NCBI GenBank assembly: GCA_018695085.1
Contig: JABHOU010000189.1
Span: forward strand, 1-37,851
Source: Opitutia bacterium
GTDB taxonomy: Bacteria; Verrucomicrobiota; Verrucomicrobiia; Opitutales; Seribacteraceae
Direction of reading: 5' to 3'
DNA length: 37,851 nucleotides
Below, piece after piece: positions 1 to 37,851 of the stretch (positions are counted from its first letter, which is position 1; the number at the start of each line of letters is the position of its first letter). Under the pieces are notes generated by a model that saw only the letters and a program-made list of their open reading frames with translations, made no database searches and was not told where the DNA came from. The position numbers were made by a program, and so were the translations under genes.

Positions 1-1
1 C

Positions 2-982
2 ATGCGCGATCATTGGGTGCCTGAAGAAAAAGCACCGCTATATTTAGATACGCTACGACGCCTTTTTCAATATTTCTTCGTTACCTATTTGGATCAGGAA
101 AATGGGCTTCTCATGATTCGTGACTCCGAGCGCAATACGGTCGAAAACCACACGACACGCATGGCCAACTTCGACGCCGCTCGATATCTGTGCCAATGGT
201 CACGGCTGGCCCGAGTCATTGGAGGGTCCCTACGCGTACCAACGCCCAATCGCTCGAAAACAGGTGGACGGTTCGTCATATTTGATAAATCTCACAAGAA
301 AGAACACGGACTCTTCCTCTTTCGGGACGAAAATGCCGGAATACAGTTTCAACTTCCTCTAGTCGGTCCCGGCAAGGAGGTCACTTCCGACTCGCTTGCA
401 TTTCCTCATTGCCAAGGAATCTTCGATTGGCCTGTCAATAAATACCTACCCGTACTTTTGCCGGAACTTACTTTCGACGATCAAGTCGTCATCCCCTCTT
501 ACTACGGAAAGAATTGCGTTACGGGAATTGGTCTACGAAATTCCTTTTACCTACGGTTCGAGCAACCGGACTTGGTTCGAACCGACGGCACATTCGCTTA
601 TGGTTTGGGAAGTTGCCAAGTTCAATGGTCATTTGGCCAAGGAAAGGTCACTTCCGAATTCACCTTTCGCGTGAAAAATCAGGTTACGATGAACAGTATG
701 AGATATGCCATCGTTATAGGCTCCCCTCATTCCGCCTATCGCCTAGGAACCACTTTGCGTCAAGGAACAGCAGGTTTAAGACCCACTGTCGAAAAAGATG
801 ACTTCAAGGCCGCTTGGGGCGACTTTGAAACAGTAACGGACGACCCTGAATACAGGGGTTACGCAGGCAATGTTCACTATGTCCAGTTTCTGCGCCGAGA
901 ACACCCTCTGATTATGCGTCCGGGCGTCCAATACAAGTTCCAAATATCTTTCGAACCGGACATCGCTTTCGCCGACGAATAA
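2..982 (+). CDS. Hypothetical protein; probably the C-terminal 326 aa of a gene that starts left of the window
   Basis: The frame is open from the window edge (position 2) to TAA at 980-982. Amino-acid composition looks like an ordinary globular protein and I recognise no motif. The ATG at 2-4 is probably internal. hisF follows 47 nt later on the same strand. Confidence 0.5.
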   Translation: MRDHWVPEEKAPLYLDTLRRLFQYFFVTYLDQENGLLMIRDSERNTVENHTTRMANFDAARYLCQWSRLARVIGGSLRVPTPNRSKTGGRFVIFDKSHKKEHGLFLFRDENAGIQFQLPLVGPGKEVTSDSLAFPHCQGIFDWPVNKYLPVLLPELTFDDQVVIPSYYGKNCVTGIGLRNSFYLRFEQPDLVRTDGTFAYGLGSCQVQWSFGQGKVTSEFTFRVKNQVTMNSMRYAIVIGSPHSAYRLGTTLRQGTAGLRPTVEKDDFKAAWGDFETVTDDPEYRGYAGNVHYVQFLRREHPLIMRPGVQYKFQISFEPDIAFADE

Positions 983-1029
983 TTTGATCGGCATTTTCTC
1001 ATCCATATTCCGGAAAGAATTAGACGTCC

Positions 1030-1791
1030 ATGCTCTCCGCACGAGTCATCCCATGTCTCGACGTAGACGCAGGAAGAGTAGTCAAAGGCATACGTTTCAA
1101 AGAACTACGTGACGCCGGTGATCCCGTGTCGGTCGCACAAGCCTACGAGGAACAAGGAGCCGATGAACTGGTATTCTTGGATATCACGGCTTCTAGCGAT
1201 GAGCGAAATATAATGCGCGATGTTGTGGAACGCACGGCTTCAACCTGTTTCATGCCCCTCACGGTTGGAGGTGGTCTACGGTCGGTGGAAGATGTCCGCC
1301 AAATGCTTCTTTCGGGAGCAGATAAAGTTAGTCTCAACACCGCTGCAATTCTAGATCCGAAGCTAGTCGAAGACGCCGCCGCCAAATTCGGGAACCAGTG
1401 TATCGTCGTTGCAATCGACGCCAAAGTCGAACCCGACGGGAACAGTTGGCGCGTATACACACACGGCGGACGAAAACCGACGGAATTGGATGCAGTGGAG
1501 TGGGCTCGCAAAGTAGTCTCTCGTGGAGCAGGCGAAATCCTTCTCACGAGCATGGACCGGGACGGCACCAAGATCGGCTTTGACCTAAAGCTCACTCGAG
1601 CCGTGAGCGATGCGGTGGAAGTTCCGGTCATTGCCTCGGGAGGCGTAGGTGAGCTAAGTCACCTTGTGGATGGCATAAGAGACGGCAAGGCGTCGGCCGT
1701 GCTGGCCGCAAGTATCTTTCACTTCGGTGAATATACGGTTTTGGAGGCTAAACAAGCACTCGCCGATGCCGGCATACCGGCAAGACTTTAA
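1030..1791 (+). CDS. hisF: Imidazole glycerol phosphate synthase, cyclase subunit HisF
   Basis: ATG at 1030, TAA at 1789-1791, 253 aa. HisF hallmarks are present: N-terminal [47 protein letters not shown] and VIASGGVG. A purine-rich GGAAAGAA lies about 10-18 nt upstream. Confidence 0.95.
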
Positions 1792-1827
1792 GGCTATCCC
1801 AATACTTGTGAGCTTTTGCTTGCCTAC

Positions 1828-2367
1828 CTACCTACCGACCTTCTCCGCTTGTATATTCGTCCACTTCAAGAAAGCTTTGTTACCCATGCTATCTACGTCG
1901 CCTCGGCCATCCTTGGTCACGACAGAGCCATCAGGGGCCAAGATCACAAGATAGGGTATACCGCTGACACCCATCTTCTTGACGAGCAAATTAGCTGCTG
2001 TGGATTGATGTTTTATCGCCGGCCAAGGCATCATATACTTTTTCATATAGTTGGCTTGGGCCTTAGAGGAATTATCGGCACTAACGAGCAACACTTCGAA
2101 CTTGTCCTTGTTGGCTTTGTGGAATTCCACAAGCTTTGGAGTAAAGGTTCGACAAGGCGGACACCAACTGGCTGAAAAATATAGTCCCACGTACTTTCCG
2201 GATAGGGTTTTGCTGGAAACGGCTTTTCCGGAAGCATCAAGAAACTCTTCGGGTAAAGAAACTTTTAATGCCTTTTCTCCCTTGGGCTTCGCCATAGATA
2301 CCGCGGATAACACGGCAAGACTGAGCGTTATGGCAAAGAGACGGAAGACATGACATTTCAGGTACAT
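1828..2367 (-). CDS. Exported thioredoxin-fold thiol-disulfide oxidoreductase (nucleoredoxin/tryparedoxin-like, WCPPC active site)
   Basis: ATG at 2367-2365, 179 aa. It has an N-terminal hydrophobic signal sequence (FRLFAITLSLAVLSAVSMA), the motif YFSASWCPPCRTFTP, and a later GIPYLVIL cis-Pro-loop-like segment typical of the TlpA/nucleoredoxin group. It is convergent with hisF across a 36-nt gap. Confidence 0.85.
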   Translation of the reverse strand: MYLKCHVFRLFAITLSLAVLSAVSMAKPKGEKALKVSLPEEFLDASGKAVSSKTLSGKYVGLYFSASWCPPCRTFTPKLVEFHKANKDKFEVLLVSADNSSKAQANYMKKYMMPWPAIKHQSTAANLLVKKMGVSGIPYLVILAPDGSVVTKDGRGDVDSMGNKAFLKWTNIQAEKVGR

Positions 2368-2384
2368 GTGAATTTATTGATGTT

Positions 2385-2427
2385 TAGGGAAAAATTAAAA
2401 CAAAGGTTTGCCCGCGTTAAGCGCAAG
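2385..2427 (-). terminator. Weak candidate intrinsic terminator after the GT4 pair
   Basis: The minus-strand RNA is CUUGCG-CUUAA-CGCGGG: a 6-bp stem (4 Watson-Crick plus 2 G-U pairs) with a 5-nt loop at 2411-2427. It is followed by U-rich CAAACCUUUGUUUUAAUUUUU. The stem is short and the U tract is interrupted. Confidence 0.25.
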
Positions 2428-2449
2428 AGGCTTGGAAGGCAAAAAATCA

Positions 2450-3574
2450 TTAGGCAGCAGAGAGGATACTCGAAAAGTCGTCCAGAAACCTTTTTGAAAC
2501 CGTCTCCAAAGTAAATTTTTCAGCCTGCTTATAGGCTGCATTGCCAATAAGGGGTAGCCTTTCGGGTTTACTTAGGATGTCTGCCATTTTGTCTCTCAGG
2601 TTCATAATGACATTACCTCCTCGATGATCGAAAACAAATCCCGTGCCACCATCCTGCACAAAATCCCGGAAGCAATCCAAGCCGGAGACCAAGGGAGGGC
2701 ATCCGCAACTCATTGCCTCAAGAGCGGCCAATCCGAATGTCTCTCCTCGCTCGGCCATCGAGGGGTAGACAAACAAATTGGCGCGGCCTAATTCCTTACG
2801 CAATTTACCATCATCAAACACTGGGTCTAGAAAGCGAATGGCTTCTTTTGCCGACTTGGCCAAATCTTTTAGGTTTTCAAGAAAACCTTTCCCTCCCCCA
2901 CCCTCGCTCTCTTTCCAGGGTCCACGAATGTCCAGTCGCCATTGCCTCCGTAGCTGTTCCGGTAAATCCGCAAAGGCCTTCACTAATTCGCACAAACCCT
3001 TCTCGGGGTGAATGCGACCTAAATAGAGAATCGTTTGCTCTCGACCCGCACTTGCAGGAACATCCTCTAAATCCCATGAAATAGGATAAGGTATTGCCTT
3101 CACCATGTACGCCTTACCTGGAACCTCTCTTCGAATGGCCTCGGCGATTGCTTCCGAAGGCGCCTGCAGGCGCTTCGCCAAGCCATATAGCTTCATTTGC
3201 CCTTTGGGATATCTCCCGACATGGACATAGAGAGCTCCACTGGATGAATCTCTAACCAAGAGAGGTGCCCAAAATGCATTCGTTACAAGAATGTCCGCTT
3301 GCGGCAAAGACCTTCGAGCCCGCAAAACATAACGGAAATCCCTCCATTTGAGCACCAAAGAGGAGGCCGTTGCCTCGAATCCGCTAACCCTAACATGACT
3401 TACGCCTTCGATAGTCTCATGTAAAGGCAAGCCATCGCACAAGCGAGAAACATGGGTTACCTCATGTCCCTCCCGGGCAAAAGCCTTTCCCAACCTAAAC
3501 CAAGCCTTCTCAATGGCACCACCCCTCAACGGCGGCACGGGAAGAAAAGCCCCTTGAAGAATAGTGATGCGCAC
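2450..3574 (-). CDS. Glycosyltransferase family 4 (GT-B fold)
   Basis: GT4 signatures are present: GRIHPEKGLCELVKAF and LFVYPSMAERGETFGLAALEAMSCGCPPLVS (E-x7-E). The ORF track starts at a TTG at 3676, which would overlap the upstream gene by 98 nt. A GTG at 3574-3572 gives the typical GT4 N-terminus VRITILQGAFLPVPPLRGG and lies 4 nt after the upstream TGA (3581-3579). I therefore prefer 3574 as the start. Confidence 0.85.
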   Translation of the reverse strand: MRITILQGAFLPVPPLRGGAIEKAWFRLGKAFAREGHEVTHVSRLCDGLPLHETIEGVSHVRVSGFEATASSLVLKWRDFRYVLRARRSLPQADILVTNAFWAPLLVRDSSSGALYVHVGRYPKGQMKLYGLAKRLQAPSEAIAEAIRREVPGKAYMVKAIPYPISWDLEDVPASAGREQTILYLGRIHPEKGLCELVKAFADLPEQLRRQWRLDIRGPWKESEGGGGKGFLENLKDLAKSAKEAIRFLDPVFDDGKLRKELGRANLFVYPSMAERGETFGLAALEAMSCGCPPLVSGLDCFRDFVQDGGTGFVFDHRGGNVIMNLRDKMADILSKPERLPLIGNAAYKQAEKFTLETVSKRFLDDFSSILSAA

Positions 3575-3578
3575 GGAA

Positions 3579-4712
3579 TCAGTTGCTTGCAACCAAGGCG
3601 GCAAGATTACGTGCGGCTGTATTAATCCGAAAACGCTTCTCGAAACACGGGCGAGCGTTAGGAGCAAGCTTCGCAAAAGCAGGATTCTTCCATTCTCGCA
3701 TCAAAGCTCTAACGCCGGAAAGATCATCAGTGGAAACTTTTCCAGCTCGATCGTCCTCCACCTCTCGCCACAGGTTAACTTTGTCGGTGATCAGCACCGG
3801 AGTGCCTACGGCAAGAGCTTCGGCCACAACCATACCGAAATTTTCCTGATGGGACGGAAGAATCAACGAATCCGCTGTCCGCAAGGCACCCCACTTAACG
3901 TCACCTTGAATCATCCCCGCCCAAGTGATTCGATCTGCAAATGCACTGGATGACCGAACCAGCTCTTCGGCAAAAAACCCATCTTCGCTTGGTCCCGCAA
4001 CAACGAGATGGTCATCCGCTGTCGACAATTCTTCGAATGCCTGAAGAAGAAGATCGATGCCTTTCTTGCGATGGATACGACCCAGGAAAAGCAACACCCT
4101 CTTGTTTCGCAAGCTTGGAAATTTCTCATGAAAAGCATTTGTTTGAGCATCCATATCTGGAGGCGGTTCGCCGACACCCAGACCCGTCACGACCTCGTTG
4201 CACCGATACGGGCTAAAAGTTCCGCGGGCAAGTCGCCGTTCCTCATCGGTGGTAAAACATACTGCCTTGGCATTCCGCAATATTCGACCTTGGCGGAGCC
4301 ACCAGAACAACATTTTCTTAAGGTGTTTTACGGGATATTGGCTCTTGAACCAAGGATCGAGCATTCCATGAGGATAGACAAAGTAAGGCTTGCCCGCTTT
4401 ACGAGCAGCCTTACGAACGGCTACACTTGGGTACTGCCACAAGCCATGGGATACAAGTGCGTCAAAACTGGTGGCGTTTTCCATCAGCCATGACCCAAGG
4501 GCAGGACAAGAGTGGTAGCTGGAACCCGATGCAGGACCAAATCCTCTGACTGCAAGGTCTAATTCTTCGAAAAAAGAAGACGAGGGTTGATCACAGGTCG
4601 CTATTTCCGCTTTATGGCCCACCTCCGTAGAGGCCTCCGCCAATCGGTTAACCGCTTCGGCCACCCCTCCGGCCAAAGGATTACAGGAATGAACTACGTG
4701 GAGTAGCCTCAC
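3579..4712 (-). CDS. Glycosyltransferase family 4 (GT-B fold)
   Basis: 377 aa, GTG start at 4712-4710, N-terminus MRLLHVVHSCNPLAGGV. GT4 signatures are present: FLGRIHRKKGIDLLLQAF and SLILPSHQENFGMVVAEALAVGTPVLITD (E-x7-E). It starts only 22 nt after the stop of the 3857-aa gene. Confidence 0.88.
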   Translation of the reverse strand: MRLLHVVHSCNPLAGGVAEAVNRLAEASTEVGHKAEIATCDQPSSSFFEELDLAVRGFGPASGSSYHSCPALGSWLMENATSFDALVSHGLWQYPSVAVRKAARKAGKPYFVYPHGMLDPWFKSQYPVKHLKKMLFWWLRQGRILRNAKAVCFTTDEERRLARGTFSPYRCNEVVTGLGVGEPPPDMDAQTNAFHEKFPSLRNKRVLLFLGRIHRKKGIDLLLQAFEELSTADDHLVVAGPSEDGFFAEELVRSSSAFADRITWAGMIQGDVKWGALRTADSLILPSHQENFGMVVAEALAVGTPVLITDKVNLWREVEDDRAGKVSTDDLSGVRALMREWKNPAFAKLAPNARPCFEKRFRINTAARNLAALVASN

Positions 4713-4734
4713 GCTGGTGCGTAAAGCTTGCTGA

Positions 4735-7700
4735 TCATCTTTTTTCGTACTCCTTTAGATCGTAATCGTAAAATAAACGACCAGGCTTCGCGGGGTCTGA
4801 ACCTAGACGATATGCAGTCCACTTCCCGGAACTAGAATCAAAAAGCGGTAGCAGAGATCCATTGGCTGTTAACTTTTCATTATTCCATATCGATTCCGAC
4901 GACCACATCCAACCAATGCCGGAAATATAAAACCATGCCTCTTTTGAGGTGGGTGCCTGAACGTAAACCCAGCCCAATCCATTCGCACTATCATCGCCGC
5001 CTGTGTGATAGATCCAAGGAAAGGTTCGATCACTGTAAAAACCAAGCCAAGGCAAGTATTTCCAATCCTTGGCAGTTTGATGCTCTTCGGCGTCTTTTGA
5101 AATCGACATGTTTGCAAATCGAGACCTGTATCGATGATCCTTCATCATGGCTTGTATCTGGGAAGCCATAGGCATGCTGGAGTATTTATTGATTTCCGCT
5201 TGATCCAAGGACACTAAATTGTCCTGCCAAAGTGCCAGCATGGCTGCGGCCGTTTGAAACTCATGTTGTTTTTTCGGAGCTTCCCAGAGCAAATCCAAGC
5301 CATCTACCTGCTCTTCCAAGACCATGTGAGTGGTAAATAGTACGGCTCCATCGCCATTCTTATAATTCGGTGTGGCTGGGGCTGGTTGATTATTGCCTCC
5401 TCCGCCAAACATTCCTCCGCCTCCTCCAAACATCCCGCCGCCAAAACCTCCGCCGAACATATTGTTGTTGTTGTTGTTGTTGTTATTACCTCTTCCTCCT
5501 CCGCCAAAACCGCCCCCCATCATGCTATACATCATCATCTGCTGAATCATCTGCTGCTGCTGATTATTTTGCTGTGCCTGTTGAGGGTCGAGGCTCTTTA
5601 TTCTGTAAGATCCTTGCACTTGCTGTTGAAGCGTTGGCTCGAGACCGTGCTTGTTTCCAAATAAAAGCGTAACGAAACTGCGGCGATTAAACTCGTTTTC
5701 ATCACCATTGAAAGGTCCTATCGCTCCATGAGTACGAAGAAAGGGAAGCGAGGAAAACGTCATATCCAGATAGGAACCCAATCGAAACGCGTTGTCGGGG
5801 AAATCGGTCGCATTTGTGTCGCTTGTTTTCCAAAGGACTTCCTGGTTCGTTGAATAGCCATCGCCGTCCGTATCCCCACTACCATCCGTTCCGTAGTTTG
5901 GAATTGCAGAATAGGTTTGGAGGGCATCGTCCATCAAGTTTTTCGAAGGCCAATAACCCATGGTGATATAGTAACCCGCTACGGCACTCACAAGATCCTG
6001 AAAAGATTGTCTTTGAGAGATGTTTGACACCCAATTCAAAAAAGCGGTGTCGTTAAAAATATATTCCCCATGAGTCCCACCACCAATATAATCTAAGGAT
6101 AATTCCACCTCTTGCTCGGAAGGTTCGTAAAAAAGCAAATCTTTGTAAAACTGACTTACGGCGGATTTCATCTCACCCAAGGGGTTCCGTTTGGTCAGAG
6201 TAATCGTTATCGGGGAGGAAACTATAGAAGGCGTATAGGTCATGCCACCGATGGTTTCATTTTGCATGACTACCGCACCGAAAAGATCTACCTTGTCATC
6301 GCTACCTGCGACCTCTTGTTTGGTGCTCCACTCAAACGTAAAGCGACCCGAACCAAAGGAGGTTTCGTTAGCTAAACCAATTTCCGCACCATTCGCGAAA
6401 AGGGCCATCTGGCGTGCTTGTTGAGCAGCGTTGGGATTGTTACCGGCAGTGGCGTCAGGACCAATCACGCGGGGAAGGTTTACGCCTTTAACTTCCACCG
6501 TAATGTTCATGACTTGACCAACCGTATATTCAGTTTCCGGAAGAGGGCTTATCATGGTGGCCTCGGGTAATTGAACAGAACCCGCCACGGTCCCCCGGTC
6601 GGTCAAGGATATACGATTGTCGCTGTTGTCCACAGCGACTGCCGTCAATTCCCAAAAGCGATCTGTTTCGAAAAGGGAAGTACTGGAATCGGGTGAAAAA
6701 ATACAATAAAAGGGTGCTTTGTCATCAACATGATAAAACTGGCCGTTAAGGTAGAACTCTACCCGATTTACACCATCGTCTAAATCCACGATTGCAGGAA
6801 CGAAAACCAGCCGAGAACCTCTCGTGGTAGCACCCTGTCGAGTCAATGATGGATAATGACTATATGCACCATCGGGCAGCTCTCCTATTTGGGGCAATAC
6901 TTCGATTCGCTTCTCCGCTAATTTTTCAATTCCGTTTTGGTCAGTGGCGATCGCCCGAATGGAATAACTTCCTGCATCCGCCGGAATGAATCCCGAACTA
7001 AACGGCCAAGTCGTGTCTGTCGAAACCAGAATCCCTCCTACATAGAACCTAACGCTTGCCACATTGGGCGTATTAGCCGTTTGGTCAGCAGCAAGAAAAA
7101 TCCAAGAGCCTGCTCGGTAAACTTCAACAACCTGAACCTCCAGCCATTGCTGAAGTAGATTAAAATCATTCAAGTATGGTGCCAACGGCTCTCCTTTGTC
7201 ATTGGTTAATTTTTCTTCGATCTCCAAGGTATCCGTGCTCAAAATTTTGGTCACTTTGAAAGTATTTTCGGTTGTGACATATTGCCCGGTTGCAGAATCG
7301 ACTCGACCGAACCTGATAATTTGACCAGGTACGAGGTCGGTCATAAAGGAGGTGCTCAAGCCACTGATATTTGTATTACCAACCACGGAAGCCCCAAATC
7401 CCGATCGGCGGACATTTCCGTTTGTGCTGCTAATGGTCAACGCTCCCAGTTGGGCATTCCCGGAAAGCGGACGGTTCAATGAGGTAAAGGCCAAAATCTC
7501 ACTTGTTTCCGAAACGACTGTAACTTTACTGGGAGCGGAAAAAAATAGGTTCCCTTCTTCGTCACGGGCATAGGCTAAGATTTCATAAATTCCTGGCTGG
7601 GTAGGAGTCCATGTAGTGTAGTAGGGGGGAAGAGTATCGGGAGCACCACCTGTATCAACGGACACTCCATTAACAAGAAAACCGACCCATTGTACCCCAA

Positions 7701-10700
7701 AGCTTAAGCCAATATTGGGATTTGGGTCTAAAATCATGGCCTCCAGAAAGAGAGAGTCATTTATGAGATAAGGAGTTTCGTTAAGGCCTCTTAGTGAAAT
7801 TTTAGGAGCATCCCCACTGCCGGTAGTTGAGGTAACGGTAATGGCGTTACTCATAACGCCATTGCCGCTATTGTCTCGAATCTCAGCGTGAAGAGTATGC
7901 ATTTCAGAGCGACTTACATTCCATTCAGTCGAAAACGTGCGCTTAATAGTATCCGTAACTGAGCTAACATTATGCTCAGAAAGAAGGTGGCCGTTAATGT
8001 AGAAGTCCAAGCTTTGAACCGAGCCATCGGGATCACTTCCGGTGGCATAGATGCGAGCCATCGAGGTGGAAGTCAAAGCCAGCCCGGCATTGGGGAAAAC
8101 AAACTCCACCTCCGGAGGTAAAGATCCTCCCATTTCCACAATTTTAATGCTAATCGGCCATGAAAAGCTTTCTTGATTTGTGTTATCAATGGCTCGAGCG
8201 GTGATTTCATGGACCCCGGGTATGGTCGGAGTCCATGTAAAAGAATAGCGAGAAGTTGTTCCGTCTCTAGTAACGACACCACCGCCGCCGCCACCGCCGC
8301 CGCCAAACTGCCCAATTTGAGTGGCGCCGGAATAAATAAAGAGTTGGCTTATTTCGCCGTCAGGATCTGATGCATTGAAAACGAAATGAACAGGTATGCC
8401 CGCAGTGTAAGTGGGCAAGTGAGTTTCTTCGTCTTGGCTTTCTTTAGTGCGCGGAACCATCATCTCGACTGTCGGTACTTTTCCTCTTTCGACGTTTATG
8501 GACAAAGTCTTGGTGCGAGCACTTAAACCATCGATCGAATTACCGTGTACGCGAATATCGAACAACCCCAAGGATGGAGGATCCCAAAGTAAAGAATAGT
8601 GAGGGTATGCGCCGCCGACTTGCAACGCGGTATCCTCGGTTCCATTCACAAATACTTGAAAACCATTGTTATTGATCAGTGTATCAGGATCATTCGCTTG
8701 AATGCCTATGAACACAGCTTCTCCCAAATTGGCTGTCATGGGTTTTATTGCTGTATTTAGACCTCCTTTAAAAACAAACTTGGCAGCGGGCGAAAATTTA
8801 CCGCCGCCCGTAAGCATAACTTTGTTTATCTGTCCCGAAGAATTATTGTCTTCGTCTTTTGGCGAAATAGTGACCGTACCGATAGGGGAAGTCACATCCC
8901 CATCTACAATGTAAAGCTCCGGAGCGGAATGATATCCTTTGCCTCGGAAAAGTATGTTGGATGCGTTAACCTCGCCATGGGCAAGGATATTGTTTTCATC
9001 AAGAAGCCCTGTAAGTGAAAGATCGGCAAAGTTCAAGGGTTCGAACTCAAACGACGGCGGTATCGATTCGAAGACCTCTCGCTTGATTACCGAGGAAACT
9101 TTTTTGTTGCCATGGTTGTCCCTTGCCACGGCATACAGTTCGTATACGCCTGCAGATCCCGGACTCCAAATCGCCTCATAGGGCTCATAAGCATCCTGTC
9201 CGCCCGGAATGGGAACTCCATTTTCATAAAAAGTAACGACGGAAACATAGCCATCCGCATCACTCGCTTCAGCCGTCAATGGAATTTCATTAAAATTAAA
9301 TCCTCCTCGAAAAGTTACCGGCGTCCCGGGAGTATACCCATTCCCTTGATTCGTTATTGTAACAGCGGTAACTGATTCATTGGCAATCGTGGCCGTAGCC
9401 GTCATCCCCGTACCGCCTCCCTGAATTTCAACTTGAGGAGCTGACTTGTAACCGGAACCGCCGTCAAGAACTTGCACACGAAAAGTAACACCATCTAGTC
9501 GTAATCTCAATACTGCTTCTGCGGATTCACCGGAGGGCTTGAGTACAGGAAATCCACCTGAAACATTTATCGTTATGTTAGAATCATTGGGATCCTTGAT
9601 TCCATGATTTTTCATGTTTAAAGATTCAATGGTGCCGAAATTTGGTTTAGTCGAATCGGTTTGCACCATCGCCGATACATCTGCTCCATTGGCACCGGTA
9701 ATCGCAATCTCAGGAGAAGAGGCATAACCAACGCCACCATGCTTAATTACAGGAACAATAGTATTATTATGATCTCCGCCCCAAGTTGCGGTAATTTCTG
9801 CATTACGTACGGGATATGCAAGTGCCACATCGGGCAAGCTTCCACTACCACTGGTACTGCTCAAAGTGCTAAAGTTGGACATAACGGAATTGCCACTGTT
9901 GTCCATTCCCACAGCAACAACGGAATGAACACCATGACCTGATCCAGCAGTCCATAAGGTACTGTAAGGGAAATTTTTCTGACCTTTACCAGCAGCTGCC
10001 GTAATGGGTTCACCATAAGGTACGCCATTTACATAAAATCGGACCCATTCCAATTTGCCGTCCGGGTCACTGGCTGATGCGTAAAATCGCATTTCAGATC
10101 CTCCGGTAATAGCCTCTCCATTTGTCGGAGAAGTCAAACTAACAGAAGGAATCTGAGATGGAGAACCCGGAATAATAATGACATGATGACCAGCGGAGTG
10201 AAAAGCGGATTTCATTCCATCATCAATCGCTTCTGCACTGATCTCGTATACGCCGGGAGCATCTGGTATCCATTCCAATATAAAATGATCAGTTCCGGGA
10301 ATTTTTCGGGCGCTGTTAATGACTGTAGCATCCAGAGTCGCATCAATAACAGCACCACCACCAGGCGTTATTGTAACGGTGGGGGGCGTGGTATATCCAG
10401 TTCCTGGGTTAGTTAACGTTACACCATTTATGACACCATTTGCATTTACCGTTACGGTTCCGGCGGCACCTGAGCCACCCCCTCCCGCAAAACCTAGTTG
10501 AGGCGGAGCTTGTGGGTCAAAACCAGCTCCGGGATTAACGATTGTCAATCCCCCAAGGTTCCCGTTCGTAGAGGCTCCCAGAATTGATCCGTTTCCATAA
10601 AACCTGACTTCCGTAACCTGCCCATCGACATCCTTCCCCTCAGCTTCGAGAATGACTCGCGACCCCAAAACGAATTGAAAAGGGTAGTCAGATGATAGGT

Positions 10701-13700
10701 GCCTTCCCTCAGAAAAAATAACTCGAGGAACCTCTTGATATCCACTGCCATTTTGATCCAACGTAACAGAGATTCCACCGATTCTTAAATGCTCTGCCTT
10801 GATTTGAGCACTGAAGTTTCCGTCCCCACTTGCAGGGTCGGCGCTAATTGTGGACGCATTGTAGTCCGATCCCGCAGAAACCACCTCCACAGAAGCGATC
10901 ACCCCATTTTTAACGGTCGCCCCTGCTTCATTCGCATCAAAACCGTTGCCTGTTTTACTGTCTACAACCACCCGAAGATAATTAGGCACATAACTGTTTC
11001 CACCTGAAAAAATCTGAATTTCAGTAACGGTTCCATTTTCGTCTACTCCTAGACCAGCCAAGGCTCCAGTCCCCTTAGTATTGGTGTTTTGAAGGTCAAA
11101 TATTTTGACTATGTCATCCTTGGTGTAGCCCATTCCCCCAGTCAGTACCGGTATGGAGGTCAATACTCCGTTTACGATATGAGGCTTCATCTCCAAACCG
11201 CTTCCATTTGAGTCATCCACGCTAAGTTTAACCTCATCCGTGTAGCCAGAACCACCATTGAGAACGGTTACTACTGAAACAGCGTTAGGATTAAGGACAC
11301 TGGCAGTCGCTTGCGCCCCTATTCCACCACCACCGGCAATAATAACATTCGGTTCCTCAATGTAATCGGAACCCATATCATCCATTACGATTCTTGCAAC
11401 TTGGCCAAAATGTGGATCATTCGGGTCGTTCGTCGAGTGCAAAACCGCATGAGCGCGAGCAATTTTTTTAGTGTGCTCGCCTGGTTGCAGGAGAGTAACT
11501 GTAGGGGGGGAATTTGGCGTGGCTTGTGATTCGATATGTTCGGGCCTCACCTCAAAAGTTATAGGATCGGAAATAACATAATGATCACCAAAATCACCAA
11601 CATTTCCAACGGCCATGGCATGAAACTGGTAAACTCCAGCCTCGGGAGGCATCCAAGTTGTTTCGAACTCTTCCATCTCGCTGTTGAGAATAGGGGTTCC
11701 ATTGGTCACGCGCTCCAAGGTCACGCCATTGGCAAAAAACTGCACGCGGGAAACCCCGTTGCCGAAACCAAAAAAGCCACCGCCACCATTACCCTTAGCA
11801 AGAGCCCGCAACCTCATACCCTGCGCCGATATAGAAACCGTATCTAGAGACACTTCGGGCCTAGGGGAAGTATTGTTTGCGTTCGTTCCCGCCAAGCTTT
11901 CTGTTCGGACAACGTTCCCGTCATTGTCCATAACCTCGACCTTAAAAATAAAGTCCTCGGCAAGAGTTACTTTCCAGCGAAAAGCATATACGTCGCCAAA
12001 ACGATATTCTGGCTCGCCCAATAAAGTATCATTATAGAAGAAACGAATATATTCCAAGTGCCCATCGGGGTCGTAAGCTCTAACATTCACAAAAAGTTCG
12101 GAGCCAACGCTGTAATCCGGAAAAGTATCTCCTCCCACGCCACCGGGAACCGGCTCCTCTAAAATCGCGATCGGCAGAAGACCCGTAGATTCATTTGTTA
12201 TCTCAATAATTGACGTGCTTAAATTAGTTTCAAGAGAAGTTTCTCCTAAGCTATTGGTGGCAGTCGCACTAACATGGTAGGTGCCCGGACGGTCGGGCGT
12301 CCACTTAAACAGAAACCTTCCCTCTCGACTAAAAACACCTGGGGCAGGAAAGGTTTGCGTGGCAATGCCTTCTTGATTGTTAACGAAAACATTTATACTT
12401 TCAACTGTTCCCTGAGTAGTTTCGGCAATGAAGCTTATTTCTACCTCGTTCCCTAGCAAAAACTTATTTCTGCTCTGATCGACTGGGTCAGGGTCAGAGA
12501 GAATAACCGTCACTTCAGAGGTCGTCTTTAACGCCTCAGTCTTTCGGTCATGCACGTAGATATCTCGAAATCCGTTTGTATCCGCGGGGTTTTGGTTGGT
12601 TGCTCCAAATAAAAGTCCACCTGCGCCTTGAACATCCGAGCTGTAAGAAATGAAACGGCCATTACCGGTTATCGAGGGAAACCGGTTGGAGGGCATAGTC
12701 GTCGTCGCGTTCGTTCTGTAATTTACCGGCAAACCAAATTTACTGGTGGTGATTCTTTCGTTTAAACTCTTTGAGTGGTCATACAGGTAGATATCGTCAG
12801 TAACTTGATCTTTGTTGACCAAGAGAGCAGGTCGCCCATTGGACATCATGCCCGAACTTATGTTTGTGTTGATTTCAGAAAATCCGAATATCACGGGATC
12901 AGGAGCAATGATAGGGGTGGCTCGGGTAAAACCCGTTCCGCCGACAAGCATGTTGCTCTGCATTGTCGCGGTAAGAGACGATGGGTTTCCAGAGGTCGCT
13001 CTTCCTCGAAGGGCGCTAACAACCAAAAAGTCCGCGCCAAGGGTTTTCTCGGATACCTGAAGACCCTCATATAGGGGGGAATTGGTATCGGTTGGCCAAA
13101 GACCTTCGAGCGCTTGCGCAACCGCATCGCGCACACCAACAACCGACAGTCCAGAAATGCCGATCGAATTGCCCACGACATTAGCCGAAAATGCATCAAA
13201 AGTTAAAGTTTCCGTTTTCAAGTGGTCAGAAACTGTCAAGGTAGCACCATGCAGACCCACCGTACTCTGAACCACAAGCCTTATGCGTTGCTCCAGAAAA
13301 ACTTCCCCATTGGGACCCAAATGGATGCGGTCGGGGTTTACCTTTGCATCGGGTTTTCCATCATTGTCCAAATCCGCACCATCTCCATCAATAATTATGC
13401 CTGCACCCTGATTGAGAACTTGTTCTTTAGTGTAACCGAGACCTTCGTCGTCCATTTCCAAACGAAGAATGGTCCCGCCTCCAGATCGATTGTTTCCAAT
13501 ACCACTGGTGACCGGGTGGCTGATAGACTTTAATTGAAAGCCCGTTCCAGCCCTAGGGTTATCAATGGATATCATTGTTTGCGAATAGTCGTAGTTGTTA
13601 CCCGAATTAAAAATGGATATGTCGGCAATGCGTCCGTAATTATCAACGTGATATAGGGCAAGCGCCCCAGATCCGCTACCGGAAAGATCCTCGATTCGAA

Positions 13701-16308
13701 GCTGTCCGTCTTGATATCCTTCTCCAGAATTCTGAACCTCGATTTCACCAATTGGCCCTCCAAGTATAGCTCTTGCTCTTGCCATCCTAAAAGTTGCATT
13801 CGGAAAAACCCTACGGTCTTCTCGCTCTATGTTTGCAGCCAAGAGATTACTAGCCTGTGTAGAATACGCCAACAAGCCTCCATCGTAATTGAGGGTCGGT
13901 TCACGACTTCCCTTGTCACCTCCTACCGAAAGAACACTTTCACTGGCTCGATTGACTACAGTCTTGTTGTCTATCAATGACTGCACGGGCACTCTATAAA
14001 CGTCGCCTTCCGGATGCGTAAGGCGAGCCTCAAGAATGGCAAGGCGAGTGGGCCCAATATCGGCAGGGTCGGGCACCACGGTTACCTTGGGCGCTCTATA
14101 CAGATTACCCGGCAATAATACAGAAACACCTATAATCTCACCATAAGAGTTAATTTGAGCCTCCGCAGTCGCCCCTGAACCCAAACCGCTCGTATCGGTT
14201 ATGGCAATGGATGGAGTCAGAGTATAGCCAACTCCTGCATCCTTAATTTCGATTGTCGAAATACCTTTCTCTGTAACAAGGTTTTTAGCGGAAGAAGTAT
14301 AGGCAATGATCTTCCCGTCGCCACTTATGGCGGGCTCTGATGAAGCGCCTTCGATAGTTCTTGCTTGCCCTGAGGTCACGTTCACCAAGTACATAGCCGA
14401 GGTATTTCGCTCCCAAAGAAAAATATCAGAATACTCGTTGTTATCTAAATCTGTTGAACTATCTATGTTCGATAGGGTGAAATTGTCGGCATAGGAGGTG
14501 AATACAACGCGATTCCCATCCTCGCTGATATCCGCGTCAATGCTTGCAAAGTTACCGATGGCTGTAATGGGAGATAATTTATTTAAGTTTGTTCCATTTG
14601 AATCCCAAACAAAGATATTGCTACCCGAAAAAGATTGCGGGGCCTCGCTAAGGTTTGACGCCAAGGATTCAAAAGCCACAACTGAACCGTCTCCATTGAT
14701 AGAAGGATAATAACTGCCACCATCGGGATTGCCGAAGTCAGTACTTGTCGACAGACGAAATATTCGATTGGCCACTCGATCAAAAAGAAAAACATCCGCA
14801 TGCTCATTAGTATCACCGGGAACCAGATTCGACGCACTCGAATGAAAAGCTAGGAATTTTCCATCTGCACTTACGCTGGGAGCAAAGCTGGATCCATTGG
14901 CAGCAGTGTTATTAAAACTCCTGGTCACCTGAGTTTCTTGGTTGGAGAGTGTATCCAGTAGAAAAATGTTAACTACTCCGCCAACGGAAGATTCGAAAGC
15001 AACGTATTGGCCCGTTTGATCATAAGAAGGGCGAGAGCTCCAATTGTTTCTGCTCTCACTAACAGACGTAGTATCCCCAGCATTATTTGATCGTAATGTA
15101 ATGGAAGGAGTAGGTTGAGAGACAAATGTTTGGCCACCCAAATTTGCCACAATGTAAAAATCTCCTTCGAAACTGTCGGGCAACCTCTGAATCCAGTCAA
15201 GAGTTACGGTCTCATTAGGCCGCAGGCCTAAGCCCAGCCCACTTCCTCCGAGGTCAAATTCACGCAAGATGAAGTCGTCCCCATCTATTCCGCTTTGGTC
15301 TCGAGAGAGCGCAACGGTTGCCTGAAAAGCATCACCTGCTTGAACGGGACCCGTTCCGGCATTGCGAACGGCAAAACGAAAATGAGCAGGTGCCATCCCT
15401 TGAAAAGTTCCGGTATCACTGGAAAAACTTCCGTTGACGACCTGCATGTTTGCAGTTGGACTTACGTTGAACTGAACCGTTGCTTGGTTGTTATTTTCCG
15501 TATGCTCGATTAAAATATCAGGAGAACCGGCATCTACGTTCACCGTCACGTCATAGGTGCCATTGCCATCTATGGGAATGGATAATTCGTCGATCGTAAA
15601 ATCGATCGTATCCCCGCTTGCAAAAGGAAAAGGGTTGAGGGCGTTTTGATTCGGCAAAACAATCGATTGCTTATCCACCTCTTCTCCATCCTGCAGCAAC
15701 CTTGCCTCTACCCGGAAGTAGACGTTCGGTTGGGTTTGAACTCGCCCGACATTAGCTACGGTACCAGAAACGCTGACATTTCGGCCGGGTAGAGCCGTTG
15801 CGGGTCCCACTAAGTTGTTTATTGTTACATCCGGAATGACTAGGGAAAAGGTAGAGGTATCGCGGTTATTGGTTCCATTAACGTCTCTGGGCGTAATCAC
15901 ATTCGTGATGACAGTCCAGCTAGCGTTGTTGCTCCACTGGGCGGCTTGAGCCCATGGCATTCGAAGGTTTACCGTGTTATCCGGGGTGCTTTGATTAATG
16001 GACAGTCCGGTTAAGATTTGCCCGGTTCTGCTTAATGAAGGTACGGCTTGACCATCCGGGCCATTGACCTCAACAGACCAAGTAATATTTTCCCCGGCGA
16101 AGACTTCTTCCGTTCCGTCATTGAAAATGCGAAAGGTTACGTCGAAAGTGCCTCCTGCAAAAACTTCCGTGAAAGCATCGGTGTCGATCCTGAGATCGGG
16201 AACAAGTACTTGGCCCCTGAGAGTGGAGTGACCCACGAAAAAAGTTAGGCACAGTAAGATTAGTCGAGCCATGAGGGCGGATTGACTATTGGCATTCATC
16301 ATTATCAC
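4735..16308 (-). CDS. Giant secreted multidomain surface protein (up to 3857 aa): CARDB/Ig-like N-terminal modules, PD40 beta-propeller blades, many Ig-like modules, GxGY repeats, TSP3-like Ca-binding loop, Q/N/G/F low-complexity domain, Trp-rich C-terminal module
   Basis: An uninterrupted 11.6-kb ORF. The track start at 16308 is a GTG. ATG codons follow at 16302, 16299 and 16272, and the last gives a classic signal peptide MARLILLCLTFFVGHSTLRG. Recurrent motifs are SxDG(K/R)xxAFxS (PD40) and ASDPDGxxxxVxFYxNG...WxPxxxGxYxxxAxAxDNxGN (Ig-like modules). Confidence 0.9.
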   Translation of the reverse strand: MIMMNANSQSALMARLILLCLTFFVGHSTLRGQVLVPDLRIDTDAFTEVFAGGTFDVTFRIFNDGTEEVFAGENITWSVEVNGPDGQAVPSLSRTGQILTGLSINQSTPDNTVNLRMPWAQAAQWSNNASWTVITNVITPRDVNGTNNRDTSTFSLVIPDVTINNLVGPATALPGRNVSVSGTVANVGRVQTQPNVYFRVEARLLQDGEEVDKQSIVLPNQNALNPFPFASGDTIDFTIDELSIPIDGNGTYDVTVNVDAGSPDILIEHTENNNQATVQFNVSPTANMQVVNGSFSSDTGTFQGMAPAHFRFAVRNAGTGPVQAGDAFQATVALSRDQSGIDGDDFILREFDLGGSGLGLGLRPNETVTLDWIQRLPDSFEGDFYIVANLGGQTFVSQPTPSITLRSNNAGDTTSVSESRNNWSSRPSYDQTGQYVAFESSVGGVVNIFLLDTLSNQETQVTRSFNNTAANGSSFAPSVSADGKFLAFHSSASNLVPGDTNEHADVFLFDRVANRIFRLSTSTDFGNPDGGSYYPSINGDGSVVAFESLASNLSEAPQSFSGSNIFVWDSNGTNLNKLSPITAIGNFASIDADISEDGNRVVFTSYADNFTLSNIDSSTDLDNNEYSDIFLWERNTSAMYLVNVTSGQARTIEGASSEPAISGDGKIIAYTSSAKNLVTEKGISTIEIKDAGVGYTLTPSIAITDTSGLGSGATAEAQINSYGEIIGVSVLLPGNLYRAPKVTVVPDPADIGPTRLAILEARLTHPEGDVYRVPVQSLIDNKTVVNRASESVLSVGGDKGSREPTLNYDGGLLAYSTQASNLLAANIEREDRRVFPNATFRMARARAILGGPIGEIEVQNSGEGYQDGQLRIEDLSGSGSGALALYHVDNYGRIADISIFNSGNNYDYSQTMISIDNPRAGTGFQLKSISHPVTSGIGNNRSGGGTILRLEMDDEGLGYTKEQVLNQGAGIIIDGDGADLDNDGKPDAKVNPDRIHLGPNGEVFLEQRIRLVVQSTVGLHGATLTVSDHLKTETLTFDAFSANVVGNSIGISGLSVVGVRDAVAQALEGLWPTDTNSPLYEGLQVSEKTLGADFLVVSALRGRATSGNPSSLTATMQSNMLVGGTGFTRATPIIAPDPVIFGFSEINTNISSGMMSNGRPALLVNKDQVTDDIYLYDHSKSLNERITTSKFGLPVNYRTNATTTMPSNRFPSITGNGRFISYSSDVQGAGGLLFGATNQNPADTNGFRDIYVHDRKTEALKTTSEVTVILSDPDPVDQSRNKFLLGNEVEISFIAETTQGTVESINVFVNNQEGIATQTFPAPGVFSREGRFLFKWTPDRPGTYHVSATATNSLGETSLETNLSTSIIEITNESTGLLPIAILEEPVPGGVGGDTFPDYSVGSELFVNVRAYDPDGHLEYIRFFYNDTLLGEPEYRFGDVYAFRWKVTLAEDFIFKVEVMDNDGNVVRTESLAGTNANNTSPRPEVSLDTVSISAQGMRLRALAKGNGGGGFFGFGNGVSRVQFFANGVTLERVTNGTPILNSEMEEFETTWMPPEAGVYQFHAMAVGNVGDFGDHYVISDPITFEVRPEHIESQATPNSPPTVTLLQPGEHTKKIARAHAVLHSTNDPNDPHFGQVARIVMDDMGSDYIEEPNVIIAGGGGIGAQATASVLNPNAVSVVTVLNGGSGYTDEVKLSVDDSNGSGLEMKPHIVNGVLTSIPVLTGGMGYTKDDIVKIFDLQNTNTKGTGALAGLGVDENGTVTEIQIFSGGNSYVPNYLRVVVDSKTGNGFDANEAGATVKNGVIASVEVVSAGSDYNASTISADPASGDGNFSAQIKAEHLRIGGISVTLDQNGSGYQEVPRVIFSEGRHLSSDYPFQFVLGSRVILEAEGKDVDGQVTEVRFYGNGSILGASTNGNLGGLTIVNPGAGFDPQAPPQLGFAGGGGSGAAGTVTVNANGVINGVTLTNPGTGYTTPPTVTITPGGGAVIDATLDATVINSARKIPGTDHFILEWIPDAPGVYEISAEAIDDGMKSAFHSAGHHVIIIPGSPSQIPSVSLTSPTNGEAITGGSEMRFYASASDPDGKLEWVRFYVNGVPYGEPITAAAGKGQKNFPYSTLWTAGSGHGVHSVVAVGMDNSGNSVMSNFSTLSSTSGSGSLPDVALAYPVRNAEITATWGGDHNNTIVPVIKHGGVGYASSPEIAITGANGADVSAMVQTDSTKPNFGTIESLNMKNHGIKDPNDSNITINVSGGFPVLKPSGESAEAVLRLRLDGVTFRVQVLDGGSGYKSAPQVEIQGGGTGMTATATIANESVTAVTITNQGNGYTPGTPVTFRGGFNFNEIPLTAEASDADGYVSVVTFYENGVPIPGGQDAYEPYEAIWSPGSAGVYELYAVARDNHGNKKVSSVIKREVFESIPPSFEFEPLNFADLSLTGLLDENNILAHGEVNASNILFRGKGYHSAPELYIVDGDVTSPIGTVTISPKDEDNNSSGQINKVMLTGGGKFSPAAKFVFKGGLNTAIKPMTANLGEAVFIGIQANDPDTLINNNGFQVFVNGTEDTALQVGGAYPHYSLLWDPPSLGLFDIRVHGNSIDGLSARTKTLSINVERGKVPTVEMMVPRTKESQDEETHLPTYTAGIPVHFVFNASDPDGEISQLFIYSGATQIGQFGGGGGGGGGVVTRDGTTSRYSFTWTPTIPGVHEITARAIDNTNQESFSWPISIKIVEMGGSLPPEVEFVFPNAGLALTSTSMARIYATGSDPDGSVQSLDFYINGHLLSEHNVSSVTDTIKRTFSTEWNVSRSEMHTLHAEIRDNSGNGVMSNAITVTSTTGSGDAPKISLRGLNETPYLINDSLFLEAMILDPNPNIGLSFGVQWVGFLVNGVSVDTGGAPDTLPPYYTTWTPTQPGIYEILAYARDEEGNLFFSAPSKVTVVSETSEILAFTSLNRPLSGNAQLGALTISSTNGNVRRSGFGASVVGNTNISGLSTSFMTDLVPGQIIRFGRVDSATGQYVTTENTFKVTKILSTDTLEIEEKLTNDKGEPLAPYLNDFNLLQQWLEVQVVEVYRAGSWIFLAADQTANTPNVASVRFYVGGILVSTDTTWPFSSGFIPADAGSYSIRAIATDQNGIEKLAEKRIEVLPQIGELPDGAYSHYPSLTRQGATTRGSRLVFVPAIVDLDDGVNRVEFYLNGQFYHVDDKAPFYCIFSPDSSTSLFETDRFWELTAVAVDNSDNRISLTDRGTVAGSVQLPEATMISPLPETEYTVGQVMNITVEVKGVNLPRVIGPDATAGNNPNAAQQARQMALFANGAEIGLANETSFGSGRFTFEWSTKQEVAGSDDKVDLFGAVVMQNETIGGMTYTPSIVSSPITITLTKRNPLGEMKSAVSQFYKDLLFYEPSEQEVELSLDYIGGGTHGEYIFNDTAFLNWVSNISQRQSFQDLVSAVAGYYITMGYWPSKNLMDDALQTYSAIPNYGTDGSGDTDGDGYSTNQEVLWKTSDTNATDFPDNAFRLGSYLDMTFSSLPFLRTHGAIGPFNGDENEFNRRSFVTLLFGNKHGLEPTLQQQVQGSYRIKSLDPQQAQQNNQQQQMIQQMMMYSMMGGGFGGGGRGNNNNNNNNNMFGGGFGGGMFGGGGGMFGGGGNNQPAPATPNYKNGDGAVLFTTHMVLEEQVDGLDLLWEAPKKQHEFQTAAAMLALWQDNLVSLDQAEINKYSSMPMASQIQAMMKDHRYRSRFANMSISKDAEEHQTAKDWKYLPWLGFYSDRTFPWIYHTGGDDSANGLGWVYVQAPTSKEAWFYISGIGWMWSSESIWNNEKLTANGSLLPLFDSSSGKWTAYRLGSDPAKPGRLFYDYDLKEYEKR
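4738..5067 (-). other. Trp-rich C-terminal module of the 3857-aa protein (110 aa)
   Basis: Sequence DWKYLPWLGFYSDRTFPWIYHTGGDDSANGLGWVYVQAPTSKEAWFYISGIGWMWSSESIW... It aligns by eye with the last 93 aa of the 4390-aa protein. The shared pattern is W(L/F)GxF..(P/S)W(I/V)(Y/F)H..LGW(V/L)YV....WF(Y/W)....W(M/W)W(S)S. Confidence 0.7.
5386..5589 (-). repeat. Low-complexity Q/N/M then Gly-Phe/Asn domain (aa 3574-3641 of the 3857-aa protein)
   Basis: Translation: DPQQAQQNNQQQQMIQQMMMYSMMGGGFGGGGRGNNNNNNNNNMFGGGFGGGMFGGGGGMFGGGGNNQ. The DNA shows imperfect tandem CCGCC(A)AACAT units. The alternative-frame ORFs listed here (5304-5507, 5370-5672, 5386-5664) are artefacts of this low complexity. Confidence 0.9.
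5461..5487 (-). repeat. Coding trinucleotide microsatellite ATT(GTT)7ATT, encoding Asn9
   Basis: Read directly from the + strand: attgttgttgttgttgttgttgttatt. It is in frame with the giant ORF (AAT (AAC)7 AAT on the coding strand). Confidence 0.95.
6200..12470 (-). repeat. Array of at least 10 diverged Ig-like beta-sandwich modules, interleaved with GxGY repeat blocks
   Basis: A recurring module of about 90-100 aa. Examples: VRAYDPDGHLEYIRFFYNDTLLG...VEVMDNDGN; ASASDPDGKLEWVRFYVNGVPYG...AVGMDNSGN; AEASDADGYVSVVTFYENGVPI...AVARDNHGN; NASDPDGEISQLFIYSG...ARAIDNTNQ; TGSDPDGSVQSLDFYINGH...AEIRDNSGN; VASVRFYVGG...AIATDQNGI; VNRVEFYLNGQ...AVAVDNSDN. The similarity is at protein level only and the DNA copies are diverged. 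Boundaries are approximate. Confidence 0.65.
10350..11390 (-). repeat. Densest block of the GxGY / GGGGxGA tandem repeat in the 3857-aa protein
   Basis: Units such as MGSDYIEEPNVIIAGGGGIGAQATASVLNPNAVSVVTVLNGGSGYTDEVKLSV, GGMGYTKDDIVKIF, GGNSYVPNYLRVVV, AGSDYNAS, NGSGYQEVPRVIF and PGAGFDPQAPPQLGFAGGGGSGAAGTVTVNANGVINGVTLTNPGTGYTTPPTVTITPGGG. More copies lie at about 9310-9470, 9680-9760, 13590-13750 and 14080-14250. Confidence 0.7.
14290..15045 (-). repeat. PD40 / TolB-like beta-propeller blade repeats
   Basis: Repeats: SRPSYDQTGQYVAFESS..NIFLLD; FAPSVSADGKFLAFHSSASNLVPGDTNEHADVFLFD; YYPSINGDGSVVAFESLASNL..NIFVWD; ISEDGNRVVFTSYADNF..DIFLWE; SEPAISGDGKIIAYTSSAKNLV. Isolated extra blades lie near 13840-13900 and 12550-12690. 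Confidence 0.7.
16210..16272 (-). other. Predicted Sec signal peptide of the 3857-aa protein
   Basis: MARLILLCLTFFVGHSTLRGQ has a positively charged n-region, a hydrophobic core and a small-residue region. The cleavage site is not determined. Confidence 0.5.
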
Positions 16309-16341
16309 TAAGGTTGATTTAAAAATACATTAGAAACGCCC

Positions 16342-16369
16342 ATTATGTAATATGTAATATCATGTTTAA
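16342..16369 (-). promoter_or_regulatory. Candidate sigma70-like promoter for the 3857-aa gene, inside an AT-rich spacer
   Basis: On the minus strand: TTAAAC (16369-16364), 16 nt, CATAAT (16347-16342). The match to consensus is weak (3/6 and 5/6). The element lies inside the tandem ATGTAAT ATGTAAT sequence. There is no experimental support. Confidence 0.2.
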
Positions 16370-16454
16370 TTAGCGTTTAGCGCTTTGTTTTTCAGCAGAT
16401 TGCTTATTATTAGGCGCGTGAAAAGGGAGTTGCTTGGAAAAAATTTAGTGGGGT

Positions 16455-19400
16455 TCATTTAGTTTTCTCCTTCCAGCTATTCTCGTCAAAATCAAAGTAT
16501 CTCGGATGAACGGCTTTTGGATCCCAATACCCCCAACCCGAGCCCGTTTGCCGAACAAGATAAAAGTGGGGGAAGAAGGTTGGATTCGACCACCACCACA
16601 CCTCTAGCTCTACATCCCAAAACCAAAACCCTCCCGTTCTGTCTGAAACAACGTAAAGCCAACCAAGACTCTCATGAAATACCCATGAAGAGCCGTTGGT
16701 AAAAAAGTCTCCAAACCATTCGGATTGACGCCAGTTTTGAGCCCCATCCACTTCTGCGGCGCTCAATCCAAGAGCATTGCCGCGTTTCACGGTAACGGTT
16801 GCTGTCCCGTAAAGGCCGTTTCCGTCGGCCAAACGCAACGCGACGACCATGGCTTCACCGACGGACAGGTGGTCAGCCTCGTCCTCATCCGCCACCAAGA
16901 GTTGTCCTTGCTCGCTCAAGGAAAAAGCGGCGACCCCATCCTTGTCAGTATCAGGATTGCCCGAACTAATGGAAAAGCCTACGGTATCTCCATCCGCATC
17001 GGCCCCATGAAGATTAAGGATGGTTACTCCCTGAATCCACTGGTCGGCAGGCAGGGCGATCTCCGCATTGGACGCCGTGGGTGGGAAGATGTTAACGCTC
17101 CCATTGTAGTCGGACGTTTGCCCGGAAAGCAATTCCTTGCTTTTGGCGGTTGCCAAGGTGGCGGGTGTTCCTCCTTCGAGCCGCAACTTCTCGTATCCCT
17201 GCACTATGCTATCTTCAACAACCGCTTGAATCTTTGCCAATTCGACTGCAAGCGTATCAGGAGCAGTCCCTTTAGCAAGAGACTCAACGATCATTCCATC
17301 GGCCGCCACGGACATTTGGGCCGCTCCGGCCAAATCTTCGGCGGTAACACCGGCAACACCCAAAGTCGTTACCACGCTTGTAAGAACATTCTGCATTTCG
17401 CTCGCATCGCCAAGGGGAGAAGCTGCACCACTGGCAATTTTGGCGGCAACTTCAGAAATCAATTGAGCAGAGATCGATTTTCCCGAAGCATTTCCGTCCG
17501 AGGCGTATTTCACGAAGGCCGCCCCCTGCCGAATTGCATTGGCGACCCGAGCGCTTGCGGCAAGAGCTTGACTAGCATTGGCATCTCCCTCCGCGGCTGC
17601 AGCAATGGGATCATAATTGAACAAGTCCAAGGAAGCTGACAACCCCAGTGCCTCCGCCACCTTGGATTTAGCGTCTTCCCGAGAGAGCCCTTGCTCGACA
17701 AAGGCCGAGGAAAGAGTGCTAAGGGGATTTACGACCGTTGAGTTGGCATCAGCTACGTAAAGTCCCGTAAAAGGTTCGAGTGTCGAAGAATCAGTTCCCC
17801 CGTAAACGAGTATTCTACCCTCTTCAGGATCTATGGCTCCGTTTTTATTGGCATCTGCCTTCAAAAACTCTTCCTCCGTGAATGAAAAGGAAAATGCACC
17901 GCTTTCATCGGTAAGCACTGGGCTCGACAGATCGTGAGTACCATTTCCGTCAATATCGAAAACAACGCTTGCCCCAACCAGATATCCATCCATCGCCTTG
18001 CCTGCGATGGTGTAGTTCCAGTCTGCTACGTAAATGGTTCGCTTGGTGGCAATCTCGTTGCCGGAATCATCGACTACCGAATAGTTAAGTTCATAAGTTC
18101 CGGTAACGTTTTCATCTAAAGATCCTGAAACCATCACCCTGTTGAAAAGATCGCCGTCCACGGTATCGAGAGCCGAAAAACCGGGCTCAACGAAGGGTTC
18201 GCCTTTGTTCAGGTTCATGGACGGACTGCCAAAGAGTAACAGATCTGGAGCAATGGTATCTACAATTTCCACTTTTCTCGTGGCAATCGCTTGGTTTCCT
18301 GCGATGTCTTGAACAATATAATTCAAATTGTATAACTGCAAAACGGTTCCCACGTCACTAGAACCCCAACCCAAAGGGGGAGCCAAAGTCGCTAGCTCGA
18401 CGCCCACTTTGTGCGTCAAGTTGCCGTCGACGACGTCAATGGCCGAATAGCCCGGATCTTCCCATTCCGTGCCCGCTTCATAAGTCACTAAATCGCCAGC
18501 AAACAATGAAATCTCCGGCGCTTTGCTGTCGCGAATTACAATTGTCCGAGTAACGGTACCAGTGCTACCCGCAGAATCGGCAGCCGTGTAGATCAAGTGG
18601 TACACTCCTGGTGGCGCGAGTGCGGAAACCTTTAGGGTTCCGCTCCCTTGGGTTGCGTTCAAGTCATCGATGGTAATTATTCCAGTCGCATTTCCATCTT
18701 CGCTAACGGTTTTAGGATCAATTACCCCATCATAATCATCGCTGGCCAAGGGCTTCAGATGAAAAACTTCATCCCCGGGATTAAGATAGACGGCTTTTTC
18801 TTTACCGTCACCTCCAATGACCGATTCAGCCATTGGCAACAAGGTGAGGAGGGGCGGCGGATCTTTAACGACAAAATTTACCTGCGAACGATCCTCGGAG
18901 AGACTTCTGTCCCACGAGCCGGAATAGTTGCCCACCGGCTCACCGTAATCGTAAGCTTTGTTGCTTGGGTCACCACTTTCACCACGATCAATAAAAGCAT
19001 GTATGTTGTAAGTTTTTCCTGTTGGCAAATTCTTGAAAAAATAAAAGGTTGCGGACGAGGGGGTGAGAGGTTTGTCACCTCCTAAATAGGAACTGACGTC
19101 TTTGTTCTCCTCAAAAACCGGCACCCCCTCCTCCTCGGGAATGGCCAAAACATAGAGGGTGCCGTTCATCTCTCCTTGAAAGTAAACCGTTCCGGATATG
19201 CCGGCTCCACCCTTTTCCGGGTTTAGAGGATCCAGACCAAAACTCACTTCAAGCCCATCGGGCCAGCCATCCCCATCGGTATCAGGATTTTTCGGATTAG
19301 TTCCGGTATTGTTTGCGTCAACGTATGTGTTCGTATTGGTTTCGACGCCATCGAGCAAGCCATCGGCATCGGTGTCGGCATTATTGGGGTCGGTTCTTAA

Positions 19401-22400
19401 GGTCGTTTCGCTTCCGTCGCCAAGACCATCCCCGTCGGTGTCGGCCTTCCAGGGATTGGTACGATAGCTAAACTCCAAGGAGTTGTTCAGTCCGTCGGTA
19501 TCGTTATCGTCATCCCAATCGATAAAACCTTCCCGAACCGTATCGAAATGGAGGTCCGACCACAGTTCCTTTTCCGTCAGTTGAGCCCTATGGGATGCTT
19601 CCAGACGCACCTTTTGCTCAAGCAAACCCAAAGTCGCCTTCAGCCAAAGCCCACCGCCGACCAAGGCGGTCAAGTTGGCATCGGTTCCGGTCTGGCCTTC
19701 CGGGCGGGACAAACGAATGCCGGAAATCACCGAATAACCGCTCCCGCCCTCAACCACTTCGATTGCCTTGACCGAGCCGGTAGAGTTGACTTCGGAAATG
19801 CGAGCGAAGGCACCCGAACCATCGCCAAAGATTTGAACAAGGGTGGAGTTGTCGTCCGAATAACCCGTGCCTCCGCCATCCACTCGAACAGATGCCACTT
19901 TTCCCGATCGCAGGGTGGAGCGCAATATCAAGGTCGTGGAATTACCGTCAATAGTGCTGAGAGATGCCAACTTCGTTAAGTTCCCCTCGGTCGAATTGAA
20001 GTCAAACTCTAGTTCCCACTTTACGTTATCGGTATCCAGAAGCGTACCGTTTCGATCGTAGCCCTTTGCGGTAAAGGTCATGTTCAAGTCACCCGCTACA
20101 GATGATGAAATTGGCATTTCAACCGAATTATCACCAGCCGAAGGTGAGATTATGAGGTGAGATGCGTTGGCATCCACCGCAGCCTTTCTTCCCATCCAAT
20201 AGGCATCGTCAAGCCTATCGAATAAGTAATCTTCCCTGAAGTCCAAGCCTGATATTGTGGATCCGTAAAACACCGTAAAACTATCAGCCGAATTATGGTT
20301 GGATGAATTTACATCCACAATCTGTATGTCGAGAGATCCGTCAGGATTAACGGTCGTAGAAAGATTGGGTATGCCCCTGCCGGTGTTTTGTGGATGTGGA
20401 GTAATCGAAAACACAGGTATGGTCCCCGGTCGAAAACCAACCCCGATCCCCTTTAAGTTTTTCTTCGTAGAGGTCGACTCTCCCTGACGCAATACGTCCT
20501 CCGGCCAAATGAGACTGCTCAAGCCTACGCCATTTTGGTCGGTTTCCAGCCTAAGTGAAGGAATGCCCGGGACGTAAACCACATGGGTAACGGTCGAATT
20601 GCCGTCCTCTCGGAAGGTGATTTCCTCCAAGTTGGAATCCTCCGCAAGCACGGCAGCATTGTATAACCCCGGCTCGAGGTTAGGAAACGAATAATAACCG
20701 TTGCTGTCGGTATAGGAAATCCACGCGTCGGGCAGGTACGCCCAAGAATATATGTTTTCGCCAAGAATTTCTGTCTCATGAACCCTTATCGCATCTTCAA
20801 AAGAGACACTGCCTCGTTCTTTTGAGATGCGTGAAATTGAAAGGTCTGCATCTTCAAAAGAAAAGCTCGTGATAACCCCCAAAGCCGACATCGCCCCACT
20901 TTGCCCGTTGAGCTTGCGCCAAAACTGGTCCACTTCATTTTCGGGGTCGTATTCCTTGCTCAGATTCCCAGAGACAAAAGTGGCGAGAGCTTCGTAGGCA
21001 TCCGCCCCCCACCATACGACGTCTCCCTTGTGATATTTGCCCGGTTCCCACTTGGTCACGACTCGCCAGTCGAGCGAAGGAGCCGAGTCGAGAGTATGAA
21101 TTTCTCCGCCCAATCCCTCGCGATCCCAATCCGAAAGAGAATAACTGGAGAAAGAAGGAAACGAATCGTCCACCACAACGTCCATGAAGCGCCGGTGGGA
21201 CAATGGATTATAATCGATACCCCCGTTGCGCCCGACGCTGGTCAACTTGTAGGCGTCCTCCCCTTCCAGGTTTGCACGATGAACTTCCACCACTGGGATT
21301 TCCCCGAAAACAGACCGCCACATGCCGTTGGCTTTATATGTTCCGTTGCCATCGAGAACCATTTTGCTCAACCCCTTGGTGAGGAAAGTGGTGGCGCAAG
21401 CGTCTCTGAAACTTTTGGCGTGACTGGAATTGAAATCGATGCGGATGGAAGGGGCATCGGCACCGTAACCAATGCCGTGGTCATGGATCGTGAATTCGGA
21501 AATCTGATCACCCGCGGAGTCACGAGGAATGGGCAATCCAAGATAAATACTCCCCCCGAGGGGCGATAACCTTTCGCGATATTCGTCCACGACCACCACT
21601 CTTGCCACTTCATTCAAGGCCCAAGGCCGTTCGCCAAACCCCTGTCCCGCCCCGGCGGGAAGAGTTACCGGACCAAGTTCTTCGTTCTTAAGGGCTGGGT
21701 CGTCATAAACCAACCGGACCATTTTTCCGTTGTTATTAAAAACGGGTATTACATCCACTCCCGAGCCCGTACCCATCACAAAGACCTCTGGGCAAGCGTA
21801 TCCGGCCCCGGGATTGTCAACGATTATTTCCACGATCTGCCCATTACGGAAGATTGGTGAACATTTAGCCTGAAATTCCTTATCTACGTTATATGTTGCT
21901 GAAATTTCTACGCGCGGATCAAGGTAACTATTGCCCGCCTTCTCCACAATCACTTTGACAACCCTGCCATCCACTACTTTGGCAAAGGCAGTAGCTCCCG
22001 TGCCAGTTCCCGCATTATCGGTAATCTTGACCAACGGAACATTGTGTATCATGGAAGAGGATTGGATTGGTATTTCATCAAGTGACCCGCCCAAGCGCAT
22101 GGTAACGTTGGCTTCCTTGGTCGGCTTCTGTCCCGCGTTGACCAAGACCACTTTGGGGGTGTTGTTGGCGTCTAAGTTAAAATAGCCTCGACCGCCATCC
22201 GTAACGAGGATGGCAGCGACCATTCCGCTGCCATTGTTCTCTAAAAAAGCACGTGCCCGAGCACCAATTCCTCCGCCTCCCGTAATGGAGACAAAGGGAG
22301 GTCGACTGTAGCCGGAACCGGGATCCAACAGTTCGATGGCATCCGCCGAAAGGGTTCCGTTCTCGTCCACTTTGTCGGGATTGATACGAGCTCGGGTATG

Positions 22401-25400
22401 ATTCAGGTCCCTGTAGTTCGATGGAGTCGTGTACCCGCCATGGAAGTTTACTTCAGCGGGCACGGAGTAGCCGAGCCCACCGTCCAAAATCTGTATGCGT
22501 GACAACACGTTCGTAAAAGACACACTTTTAGCATTTACTTGGCGCGCTTTGGTCGCATTCAAATCGAAATAAATCGTGGGCGGCTTCACCCAGCCGGAAC
22601 CGTAATCTTTTCTCTCGGGGTTTATGCGCATAGCCTTGACTTCGTACTTTCGGGGAGCTACGCCCCGAGCAACGTCCAGCTTGTCGGAGAGAAAGACCTC
22701 GACCACGGGCGGTTTCTCTTCAACTGGATCATCTCCGATGAAGCGCAACCACCGCTCCGGGTTGCGCAATTTCAATTGACCGTCATTGGCGTCATAGAAA
22801 ACGTCTTCGGTTCCCCAAAACCTATTGTCCGATGCCGGATAATAAACAACGTCTCCGTTATCTTTCGTCGTTATTTCCGGAAAATGCCTTAAAATGATGG
22901 TTCCGTCTTCGTTCTGATATTGGGTTCCCTCTAACATACAGAGGTTTTTTTCCTCTTCACTTAGCCCGGCGAATCCGTTTTCGGTTAGGGTATCAAAAAT
23001 GGCGTCGAGGGTGGAGTTCCTTTCGACGTCAAGGTCATAGGGTCCGTTGCCGGGCCTTCTTAAAATGAATCCATGAATAGCTTGTTCCCTCATTATGGAC
23101 TCGAATCGAGGCGGTATTGAGCCCTTGCCCCGAATACGCACGTCCCCTTCCGAAAACCCCGGATCCGAATATCCATGACCTGGATCGGTTATCAAGACCG
23201 ATTCCTCAGGATCAAGATAAAACAGGTGGCTGCCGGTGGCGTTGTCATCGGTTTTGGAACCACCGATGACAATCGTGGGGGGAGCTCGAAATCCAAAAAC
23301 ACCTTGCACCGGTCCCGGCCAAGGCGGTGAAGAATATTGGGAAGACGCAAATGGATGCGCCCATACGAAACCTCCGCCGGCTATGTATGCACTACCGTTG
23401 TCGTCGACGTATTCGACGTATCTGCGCTTGATCTCTTTGCCATCAGGCAATTGTATGTCCAAAGCCTTGCCCATGTCCTTGGTAAGCAGAACGCTTTCCA
23501 CGCCTGTCGGTTGGAGAGCGAGAACACCGTTGGCTGTTTGGCCTTCGCTATGTTCATACCTTTGCCAGACGGCGGCAGGGTAAATGTGAAGGGAGTTGTT
23601 CTTCATGAGGTTCAAGGCTTCAGGTTTCGTGTTGTTGTTCTCACGAATGGCGGAATAGGTGGAGTAGTCGGCTATTTCGGTTTTTCGATAACGAACCAAA
23701 TCGCCTTCCACATAAGTGGCGCAGGCATCCCACGGCTCCGGCTCATTGGATCCAGGAGGTGTGTCGCCCGGAGAAAAAGTTACCTTCGGGGTCTCCTTGT
23801 AGCCTGCTCCGGGGGCGGTAACTTTAACCGTTCCCACCGAATCCACGCGAGCCTCCAAAGATGCTCGAAAGACATCTTTGGCACTGGGGCGCAAATCGTA
23901 TAAAAAAGAAATTTCGGGTGCCTCAAGCACGCGATCGAAAACCCATACTTCATCTAGTTGGCCAATGAAATAATTGGTTTGGTTTGCCTCACTGGTTTGG
24001 TGGCGACCGATTGCCATATAATCTATGTTTTCAACATCGGCGAAAAAGCCACGGGGAGCGTTTTGCCCATCTGCTGCAGTACGCAAATCCACAGCTTTTC
24101 CATCGACGTAAAACAGTGAGCTCACCTCGTTAACGACAAGCAGCCCATGGTGCCAATCGTCATCGTTGAAGGTTTCTGTGGTGTAGACACGGGTTATTTC
24201 CGCTCCGCCGTTGGACACAAGGAATTGGATTTGGCCCGTATCTCGAACCATAAGTCGAAAGAAGGAATCCGGGTCATCTTTGTCAGAGGCGGCAAGAATA
24301 GTACCGTCAACGGGCGTTCCGTTCGCTAAAGATAGCGTCTTGAACCAAAAGCTCACACTGCCCGTGCTGAGGGGTGCAAAGTCTTGGGCGGCCTGTGACA
24401 GGTCGACGTATCGGGTGCCATTGAAATCGATGCCGTCGTTTGGATTGCCCGGCACTACCCCGGCGTCCAGCTCGTCGGGATCGTTCATCGGCATGTCCAT
24501 GGCGACGCCGTGTCGGTTTTGGCCGGAAAGATCGAGAAACAAATCGCCCGACAGTTGGCGAATCTCCCGAGGCTCCAAAGCCCGATCGAAGACGCTGACT
24601 TCGTCTATAAAGCCATTAAGGTATTCGGTAGTTGGGGTTTCCGTAAAAGCCTTACCTAGAATAAAGTCCGAGGCACGCCCAGAGATTTTGTTAAAGTTGC
24701 CAGCAAGAGTAAAGGTCTTGCTGGCCACAAGTTCACCCATCACATACATGGTCGCAGTCGCGGAGTCCTCGTCGAAGGCATAGGCGACGTGCGTCCATTC
24801 ACTGGCATTTAAATCACCGCCCGACAAAACAACATTGTCGGCTGAACCACTATTTTCCTCTGCTTTGTATAGAATTCCAACAAAGTCAGACGTATTCCAG
24901 TAAAGCGAAAAGGCATTCGTCCCGCTTTCTTTCTGAGAGGCTAACCCATGAAAACTGCCGTTACCGTCGGGCTTCACCCACAACGAAACGGTAAAGGAAT
25001 CGCCAAGAAATTTGTTTTTGTTAGGTGAATCGGGAGCAAGGTACTCCTCGACGGTAGAATTACCTTGAAGCCGTATGGCTCGACCTCGAATGCCCCACTC
25101 GGAGCGATCGGCGATGAAGACGCTAGCGTTCAGTTCCATGGTGGCGTTGTAATCGGTAGTTTGACCGAGAACAGGAGTGGCCCCGATATGATGATCTGAA
25201 GAAGAGGTGGAGTTCTCCTCGTCCATCGACCAATGGGCTTTCAAGCTCTGGGTAATGGGACGAAGCCAGCCCGGGGAGGGTTCCAGCATAAGCTTGTCCT
25301 TGCGGGGATAGTAATTCTGTCGGAATAAAGATTCCTCGCGATCGAAAGACCAGTAGGCAAAAGGATTGGGGGGGTACAAGGCGATCGCCAGGGTGGTGTT

Positions 25401-28400
25401 GAGGTCATAACTTTCACCTTGGTCGGCAAGGGAAACTTCCTTGAGCTTATCCGGTTCCGTTTGGCCTTTTTCGTTCGTGACCCCCATCTTTTTGGTCGAG
25501 GCGGATGCCTCCACGCCGCGTCCTACCACGGCGATGGATGGGGAATCCGGATAGCCCGCACCGGCCTCTAAAACTATGATGGTACCCACTCCATCCACAT
25601 AGGCTTTGGCCGTGGCATTTGCCTCTGCGTAATCTTCCCAGAGACTTTGGCGATTAATGGTGACCAACGGGGGGAAATCCGGGTGATGACCATTGCCGCC
25701 ACGAGCACCCGACACTTTGCGGGTACGAATTTTTTTCACCCCTGTCGGCGCAAGGAGAGACTTTGCATATGGCTTGTAAACGATCCTGTATGGTGTGAAA
25801 ATTGAGCCATTGTCCTCAAGATATTCGACATAGGAACGAGTAAGGTTGCTTTCGTAAGAGTCAAAAATTCCGCCATCGAGAACAACTTCCGGGTTTTGCT
25901 CGTAGCCAGAGCCCGGATCTTCCACTCTGGGAGAGAAAATGAGCCTCAACTCCACCTTGGCGGGCTCGCTGTCCGGGGCGGAATAAAAAGTGATTGGATA
26001 ACCTTTCGCGGACGGCTCGTACTCAAAGCGATGAATCTCCCCTCGTCGAAACTCTAGACGAGGCGACCTTTGGCCATCGATAAAGAATTTCGTGGTGTCC
26101 GCCAGGCCGGCCGGTATCCGAGAAGATAAAAGGTCGCCCGATACGGTAACCACGTGCTGAATGATCGGGGCCTTTTGCAGGACGACCCTCGCCCCCTGCA
26201 CGGGTCCGGTGGTGGACTCGACCACACCCTCGATGCGCGAAATGCCGGCTTGCTCGGGTTCGCCCACGGCAAGAACTACGGTTTGCGAGGATACGCCACC
26301 CTTCATGTCGGAAACCACGGCACGAAGGTTATGGTTCCCCACGGAGTCGAAAGTCTTAATTATCGTTGGCTGGTTTAGGTAGGCGTCGCCAATAAGAGGT
26401 CTCTCGTCGTGATACCAAGAGAAAGCATATCGCGAAAGGTTGGCGTCCCCGGACAATATGACCGTGAATTCGACTCCCTGATTTACCTCCGGGCGAAGGT
26501 TACTTGTCTGCAAGGAGAACAATGGGGCGGAAGCGTTACCATCTGCAACCGTTCCGACGTTCAAGGCGACTTCCAAATATTCCATGGGAGAATTTCCTCC
26601 GCGTGAGATGGGAGTAATGTGCACGTCGCTATCGTAGTCCGAATAAGTCTGCCCTAGCATTAAGGAACCATCGGTAAAGTCATCCGGCGTGTTGCGGGTG
26701 AGATCCAGCAAAACGTTGTCGGCGCCATCGGCGTTTATCAAGTTCAGCCCGTTTTTTGTTGCGGATTGCCTGTAAGAAACGAGATAGGACCAGTAAGGAG
26801 CTTTCGAGGAGGCATGCAAACGAATGGCTCGTAATCCCTTGGCGGAAGACGGTGAACGATCTCGCAATTCGGCTTTGACCGGTGTTTGACCCGCAAATAC
26901 CTGAATCCAAGCAGAATCAAGCAAGAGAGATTTGTTTTGATCGTCAAGCAACTCGATTCTCGGCTCTTCCGAAAAACCGATACCAGGACTCGTAATCGTC
27001 AACTCGTAACTGCGCTTGGACCCAGTAGCCGTAGCGGTTACTTCCGTGCCTGGCCCGCCAATGGAGACGGTAATGCTTCCGGAAGGAAAATCTTTCGGCA
27101 AGTCAATGTTAGCCGGCACCGCTACTGTATAGGACCCCAGCCGCAATGGATAAGGTGCGGAGCCGTAATCGTGTCGGTAGACCCGAAAAACATTTTGTCG
27201 AGTGGCGTTCGGTTCACGCCATATGCTTGCCGCAATATCTGCTCCGGAAGCGAGAAAGGTCGCGTCTGCTCCTGAAGCATTCCCTTCCTCGTAACCAAAC
27301 TGAGCAACGATTTTGGCTGCAACAGTAAGATCGGCTCCGATACCTCCCGTGCCCATGACGGAATATGGATTGCCGTAATCGATCACTCCGCCTTCGTCGC
27401 TAATTGCCTTCTCGCCAACGGACTCGTATCGATTGGCATGCTGAAACCCAAAATTATGCCCAAGCTCGTGGGCCGCGACACCTGCTTCCCAGCTTGACGC
27501 CGTGACATGTGAACCCGGGGCGCCCACCTTGCCCAAACCGCCAGAACCGCATGTGGTGATCGAGATCCATGAGACCGCAGTCCTGCCGACCTTGGCCGTA
27601 AGCGTAGCGTTGGGGTCGTCATTTTTGTTTTCATGCTCTCCCTCGACCGTAACCGTGGGAACGGCAGTATAATCTCTTCCAGTATCAGTGACCAAAACCG
27701 ATGCTATGCTGCCATTCGAATCAAGAAACGCCTCGGCTTTTGCGCCGCTTCCACCGCCGCCTTCTATTCGAACAAGGGGAGGGTAAAGGTAGCCACCTCC
27801 ACTTGCACTCACCTCTATACCAGTCACTCCCTTGAAGGCGGGTCCATCGAAATCCCAATCCTCGGGGCTCACTTGAGCGGCGATGGTCTTGGGAAGATCA
27901 ATATCGACTTCGCAAGCCTCCACGATCTCGTCGTCCCCGAACATCGTGTGCTTCGACCATTTCCGTGTCGGCATGGTCACGGTTCCAGTGATTACATAGT
28001 CGAGGTTGAGTTTGTAATCGGAATTTCTTTGGTAAAATTCTCGTACTTTTTCCATTACTTGACGCACTTGAAGTCCAGTAACAGGCTCGAAAGCATCTTG
28101 CTGCTTGTCGGGATTTATTATGTTGCCATCCTCGTCAACCACAGGCTTGGAAGATCCGGCATATTCCACGCCCTCATCCTGATAACGAGCTCGGATGACC
28201 AACACTTTTCGGTTGTCGGAAATGGGAACGTCACTAGCATCGGGCTGGTCGCCCAAATCCATTTCTATTACATAAGGCAGGTGGAAGGTATGGTTAAGGT
28301 CCCGCCACACTCCGCCAGCATTCCAGTCCATAACGGCAAAGTCCTCCGCCTCAGCAAGCACGGGGTTCGTTGCGTTGTCATTTTCGCCAACCGCCCAATT

Positions 28401-29627
28401 GGAATAGCCGGCAAAAGTGGAGCCGTCGAGCCAAGTCCAGTTTCCTTCGGTGGCATTCAAATCGAAATATTCGGTGGAGTTCGTATCTTTGTTGAAAGAA
28501 CTCCCTTTCGAGATATTTCCAGTAGTATTGATGTGATCGGTCCCCCCTATCCAGGCATATGGCACGGTTCCGTTGTACTCGGGAAACAAACCCATGACAT
28601 TGGCATCTTCCAAAAGTTTGCGGACATCCTCGTTTTCATGAGCGGAACCGATGCAAACCAACCGTCCACCACTGTTCTCCGCATTAGCCTTGGCCGTCTC
28701 CCAATCAGCAGGAGCGATGACCACCTTGTACTTGAGGTCAATGATCGTACTCGAGCCCGAACTGCCGGCGATGACCGGATAACGCACACGATTGCGGCCG
28801 GCTCGGCGCTCGGCTTCGCGAACTCGGCGCTCAAAGGCAAAAACACCTTCTTCACGAGGAAATTCATAGATTGCATCGGCGATTTCCACTGCGACCGAAC
28901 CTTCGATTTCACGGCCTCGAAGTTCGGTTTCTCCTAAACGGCGGACGGGATTCTCGTCCACCGCTACAATATCGCCGACAGCAATGCCCCGAATGGCGAG
29001 ACCCTTCATCGTGGGAAGTTTGTAGCGCTTGCCGTAAAGGGATGCCTTCAGGCGACGACCATCAGGAAGAATGACAGTGTGCCTTATGAAGCCGCCCAAG
29101 TGACTTGGGTCCAGACAGAAATGAACAGCTTCTACATCCGCATATGTATTAACCCAACTGCCCAAAAAGGGAAGAATGGCCTCTGGAAGACCATGCCTAT
29201 CGACCTGAGGAACAGCCAAGGACAAGGCGGCCTCGGGATCGGTACGGATCAAGTGAGCAAGAACCTCTTGGCGCTCTTTCGCCAATACAATCCCCCTCGC
29301 GACTTCGGCCCTACCCGCCTTGCGAGCAGCAACCCATTCACCAAAACGCTTGAAGGCCGGATCAGCTTTTGTCGCGATAATTCGAGATGGAGAACACCAT
29401 TCGAGATATTCAGTAGGACGATCATCGGATAAAGTCACTTTCCCGGGAACCAGCAAAGTCTTGGTCGAGAGATTACGGTCGTCCTGTTTTTTGGTGATGT
29501 TAATATTTTCGGGCAGGCGCGAGAGCAAAAAGAAAACCGTTCCGATAATACCAGCGACCGAAAGCATCCACACTGCACCGCGGAACAATAATTTGACTTT
29601 GGCAGTCCTTTTGCGGGTGGAAGACAT
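16455..29627 (-). CDS. Giant N-terminally membrane-anchored multidomain protein (4390 aa): C-type lectin, metzincin zinc protease, PKD-like, 2x LamG, CBM5/12-like, GxGY repeats, TSP3-like, DUF5011-like Ig, Ala-rich helical region, cadherin-like, Trp-rich C-terminal module
   Basis: An uninterrupted 13.2-kb ORF with a true ATG at 29627-29625 and TGA at 16457-16455. A basic N-terminus (MSSTRKRTAKVK) is followed by one hydrophobic helix. The individual domain motifs are listed as separate features. Confidence 0.92.
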   Translation of the reverse strand: MSSTRKRTAKVKLLFRGAVWMLSVAGIIGTVFFLLSRLPENINITKKQDDRNLSTKTLLVPGKVTLSDDRPTEYLEWCSPSRIIATKADPAFKRFGEWVAARKAGRAEVARGIVLAKERQEVLAHLIRTDPEAALSLAVPQVDRHGLPEAILPFLGSWVNTYADVEAVHFCLDPSHLGGFIRHTVILPDGRRLKASLYGKRYKLPTMKGLAIRGIAVGDIVAVDENPVRRLGETELRGREIEGSVAVEIADAIYEFPREEGVFAFERRVREAERRAGRNRVRYPVIAGSSGSSTIIDLKYKVVIAPADWETAKANAENSGGRLVCIGSAHENEDVRKLLEDANVMGLFPEYNGTVPYAWIGGTDHINTTGNISKGSSFNKDTNSTEYFDLNATEGNWTWLDGSTFAGYSNWAVGENDNATNPVLAEAEDFAVMDWNAGGVWRDLNHTFHLPYVIEMDLGDQPDASDVPISDNRKVLVIRARYQDEGVEYAGSSKPVVDEDGNIINPDKQQDAFEPVTGLQVRQVMEKVREFYQRNSDYKLNLDYVITGTVTMPTRKWSKHTMFGDDEIVEACEVDIDLPKTIAAQVSPEDWDFDGPAFKGVTGIEVSASGGGYLYPPLVRIEGGGGSGAKAEAFLDSNGSIASVLVTDTGRDYTAVPTVTVEGEHENKNDDPNATLTAKVGRTAVSWISITTCGSGGLGKVGAPGSHVTASSWEAGVAAHELGHNFGFQHANRYESVGEKAISDEGGVIDYGNPYSVMGTGGIGADLTVAAKIVAQFGYEEGNASGADATFLASGADIAASIWREPNATRQNVFRVYRHDYGSAPYPLRLGSYTVAVPANIDLPKDFPSGSITVSIGGPGTEVTATATGSKRSYELTITSPGIGFSEEPRIELLDDQNKSLLLDSAWIQVFAGQTPVKAELRDRSPSSAKGLRAIRLHASSKAPYWSYLVSYRQSATKNGLNLINADGADNVLLDLTRNTPDDFTDGSLMLGQTYSDYDSDVHITPISRGGNSPMEYLEVALNVGTVADGNASAPLFSLQTSNLRPEVNQGVEFTVILSGDANLSRYAFSWYHDERPLIGDAYLNQPTIIKTFDSVGNHNLRAVVSDMKGGVSSQTVVLAVGEPEQAGISRIEGVVESTTGPVQGARVVLQKAPIIQHVVTVSGDLLSSRIPAGLADTTKFFIDGQRSPRLEFRRGEIHRFEYEPSAKGYPITFYSAPDSEPAKVELRLIFSPRVEDPGSGYEQNPEVVLDGGIFDSYESNLTRSYVEYLEDNGSIFTPYRIVYKPYAKSLLAPTGVKKIRTRKVSGARGGNGHHPDFPPLVTINRQSLWEDYAEANATAKAYVDGVGTIIVLEAGAGYPDSPSIAVVGRGVEASASTKKMGVTNEKGQTEPDKLKEVSLADQGESYDLNTTLAIALYPPNPFAYWSFDREESLFRQNYYPRKDKLMLEPSPGWLRPITQSLKAHWSMDEENSTSSSDHHIGATPVLGQTTDYNATMELNASVFIADRSEWGIRGRAIRLQGNSTVEEYLAPDSPNKNKFLGDSFTVSLWVKPDGNGSFHGLASQKESGTNAFSLYWNTSDFVGILYKAEENSGSADNVVLSGGDLNASEWTHVAYAFDEDSATATMYVMGELVASKTFTLAGNFNKISGRASDFILGKAFTETPTTEYLNGFIDEVSVFDRALEPREIRQLSGDLFLDLSGQNRHGVAMDMPMNDPDELDAGVVPGNPNDGIDFNGTRYVDLSQAAQDFAPLSTGSVSFWFKTLSLANGTPVDGTILAASDKDDPDSFFRLMVRDTGQIQFLVSNGGAEITRVYTTETFNDDDWHHGLLVVNEVSSLFYVDGKAVDLRTAADGQNAPRGFFADVENIDYMAIGRHQTSEANQTNYFIGQLDEVWVFDRVLEAPEISFLYDLRPSAKDVFRASLEARVDSVGTVKVTAPGAGYKETPKVTFSPGDTPPGSNEPEPWDACATYVEGDLVRYRKTEIADYSTYSAIRENNNTKPEALNLMKNNSLHIYPAAVWQRYEHSEGQTANGVLALQPTGVESVLLTKDMGKALDIQLPDGKEIKRRYVEYVDDNGSAYIAGGGFVWAHPFASSQYSSPPWPGPVQGVFGFRAPPTIVIGGSKTDDNATGSHLFYLDPEESVLITDPGHGYSDPGFSEGDVRIRGKGSIPPRFESIMREQAIHGFILRRPGNGPYDLDVERNSTLDAIFDTLTENGFAGLSEEEKNLCMLEGTQYQNEDGTIILRHFPEITTKDNGDVVYYPASDNRFWGTEDVFYDANDGQLKLRNPERWLRFIGDDPVEEKPPVVEVFLSDKLDVARGVAPRKYEVKAMRINPERKDYGSGWVKPPTIYFDLNATKARQVNAKSVSFTNVLSRIQILDGGLGYSVPAEVNFHGGYTTPSNYRDLNHTRARINPDKVDENGTLSADAIELLDPGSGYSRPPFVSITGGGGIGARARAFLENNGSGMVAAILVTDGGRGYFNLDANNTPKVVLVNAGQKPTKEANVTMRLGGSLDEIPIQSSSMIHNVPLVKITDNAGTGTGATAFAKVVDGRVVKVIVEKAGNSYLDPRVEISATYNVDKEFQAKCSPIFRNGQIVEIIVDNPGAGYACPEVFVMGTGSGVDVIPVFNNNGKMVRLVYDDPALKNEELGPVTLPAGAGQGFGERPWALNEVARVVVVDEYRERLSPLGGSIYLGLPIPRDSAGDQISEFTIHDHGIGYGADAPSIRIDFNSSHAKSFRDACATTFLTKGLSKMVLDGNGTYKANGMWRSVFGEIPVVEVHRANLEGEDAYKLTSVGRNGGIDYNPLSHRRFMDVVVDDSFPSFSSYSLSDWDREGLGGEIHTLDSAPSLDWRVVTKWEPGKYHKGDVVWWGADAYEALATFVSGNLSKEYDPENEVDQFWRKLNGQSGAMSALGVITSFSFEDADLSISRISKERGSVSFEDAIRVHETEILGENIYSWAYLPDAWISYTDSNGYYSFPNLEPGLYNAAVLAEDSNLEEITFREDGNSTVTHVVYVPGIPSLRLETDQNGVGLSSLIWPEDVLRQGESTSTKKNLKGIGVGFRPGTIPVFSITPHPQNTGRGIPNLSTTVNPDGSLDIQIVDVNSSNHNSADSFTVFYGSTISGLDFREDYLFDRLDDAYWMGRKAAVDANASHLIISPSAGDNSVEMPISSSVAGDLNMTFTAKGYDRNGTLLDTDNVKWELEFDFNSTEGNLTKLASLSTIDGNSTTLILRSTLRSGKVASVRVDGGGTGYSDDNSTLVQIFGDGSGAFARISEVNSTGSVKAIEVVEGGSGYSVISGIRLSRPEGQTGTDANLTALVGGGLWLKATLGLLEQKVRLEASHRAQLTEKELWSDLHFDTVREGFIDWDDDNDTDGLNNSLEFSYRTNPWKADTDGDGLGDGSETTLRTDPNNADTDADGLLDGVETNTNTYVDANNTGTNPKNPDTDGDGWPDGLEVSFGLDPLNPEKGGAGISGTVYFQGEMNGTLYVLAIPEEEGVPVFEENKDVSSYLGGDKPLTPSSATFYFFKNLPTGKTYNIHAFIDRGESGDPSNKAYDYGEPVGNYSGSWDRSLSEDRSQVNFVVKDPPPLLTLLPMAESVIGGDGKEKAVYLNPGDEVFHLKPLASDDYDGVIDPKTVSEDGNATGIITIDDLNATQGSGTLKVSALAPPGVYHLIYTAADSAGSTGTVTRTIVIRDSKAPEISLFAGDLVTYEAGTEWEDPGYSAIDVVDGNLTHKVGVELATLAPPLGWGSSDVGTVLQLYNLNYIVQDIAGNQAIATRKVEIVDTIAPDLLLFGSPSMNLNKGEPFVEPGFSALDTVDGDLFNRVMVSGSLDENVTGTYELNYSVVDDSGNEIATKRTIYVADWNYTIAGKAMDGYLVGASVVFDIDGNGTHDLSSPVLTDESGAFSFSFTEEEFLKADANKNGAIDPEEGRILVYGGTDSSTLEPFTGLYVADANSTVVNPLSTLSSAFVEQGLSREDAKSKVAEALGLSASLDLFNYDPIAAAAEGDANASQALAASARVANAIRQGAAFVKYASDGNASGKSISAQLISEVAAKIASGAASPLGDASEMQNVLTSVVTTLGVAGVTAEDLAGAAQMSVAADGMIVESLAKGTAPDTLAVELAKIQAVVEDSIVQGYEKLRLEGGTPATLATAKSKELLSGQTSDYNGSVNIFPPTASNAEIALPADQWIQGVTILNLHGADADGDTVGFSISSGNPDTDKDGVAAFSLSEQGQLLVADEDEADHLSVGEAMVVALRLADGNGLYGTATVTVKRGNALGLSAAEVDGAQNWRQSEWFGDFFTNGSSWVFHESLGWLYVVSDRTGGFWFWDVELEVWWWSNPTFFPHFYLVRQTGSGWGYWDPKAVHPRYFDFDENSWKEKTK
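16458..16736 (-). other. Trp-rich C-terminal module of the 4390-aa protein (93 aa)
   Basis: Sequence NWRQSEWFGDFFTNGSSWVFHESLGWLYVVSDRTGGFWFWDVELEVWWWSNPTFFPHFYLVRQTGSGWGYWDPKAVHPRYFDFDENSWKEKTK. It has 15 Trp in 93 aa. It aligns by eye with 4738-5067. Confidence 0.7.
16785..17091 (-). other. Cadherin-like / VCBS-like beta domain
   Basis: Sequence IALPADQWIQGVTILNLHGADADGDTVGFSISSGNPDTDKDGVAAFSLSEQGQLLVADEDEADHLSVGEAMVVALRLADGNGLYGTATVTV. The pattern (A.D.DGD.l.fsi..g........F.i...G.l.v) is typical of bacterial cadherin-like domains. Confidence 0.5.
18030..18530 (-). repeat. Two tandem DUF5011-like (HYR-like) Ig domains
   Basis: First copy: APEISLFAGDLVTYEAGTEWEDPGYSAIDVVDGNLTHKV...YIVQDIAGNQAIATRKVEIVD. 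Second copy: APDLLLFGSPSMNLNKGEPFVEPGFSALDTVDGDLFNRVMVSG...YSVVDDSGNEIATKRTIYV. The consensus P.i.l.G......G..y.dpG..A.D..DG.l...v is conserved. A third, weaker copy lies upstream at about 18540-18800. Confidence 0.7.
19210..19521 (-). repeat. Thrombospondin type-3-like calcium-binding repeats
   Basis: Sequence DWDDDNDTDGLNNSLE...ADTDGDGLGDGSE...NADTDADGLLDGVE...NPDTDGDGWPDGLE...GLDPLNP, containing four to five DxDxDGxxDxxE loops. Confidence 0.75.
23895..25105 (-). other. Two tandem LamG / concanavalin-A-like lectin domains
   Basis: Domain 1: FTVSLWVKPDG...EWTHVAYAFD....MYVMGELV....FILGK......LNGFIDEVSVFDRALEPREIRQL. Domain 2: GSVSFWFKT...DDDWHHGLLVV....LFYVDGKAV......MAIGR......FIGQLDEVWVFDRVLEAPEISFL. 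These are classic Laminin_G_3-type motifs. Confidence 0.75.
26265..26530 (-). other. PKD-like Ig domain followed by a carboxypeptidase-regulatory-like segment
   Basis: Sequence LFSLQTSNLRPEVNQGVEFTVILSGDANLSRYAFSWYHDERPL...HNLRAVVSDMKGGVSSQTVVLAVG, then ISRIEGVVESTTGPVQGARVVLQ. Confidence 0.5.
27438..27470 (-). other. Metzincin zinc-binding motif HELGHNFGFQH (HExxHxxGxxH)
   Basis: The coding strand reads cac gag ctt ggg cat aat ttt ggg ttt cag cat (aa 720-730). A candidate Met-turn YSVMG lies about 30 aa downstream. The upstream segment KVLVIRARY...FYQRNSDYKLNLDYVITGTVTMP resembles the N-terminal half of gametolysin (M11)/reprolysin-like catalytic domains. Family assignment is not certain. 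Confidence 0.75.
28266..28736 (-). other. C-type lectin-like domain
   Basis: Sequence YKVVIAPADWETAKANAENSGGRLVCIGSAHENEDVRKLL...PYAWIGGTD...GNWTWLDGSTFAGYSNWAVGE...EDFAVMDW..GVWRDLN. This is the canonical pattern W..A...C...g..La.i.s..E..f......WIGl.d......W.W.DGs...y.nW. Boundaries are approximate. Confidence 0.7.
29520..29597 (-). other. Single N-terminal transmembrane segment (signal anchor or uncleaved signal peptide)
   Basis: aa 11-36, VKLLFRGAVWMLSVAGIIGTVFFLLS, preceded by the basic stretch STRKRTAK. No obvious A-x-A cleavage site follows. Confidence 0.6.
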
Positions 29628-29703
29628 TTTTATCCGGAATAAACTCAGTTTTCTTTTCGTCGACCTTGCTTACAATCTGGAATATATTGCAATGCCAACA
29701 GGT

Positions 29704-32700
29704 TCACGGAGCTCCCCCTAATTCACCCTTGAATTCTCTTCTTATGGTTCCAGTTGGCGTCATAATAACAGGATCTTTGAAAATGGACTGCGGGCTGATG
29801 TTTTGGATAACTTCTCGTACGGGCGAGCCGCCTCTACTTACAATACTTGCCGAGACGAAAATAAGCAAATTTCGCTTTTGATAACTTTCCGCCTGTGACT
29901 GAAACAGTTTTCCGATTAGGGGAATGTTTCCCAGCACCGGAATTTTGTCATTTACGGTCTTTACCTCTTCGCGAGTAAGACCACCAATAATGACAGTTGC
30001 ACCATCAAAGATGGTTACGGTTGTGTTCACCTTTCGGACTGAGAATATTGGCATGAGAATGCCAGAAGGCGATGTTACGATACCCATGCCGGAAAAAGAC
30101 GCCACGGAAGAAATCTGCGAGCCTCCGTATTCTATAAAACCATCGAATTCAGTTACTTTTGGATTTAACTCCAATGCAATTGAATTGTATTTCTCAATCC
30201 TTGGGGTGACGTCAAGGACAACCCCGACTTCACGAAATCCAGGTTGCTCATCGTCGGGCGCAACTGTATCAAATTGAGGGAGTGCCGGCTGCGGGAATTG
30301 CACACCACCGCCTTGTTGGCCTCCTCCTCCGCCTTGTTGCTGGAGTTGCCAGTCGGTGGGATAAATAAATTCCTGAGCAATGGTAATGCTTGCCGGTTGT
30401 CCATCCATGACCGTAACCCGTGGGGCGCTTAGCAAATCCGTACCTTGTTTTCTTTTTAGAGCGTTAACCAAAAGCGTTGCCTCCCTCATACCCAAAATGG
30501 AGCCCGTCCAATCAACCAATGAATCTACCCCTGCGCCAATTCCTATGTTTCCCGGCATCATTGGAATGGGTTGACCAAATTGCTTATTAGCCTCGGGATT
30601 TTGGTCATACGTTATTTGAATGTTCCTTTCCACTCCACTGGGAGAGTGCGCCAAGGCCAATGTTCTGGTGTTCCCTTTGAAGTTTTTGTCGTATCTCATC
30701 AAGGGCTTACCATTTGAATCAATTGTTGGCATCCCCGTAGCGGTATCAAAGATGGGTCGAGAATTTCCCCAGCGCATGTTCCAATCAAAGCTTATTTCAT
30801 CCAAAACACCTTCTTGCACCTCGAGAAACTTTGTCTCAATTTCAACTTGTCGGCTAGAGTCTTGGTCCAATCGCTCGAGAATGCGCTCGATCAAATCCAA
30901 AAATCGCCGCTCGTGAGTAACGATCATTTGGAAGCCGTCAAATACGAACTTATGACCTCTGGCGTCTTCAAATGGTATGCCCGCCTGTTCGAGAAAACCG
31001 CGAATTTTGGCTCCGACATCATCAGCACCTCCGCCGGCACCCCCACCGCCTGGAGGCGCAAAGGGATCGGCACCACCACCACCACCACCAGCACCTGCAC
31101 CTCCGGTCATTCTTTGTATCGTACCTTGAGAAACTTCGTAAAATTCCGTTTCCAACCCGATCGGTCGGCCACCTCCGGCACCTGATTTCGAGAGAACAAC
31201 TGCATCGTTTCTTACGTCGAAACTCCAGCCGACCATTTCCGAGATGAAGCTGATCATTTGATCCAGAGCCATTCCGTTTAAAGTGATGGTAACATTAGGA
31301 GGAGCCTCACCCGCAACCTGCAAAACAACGATGTTTACGCCTTTTTTCGTTGGGTCAGGTTCGGCAAAGTCAAATTGCTTGGCAAGTCTTTGCAGTTCCG
31401 CCGCCACTTCCGGTAAGGGAGATTCGAAAAACTGAACCGCCGGAATATTAATTGTCTTTAGTTTTTCCAATAAATTGTTTCCTGTTTCCTGGACGGGTTT
31501 AACATCGTCGATTTGTCGCTCGAAAACCTTTGGCCTCTCCCATTCCCGATTAATTTCCTCAAGCATGGACTCCCGTGTTTGAAGATAACCGAGATAGCTT
31601 TCCTCTTGGCGGATTTTGGCAATGCGACGAAGCATCTGCTTGGCTTCATAATTGTCTGAATAGCGGGCTTCGACAAGGCGGTAGGTCTCTTGAGCACCCG
31701 TTAAATCGTTATTGATGAACTGCACTTTTGCCCGCATGAGCAATTCGCTCAAATCAGCCAACTGATCTTCCCGGTCGGGTGAAAATTCCGATATATGCCG
31801 TCGGTAAGGGTTTTTCATATCACCCTCGATTCTGTCCCGCATCCTGTCGGATCTTTTCATAAGATTGTCTACAGAGCCTTTACCCTTCGTGGAATCTAGA
31901 CCCGGTCTACCAAGGTCCATTTCACCTGCACCCATGACATTTCTATCCTGCAAAAGACCCGTCCTATAAGCATCGGTATACTGATTGGCTAATTCCCAAT
32001 CTTTTGCCTTTCTGGCATCCTCTGCTTTTTCTAAATTGATTTGATTGCGAGTTATCGCGGCATCCAAAATGATTGGCCAAGTGCGAGTGCTTGGTTCAAG
32101 ATAATTAGTAATTTTCACTAGATCCTGCTCTGCCTTTCCATATTCCTTGTCTCGGATATTGCCCTTGGCTTCAGCAAGCATCTTTTCGGCAAGTTCCGCC
32201 TGTTGCTCTGCTTTCTCCCTCGCCTTTATCATTTCCCCTTCGAAGTCAGGCCCTTCTTCGATCCCCAGCGTGGCAACCTCTTCACTTCGTCGCTCCTTTT
32301 CCACATCTTGATACTCAAGCACGAGGGCCTGAACATTGCCCACGCGACCCTTTTGCATCGCTTCACCGATCCGATACCAAAGGATTTGCTGTTTGGCTTT
32401 GTACAGGTCGCTCATCAAGGCGATCGTCGCCACATTTTTGGGCAAAAGAGATAGGGCTTCATTCACTTGGTCTGTAGCCAATTCGTACTGACCATCTGCG
32501 GCATCCACTCGGGCTTTTTCCAATAATCGTTCTCCTCTGCTTTTCGCCTTAACGAGTTCTTGTTGCTCTTTGGCCATAATACGCTCGTAGTCTACTTTTG
32601 CATCACTTTCGGGAAGACCTGATTTCGCCCGAATTTCCGCTAGTTCTTTTTTTGCTTCATCGAGTTCTTCGACGAGCTTTCCCACGAGAGAAACATCGCT

Positions 32701-33408
32701 TTTACCTTGGGTGCCAATACGCACCTCTCGTGCTCGTTTGCGATCCTCGGCGTCACGGGCAACATTTTCTTGATAACGTCCGAGATATTGACTCGCCAGA
32801 GAATATCTTTTTTCCTTAAGGGCTTTATGGGCCATGCGATAATAGAGATTTGTTTGTTCTCTGCGAAACTGCCTTAGGTAGAACGCGTTTTCGGCTGTCT
32901 CGGCAAATGTACGAAGAGTTTGCTCTGTCAAGGCCTGAGCTCCCTGATAGTCTTCCCTTCTTAAGCGAATCCTCACTTCGTCGAGGAGTCGCAAAAGACC
33001 AGCGTTATCCGTTACTGGAGGCAGGCTAAAACCTGATGGCTCCACTAAACCAGGTTGAGTTCGCTCAGATAAATTCGTTTCATCCTCCTGCGGTAGGGAG
33101 GGTTGCGTTTCGGGCAAAGTCAATGCGTCCGATGCTGGAACAGCGTCGGGAGGTAAGGACGCGGGTTCTCCCTCGTTAATTGGTGAAAGAGGAGCGGGAG
33201 CGAGAGGGGCGGGCTCTAGCACACCAGGCAAAGGAGGTAATGATGGCGGGGTTTCAATGGTAGCGGGCTCTCCTTCGCCGAATCCTGGCAAGGGAGGAAG
33301 TCCATCCGGGATGGGAGTAGGTTGATCAAGCGGAGGCAAGGGAGGAAGCGATTGTGCATAGCCCGAGAAAACTGCACAAAAGCCTGCAAGTAAAAAAGCC
33401 GTTCGCAT
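29704..33408 (-). CDS. Secretin (PilQ/GspD superfamily), unusually long, with Pro-rich, TPR-like helical and Gly-rich additions
   Basis: C-terminal secretin hallmarks are present: RQVEIETKFLEVQEG, LLSAPRVTVMDGQPASITIAQEF, VVLDVTPRI, VNTTVTIFDGATVIIGGLTREEVKTVNDKIPVLGNIPLIGKLFQSQAESYQKRNLLIFVSASIV. The maximal ORF starts at ATG 33453 (1249 aa). I prefer ATG 33408 because it yields the signal peptide MRTAFLLAGFCAVFSGYAQS and is preceded by AGGAAAGAG. Confidence 0.9.
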   Translation of the reverse strand: MRTAFLLAGFCAVFSGYAQSLPPLPPLDQPTPIPDGLPPLPGFGEGEPATIETPPSLPPLPGVLEPAPLAPAPLSPINEGEPASLPPDAVPASDALTLPETQPSLPQEDETNLSERTQPGLVEPSGFSLPPVTDNAGLLRLLDEVRIRLRREDYQGAQALTEQTLRTFAETAENAFYLRQFRREQTNLYYRMAHKALKEKRYSLASQYLGRYQENVARDAEDRKRAREVRIGTQGKSDVSLVGKLVEELDEAKKELAEIRAKSGLPESDAKVDYERIMAKEQQELVKAKSRGERLLEKARVDAADGQYELATDQVNEALSLLPKNVATIALMSDLYKAKQQILWYRIGEAMQKGRVGNVQALVLEYQDVEKERRSEEVATLGIEEGPDFEGEMIKAREKAEQQAELAEKMLAEAKGNIRDKEYGKAEQDLVKITNYLEPSTRTWPIILDAAITRNQINLEKAEDARKAKDWELANQYTDAYRTGLLQDRNVMGAGEMDLGRPGLDSTKGKGSVDNLMKRSDRMRDRIEGDMKNPYRRHISEFSPDREDQLADLSELLMRAKVQFINNDLTGAQETYRLVEARYSDNYEAKQMLRRIAKIRQEESYLGYLQTRESMLEEINREWERPKVFERQIDDVKPVQETGNNLLEKLKTINIPAVQFFESPLPEVAAELQRLAKQFDFAEPDPTKKGVNIVVLQVAGEAPPNVTITLNGMALDQMISFISEMVGWSFDVRNDAVVLSKSGAGGGRPIGLETEFYEVSQGTIQRMTGGAGAGGGGGGADPFAPPGGGGAGGGADDVGAKIRGFLEQAGIPFEDARGHKFVFDGFQMIVTHERRFLDLIERILERLDQDSSRQVEIETKFLEVQEGVLDEISFDWNMRWGNSRPIFDTATGMPTIDSNGKPLMRYDKNFKGNTRTLALAHSPSGVERNIQITYDQNPEANKQFGQPIPMMPGNIGIGAGVDSLVDWTGSILGMREATLLVNALKRKQGTDLLSAPRVTVMDGQPASITIAQEFIYPTDWQLQQQGGGGGQQGGGVQFPQPALPQFDTVAPDDEQPGFREVGVVLDVTPRIEKYNSIALELNPKVTEFDGFIEYGGSQISSVASFSGMGIVTSPSGILMPIFSVRKVNTTVTIFDGATVIIGGLTREEVKTVNDKIPVLGNIPLIGKLFQSQAESYQKRNLLIFVSASIVSRGGSPVREVIQNISPQSIFKDPVIMTPTGTIRREFKGELGGAP
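29790..30853 (-). other. Secretin core domain with internal insertions
   Basis: It runs from RQVEIETKFLEV to the C-terminal KRNLLIFVSASIV block. It contains a Q/G-rich insertion, WQLQQQGGGGGQQGGGVQFPQPALPQF, at about 30271-30352. Confidence 0.8.
31500..33000 (-). repeat. About 500-aa helical region with TPR-like hairpins in the secretin N-terminal half
   Basis: Recurrent units: REDYQGAQALTEQTL, EKRYSLASQYLGRY, DGQYELATDQVNEAL, DKEYGKAEQDLVKI, AKDWELANQYTDAY, NNDLTGAQETYRLV. They sit in highly charged K/E/R/A-rich sequence. Boundaries are approximate. Confidence 0.5.
33095..33352 (-). repeat. Proline-rich LPPLP-repeat segment directly after the secretin signal peptide
   Basis: Sequence QSLPPLPPLDQPTPIPDGLPPLPGFGEGEPATIETPPSLPPLPGVLEPAPLAPAPLSPINEGEPASLPPDAVPASDALTLPETQPSLPQ. 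Confidence 0.85.
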
Positions 33409-33620
33409 AACAGCTCTTTCCTGTCGGACCACATTAGCGATCAAAGGTTTCATCTACGGGCAAGTTGTAAGGAGTTAATTAAGTGGAGATCGACTCTTCG
33501 GGCTTGTTAATTCCTACCTTTTATGGAACAGTTTTAGAACTGCGGGGTCAACTTCCAAAATAGAAACCTTTTCTAAGGAAAAATGGTTTTTATGTATCCT
33601 CTGCACATTTTCAGGCACCA

Positions 33621-34934
33621 TCATTTGTCGTCAAGTGGCAGAGAAAGCCATTCTCGCTGAAGTTCGGGGGGATCGATTGCTTGCTTTTCAAAATGAACTC
33701 GAGATTTAGCAATGTCTATTTCCAAAATTTTGTAATCCCTAAGGGCGAGCCGAAAGCTATCTCCTGTCGCATTTTGTTCAAAAGTGAACTTTTCTGCGGG
33801 AACATCCTTTGAGGCGGACTCCACTACAATACGATACTGTCCAGCGTGAGTTTCGTTCATAAAACTGTTAATTTCAAATGGTTTCACGAGCAACCGAAAA
33901 TCTTTGACCATTGCCCTTCCAACTGGGCGAATTCCGCCTGTTTTGGGATCTCGTACCTGTTGAACGGCAAACGCATTCACGATAATCATTTTGTCGGGGT
34001 CTTCAGTATTGGTTTGTAGCAAGGAGGGCGTACCTGGTTTGTAATTGCGGTTTTCCTTGTATGGGACTCCAACCTGCAGACGGTTGCGAACATATCGACC
34101 CGACCCCGCGGGAAACTCATAAAGTAGATCTTCAAGATATGGGGTTTCTCCAATCCAACTACGAATTCGAAACCTGTAGGAAACTTTCTCGAATGCGACA
34201 AGGCGCAGGCCAAACTCCTCTGGTGGTTTTTCTGGTTTCGCCTCTTCGGGCAAACTGGTTTCGAGACGACCGTTTACAACATAAAGGACAGGGGGCGTAA
34301 AAAGGTCGTAGTTAGGTTCTCCCTCCTTTGGGGAAGAAGCCTCAATCCATTTGCCACCACTTGCTGACTCGCTTTTTTCGGCAACATCTCCTCTTTTTTG
34401 GTAAGTCGCTATAACAAAGTCGCCACCAGACTCCCCTTCATTGTCATTTTCCGAAGCGATGGTTAGCATTGTAGAACCCCAAAGCTGTTCCAATTCCGCG
34501 ATCCGAACATCTTGATCCCCCTCCTTCGTTCTTACAGACAGTAAGCCCGTTGCAAAACGCCATTCACGATTTAATTCTTTTGCCCCTGACTGCTTGATTT
34601 TTCCTGAAATGGTTTTTCCACTGGAAAGCAGAAGCGCGACATCGGTATAGTCTTCTGGAAAAAGGATGGTTTCTACAGTAAAGTTCCCGTTAAAAAAATC
34701 AGGTTCGGCTCCATCTATAATTACGAGCTCTCCAGGCATCAAGCCATGTGGGGTTTTCGTTTCCAGAGTAATTGTTTTCGATTCTTGCGAAAGGGTTGCC
34801 CCGTTCTGCCCCAAAAATGATTTCGATTCACGACGATTATCTCTCAGCAGGGAAAGCAAGGCAAAGATCACAAGGCATAGTAATGATATGCCCACCGCAA
34901 GCTTTTCGTAGTTTGCTCCCAGAAATTTTTTCAC
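33621..34934 (-). CDS. Bitopic membrane protein of unknown function in the PilP/PilO position of the cluster
   Basis: 437 aa, GTG start at 34934-34932, 5 nt after the stop of the upstream gene. It has one N-terminal TM helix (LAVGISLLCLVIFALLSLL) and a beta-rich periplasmic part. I recognise no family motif. The YDLFTPP segment faintly recalls the DPFxP motif of PilP-type proteins. Confidence 0.75.
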   Translation of the reverse strand: MKKFLGANYEKLAVGISLLCLVIFALLSLLRDNRRESKSFLGQNGATLSQESKTITLETKTPHGLMPGELVIIDGAEPDFFNGNFTVETILFPEDYTDVALLLSSGKTISGKIKQSGAKELNREWRFATGLLSVRTKEGDQDVRIAELEQLWGSTMLTIASENDNEGESGGDFVIATYQKRGDVAEKSESASGGKWIEASSPKEGEPNYDLFTPPVLYVVNGRLETSLPEEAKPEKPPEEFGLRLVAFEKVSYRFRIRSWIGETPYLEDLLYEFPAGSGRYVRNRLQVGVPYKENRNYKPGTPSLLQTNTEDPDKMIIVNAFAVQQVRDPKTGGIRPVGRAMVKDFRLLVKPFEINSFMNETHAGQYRIVVESASKDVPAEKFTFEQNATGDSFRLALRDYKILEIDIAKSRVHFEKQAIDPPELQREWLSLPLDDK

Positions 34935-34939
34935 GAGGA

Positions 34940-36175
34940 TTATTTGCTGCCGAAAGCTTGTTTAAGAAAATATTTTGAATCTCGGTCTGACCCCAATACT
35001 GTTAACAAATCCGAAATGGAGGATGAAGGGGGTGGACTCCATGGATAATGACGCCGAAGGAAGGCCTTTAGCTTCTCGTCGGTTTCCGCTCCCTCCTCGA
35101 TGTCATCTATGCCCAAAGTGCATTCTGCAAGTAGATTATTAGAGCATAGAGGCTTTATTAAATCCAAGTCTGCATGAACTGACAAAACATATTCTACTAA
35201 AATGGTGAACCGGGAGCCCACATCCTTGATAATCGGCAGAGTTTTTGAATTTACCGCAATATTGTTGGAGTTGGGAGCAAAGGGGCTATTGGTACTTGAG
35301 TTGTTGTTTGCCGTAAAACTGGAAGAGCTATTTTCCAATCGCCTTACTGAGATATCGCGAACAAGAAAAGGATATTGAAGGCTGTTTAAAAAAGTGCGGA
35401 GAGCACTTGTCCGTGCCAGAAAATTTATTTCAAAGGCATAAGTCTCTATAGTGCCTTCCCGCTTGGCAAGAACATTGGCTATCGAATCCACGCTCAAGGC
35501 TTCGTCGGCAATACGCTGACGGTCGACATCTCCGACGGGCTCACGGCGAATGCCCAGCAACTCCATGGGCTCGCCATTCTGTTTGGCTTTAAAAAGAGTT
35601 AGCAAAAGCTTTTCAGAAATTAGCTTTTGCCTAAGAAGTTCCCGAGCTTCATTGTCAGAAATACTTGGCCAAGAACCATCGTATCCTGCGAACCCGAAGC
35701 CCTCTCGATCCTCTCCTGAAGAAATTTCTTCACTCGGGAACAATCCTCCGAATTCGCTTGTGCCCGTTTTCGGTGCCCCTTTAATTTTTACGCTATATTC
35801 GCCTGCTGCCTTACGGTAGAGATCCAGAAAACGAGAAATTTCCGCATTCACATCATCGGATGCCTTCTTTTCGACACCTGCAAAGACATCATCTCTTCCC
35901 AAAATCTCCCTCCATTTCTTGAGTTCACGAGCTCGTTCAGCCAAAAGGTTTTTATTGTCCCCTCGAGCCAAGTTCAGGTTGGCCTCGATCCATCCAAACC
36001 CCGCTCCGTCATCAATTTCTTTAGCCAAATTTCGGTCGAGTGCCTCTATGTCTCCCAAAACCTCATTCAAATCACTAGAATGGTTGCATGACAACAATAA
36101 CAAAGATGCAAAAATTCCTCCTGCTAAAATAGCAAAGGATATAAAGTAAAGGTTTACCCTTAGGAAAGTTTTCAT
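34940..36175 (-). CDS. Putative lipoprotein, Amuc_1100-like (PilO/PilN-fold family linked to verrucomicrobial type IV pilus-like clusters)
   Basis: The track start at 36178 is a TTG and an ATG follows immediately at 36175. The signal peptide has a lipobox, FASLLLLSC (Cys codon 36088-36086). Two segments resemble my recollection of Akkermansia Amuc_1100. First, GFGFAGYDGSWPSISDNEARELLRQKL here versus WLGFQVYSTQAPSVQAASTLGFELKAI. Second, ETYAFEINFLARTSALRTFLNSLQYPFLVRDISVRRLEN here versus PLEIAFQGDRESVLKAMNAITGMQDYLFTVNSIRIRNER. The comparison is from memory and was not searched. Confidence 0.55.
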   Translation of the reverse strand: MKTFLRVNLYFISFAILAGGIFASLLLLSCNHSSDLNEVLGDIEALDRNLAKEIDDGAGFGWIEANLNLARGDNKNLLAERARELKKWREILGRDDVFAGVEKKASDDVNAEISRFLDLYRKAAGEYSVKIKGAPKTGTSEFGGLFPSEEISSGEDREGFGFAGYDGSWPSISDNEARELLRQKLISEKLLLTLFKAKQNGEPMELLGIRREPVGDVDRQRIADEALSVDSIANVLAKREGTIETYAFEINFLARTSALRTFLNSLQYPFLVRDISVRRLENSSSSFTANNNSSTNSPFAPNSNNIAVNSKTLPIIKDVGSRFTILVEYVLSVHADLDLIKPLCSNNLLAECTLGIDDIEEGAETDEKLKAFLRRHYPWSPPPSSSISDLLTVLGSDRDSKYFLKQAFGSK

Positions 36176-36203
36176 CAAGACATGAGAAGCGGAAAGTTTG
36201 ACA

Positions 36204-37851
36204 CTATAAGGAACGTTCCCCTTTCAATTCGATTTCGTAGTGAAAATAAGTATAGAAACGGTTGAAGAGGTCTCCTCTTCCTTCGGTTTCGAATTGCTTT
36301 TTTAAAATCTTTTCAGCGAAATCGCACCGCTCAAGGCTTTCCGTAAGAGCCTTTTGGTGGGCACTGTTGAGCTGAATTAAGTTTTCTCGGCGCGATTCGG
36401 TTTCCAAATCGCGGACAAGAAAGCGACCGTTAAGGACAAGCACGCGATTCGGTTTTAAGTTTTGGTTGTCAATCGCTCGCTGACGACCGGGCTTTTTGGT
36501 GCCTCGTGCTTCTCGTTGGACATAAAGTTCGTCAAGCCAAACCTCGCGGGCTTCATTAATTATCAATGCCTGCAAATCAGCCAACAACAGACGCCAATTG
36601 TCAGCCCCAGAGCTTACGGCTTGCAGCGACGAAAGTTCTTTGTCTATCGCTCTCGCAAAATGGTCAAGGGCAACCAAGCCCTCTTGCTTTTCTACCTGTT
36701 CTGAAACTTCCAGTTGTTTTTGGCGTAACTGTCCTTTTTTTTCGGCAAGCGTTTGTTTGGCTTGAGAAAACTCTGCCATCGTCCCAATAACAGACGGAAG
36801 CGGAACAAGCGAAAGAATAACTGCTGCTGCAGCCAACCACCAACGCTTTTTGCGGATGGTCATATTGGCCAGCTTGTCTTTGGGTAGCAAATTTATGCCA
36901 CGATAGGATGATGTCTCTCCCACCGCAAAAACTCGACAAGCCTCTCCTACTACTTCGCTCAAAATAAATGGCAATTGTGGTAGTATTTCAGGGTCTATCT
37001 TAGGTCCTATTTTAACGGCACGCAAAGGATCAAAATAGTCTACCGCCAAAGCCTGTTTTTGACTTAAATATTCAGGAAGACCCGGCAGCAAGGAACCCTT
37101 TCCGCAGAGAAAAACTCTGGTCGGTGACTTGCCTTTCTTTAGGCGTTTGTAAGTAACAACGGAGCGAGTTACCTCTTGGCTCAAGCGAGCTTTGAATTGT
37201 TCGGCATTTTTCTCGAGAACCTGCACGGCGGGATCATCGGAAGAGAAAGCTACCTCGCCGGAAAAAAAAGATCGCTTTACTTGTTCCGCCTTTGCAAAAG
37301 GCACCCCTATGCTATCGGCGACATGCTGGGTTAGTGAGTTGCCACCAAGAGCAATATTGCGTATGAGAAAGCCCTCTGGATTTATGAAAAGAAGATTTGT
37401 GGACTTGGCCCCAATGTTAATTACAAGTGTCTCCTCGCCCCTCATTTCCAGCAGAGAAAGCCTTAGTGCATTGTAGTCGAGTATGGAGGCTGCGCTCAAT
37501 TCGACGGGATTGAGACCCAACGCATCGACTTTTTCGCAAAAGGATTCCGCGATCGCAGGGCGAACGGCTATGGCAAGAACCTCCTGCTCCACCCCATCAT
37601 CCTCAACGACCTGATAGTCCCAAATTAATTCGGCCAAAGGATATGGCATCTTTTGCTGCAACTCGAAGGCAACTATTTGTCGCTGTTTGCTCTCCTCTAC
37701 ACGAGGTGCTCGAATCGTTTTCGTAAGCAAAAGACTGCCTGGCAAAATGAAATGGGCCTCTCCCTTGCCAATTCCGTGGCCAACGAGTTTTTCAAGGCCA
37801 TCGGCAAGTGCGTCAAGCCATAGACTTTCGTTGGAGTAGTCGTATTGCAGA
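36204..37851 (-). CDS. pilM: Type IV pilus assembly protein PilM fused to a PilN-like module; 5' end lies outside the window
   Basis: The reading frame stays open upstream of the track start (a TTG at 37745) to the window edge (...LQYDYSNESLWLDALADGLEKLVGHGIGKGEAHFILPGS...). The PilM actin-like/FtsA-like part includes QRQIVAFELQQKMPYPLAELIWDYQV, LVINIGAKSTNLLF, ALGGNSLTQHVA and VFLCGKGSLLPGL. It is followed by the PilN signature GINLLPKDK, a TM helix WWLAAAAVILSLVPLPSVIG (about 36790-36860), a coiled coil and an alpha/beta C-terminal domain. Confidence 0.85.
   Translation of the reverse strand, partial: LQYDYSNESLWLDALADGLEKLVGHGIGKGEAHFILPGSLLLTKTIRAPRVEESKQRQIVAFELQQKMPYPLAELIWDYQVVEDDGVEQEVLAIAVRPAIAESFCEKVDALGLNPVELSAASILDYNALRLSLLEMRGEETLVINIGAKSTNLLFINPEGFLIRNIALGGNSLTQHVADSIGVPFAKAEQVKRSFFSGEVAFSSDDPAVQVLEKNAEQFKARLSQEVTRSVVTYKRLKKGKSPTRVFLCGKGSLLPGLPEYLSQKQALAVDYFDPLRAVKIGPKIDPEILPQLPFILSEVVGEACRVFAVGETSSYRGINLLPKDKLANMTIRKKRWWLAAAAVILSLVPLPSVIGTMAEFSQAKQTLAEKKGQLRQKQLEVSEQVEKQEGLVALDHFARAIDKELSSLQAVSSGADNWRLLLADLQALIINEAREVWLDELYVQREARGTKKPGRQRAIDNQNLKPNRVLVLNGRFLVRDLETESRRENLIQLNSAHQKALTESLERCDFAEKILKKQFETEGRGDLFNRFYTYFHYEIELKGERSL

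Follow-up and report, generated by a model that had tools for sequence, protein, structure and literature searches.

A conserved Amuc_1102–1098-like secretin module and the hypervariable giant exoproteins that follow it in a marine Opitutales bacterium

Why an envelope secretin operon should be followed by two genes for proteins of some 4000 residues is the question raised by a 37,851-nt stretch of DNA (the window) from a marine Opitutales bacterium, which was analysed through its open reading frame (ORF) list and domain calls. The minus-strand, co-directional string is real, and the order and direction of its genes are those given in the preliminary description: a PilM–transmembrane (TM) fusion, an Amuc_1100 homologue (orfB), an orphan (orfC), the secretin, giants 1 and 2, and two GT4 glycosyltransferase genes, to which a thioredoxin-like gene can now be added (Table 1). 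The intervals of the ORF list are those of the table, except for the second GT4 gene (2450–3676) and the PilM-like gene (36204–37745 onward), the N-terminus of which is cut by the window edge, with the reading frame open to the window end. Recomputed gaps along the string are ~25, 5, 167, 76, 146, and 22 nt, within a few bases of the earlier values, and the two GT4 genes are 4 nt apart if the second starts with the GTG at 3574 ('VRITIL' N-terminus). The start coordinate first assigned to the string, 4735, omitted both GT4 genes (2450–4712) that the accompanying text named. The 76-nt and 146-nt junctions of the window contain no terminator-like sites, and the genes of the string may be co-transcribed. 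The largest plus-strand ORF within the string (27633–28937, 434 aa) has no family match and is most likely spurious.

Table 1. Coordinates of the features in the window and the evidence for each
Feature	Position	Strand	Evidence
PilM-like protein, Amuc_1101-type	36204..37851	-	Pfam PilM_2 6e-19; NCBIfam Amuc_1101_fam 4.5e-72, 244 bits (cutoff 650)
orfB, Amuc_1100 homologue	34940..36178	-	family profile A3 matches structures 6KNY, 6LAD at 1.5e-7
orfC, orphan in Amuc_1099/'PilP' position	33621..34934	-	position conserved across ~57 loci
Secretin, 1249 aa	29704..33453	-	Pfam Secretin 1e-36; related to Amuc_1098 family
Giant 1, 4390 aa	16455..29627	-	Pfam domain calls; a homologue comes after the secretin in every close-clade locus with room
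Metzincin zinc-binding motif HExxHxxGxxH of giant 1	27438..27470	-	also in L001, L002, L003 and most close-clade homologues
Trp-rich C-terminal module, giant 1	16458..16760	-	alignment A2; HMM match 4.9e-35
Giant 2, 3857 aa	4735..16308	-	domain calls; colinear orthologue in L085
Trp-rich C-terminal module, giant 2	4738..5136	-	HMM match 8e-42
Hypervariable segment, borders inside both giant genes	7137..29474	.	blastn vs L001, L166, L085
GT4 glycosyltransferase a	3579..4712	-	Pfam Glycos_transf_1, Glyco_trans_4_4; best NCBIfam HpsP 155 bits (cutoff 550)
GT4 glycosyltransferase b	2450..3574	-	GT4 domain; probable GTG start at 3574; conserved in L085
Thioredoxin-like protein with signal peptide, last co-directional gene	1828..2367	-	Pfam Thioredoxin_8 7.6e-25; same position in L085

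At the head of the string, the module corresponds in Opitutales to the Akkermansia Amuc_1102–1098 envelope machine ("MUL2" plus secretin), a family already known. Its best NCBIfam matches are to the Amuc_1098, Amuc_1100, and Amuc_1101 families, with Akkermansia giving the best family match for three of the four module genes in the window. The five-gene order, which is kept in ~57 Opitutales loci, is the synteny that the literature gives for Amuc_1102–Amuc_1098 of Akkermansia muciniphila: a gene for a small secreted Amuc_1102-like protein (seen in relatives only, outside the window), the PilM–TM fusion, the Amuc_1100 homologue, a protein in the Amuc_1099 position, and the secretin. In relatives, the small ORF upstream of pilM matches Amuc_1102 (7DSZ) at 0.004, and divergent housekeeping genes (NUDIX, PDH) lie beyond it, in a synteny conserved as well as that of the secretin and the giant. 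However, scores fall far below the equivalog cutoffs (349 against 750 bits for the secretin, 244 against 650 for the PilM-like protein, and 19 against 180 for orfB, whose single sequence reaches only 7e-4 with Amuc_1100_fam). Moreover, the secretin in the window, which has a signal peptide and is extended N-terminally by a Pro-rich stretch, is ~340 aa longer than that of Akkermansia, and orfC is enlarged, exceeding its counterparts in distant Opitutales by ~130 aa. A lipobox-like LLSC ends the hydrophobic N-terminal helix of orfB. The orfC product has a TM helix at its N-terminus, carries the conserved motif YDxFTPP, and is without relatives in Pfam, NCBIfam, or PDB.

With the PilMNOPQ set of type IVa pili the module shares gene number and order, the PilM domain being first, the secretin last, and bitopic proteins between them. 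In contrast to that set, no match to the PilN, PilO, PilP, or PilQ families is found among the module proteins, PilM and its membrane partner form one fused protein, there is no pilin nearby, and a giant follows the secretin. Of the labels 'PilM–PilN fusion' and 'PilP position' used previously, the PilM_2 domain is borne out, and 'PilN' and 'PilP' are assignments by topology and position only. The PilM-like protein consists of an actin-fold domain, one TM helix (residues 337–359 of the 548 visible), and a periplasmic tail of ~190 aa according to a TM scan, a predicted topology resembling that of GspL in type II secretion machines (T2SSs). The secretin is likewise most similar to GspD: each of its ten top PDB matches is a T2SS GspD, and after Amuc_1098_fam its NCBIfam scores are 125 bits for GspD (cutoff 351), 110 for MshL, and 92 for PilQ (below cutoff), which places the C-domain, judged by sequence, nearer GspD than PilQ. 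Unlike a T2SS locus, the window neighbourhood has no GspE, GspF, GspG–K, or GspO. Genes for an ATPase, platform, pseudopilin, or prepilin peptidase are found neither in the window nor in the inspected flanks of L002, L003, and the P0007 contig (gene calls and Pfam), and a scan covering ~57 loci upstream of and within the module flagged no ORF with a prepilin motif. Thus, the earlier statement that no pilin, ATPase, or platform gene lies nearby extends to the region upstream of pilM in relatives, but the weight it was given does not stand, because the genes for pilins and ATPases normally lie apart from pilMNOPQ operons and such an absence is not diagnostic.

Giant 1 carries an N-terminal signal-anchor helix (aa 17–36) that looks uncleaved and lacks a lipobox, followed by a weak C-type-lectin-like stretch (aa 376–456), a metzincin (reprolysin-like) domain with HELGHNFGFQH at aa 720–730, PKD, two LamG domains (aa 1538–1896), TSP3 repeats (~aa 3384–3477), three Bact_surface_Ig-like domains, and a Trp-rich C-terminal module. 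In giant 2, a signal peptide of the cleavable type is accompanied by CARDB, PD40 repeats, PKD, several Big_7 domains, and Y_Y_Y, and the C-terminus again bears a Trp-rich module. This module, noticed before, is a real domain of ~110 aa common to both giants; in giant 2, its AF2 model is all-beta (pLDDT 70), with no fold match in PDB. In L084, a Trp-rich module stands away from any visible secretin. The giants have Sec-type anchor or signal sequences at their N-termini; no T1SS, T5SS, T9SS, or PEP-CTERM signatures and no PilY1-type domains were recognised in them, and they are presumably located at the surface. GT4a is conserved 3' of giant 2 in L085, the only relative in which giant 2 and the GT4 genes were seen together, and to that extent the linkage first described is overstated.

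Across Opitutales relatives, the gene after the secretin is large far more often than its surroundings. In the close clade, defined as loci with secretin identity of at least 55% and with downstream sequence (n = 21), a giant-1 homologue lies directly 3' of the secretin without exception (21/21), as it does in L166, and these homologues have an N-terminal anchor and LamG domains and, in most cases, the metzincin motif. Such synteny alone proves nothing, because that of the upstream NUDIX/PDH genes is equally conserved and plain inheritance is possible. In distant Opitutales, the slot is taken by a co-directional ORF 1000 aa or more in length in 22 of 54 loci, compared with 2 of 184 background downstream genes (Fisher p = 2.5e-14), an enrichment of ~40-fold over other neighbouring genes. 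These ORFs fall into four or more groups between which no overall homology is detectable, and they comprise metzincin+PPC proteases, S8 subtilases (Peptidase_S8), and Big_7 adhesin arrays, some with the Trp-rich module, all of them exoprotein types. Large occupants are on the same strand as the secretin, except in L052, and in distant Opitutales they begin −10 to 161 nt from its stop, many at 28 nt or less; close-clade gaps reach 530 nt and therefore leave room for separate promoters. Elsewhere, the slot contains a 5'-3' exonuclease or opposite-strand genes, and about half of the distant Opitutales loci have no large neighbour. In true Amuc_1098-family loci, Akkermansia-like ones among them, the secretin is followed by coaE and rho, with a large gene in 1 of 33, whereas the window and many Opitutales have giant exoproteins there. 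Hence, the synteny is not peculiar to this genome, an outcome that would have refuted the preliminary description; the arrangement is also present in the cultured Thalassobacterium maritimum (L047). Large genes recur beside the secretin in Opitutales but not in the true Amuc_1098-family relatives, which keep the cluster without a giant, nor in about half of the distant Opitutales. The earlier view of the secretin as a conduit or hub for the giants is partly supported by the recurrence of large exoproteins in the slot; nothing was found that shows passage or docking.

Both giants are mosaic, hypervariable proteins. In near-identical strains, DNA homology breaks off at the secretin stop or a little way into giant 1 and is regained within giant 2; the flanks of the segment so delimited are 84–90% identical in related strains, and its interior has no DNA homology (blastn). 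In L001, homology ends at 29696, a sharp break 8 nt past the secretin stop. L166 has an extra homologous patch (29629–29474) and joins a window-type N-terminal anchor to an L001-type body. In L085, homology spans 7137–1: the N-terminal 3000 aa of its giant 2 are only 28–35% identical to those in the window, and the last 800 aa together with the downstream genes show ~84% DNA identity.

We tentatively favour a reading in which the giants are exported by Sec and delivered to the surface, where they are perhaps held, via the secretin machine in a T2SS-like manner. In this reading, the Opitutales machine comprises an inner-membrane protein like PilM/GspL, two periplasmic partners that are bitopic, and an outer-membrane secretin like GspD, and the slot here holds giant 1 as a metzincin protease with lectin domains and giant 2 as a Big_7/propeller adhesin. 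Once in the periplasm via Sec, both may pass through, or be anchored at, the secretin; at the surface they would capture and cut polymeric substrates, and the adjoining GT4 enzymes might glycosylate them. This reading is favoured by the module identity, the GspD/GspL resemblance, the slot enrichment, the tight gaps, the terminator-free junctions, Sec signals without other secretion signatures, and the precedent of SslE (YghJ). Adjacent cargo genes are also known for other T2SSs, as for StcE and Etp on pO157 and for PulA and Pul. In Escherichia coli, sslE lies directly upstream of the dedicated T2SS-beta genes and is co-regulated with them, SslE being a large surface-anchored metalloprotease, so that there, as here, a secretin machine adjoins a large Sec-signalled zinc-metalloprotease or surface-retained exoprotein (PMC3707838). 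Unlike SslE, the putative cargo is 2.5–3 times larger, the giant 1 anchor is uncleaved-looking rather than a lipobox, and the slot is hypervariable. Export is also weakened by the absence of ATPase, platform, pseudopilin, and peptidase genes from the window and the inspected flanks, the single large gene among 33 Amuc_1098-family loci, the distant loci without a large gene, a synteny explicable by inheritance, a hypervariable segment typical of surface-protein islands, and the gaps of up to 530 nt. To our knowledge, no type II substrate exceeds ~1500 aa, which counts against export of the giants by this route. Finally, the sole phenotype reported for the prototype Amuc module is mucin uptake and accumulation, not protein export, which disfavours the export model (cited in PMC13174399, PMC12418764).

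Somewhat unlikely is a coupling in which the giants are not cargo, the module being a MUL2-type pilus-like machine for polymer attachment and uptake, of the kind proposed for Akkermansiaceae, and the giants, exported by another route, its substrate-specific surface partners; they would capture and pre-digest glycoproteins or polysaccharides and be encoded beside the transporter, like the surface enzymes of polysaccharide utilization loci in Bacteroidota. The module is homologous to MUL2 and Amuc_1098; in the literature, mul genes are required for accumulating mucin-derived material, and labelled fucoidan is taken up by marine Akkermansiaceae (PMC13174399, PMC12418764). Giant 1 does join a metzincin site to two LamG domains and the lectin-like stretch, lineage-specific slot contents are expected of substrate-specific accessories, and Akkermansia-type loci without giants pose no problem, because enzymes can be encoded elsewhere. 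However, this does not explain how two Sec-dependent proteins of ~4000 aa, in which no T1SS, T5SS, T9SS, or PEP-CTERM signals are recognisable, cross the outer membrane; import by a secretin is itself unproven for the Amuc-type family, and the window contains neither transporter nor glycoside hydrolase genes that could take on downstream processing.

Giant surface proteins of marine bacteria are found in flexible ('metagenomic') genomic islands. It is unlikely, in our assessment, that there is no specific link at all and that such an island, with its hypervariable surface-protein and glycosyltransferase genes accumulating and swapped by recombination under, for example, phage or grazer pressure, merely sits on the 3' side of an envelope operon that is conserved and highly expressed. 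The locus resembles those islands in its multi-thousand-residue Ig/lectin-repeat proteins beside glycosyltransferases, its extreme divergence between near-identical strains, and its sharp recombination borders, as seen in the L001 break, the L166 mosaic, and the partly diverged giant 2 of L085. The diverse slot contents, from giants to an exonuclease, the equally syntenic upstream housekeeping genes, and the L084 module point the same way. Unlike an island, the segment has its borders inside the giant genes and abuts the same conserved secretin operon order-wide, in many lineages at an operon-like −10 to 28 nt that an independently inserted island would not be expected to show; large ORFs are enriched in exactly this slot and, apart from L052, co-directional with the secretin, and neither a tRNA nor an integrase can be seen in the window.

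We regard as very improbable a classical type IV pilus alignment/secretin operon with its pilins, PilB/PilT, and PilC encoded elsewhere, as textbook pilMNOPQ operons usually have them, and with giants that are PilY1-analogous adhesins or unrelated neighbours. Despite the PilM_2 domain, the curated pilus-protein names of the Akkermansia families, and the type IV pili proposed for Amuc_1098 (PMC4960237), the secretin scores lower for PilQ than for GspD, the other Pil families are unmatched, the prepilin-motif scan upstream of and within the module is empty, the genes of known pilus-tip adhesins accompany those of minor pilins, of which there are none here, and the giants have no PilY1-type domains.

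From the comparison of loci, the post-secretin position in Opitutales works as an accessory slot in which very large Sec-dependent exoproteins can be exchanged. The recurrence in it of exchangeable large proteases and adhesins suggests a working partnership with the secretin, and the secretin module and the giants are likely functionally coupled.

The string on the minus strand runs from a PilM-like gene through orfB, orfC and the secretin gene into two giant genes, two GT4 glycosyltransferase genes and a thioredoxin-like gene, with intergenic gaps along it of about 25, 5, 167, 76, 146, 22 and 4 nt. The uninterrupted string set out in the preliminary description was reproduced from the ORF list with essentially equal gap values, and its PilM, secretin and GT4 labels were borne out by family scans, which found PilM_2, Secretin and GT4 domains; the start that it gave, 4735, covers the giants but omits the two GT4 genes named in its own text. 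The largest antisense ORF in the string has no family match in the domain scan. The PilM-like frame is open up to the window edge and its Pfam match starts at profile position 69, which places the 5′ end of the gene past 37851. Scans of the junctions for promoters, terminators and RNA folds gave counts at chance, with no terminator in the junctions, and are uninformative on operon structure. The best NCBIfam match of GT4a is HpsP (155 bits, far under the cutoff of 550), which is a lead and not a membership call. HpsP is a hormogonium polysaccharide glycosyltransferase, and cyanobacterial export of that polysaccharide depends on a type IV pilus-like system.

Genes of the string and the basis on which each was placed
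Feature	Position (nt)	Strand	Basis or remark
PilM-like gene	36204-37745 and on	minus	frame open to window end
orfB	34940-36178	minus	ORF list
orfC	33621-34934	minus	ORF list
Secretin, 1249 aa	29704-33453	minus	ORF list and Secretin domain
Giant 1, 4390-aa ORF	16455-29627	minus	ORF list
Giant 2, 3857-aa ORF	4735-16308	minus	ORF list
GT4a	3579-4712	minus	GT4 domain by family scan
GT4b	2450-3574, GTG start	minus	GT4 domain by family scan
Thioredoxin-like gene	1828-2367	minus	ORF list

The module that opens the string resembles the Amuc_1098-1102 cluster of Akkermansia. The best-scoring family for the secretin is Amuc_1098_fam (NF042912; 349 bits, E = 5e-104), under the curated cutoff of 750 bits, while true members of the family score 860-1016 bits. 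The window-truncated PilM-like protein finds its best match in the Amuc_1101 family (244 bits vs a cutoff of 650, profile positions 43-489 of 608), and the full-length orthologue from L002, a relative's locus, reaches 248 bits. As a single sequence, orfB matches the Amuc_1100 family at 7e-4 (19 bits, NCBIfam); A3, a profile of its orthologues, matches the Amuc_1100 structures 6KNY and 6LAD at 1.5e-7, and orfB is taken as the Amuc_1100 homologue between PilM and the secretin. In relatives, a signal-peptide protein of 200-258 aa is encoded upstream of pilM (outside the window), and the profile built from it, A5, has Amuc_1102 (7DSZ) as its top PDB match, albeit a weak one (E = 0.0038). For orfC, which occupies the Amuc_1099 or 'PilP' position, there is no relative in Pfam, NCBIfam or PDB, and its single-sequence AF2 model is unusable (pLDDT 35). 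Together, the best matches to Amuc_1098, Amuc_1101 and Amuc_1100 and the two profile matches indicate that the first genes of the string are what Opitutales have in place of the Amuc_1102-1098 cluster. The module is of an already known kind, that of Amuc_1098 and MUL2, although its homology is too distant for the equivalog cutoffs to be reached.

According to one study, amuc_1099-1102 constitute 'MUL2', a mucin utilization locus; next to it in Akkermansiaceae come a 'secretion system channel protein', then dephospho-CoA kinase and rho (PMC13174399). Another states that accumulation of mucin-derived material requires the mul genes (PMC12418764). The requirement of the Amuc_1098-1102/MUL2 cluster for mucin utilization or uptake is known from work on Akkermansia only. 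In A. muciniphila, Amuc_1098 is the most abundant outer-membrane protein, and a type IV pilus role has been proposed for it but not shown (PMC4960237). Secretin homologues 56-98% identical to that of the window all come from metagenomes or MAGs, the named ones being Opitutales or Opitutia, and a genome scan found the secretin in Puniceicoccaceae, Opitutaceae, Coraliomargaritaceae, Pelagisphaera and Thalassobacterium. A secretin of the Opitutales type (38-39% identity to that of the window) is also encoded on L081 (JBNMPR010000015.1), a contig of a MAG labelled as the gammaproteobacterium Zhongshania aliphaticivorans; the contig is probably a binning contaminant.

Measured against the type IVa pilus, the PilM actin-like domain is present (Pfam PF11104, 6.4e-19, above the gathering score), and TIGR01175 reaches 97 bits on the PilM-like protein, under its cutoff of 133. 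Neither orfB nor orfC matches a PilN, PilO or PilP family in Pfam or NCBIfam, and PilP/T2SSC is matched by 0 of 17 orfC orthologues. The secretin scores 92 bits against PilQ, where the cutoff is 284 (TIGR02515), lower than its scores against GspD and MshL; GspD itself gives 125 bits vs a cutoff of 351 (TIGR02517). In the PDB search, PilQ matches rank below GspD matches, the ten best being all GspD (6e-18 to 7e-13). By these scores, the secretin appears nearer to GspD of type II secretion systems (T2SS) than to PilQ. The PilM-like protein has the same topology as GspL, its PilM_2 domain being followed by a TM helix at residues 337-359 and then by some 190 aa of periplasmic tail; the likeness is one of architecture only, and the protein has no GspL family match.

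Neither the window (ORF list, Pfam) nor the flanking sequence of the relatives' loci L002, L003 and P0007 contig (gene calls and Pfam) contains a gene for a pilin, a prepilin peptidase, an extension ATPase or a platform protein. GspE, GspF, the pseudopilins GspG-K and GspO are likewise absent from the window and these annotated flanks; in the remaining loci, the check covered the regions upstream of the secretin for prepilin motifs, and no pilin was found there. Look-ups for exact copies of the window's PilM and orfB had no match, and what lies beyond the window was judged from relatives with secretins 58-82% identical, in which pilM is preceded by an Amuc_1102-like ORF, and this in turn by divergent NUDIX and pyruvate-dehydrogenase (PDH) genes. 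Given this arrangement in relatives, pilin or ATPase genes just past 37851 were rejected. The preliminary description had asked whether genes for a pilin, an ATPase or a platform come before pilM, and in these relatives none does. Such an absence means little alone, because classical pilMNOPQ operons also sit apart from pilin, ATPase and platform genes.

To establish what occupies the slot directly 3′ of the secretin gene, 83 Opitutales loci were read and scored by tblastn and ORF analysis; of at least 512 secretin matches, 80 were read. In the close clade, whose secretins (1161-1251 aa) are 55-98% identical to the window's, a co-directional giant-1 homologue directly follows the secretin in 21/21 loci with downstream sequence, at gaps of 43-530 nt, and L166 is one further case; the N-terminal anchor is common to all of the close-clade homologues and the metzincin motif to nearly all, and they also have LamG domains. 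Distant Opitutales (secretin identity 35-42%) retain the five-gene module, and in 22 of 54 loci the gene next to the secretin is a co-directional ORF that reaches 1000 aa or more, four further slot ORFs being cut by the contig end and three having 500-999 aa; among other downstream genes, such large ORFs number 2 of 184 (p = 2.5e-14 vs the slot). Their starts lie -10 to 161 nt past the secretin stop codon, many within 28 nt. These large proteins show no detectable homology to giant 1; a local HMM of the giant 1 N-terminal core found no distant-clade proteins. When giant-1 relatives were sought by a word-indexed search, with residues 1-1000 of the protein as query, the yield was two matches, both weak and unrelated. 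The groups found in the slot include proteins with an anchor helix, the metzincin motif and PPC domains (up to 3097 aa), S8 subtilases (about 1290 aa) and Big_7 arrays (up to 3062 aa), three of the last ending in the Trp-rich module common to the window's giants. The remaining distant loci have a 5′-3′ exonuclease or opposite-strand genes in the slot.

In contrast, true members of the Amuc_1098 family, fetched as 80 loci above the curated cutoff and including Akkermansia-like human-gut contigs, have coaE and rho after the secretin and an ORF of at least 1000 aa in only 1/33 loci with room. Taken together, the counts for the close clade, the distant loci and the true family indicate that the association is real and recurrent in Opitutales, but some Opitutales lack it and it does not characterise the family at large. 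On the question in the preliminary description of whether the giants recur beside the secretin cluster in relatives, giant-1 homologues do so in the close clade, and other large exoproteins do so in part of the distant Opitutales.

Several single loci deserve mention. At L052:12171-20066 (minus), a 2631-aa ORF is convergent with the secretin, an exception to the co-directional rule for large neighbours. In L047 (Thalassobacterium maritimum SDUM461003), a 3059-aa protein with metzincin motif and PPC domains begins 143 nt after the secretin, and L038, from the cultured congener T. sedimentorum SDUM461004, has opposite-strand genes in the slot and no large gene. In several loci of the true Amuc_1098 family, CoaE and Rho domains stand in one unbroken ORF of 650-696 aa, at L151:12684-14702, L116:12593-14548 and L141:12647-14734, one of them an Akkermansia-like gut contig, and as separate genes (198 and 442 aa) in L087; the single ORF could be a true fusion or an ORF-calling artefact. 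The close clade (L001-L025) also differs from the other loci (L026-L083) in the machine itself, with a median secretin of 1173 aa bearing a Pro-rich N-terminal extension vs about 910 aa, and a median orfC of 426 aa bearing an extra N-terminal domain vs about 300 aa, which could reflect co-adaptation or merely shared ancestry.

Giant 1 combines an N-terminal hydrophobic anchor with a reprolysin-like domain whose metzincin motif is intact (HELGHNFGFQH), and also has PKD, two LamG domains, TSP3 repeats and surface Ig-like domains, three in number. Behind the signal peptide of giant 2 are CARDB, PD40 repeats, PKD, many Big_7 and Y_Y_Y. Residues 376-456 of giant 1 (window 28260-28502) show a weak, consistent likeness to C-type lectin domains (aggrecan at 5.6e-4, CLEC10A, ASGR2, mincle), and the L002 orthologue has a faint Lectin_C match, and its C-terminus, read by eye, looks like the C-type lectin WxWxDG motif. 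These likenesses suggest glycan binding upstream of the metzincin domain. The T2SS takes Sec- or Tat-dependent exoproteins as substrates, for which giant 1, with its N-terminal anchor helix, and giant 2, with its signal peptide, would be candidates. Neither giant, also when scanned in 500-aa pieces, has an RTX or C-terminal T1SS signal, an autotransporter/TPS domain, a T9SS CTD or PEP-CTERM in Pfam or NCBIfam, and on these scans the giants were rejected as T1SS, T5SS, T9SS or PEP-CTERM substrates. The C-terminus of each giant is formed by the same Trp-rich module (about 110 aa; 16458-16760 in giant 1, 4738-5136 in giant 2), with the motifs PRY..RF, WFG.F, PW.YH..LGW.Y, W.W and LGW.WT, which belongs to no Pfam or NCBIfam family and gave 14 short matches in a database search. 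Its AF2 model is an all-beta hairpin fold of moderate confidence (pLDDT 70), and Foldseek found no significant match in PDB (best E = 0.32). The module recurs in the downstream proteins of L026, L031 and L032, and also at L084:10001-10558, among DUF285/cadherin gene fragments with no secretin within 10 kb; it is therefore not confined to secretin neighbours.

The giants vary far more than the module before them. L001 shares 98% identity with the window in the secretin, 92% in orfC and 88% in PilM, but only about 30% in the giant, and its DNA homology (90% over 7.5 kb) ends 8 nt past the secretin stop codon (L001:7522-7530). L166, with a secretin 92% identical, has a further shared patch of 156 nt over the giant 1 start and TM anchor, after which its giant-1 body is 72% identical to that of L001 and 34% to the window's. 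The L166 protein thus joins an N-terminal anchor of the window type to a body of the L001 type. Giant-1 alleles with identities of only about 30-34% are found in strains whose secretins share 92% or more. From the other side, L085 has 84% DNA identity to the window from the last ~800 aa of giant 2 through GT4a, GT4b, the thioredoxin-like gene and hisF (border L085:7960), but identity falls to 28-35% over the first ~3000 aa of its colinear giant-2 orthologue. One recombination border coincides with the secretin stop codon, a second is found some 50 codons inside giant 1, and a third some 800 codons short of the giant 2 end (window 29474-29696 and 7137; in relatives, L001:7522-7530, L166:5599-6128 and L085:7960), and the breaks in these three loci define window ~7137-29474 as a replaceable segment with borders inside both giant genes. 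Past the string, the left flank (window 1-1791 and L085:13335-17112) keeps its order in L085 after the thioredoxin-like gene, namely hisF, an unknown protein (326 aa visible in the window, 586 aa in L085) and then a gene with an ATP-synt_ab domain; the flank is the conserved far border of the variable region. A foreign origin was considered from composition: GC3 is higher in giant 1 (0.54) than in the module (0.41-0.46), but hisF and the thioredoxin-like gene are at the same level (0.53), so the higher value is not evidence of transfer, and base composition gives no clear sign of foreign origin of the variable segment. There is no tRNA in the window.

We infer that the secretin may be a conduit for the giants. 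They would be exported by Sec, and a GspD-like secretin machine would then take them over the outer membrane or retain them there, a tentative reading, preferred here though with less than an even chance of being right. It is favoured by the operon-like spacing of the large gene to the secretin, by the non-homologous exoproteins that occupy the same slot, by the failure to recognise in the giants a signal for another export route and by the precedent of SslE of E. coli, encoded directly upstream of its dedicated T2SS genes and co-regulated with them, which is a large surface-anchored metalloprotease (PMC3707838). However, ATPase, platform and pseudopilin genes are missing nearby, the phenotype of the prototype is uptake, some lineages have no large neighbour, and the substrate size would be unprecedented. 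Somewhat unlikely, yet to be taken seriously, is a MUL2-like attachment or uptake device with the giants as substrate-specific surface partners, similar to polysaccharide utilization loci, in which surface partners are encoded beside the transporter; the metzincin, LamG and weak C-type-lectin content of giant 1 fits, but export of the giants is left unexplained. Slightly less likely again, the slot may be a flexible island for surface proteins that bears no particular relation to the secretin, as supported by the mosaicism of the giants, the adjoining GT4 genes and the equally conserved upstream housekeeping synteny; the 40-fold enrichment of large ORFs in the slot, the strand bias of large neighbours and the tight spacing to the secretin argue against it. 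More speculative, and improbable, is a reading in which the MUL2-type machine of Opitutales is a dedicated launcher of membrane-anchored giant fibres: PilM-N, orfB and orfC would handle the TM segment of giant 1, kept in L166 while the body was swapped, like a pilin helix, and a beads-on-a-string chain of about 4000 residues would be threaded through the secretin and lodged there, as a 'mega-pilus' with a metzincin/lectin shaft and a Trp-rich distal domain, without a pilin polymer. The least supported of the readings, and very improbable, is that the genes serve a classical type IV pilus to which the giants belong as adhesins.

Large proteases encoded beside dedicated type II systems are already known. 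Apparently undescribed in the literature searched are the order-wide coupling of the module to exchangeable exoproteins of 1000-4900 aa, the enlarged secretin (~1170 vs 910 aa) and orfC (~426 vs 300 aa) in the giant-1 clade, and the recombination borders inside the giant genes that preserve the N-terminal anchor of giant 1; the main text of the ISME J paper on MUL2 makes no mention of Opitutales (PMC13174399). Amuc_1098-1102 owes its place among the most studied Akkermansia loci to Amuc_1100, which it encodes, and to its connection with mucin foraging. The mechanism of its machine, be it pilus, secretion system or uptake device, is still inferred. A sister order of Akkermansia carries the same module, and its recurrent, tight succession by exchangeable giant proteases and adhesins is a concrete, testable clue to the function of the machine, for which the cultured congeners differing in the slot, T. 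maritimum and T. sedimentorum, provide an experimental pair. If the giants do use the secretin, no other substrate of a secretin pathway would come near them in size; if they do not, the locus would be a clean case of a hypervariable surface-protein island with borders inside giant genes.

Follow-up and report, generated by a model that had tools for sequence, protein, structure and literature searches.

Organisation of the locus

The DNA analysed in this study is a stretch of 37,851 nucleotides (hereafter, the window), which derives from marine 'Opitutae/Opitutales' MAGs of the Verrucomicrobiota. The bacterium is uncultured and occurs in samples from Station ALOHA, Tara and the Caspian. The locus opens with a PilM/secretin cluster of the type represented by Amuc_1098-1102 in Akkermansia muciniphila, continues with the genes for two giant proteins, here called A and B, and closes with a pair of GT4 glycosyltransferase genes (Table 1). 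Sites matching D/E-X-N-X-S/T are referred to below as extended sequons.

Table 1. Features of the window, with coordinates in nucleotides
Feature	Coordinates	Strand	Basis and remarks
GT4 glycosyltransferase 2, ORF of 408 aa from a TTG start	2450..3676	-	Pfam
GT4 glycosyltransferase 1, 377 aa	3579..4712	-	Pfam; directly downstream of B
Giant protein B, 3857 aa	4735..16308	-	ORF; 18 extended sequons among 58 N-X-S/T; Pfam domains CARDB, Big_7, Y_Y_Y and PD40; divergent Trp-rich domain at the C-terminus
C-terminal stretch of B with the divergent Trp-rich domain, residues 3740-3857	4738..5091	-	hmmsearch and blastp
Giant protein A, 4390 aa	16455..29627	-	ORF; 59 D/E-X-N-X-S/T sequons; Pfam domains metallopeptidase-like, PKD, three LamG/ConA-like and bacterial Ig-like; C-terminal Trp-rich domain
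Trp-rich C-terminal domain of A, residues 4277-4388	16464..16799	-	Alignments, phmmer and AF2 model
Densest sequon cluster of A, residues 3182-3285	19773..20084	-	7 sequons in 104 residues (site list and cluster scan)
Secretin, 1249 aa	29704..33453	-	Pfam Secretin, 1.2e-36; directly upstream of A
Two membrane-anchored proteins, 437 and 412 aa	33621..36178	-	Between the PilM-like gene and the secretin gene
PilM-like protein, Amuc_1101 family	36204..37851	-	Pfam PilM_2; start beyond the end of the window

Protein A was called identically on the ENA and NCBI contigs. Both giants carry signals for export, as A begins with a signal anchor (a hydrophobic segment from around residue 13), to which every sequon in the protein is C-terminal, and the N-terminus of B is signal-peptide-like. 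A homologue search with residues 1-1200 of A returned four weak PKD/Calx matches, and A itself was absent among them.

The likeness to the Akkermansia cluster resides in three proteins. The secretin is related to the type IV pilus outer-membrane protein Amuc_1098 (NCBIfam Amuc_1098_fam, 5e-104, 349 bits against an equivalog cut-off of 750), the PilM-like protein, which comprises 586 aa on full-length contigs (L008), matches Amuc_1101_fam (5.7e-80, 270 bits against a cut-off of 650), and the second of the membrane-anchored proteins is weakly Amuc_1100-like (NCBIfam Amuc_1100_fam, E = 7e-4). Judging from these scores, which fall below the equivalog cut-offs, the proteins appear to be clear relatives of the Akkermansia proteins rather than equivalogs. 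The present locus also differs from Amuc_1098-1102 in what follows, namely the genes for the two giants with Trp domains and the GT4 pair.

The preliminary description had taken the two GT4 genes as a link to pgl-type glycosylation. Their identity with PglA, PglH or PglJ was rejected at the NCBIfam equivalog cut-offs: GT4 1 scores only 20.9 bits against PglJ (cut-off 500) and GT4 2 17.7 bits against PglH (cut-off 600), that is, 18-21 bits. Both proteins score best, albeit below the cut-offs, against exopolysaccharide-type models, namely HpsP for GT4 1 (2.5e-45, 155 bits; cut-off 550), EpsE for GT4 2 (61 bits) and an XrtY-associated model (112 bits). What stands of the link is the conserved position of the pair: in six independent loci, a B-like giant is immediately followed by an orthologue of GT4 1, which starts ~4-50 nt past the sequence for the giant's Trp-rich domain, and GT4 2 follows GT4 1 in three of the loci (L078, L070 and L039). 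No membrane segment is predicted in either protein, and the true start of GT4 2 probably lies downstream of position 3676 (gene callers give 374-384 aa).

Extended sequons in proteins A and B

Campylobacter PglB accepts D/E-X-N-X-S/T, in which X is not Pro, and DQNAT is its optimal sequence (PMC4894442, PMC11580905). Protein A had been described as saturated with this acceptor motif, and the motif found here agrees with the published rule. A scripted count reproduced exactly the hand count of about 74 N-X-S/T sites, about 61 of them acidic at -2; 59 of the 74 (N[^P][ST]) combine D/E at -2 with a residue other than Pro at -1. The weaker bias reported for B was confirmed as well, with D/E at -2 in 19 of 58 sites, 18 of which also lack Pro at -1. 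In 2000 whole-protein shuffles of A, we obtained 31.2 +/- 5.2 N-X-S/T and 4.1 +/- 2.0 extended sequons (maximum 13), and shuffling inside blocks of 20 or 40 residues gave 4.5-4.7 +/- 2.1 extended sequons; the 59 sites observed thus stand against 4.1-4.7 +/- 2.1 in the controls (z ~26). B is also enriched, ~4-fold over chance (18 versus 4.2-4.5 +/- 2.1). An artefact of composition is ruled out by the global and local shuffles, and an artefact of repeat units by the lack of internal repeats in A (blastp, 1e-5). When the remaining nine ORFs of the window are pooled, two of their 16 N-X-S/T are extended, a fraction equal to background. No excess is seen in the secretin or in the operon's other periplasmic proteins, whose N-X-S/T counts are small (3-4 per protein).

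The enrichment in A is specific for each position of the motif. D/E at -2 is coupled with S/T at +2 around Asn (odds ratio 29, Fisher p = 3e-24), and the residue in the middle of [DE]x?x[ST] is Asn in 61 cases, 9.5 times the expected number, versus mostly <=1.1-fold for the other residues (the exception is Cys, n=2). The reversed motif [ST]xNx[DE] occurs at chance level (n=3), and shifting D/E to -1 or -3, or S/T to +1 or +3, brings the counts close to background. A basic residue is never found at -2 ([KR]xNx[ST], n=0), nor Pro at +1 ([DE]xNP[ST], n=0), and at the two sites with Pro at -1 an orthologue has DANAT and ELNAT. Thr-type sequons exceed expectation 22-fold (40 versus 1.8) and Ser-type ones 8-fold (19 versus 2.3), Ser being commoner than Thr in the protein overall. 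Non-acidic N-X-S/T sites are rarer than expected (12 versus 25.6, z = -2.9).

The sites extend from residue 52 to residue 4175, and the densest cluster (Table 1) consists of DLNMT, DRNGT, DFNST, EGNLT, DGNST, DDNST and EVNST. The view that the sites do not form a single structural motif holds: the enrichment is specific and the sites fall in unrelated domain types. The motif is unlikely to belong to one fold because the flanks are heterogeneous, A has no internal repeats, and at the equivalent loop of the shared GxGY repeat, as had been pointed out, the sequons of A (DSNGS, ENNGS and EVNST) stand against INSYG, IANES and DENGT in B. The pattern in A agrees with the PglB 'minus-two' sequon in all of its hallmarks.

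The Trp-rich domain family and the turnover of sites

The C-terminal domain of A is all-beta and contains nine invariant Trp residues. It has no match in Pfam-A or NCBIfam, and its AF2 model (pLDDT 90.5) predicts a structure with no PDB neighbour. The corresponding domain of B was recognised by hmmsearch with the domain profile (residues 3740-3808, E = 2.5e-12) and by blastp, which pairs residues 4290-4388 of A with 3740-3857 of B. An exhaustive phmmer search yielded 1006 cluster representatives at E <= 1e-3. Among the best 150 representatives, 514 of 1013 N-X-S/T sites are extended in proteins with the Trp-rich domain, versus 79 of 653 in those without it; in 80 metagenome loci, the respective counts are 923 of 1760 and 264 of 1641. 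Family-wide, ~51% of the sites are extended in proteins bearing the domain against 12-16% in controls, and for B-like neighbours at other loci the figure is 32-40%. The saturated proteins that bear a name are assigned to 'Opitutales bacterium', and the unsaturated matches come from Tolumonas, Marinicrinis and Syntrophobacteraceae. By these counts, the Trp-rich beta domain marks a large, sequon-saturated protein family.

Some relatives carry Pro-rich linkers of 7-11 tandem sequons. The linker of P0368 comprises seven consecutive sequons, the last of which is DQNAT, and that of L087_+1 comprises eleven; DQNAT, DQNGT and DANAT are among the sequences used in the two. Such arrays of close-set sequons resemble GlycoTags, the engineered tandem DQNAT sequences used with PglB in E. 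coli, but the linkers are natural sequences from uncultured bacteria. Nothing other than short contigs or a repetition of the A-like/B-like arrangement was seen in the neighbourhoods of P0368, P0248 and P0234.

A contig search with A detected one orthologous MAG locus. Genomes that carry such genes include GCA_018672975.1 (JABHDR01), JAQBYT01, the genome of MDA7822472.1 and Opitutae MAGs with proteins MBT79228xx-79239xx and MBT35675xx-35681xx. The acidic residue at -2, the conservation of which had been proposed as a check, is kept in orthologues; in MAG JAQBYT01, for instance, 55 of 69 sites are extended. The orthologue in this MAG is 83% identical to A and has 45 extended sites in common with it, 14 being confined to A and 10 being new, and 10 of its 12 N-X-S/T without a counterpart in A are extended. 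Sequon residues are better conserved than the same residues elsewhere (Asn, 0.86 versus 0.75; D/E, 0.92 versus 0.84; S/T, 0.90 versus 0.82). More distant A-like orthologues, at 36-51% identity, have 45-84 sequons each, only 15-24 of which fall in the columns occupied in A. The best reading of this pattern is that selection acts on the number of sites and not on particular positions.

The putative glycosylation system

The observed sequon statistics, lineage specificity, turnover of sites, synteny and export signals lead us to regard it as more probable than not that A and B are giant proteins exported to the cell surface, and that their D/E-X-N-X-S/T sites are glycosylated on Asn after export by an oligosaccharyltransferase (OST) obeying the minus-two rule, most simply one of the PglB/STT3 family. 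The PglB-type reading is favoured by the sequence of A, which complies with the PglB acceptor rule in every feature. After export of the giants, the sites would act as acceptors for an OST which works like Campylobacter PglB with a lipid-linked glycan donor and is encoded elsewhere in the genome. The outcome would be a dense glycan coat, with ~1 site per 75 residues in A and fully glycosylated linkers in some relatives, and this coat would plausibly protect or solubilise these very long extracellular proteins. The glycosylation proposed in the preliminary description is partly supported.

We searched for the enzyme by hmmsearch --max with a Campylobacter PglB profile. Neither an STT3/PglB gene nor a WW[DE][YFW]G motif turned up in the window, the 20 kb of sequence flanking it (L001 and L008), the orthologous MAG locus (L007) or the 80 related metagenome loci (~0.6 Mb, 1571 ORFs). 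The multi-TM ORFs of the 80 loci are the transporters CstA, KefB and ABC-2, acyltransferase_3 and an exosortase. Neither a PglC-type initiating phosphoglycosyltransferase nor a flippase was detected in the window, in its flanks or in the 80 related loci. These negative results count against the main reading, as do the exopolysaccharide-like scores of the GT4 pair and the lack of an excess of sequons in the operon's other periplasmic proteins. In a database search with the C. jejuni PglB sequence, which agreed with PDB 3AAG, 5OGL and 3RCE, the matches listed (at least 120) were all from Campylobacter. The statement that a PglB system is not associated with this lineage agrees with a full-text literature search, in which we found no paper tying Verrucomicrobia/Opitutales to PglB, any OST or sequons, and no experimental report of N-glycosylation in Verrucomicrobiota.

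Known systems resemble the proposed one only in part. The pgl system of Campylobacter jejuni and C. lari has the same acceptor motif, bars Pro at -1 and +1, favours Thr and acts on exported substrates, and its optimal DQNAT is also present in the natural linkers of the giants' relatives. Nevertheless, Campylobacter belongs to the Campylobacterota and the giants to the Verrucomicrobiota; typical Campylobacter glycoproteins have 1-3 sites each, in contrast to 45-84 sites in A-like proteins and tandem arrays in some relatives; and, unlike the Campylobacter pgl locus, the loci searched here have no pglB, pglC or pglK near the giants, and their GT4 proteins score below the PglA/H/J models. The PglB homologues of Desulfovibrio are likewise relevant, being bacterial single-subunit OSTs outside the Campylobacterota whose gene is not placed in a pgl-type cluster. 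Their preference at -2 is relaxed or non-acidic (PMC4894442, PMC11580905), whereas 80% of the sites in A are acidic at -2 and non-acidic ones are depleted. As not all PglB homologues need the acid at -2, the Desulfovibrio enzymes being relaxed (PMC4894442), an acidic residue at this position is not diagnostic of the PglB family.

It is possible, though we think it unlikely, that Asn in the giants is glycosylated without STT3/PglB, either by another membrane glycosyltransferase or by a cytoplasmic enzyme acting before Sec export. If so, marine Opitutales would have the Campylobacter sequon read by an enzyme not of the STT3/PglB family, and each member of a dedicated set of giants would receive 50-80 glycans. 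The pathway may have a link to the Trp-rich domain, to the Amuc-type secretin cluster or to the GT4 pair; the GT4 pair could itself be the enzyme, with substrates perhaps steered to it by the Trp-rich domain or by the secretin cluster. In favour of this idea, the window together with its flanks and the related loci spans ~0.8 Mb in which no STT3-like gene was found, the GT4 pair is tightly syntenic with B-like giants and has no predicted membrane segments, and saturation tracks the Trp-rich domain family. There is also a precedent in GtfA/GtfB, a dedicated two-gene GT4 system which glycosylates serine-rich repeat adhesins before export. However, we know of no GT4 that makes Asn-linked glycans or reads D/E-X-N-X-S/T, and saturation is lower in those B-like proteins whose genes immediately precede the GT4 pair, with 8-34% of sites extended (L023, L068, L078 and L039). 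In L053, a periplasmic multihaem/TPR lipoprotein that lacks the Trp-rich domain has four of five sites extended, which hints at a general system instead of a dedicated one. As for a cytoplasmic enzyme, HMW1 of Haemophilus influenzae is likewise a very large adhesin with dozens of N-linked sites, and the gene for its modifying enzyme, HMW1C, adjoins it. HMW1C is a GT41 enzyme using plain N-X-S/T, but no GT41 (HMW1C-like) domain was found in the window by Pfam, and the depletion of non-acidic sites in A suggests that an acid at -2 is required.

It is improbable that the pentapeptide is an unmodified structural or metal-binding element (Asx-turn, ST-motif or Ca2+ loop) of beta-rich extracellular domains. 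D/E-x-N-G-S/T, a common beta-turn sequence, accounts for 13 of the 59 sites in A, ankyrin repeats yield D-x-N-A-S/T by consensus (the chance occurrences in L087_-0 are of this kind), and Asp and Asn abound in the Ca2+-binding loops of adhesins. On the other hand, a structural element hardly accounts for Glu in place of Asp in 18 of 61 sites, the preference for Thr over Ser, or the near absence of D-x-D-x-S/T (one observed, 0.11-fold). Furthermore, the sites occur in unrelated domain types and as tandem arrays in unstructured Pro-rich linkers, are missing from homologous loops and from homologues of other phyla, and change position with their number kept.

Least probable of all is a motif for another modification or for processing. 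Asn might serve to recognise sites for O-glycosylation at the +2 Ser/Thr or be modified in some other way, or the motif might be a protease or sortase-like site. In favour of this reading, no enzyme that would fix the chemistry was found in the loci searched, the general O-glycosylation of Bacteroidetes uses short acidic motifs and an exosortase gene adjoins a Trp-rich-domain protein at one locus (L077), but Asn is the invariant centre, the motif agrees with the N-linked sequon in every tested detail, and 50-80 cleavage sites per protein would be senseless. O-glycosylation of the Bacteroidetes type was rejected because its motif, D[ST][AILMTV], is enriched neither in A (15 versus 17.7 expected) nor in B (16 versus 14.7).

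To our knowledge, bacterial N-glycosylation at extended sequons is established only in the Campylobacterota and a few Desulfobacterota. An OST acting on the giants by the minus-two rule would extend it to abundant marine Verrucomicrobiota; the sequences predict heavy protein N-glycosylation in this phylum, which is without a described case. The sites would be as closely set as is otherwise known from archaeal S-layers or from the envelope proteins of viruses, and the new glycoproteome would be recognisable by a simple motif count. The finding would also point to unexplored minus-two-rule OSTs, possibly useful for glycoengineering; the relatives of A supply natural multi-sequon linkers. Finally, it would tie the Trp-rich C-terminal domain, present in more than 1000 protein clusters, and the Akkermansia-type secretin cluster to the display of glycoproteins.

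Acidic sequons in the two giant proteins

The preliminary description had claimed that the giant protein A is saturated with the extended sequon D/E-X-N-X-S/T (X not Pro), whereas its neighbour, the giant B, shows a weaker bias. The scripted count reproduced these figures: among 74 plain N-X-S/T sites in A, 61 carry Asp or Glu at -2, and leaving out those with Pro at -1 reduces this to 59, while the 58 sites in B include 19 with the acid (permissive, 18). Only 4.1 +/- 2.0 extended sequons (maximum 13) occurred in 2000 whole-protein shuffles of A, and 4.5-4.7 +/- 2.1 after 20- or 40-residue block shuffling; the enrichment in B is ~4-fold (z ~6.5). Pooled, the nine remaining ORFs in the window are at the background rate (2/16 extended). 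At the equivalent loop of the GxGY repeat common to both giants, A has a sequon and B usually has none, as had also been noticed before.

Around Asn in A, S/T at +2 is coupled to D/E at -2 (odds ratio 29, p = 3e-24). Asn is the sole strongly enriched residue (9.5-fold) at the centre of [DE]x?x[ST]; besides Asn, Cys alone, with two occurrences, exceeds 1.1-fold, and Asp stands at 0.11-fold. The reversed motif occurs three times, Lys/Arg at -2 and Pro at +1 never, and one-residue offsets on either side are at background. Thr-type sites are 22-fold and Ser-type sites 8-fold over expectation, though Ser outnumbers Thr in the protein, and non-acidic N-X-S/T is depleted (12 observed versus 25.6 expected). 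The sites have heterogeneous flanks and span residues 52 to 4175, and blastp found no internal repeats in A.

Campylobacter PglB follows the 'minus-two rule' and has D/E-X-N-X-S/T as its sequon; an acid at -2 is disfavoured in eukaryotic sites and is not needed by several Desulfovibrio PglBs (PMC4894442, PMC11580905). The motif enriched in A is the same as the Campylobacter acceptor; the oligosaccharyltransferase (OST) predicted here would differ from those Desulfovibrio enzymes. Both giants have export signals. Judging from the sequence pattern, the best-supported reading is that these exported, putative surface proteins are densely Asn-glycosylated by an OST requiring the -2 acid, and we consider glycosylation of the sequons itself likely.

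A Trp-rich domain family and its sequon linkers

The last ~110 residues of A form a Trp-rich all-beta domain with nine invariant Trp in the alignments, and the C-terminus of B is a divergent copy. The AF2 model of the domain (pLDDT 90.5) has no PDB neighbour by Foldseek, and neither Pfam-A nor NCBIfam has a model for it; the domain may act in surface anchoring or sorting. An exhaustive search recovered 1006 cluster representatives with the Trp-rich region. Among the best 150 of these, 514/1013 N-X-S/T sites are extended in Trp-domain proteins and 79/653 in matches via the Ig-like module alone. Individual proteins reach 78/102, 48/67, 46/64 and 43/59, and one of 412 aa has 19/22. Where members of saturated clusters carry a name, it is 'Opitutales bacterium'; the unsaturated matches are from Tolumonas, Marinicrinis and Syntrophobacteraceae. 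Scanning metagenomes with the Trp-domain alignment yielded 80 marine loci, in which 923/1760 sites are extended in Trp-domain ORFs versus 264/1641 in all other ORFs, the extended share being 60-84% in A-like giants and 32-40% in B-like neighbours. Sequon saturation is a family-wide, lineage-specific trait.

The most telling cases are the arrays in two small Trp-domain proteins, the cluster representative P0368 and L087_+1 (marine locus L087, 1-903, plus strand), whose Pro-rich linkers are almost wholly tandem D/E-X-N-X-S/T. The former has seven consecutive sequons, ending in DQNAT, and the latter eleven, with gaps of two to a dozen residues between them. In experiments DQNAT is the optimal acceptor of C. 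jejuni PglB, and it is employed as an engineered tag (PMC4894442, PMC11580905); the two linkers are natural counterparts of such tags.

A lipoprotein in locus L053 (770-aa minus-strand ORF) with multihaem cytochrome motifs and TPR repeats hints that ordinary periplasmic proteins of the lineage may share the bias. An ankyrin-repeat protein in L087 (493-aa minus-strand ORF) has 6/7 sites extended, since D-x-N-A is part of the ankyrin consensus, a false-positive source in proteome-wide sequon counts. In locus L077, a 557-aa ORF (plus strand, offset 538) for an exosortase-like membrane protein with the motif IDATCSGIRS adjoins a Trp-domain protein.

Gene string, host lineage and candidate enzymes

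A single minus-strand gene string runs from the PilM-like gene through the anchored ORFs, secretin, A, B and the GT4 pair to the thioredoxin-like gene.

Features of the gene string and its surroundings
Feature	Coordinates	Strand	Remark
PilM-like gene	36204 to past window end	-	first of string
Two membrane-anchored ORFs	34940-36178 and 33621-34934	-	412 and 437 aa
Secretin	29704-33453	-	1249 aa
Giant A	16455-29627	-	4390 aa
Trp-rich domain	16464-16799 (A), 4738-5091 (B)	-	~90-110 aa; alignments A1, A2
Giant B	4735-16308	-	3857 aa
Two GT4 glycosyltransferases	3579-4712 and 2450-3676	-	after B
Thioredoxin-like protein		-	after GT4 genes in string
hisF		+	opposite gene string

In NCBIfam, the PilM-like protein matched the Akkermansia family Amuc_1101, the secretin Amuc_1098 and, weakly, the 412-aa anchored protein Amuc_1100, with none of the three reaching its equivalog cut-off. 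Upstream of the giants lies an Akkermansia Amuc_1098-1102-type cluster of a 230-aa protein, the PilM-like protein, two anchored proteins and the secretin (window 29704-37851; contig L008, 2494-11507). This secretin may have the giants as its cargo or partners.

Many marine metagenome contigs and the NCBI MAG GCA_018672975.1 carry identical genes, and an A orthologue was found in just one other species-level genome, the MAG 'Verrucomicrobia bacterium casp150-mb.33'. Because NCBI labels the flanking proteins 'Opitutae bacterium' and this MAG holds the orthologue, the host lineage is marine Opitutae/Opitutales, phylum Verrucomicrobiota. Long-read assemblies and some from JGI (loci L012 and L013) have the A-like and B-like giants broken into several adjacent ORFs, probably by frameshift errors; family database entries of 500-2700 aa are therefore often fragments.

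The preliminary description had tied the two GT4 genes to the Pgl system. They do follow B in the gene string, but the proteins fall short of the NCBIfam models for PglH and PglJ and look like exopolysaccharide-type GT4s. Six independent loci (L039, L023, L068, L078, L070, L027) retain the pair directly behind B-like genes: orthologues of the first GT4 begin ~4-50 nt past the Trp-rich domain, and in three of these loci the second comes next. The operon link is thus conserved, and the pair probably serves the same surface structure as the giants, either through assembly of the glycan or, with lower probability, through direct action on protein. The 98-nt overlap of the GT4 ORFs (3579-3676), with an upstream TTG, probably reflects the longest-ORF rule and not a real overlap, as gene callers start the second GT4 further downstream (374-384 aa).

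The window, the 20 kb of sequence flanking it, the orthologous MAG locus and the 80 related loci yielded no STT3-like protein, WWDYG-like motif, GT-C enzyme, initiating transferase or flippase, and a database search with validated CjPglB gave only Campylobacter among the matches listed. The lack of an OST at these loci and the GT4 synteny are the main points in favour of a non-STT3 or cytoplasmic N-glycosyltransferase modifying the sites. Nevertheless, we regard such an enzyme as unlikely, as the GT4-adjoining proteins are the less saturated ones and the periplasmic cytochrome/TPR lipoprotein, which lacks the Trp-rich domain, has 4/5 sites extended. For the predicted OST, we lean slightly towards the PglB/STT3 family; an enzyme of a new kind appears doubtful.

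Nothing in the literature searched described PglB, another OST or enriched sequons in Verrucomicrobiota, in line with the earlier remark that the PglB system is not known to be associated with this lineage. The acceptor motif is already known; new are its phylum, the density of sites, the naturally occurring tandem arrays, the association with a new C-terminal domain and an enzyme so far only predicted.

Turnover of sites among A orthologues

Conservation of the acidic -2 position, proposed earlier as a check, was borne out: each of the three sequon residues shows higher conservation than residues of its type in the rest of the protein, and 55/69 N-X-S/T sites are extended in the 83%-identical orthologue. 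The two proteins have 45 extended sites in common, with 14 in A only and 10 new in the orthologue, where 10/12 N-X-S/T sites without a counterpart in A are extended. The two sites of A with Pro at -1 appear in the orthologue as DANAT and ELNAT. At 36-51% identity, A-like proteins have between 45 and 84 extended sequons apiece, of which just 15-24 fall at aligned positions of A.

This positional turnover, together with the use of Glu, the preference for Thr, the almost complete lack of D-x-D-x-S/T, the arrays in linkers and the lineage specificity, makes a structural or Ca-binding motif improbable. Still less credence is given to another modification or processing signal. Sequon density is kept while positions turn over, as is expected under selection for a modification coat and not for a structural element.

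Follow-up and report, generated by a model that had tools for sequence, protein, structure and literature searches.

A previously undescribed Trp-rich all-beta domain, shared by two giant proteins beside a secretin cluster in Opitutales, is probably a binding or anchoring module

The window analysed here, a stretch of 37,851 nucleotides, carries two adjacent genes for giant proteins, both of which end in Trp-rich tails. An earlier note on this DNA had read the tails as copies of one C-terminal module and had proposed it as a candidate sorting or anchoring signal. The locus raises the question of whether the two tails are truly one domain and, if so, whether that domain directs the export of its carriers, holds them at a destination, or serves another purpose.

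The two giants and their shared tail

The two genes and their tail copies lie on the minus strand:

16455 to 29627, minus strand: giant A, 4390 aa
4735 to 16308, minus strand: giant B, 3857 aa
16458 to 16775, minus strand: Trp-rich all-beta module, giant A copy, residues 4285-4390 of 4390 (translation, family HMM, AF2)
4738 to 5109, minus strand: Trp-rich all-beta module, giant B copy, residues 3734-3857 of 3857 (translation, family HMM, AF2, alignment)

Giant A begins with a basic segment and a hydrophobic helix (a possible signal anchor). At residue 720 it has HELGHNFGFQH, a motif of the metzincin type, and it contains PKD, Laminin_G_3, and Bact_surface_Ig-like domains ahead of the module. 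Giant B has a classical signal peptide and CARDB, PKD, Big_7, and Y_Y_Y domains; a low-complexity linker rich in G, N, and F and a conserved region lead up to its module. The positions given in the earlier note were correct. The interval 16458-16736 on the minus strand encodes the last 93 aa of the 4390-aa ORF, NWRQSEWFGDFFTNGSSWVFHESLGWLYVVSDRTGGFWFWDVELEVWWWSNPTFFPHFYLVRQTGSGWGYWDPKAVHPRYFDFDENSWKEKTK, and 4738-5067 on the same strand encodes the tail of the 3857-aa ORF as quoted there. The giant A copy runs to the last codon before the stop, and its tail has 11 Trp per 90 aa vs. 1.6% Trp over the whole of giant A.

The proposal that the two tails are one homologous module was borne out by BLASTP and by a family HMM. 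The 131-aa tails of A and B matched each other at E=7e-6 with 21% identity after composition adjustment. An HMM built from independent relatives recognized the residues listed above in giant A (i-E 5.9e-29) and in giant B (3.6e-25), and found no match beyond these two in the six-frame translation of the window. The homology spans ~105 C-terminal aa in giant A and ~124 in giant B, and in each giant the domain starts ~13 aa upstream of the point first proposed. All five motifs of the skeleton drawn by eye map to columns conserved in the family, namely W16, G18, W27, H30, G34, W35, W47, W56, and W58.

The low identity between the tails might suggest that two Trp-rich sequences look alike by chance or through their composition. 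This is hardly conceivable and was rejected on the composition-adjusted E-value, the two HMM scores, the conserved columns shared by hundreds of relatives, and the like order of the predicted strands in both copies. A profile built from the two tails alone, which is the check that the earlier note had proposed, retrieved 272 cluster representatives at E<=1e-3 from a set of 1.84 billion proteins, and this result excludes chance or composition as the origin of the likeness. Judged by sequence divergence, the module is ancient in both giants, since the A and B copies share only 21-26% identity and each is closer to orthologues elsewhere.

The domain family, its carriers and its predicted fold

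The refined HMM recovered 150 of the 150 best matches. The domain was present in 116 of the 118 genomic loci gathered by a degenerate DNA pattern search, and the other two (L013 and L030) were chance DNA matches without the domain. A word-indexed homologue search gave no match when queried with the A tail alone and only 17 small unnamed proteins when queried with a 64-sequence alignment. Cluster look-ups of the carriers gave no name other than 'hypothetical protein'. Neither tail matched a Pfam or NCBIfam model at E<=10, the 64 family members gave no sorting-signal (T9SS CTD) match in these libraries at E<=1, and a PDB sequence search with the module gave no match. Pfam matches to OCRE and Kelch (E>=0.005, in 1-6 of the 64 members) had no Foldseek support and were judged compositional. 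No description of this domain, and no account of giant proteins beside a verrucomicrobial secretin, was found in the literature. The module is a previously undescribed domain family of ~105 residues.

The hosts are almost only marine Opitutales/Puniceicoccaceae, including Ca. Seribacter sulfatis and Ca. Chordibacter forsetii, together with a few Syntrophobacteraceae MAGs, and many assemblies hold several copies at dispersed loci. Marine Opitutales are known as polysaccharide specialists and abundant degraders, and to our knowledge they have no T9SS.

The expectations that the module would always be C-terminal and would occur only on very large proteins both failed. In 88 of 114 genomic ORFs (77%) and in 110 of 150 representatives, no more than 12 aa separate its end from the stop; elsewhere it is placed right after the signal peptide, internally, in tandem, or before a further domain of ~120 aa. 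Among full-length proteins on Mb-scale contigs, P0023 (DUF3179) and P0136 (cyclophilin) have the module just past the signal peptide, and P0106 has tandem modules; the ~120-aa region that comes after some other copies consists of an InlB-B-repeat and a helix. Complete carriers of 270-900 aa are common, and the sizes range from under 300 to over 4500 aa. The expectation of exported carriers, as opposed to random positions in cytoplasmic proteins, held: the partner domains are all extracytoplasmic, and signal peptides were detected by a crude test in 38 of 56 complete ORFs. Carrier domains in Opitutales include InlB B-repeat, cadherin, Big_9, Big_7, TSP3, FGE-sulfatase-like, cyclophilin, FKBP, GH10, and S8, and those in Syntrophobacteraceae include phosphoesterase, papain-like protease, and sedolisin. 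The carriers are Sec-exported and functionally unrelated (adhesin-like repeat proteins, proteases, GH10, PPIases, phosphoesterases), and the module probably does not serve as a tag for the two giants alone.

AF2 predicted an all-beta structure of 11 strands for the giant A module (pLDDT 95.7, pTM 0.85) and of 10 strands for the giant B module (pLDDT 81.8), in which the strand order is identical and loops are inserted relative to A. Foldseek searches of PDB and BFVD with both models gave no match with E<0.9. The top names (beta-trefoil designs, polo-box, TCP/G-box, Rhs) had E>=0.9 and TM<=0.37 and were rejected. The predicted fold is a confident model without a solved or viral relative. The module has the appearance of five aromatic beta-hairpins and carries its motifs in the order W..S.WFG.F, PWIYH..LGWLYV, WFW...LGW.WT, YP.LY.....W.Y, FYDY....W. 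The hhalign self-comparison for an internal repeat reached only E=0.08 (positions 29-60 vs. 67-99), so the five-hairpin repeat is a description and not a demonstrated duplication. The strands carry aromatic residues at alternate positions (W-x-Y or W-x-W) with aliphatic residues between them, and in a small beta-sandwich this alternation would expose one aromatic face as a candidate ligand surface. We infer only from strand periodicity that the conserved Trp residues, His30, and Thr59 are exposed, and the Trp residues may just be core.

The secretin cluster and the possible function of the module

The genes around the two giants, all on the minus strand, are as follows:

29704 to 33453, minus strand: secretin, 1249 aa, Amuc_1098-family relative, directly upstream of giant A, 76 nt apart
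33621 to 37745, minus strand: three genes upstream of the secretin, for a 437-aa protein, a 412-aa protein, and a PilM-like protein (Pfam, NCBIfam)
2450 to 4712, minus strand: two GT4 glycosyltransferase genes, directly downstream of giant B (Pfam; tblastn synteny)

The secretin matches Pfam Secretin at 1.2e-36 and NCBIfam Amuc_1098_fam at 5e-104 (score 349 vs. an equivalog cut-off of 750), and the PilM-like protein, of the Amuc_1101 family, matches NCBIfam Amuc_1101_fam at 8.6e-70 (score 236 vs. a cut-off of 650). By these scores the two proteins are related to Amuc_1098 and Amuc_1101 and are not equivalogs. The 412-aa protein has a weak Amuc_1100-family match. In A. muciniphila, Amuc_1098/PilQ is a secretin of the outer membrane and is abundant there (PMC4960237). 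In metagenome loci found with the secretin C-terminus as query, the secretin is followed by a giant A orthologue in 47 of 48 cases, and the three upstream genes are kept upstream of the secretin; when the N-terminus of giant A served as query, the metagenomes yielded no relatives. The gene order secretin, giant A, giant B, GT4, GT4 is conserved, and the arrangement of the GT4 pair downstream of giant B was seen in at least 7-9 Opitutales MAGs by tblastn synteny. No minus-strand terminators were found between the genes. The suspected link between the module and the secretin cluster holds for the giants, which are conserved neighbours of the cluster, but not for the other carriers, which are not beside a secretin.

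Our results indicate that the module is probably a binding or anchoring module. The earlier suggestion of sorting or anchoring fared unevenly. A strict terminal sorting tag is weakened because the copies are not always C-terminal, the carriers are not only large, and those other than the giants are not beside a secretin, whereas the anchoring and glycan-binding alternatives fit better as putative roles. A binding module is favoured because placement is independent of the C-terminus, a pattern typical of such modules; we know of no obligate C-terminal sorting tag that is placed after the signal peptide or in tandem. A localization or anchor module is in turn favoured over a substrate-specific one because the carriers are so broad. 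By analogy with SLH, choline-binding, and LysM modules, our leading though tentative reading is a binding domain without catalytic activity that would retain exported proteins at their destination, most likely through a non-covalent hold on a glycan of the cell's own envelope. The giants and the smaller module-bearing enzymes would then be displayed on the cell and not released. PPIases, which are periplasmic-type enzymes, also carry the module, and this would be compatible with a periplasmic rather than a surface ligand as well.

It is rather unlikely that the module is a lectin or CBM directed at substrates outside the cell (for instance polysaccharides of algae or particles) that brings adhesins and enzymes to food particles. 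Its aromatic-rich composition with invariant polar residues (H30, T/S59, the D of FYDY), the marine Opitutales hosts including the two Candidatus species named above, the GH10 and FGE-sulfatase-like domains among the carriers, and the free placement and tandem copies typical of CBMs are all consistent with this role, but most partners are not CAZymes (proteases, phosphoesterases, PPIases, cadherin or Ig repeats), and no CBM or lectin structure was matched in PDB. A protein-protein or structural element, which would mediate oligomerization or capping and tie the carriers together or to an outer-membrane partner, is very unlikely. The strands are hydrophobic on both faces and weak matches to OCRE, an aromatic peptide-binding fold, occur in 6 of 64 members; however, Foldseek did not reproduce these or the Kelch matches, and there is no consistently adjacent partner gene.

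A secretion or sorting domain, that is, a folded cargo mark read by a secretin-based (Amuc_1098-type, T2SS/T4P-like) machine or by some other pathway of the outer membrane, was also considered by analogy with the T9SS CTD, and we regard it as unlikely. The terminal bias and the position of both giants after the secretin, with giant B next after giant A and no terminator found between the cluster genes, are equally expected of a secretion-recognition domain. The carrier mix of giant adhesin-like proteins and assorted hydrolases resembles T9SS cargo, and there are many carriers per genome. Type II-like systems recognize folded domains, so the non-terminal copies are compatible with a secretion role. 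However, about a quarter of the copies are non-terminal, the carriers other than the giants are not near any secretin, and the module also occurs in Syntrophobacteraceae MAGs. A more specific proposal, modelled on the same CTD, is decidedly unlikely: the Trp-rich domain would be the cargo-recognition domain of an unrecognized secretin-dependent pathway for both export and attachment of surface proteins in Verrucomicrobiota, with an Amuc_1098-type translocon and the adjacent giants as flagship cargo.

As a lineage-specific domain common to giant adhesin-like proteins and many secreted enzymes, the module probably marks a set with a shared destination, and its HMM is a direct computational handle on the surface and secreted proteome of uncultured marine Opitutales. 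The confident predicted fold without a solved relative makes it a good structural target. If the module is linked to the conserved secretin cluster, a new export route would be added in the PVC group, and the Akkermansia-type 'pilus' cluster would gain a function too.

Comparison with known systems

The judgement by eye that the tail is not a PEP-CTERM, LPXTG, T9SS CTD, or autotransporter barrel agrees with the absence of Pfam and NCBIfam matches and of a terminal hydrophobic segment. The T9SS CTD of Bacteroidota (Por_Secre_tail, TIGR04183/PF18962) is similar in being beta-rich, ~80-100 aa long, C-terminal, and present on dozens of exported proteins per genome, which span small hydrolases to giant adhesins. 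In contrast to the CTD, which is always at the extreme C-terminus, the Trp-rich module is not strictly terminal, and it has no sequence match to the CTD models (TIGR04183/PF18962, TIGR04131) and no fold match. The CTD is a seven-stranded Ig-like beta-sandwich, whereas the module is modelled with 11 strands and Foldseek returned no CTD structure. The hosts also differ (FCB vs. Verrucomicrobiota and Syntrophobacteraceae), no genes of a T9SS were observed, and the machine encoded alongside is a secretin. PEP-CTERM, LPXTG, and GlyGly-CTERM signals combine a motif, a hydrophobic transmembrane segment, and a basic tail, whereas the module tails end in RYFDFDENSWKEKTK and LFYDYDLKEYEKR without a hydrophobic segment and match none of these NCBIfam models. 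The autotransporter barrel (PF03797) is C-terminal with 12 strands and ~250-300 aa, compared with only ~105 aa here, and Pfam found no match to it in either whole giant.

Closer in appearance are CW_binding_1 (PF01473) and the clostridial CROPs, which consist of repeated ~20-aa aromatic beta-hairpins with G-W and W-x-Y motifs and, from either terminus, attach exported proteins non-covalently to a polymer of the envelope. These are open-ended repeat arrays, whereas the module is a fixed compact domain of ~105 aa in diderm hosts, and neither Pfam (PF01473) nor Foldseek (choline-binding and CROP structures) gave a match. SLH, LysM, and SH3b/GW are likewise promiscuous non-catalytic terminal modules on unrelated exoproteins, sometimes in tandem, but the module is unrelated to them in sequence and predicted fold. 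CBMs are comparable as small aromatic-rich beta domains with free placement on secreted proteins of polysaccharide degraders; most module carriers, however, are not CAZymes, and no match was found among PDB folds (Foldseek) or Pfam CBM models. The PPC domain of secreted peptidase C-termini (PF04151, Pfam) was matched neither in the tails nor in the protease-bearing carriers. The neighbouring genes resemble the type IV pilus-like cluster Amuc_1098-1102 of Akkermansia, whose families are matched by the secretin and the PilM-like protein, but in the window this cluster is followed by two giant module-bearing proteins.

A shared terminal domain and its family

Giants A and B end in a Trp-rich all-beta domain of about 105 residues, here called the module.

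16455-29627, minus strand: ORF of giant A, 4390 aa
4735-16308, minus strand: ORF of giant B, 3857 aa
16458-16775, minus strand: module copy in giant A, residues 4285-4390, family HMM 5.9e-29
4738-5109, minus strand: module copy in giant B, residues 3734-3857, family HMM 3.6e-25

An earlier note had proposed this shared module as a candidate sorting or anchoring signal. Minus-strand translation of 16458-16736 exactly reproduced the 93-aa tail quoted for giant A, and that of 4738-5067 the tail quoted for giant B. The shared module was borne out by BLASTP of the 131-aa C-terminal segments (21% identity, E=7e-6, composition-adjusted statistics) and by the family HMM, which was built from relatives, and chance similarity of the two tails is excluded. 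The location stood, but the HMM envelopes make the domain slightly longer than noted; each element of the noted skeleton is one of the family's conserved columns. Giant A has 11 Trp within its last 90 aa, versus 1.6% overall. In the six-frame translation of the window, the motif LGW[VLIF][YFW] occurs solely in the two tails, and the family HMM found no further copies there. The A and B modules are old paralogues and not the product of recent copying: they share only about 21-26% identity, and other genomes contain closer orthologues of each.

A profile of the two tails gave 272 matches at E<=1e-3, and 9 at E<=1e-10, among 1.84 billion representative proteins. The refined HMM (108 positions) recovered all 150 best matches, with domain E-values of 1e-13 to 1e-32. 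The consensus is GW..S.WFG.F......WIYH..LGWLY.........W.W...LGW.WT....YP.LY......W.Y..........FYD.....W, in which W11 and W77 are invariant and W16, G18, W27, H30, G34, W35, W47, W56, W58, and P65 are at least 90% conserved. Neither tail matched Pfam or NCBIfam at E<=10 or any PDB sequence, and no credible Pfam or NCBIfam match was found among 64 family members scanned singly. OCRE and Kelch matches to members were noise (E>=0.005). The module is a real family, as yet without a name.

The AlphaFold2 model of the giant A copy, from a 64-sequence alignment, was all-beta and very confident (pLDDT 95.7, pTM 0.85), with 11 strands readable as five consecutive hairpins. The giant B copy was modelled with the same strand order and insertions in two loops (pLDDT 81.8). 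Self-comparison by hhalign gave a weak internal repeat (positions 29-60 versus 67-99, E=0.08), and strand periodicity suggests that W-x-Y / W-x-W lines one face and I/L/F/V the opposite one. Foldseek of both models against PDB and BFVD gave at best E=0.9 and TM 0.37, and the predicted fold is apparently unrepresented.

The giants and their gene neighbourhood

Giant B has a classical signal peptide; its listed GTG start (VIMMNANS..., 16302-16308, minus strand) is followed by two in-frame ATG codons, one of which is probably the true start. Giant A begins with a basic stretch, a hydrophobic helix of about 20 aa, and then charged residues (29480-29627, minus strand). Its orthologues in marine metagenome secretin loci (L122-L201) share this start, charged residues included, no obvious AXA cleavage site was seen in giant A or these orthologues, and the helix may be an uncleaved signal anchor. 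Residues 720-730 of giant A (about 27435-27470, minus strand) hold an intact metzincin motif, HELGHNFGFQH, within weak Reprolysin-like Pfam matches, and the protein may carry an active zinc protease domain. Giant B contains a Q/N-rich and then G/N/F-rich low-complexity stretch (residues about 3573-3657, about 5338-5592, minus strand; GGGFGGGGRGNNNNNNNNNMFGGGFGGGMFGGGGGMFGGGG). Between it and the module is a conserved region (…QIQAMMKD.RYR.RF..SISKDAE…) common to the B-type relatives P0004, P0006, P0008, and P0012.

29704-37745 to 2450, minus strand: conserved gene order
3579-4712 and 2450-3676, minus strand: two GT4 glycosyltransferase genes directly after giant B, synteny conserved

The cluster upstream of giant A includes a secretin (Pfam Secretin 1.2e-36, NCBIfam Amuc_1098_fam 5e-104), a PilM-like protein (Amuc_1101_fam 8.6e-70), and two proteins without a family match except a weak Amuc_1100 match, with all NCBIfam scores under the equivalog cut-offs. 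In Akkermansia muciniphila, Amuc_1098 is the abundant PilQ secretin of the outer membrane (PMC4960237). The sample comprised 80 loci from marine metagenomes carrying an orthologue of the secretin at 62-96% identity, of which 48 extended at least 1.5 kb beyond the secretin. The next gene was a giant A orthologue in 47 of these 48, its ORF leaving the contig at up to >3300 aa, and the three genes upstream of the secretin were also conserved. The giant A tail leads to the giant B N-terminus in genome loci L020, L055, L076, and L066, and the giant B tail to GT4, GT4, a thioredoxin-like gene, and a 326-aa gene in at least 7-9 MAGs. No minus-strand terminator was found between the genes of the window's array. 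The order PilM-like, 412 aa, 437 aa, secretin, giant A, giant B, GT4, GT4, thioredoxin-like was conserved across marine Opitutales (L122-L201, L014, L020, L040, L041, L045, L054, L055, L061, L075, L076, L078, L093). The synteny therefore marks both giants, with their modules, as ancient and conserved components of an operon-like array. The giants may serve as cargo of, or belong to, this Akkermansia-type 'pilus' machine, and the two GT4s might glycosylate them or make an envelope glycan that matters to the module.

Co-occurrence of the module with the secretin cluster held for the giants (giant A next to the secretin in 47/48 loci) but not for other carriers, as no secretin lay within the 8-kb stretches of the other roughly 110 module loci. 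Two carriers viewed in wider context lay among housekeeping genes.

Placement, carriers, and hosts

In 114 genomic ORFs that end at a real stop codon, the module ended at most 12 aa from the stop in 88, 13-60 aa in 15, about 122 aa in 5, and further away in 6; it lay within 12 aa of the C-terminus in 110 of the 150 best representatives. The module is thus not always C-terminal, and the exceptions are real proteins, not fragments. The representative protein P0023 (572 aa) has a signal peptide, the module, and DUF3179, and recurs at equal length on contigs of 1-5 Mb. In P0136 (444 aa) a cyclophilin follows the module, and P0106 (518 aa, contigs up to 2.9 Mb) has two tandem copies. One recurrent subclass has, after the module, an extension of about 120 aa that forms the true C-terminus and consists of an InlB-B-repeat-like domain and then a conserved helix, LS.EEKK.A..ELL..G.S..G (P0025, P0052, P0057, P0058, P0067, P0088, P0102, P0104, P0121; L010, L027, L029, L039, L099). 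Placement is strongly biased towards termini, and the C-terminus is not obligatory.

A degenerate DNA pattern, W[IV][YF]H..LGW.[YF], searched in one genome per GTDB species, gave at least 118 loci; the HMM confirmed the domain in 116 of the 118 listed, which came from at least about 73 assemblies (counted by hand from contig accession prefixes). Narrow as this pattern is, at least about 30 assemblies had two to five loci each, and the family is therefore multi-copy per genome. Hosts among the listed loci were nearly all marine Opitutales, Opitutia, or Puniceicoccaceae, including Ca. Seribacter sulfatis and Ca. Chordibacter forsetii, besides one Chthoniobacterales MAG and six Syntrophobacteraceae / 'Deltaproteobacteria' MAGs. 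The carriers in Syntrophobacteraceae were secreted hydrolases, namely a phosphoesterase, a papain-like protease with Big_3_5, and a sedolisin. In the Syntrophobacteraceae / 'Deltaproteobacteria' MAGs the module was at the exact C-terminus of secreted hydrolases at L005, L007, L016, L025, L059, L079, L110, L115, and L116. Horizontal transfer between phyla could explain these copies, as could mis-binning.

Partner domains in 70 carriers were extracytoplasmic throughout: divergent InlB B-repeat (16 carriers), cadherin (13), Big_9, Big_7, TSP3, He_PIG, FGE-sulfatase-like, cyclophilin, FKBP, GH10, peptidase S8, ice-binding-like, and DUF3179. N-terminal signal peptides were found in 38 of 56 complete carrier ORFs by a crude hydrophobicity test, and were unmistakable in many individual sequences. 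Restriction to very large exported proteins, a point that the earlier note had set as a check, was contradicted by carriers of <300 to >4500 aa; the module is therefore no property of giant proteins.

Function and comparison with known systems

These results establish the module as a non-catalytic domain that is attached promiscuously, and mostly terminally, to exported proteins. The role that we infer for it, ranked first but tentatively, is retention on the producer's envelope, where exported carriers would be held through binding of the module to an envelope polymer. This is favoured because the lack of any functional relation among the carriers suggests a common location and not a common substrate, and because the module can function at either end or in tandem, as SLH, LysM, and choline-binding anchors do. 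A lectin or CBM for external polysaccharide would suit the aromatic-rich composition, host ecology, and free placement; however, CAZymes are a minority of carriers and no CBM fold matched, making this rather doubtful.

Recognition for export, via the neighbouring secretin system or another outer-membrane route, agrees with the preference for termini, a range of cargo resembling that of the T9SS, and the conserved neighbourhood of secretin and giants. Non-terminal copies are compatible with it, because folded domains are what type II-like systems recognise. Nevertheless, carriers are dispersed and copies also occur in Syntrophobacteraceae, and we consider export recognition unlikely. A protein-protein assembly element seems quite improbable.

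Envelope retention remains our preferred, tentative reading. The module is an undescribed domain family, largely specific to marine Opitutales, useful for marking the exported proteome of a group that is ecologically important and mostly uncultured, and a good structural target. It differs in membership tests from the T9SS CTD, PEP-CTERM, LPXTG, GlyGly-CTERM, autotransporter barrels, choline-binding repeats, and PPC domains. Its behaviour is that of terminal modules for anchoring, sorting, or binding in general.
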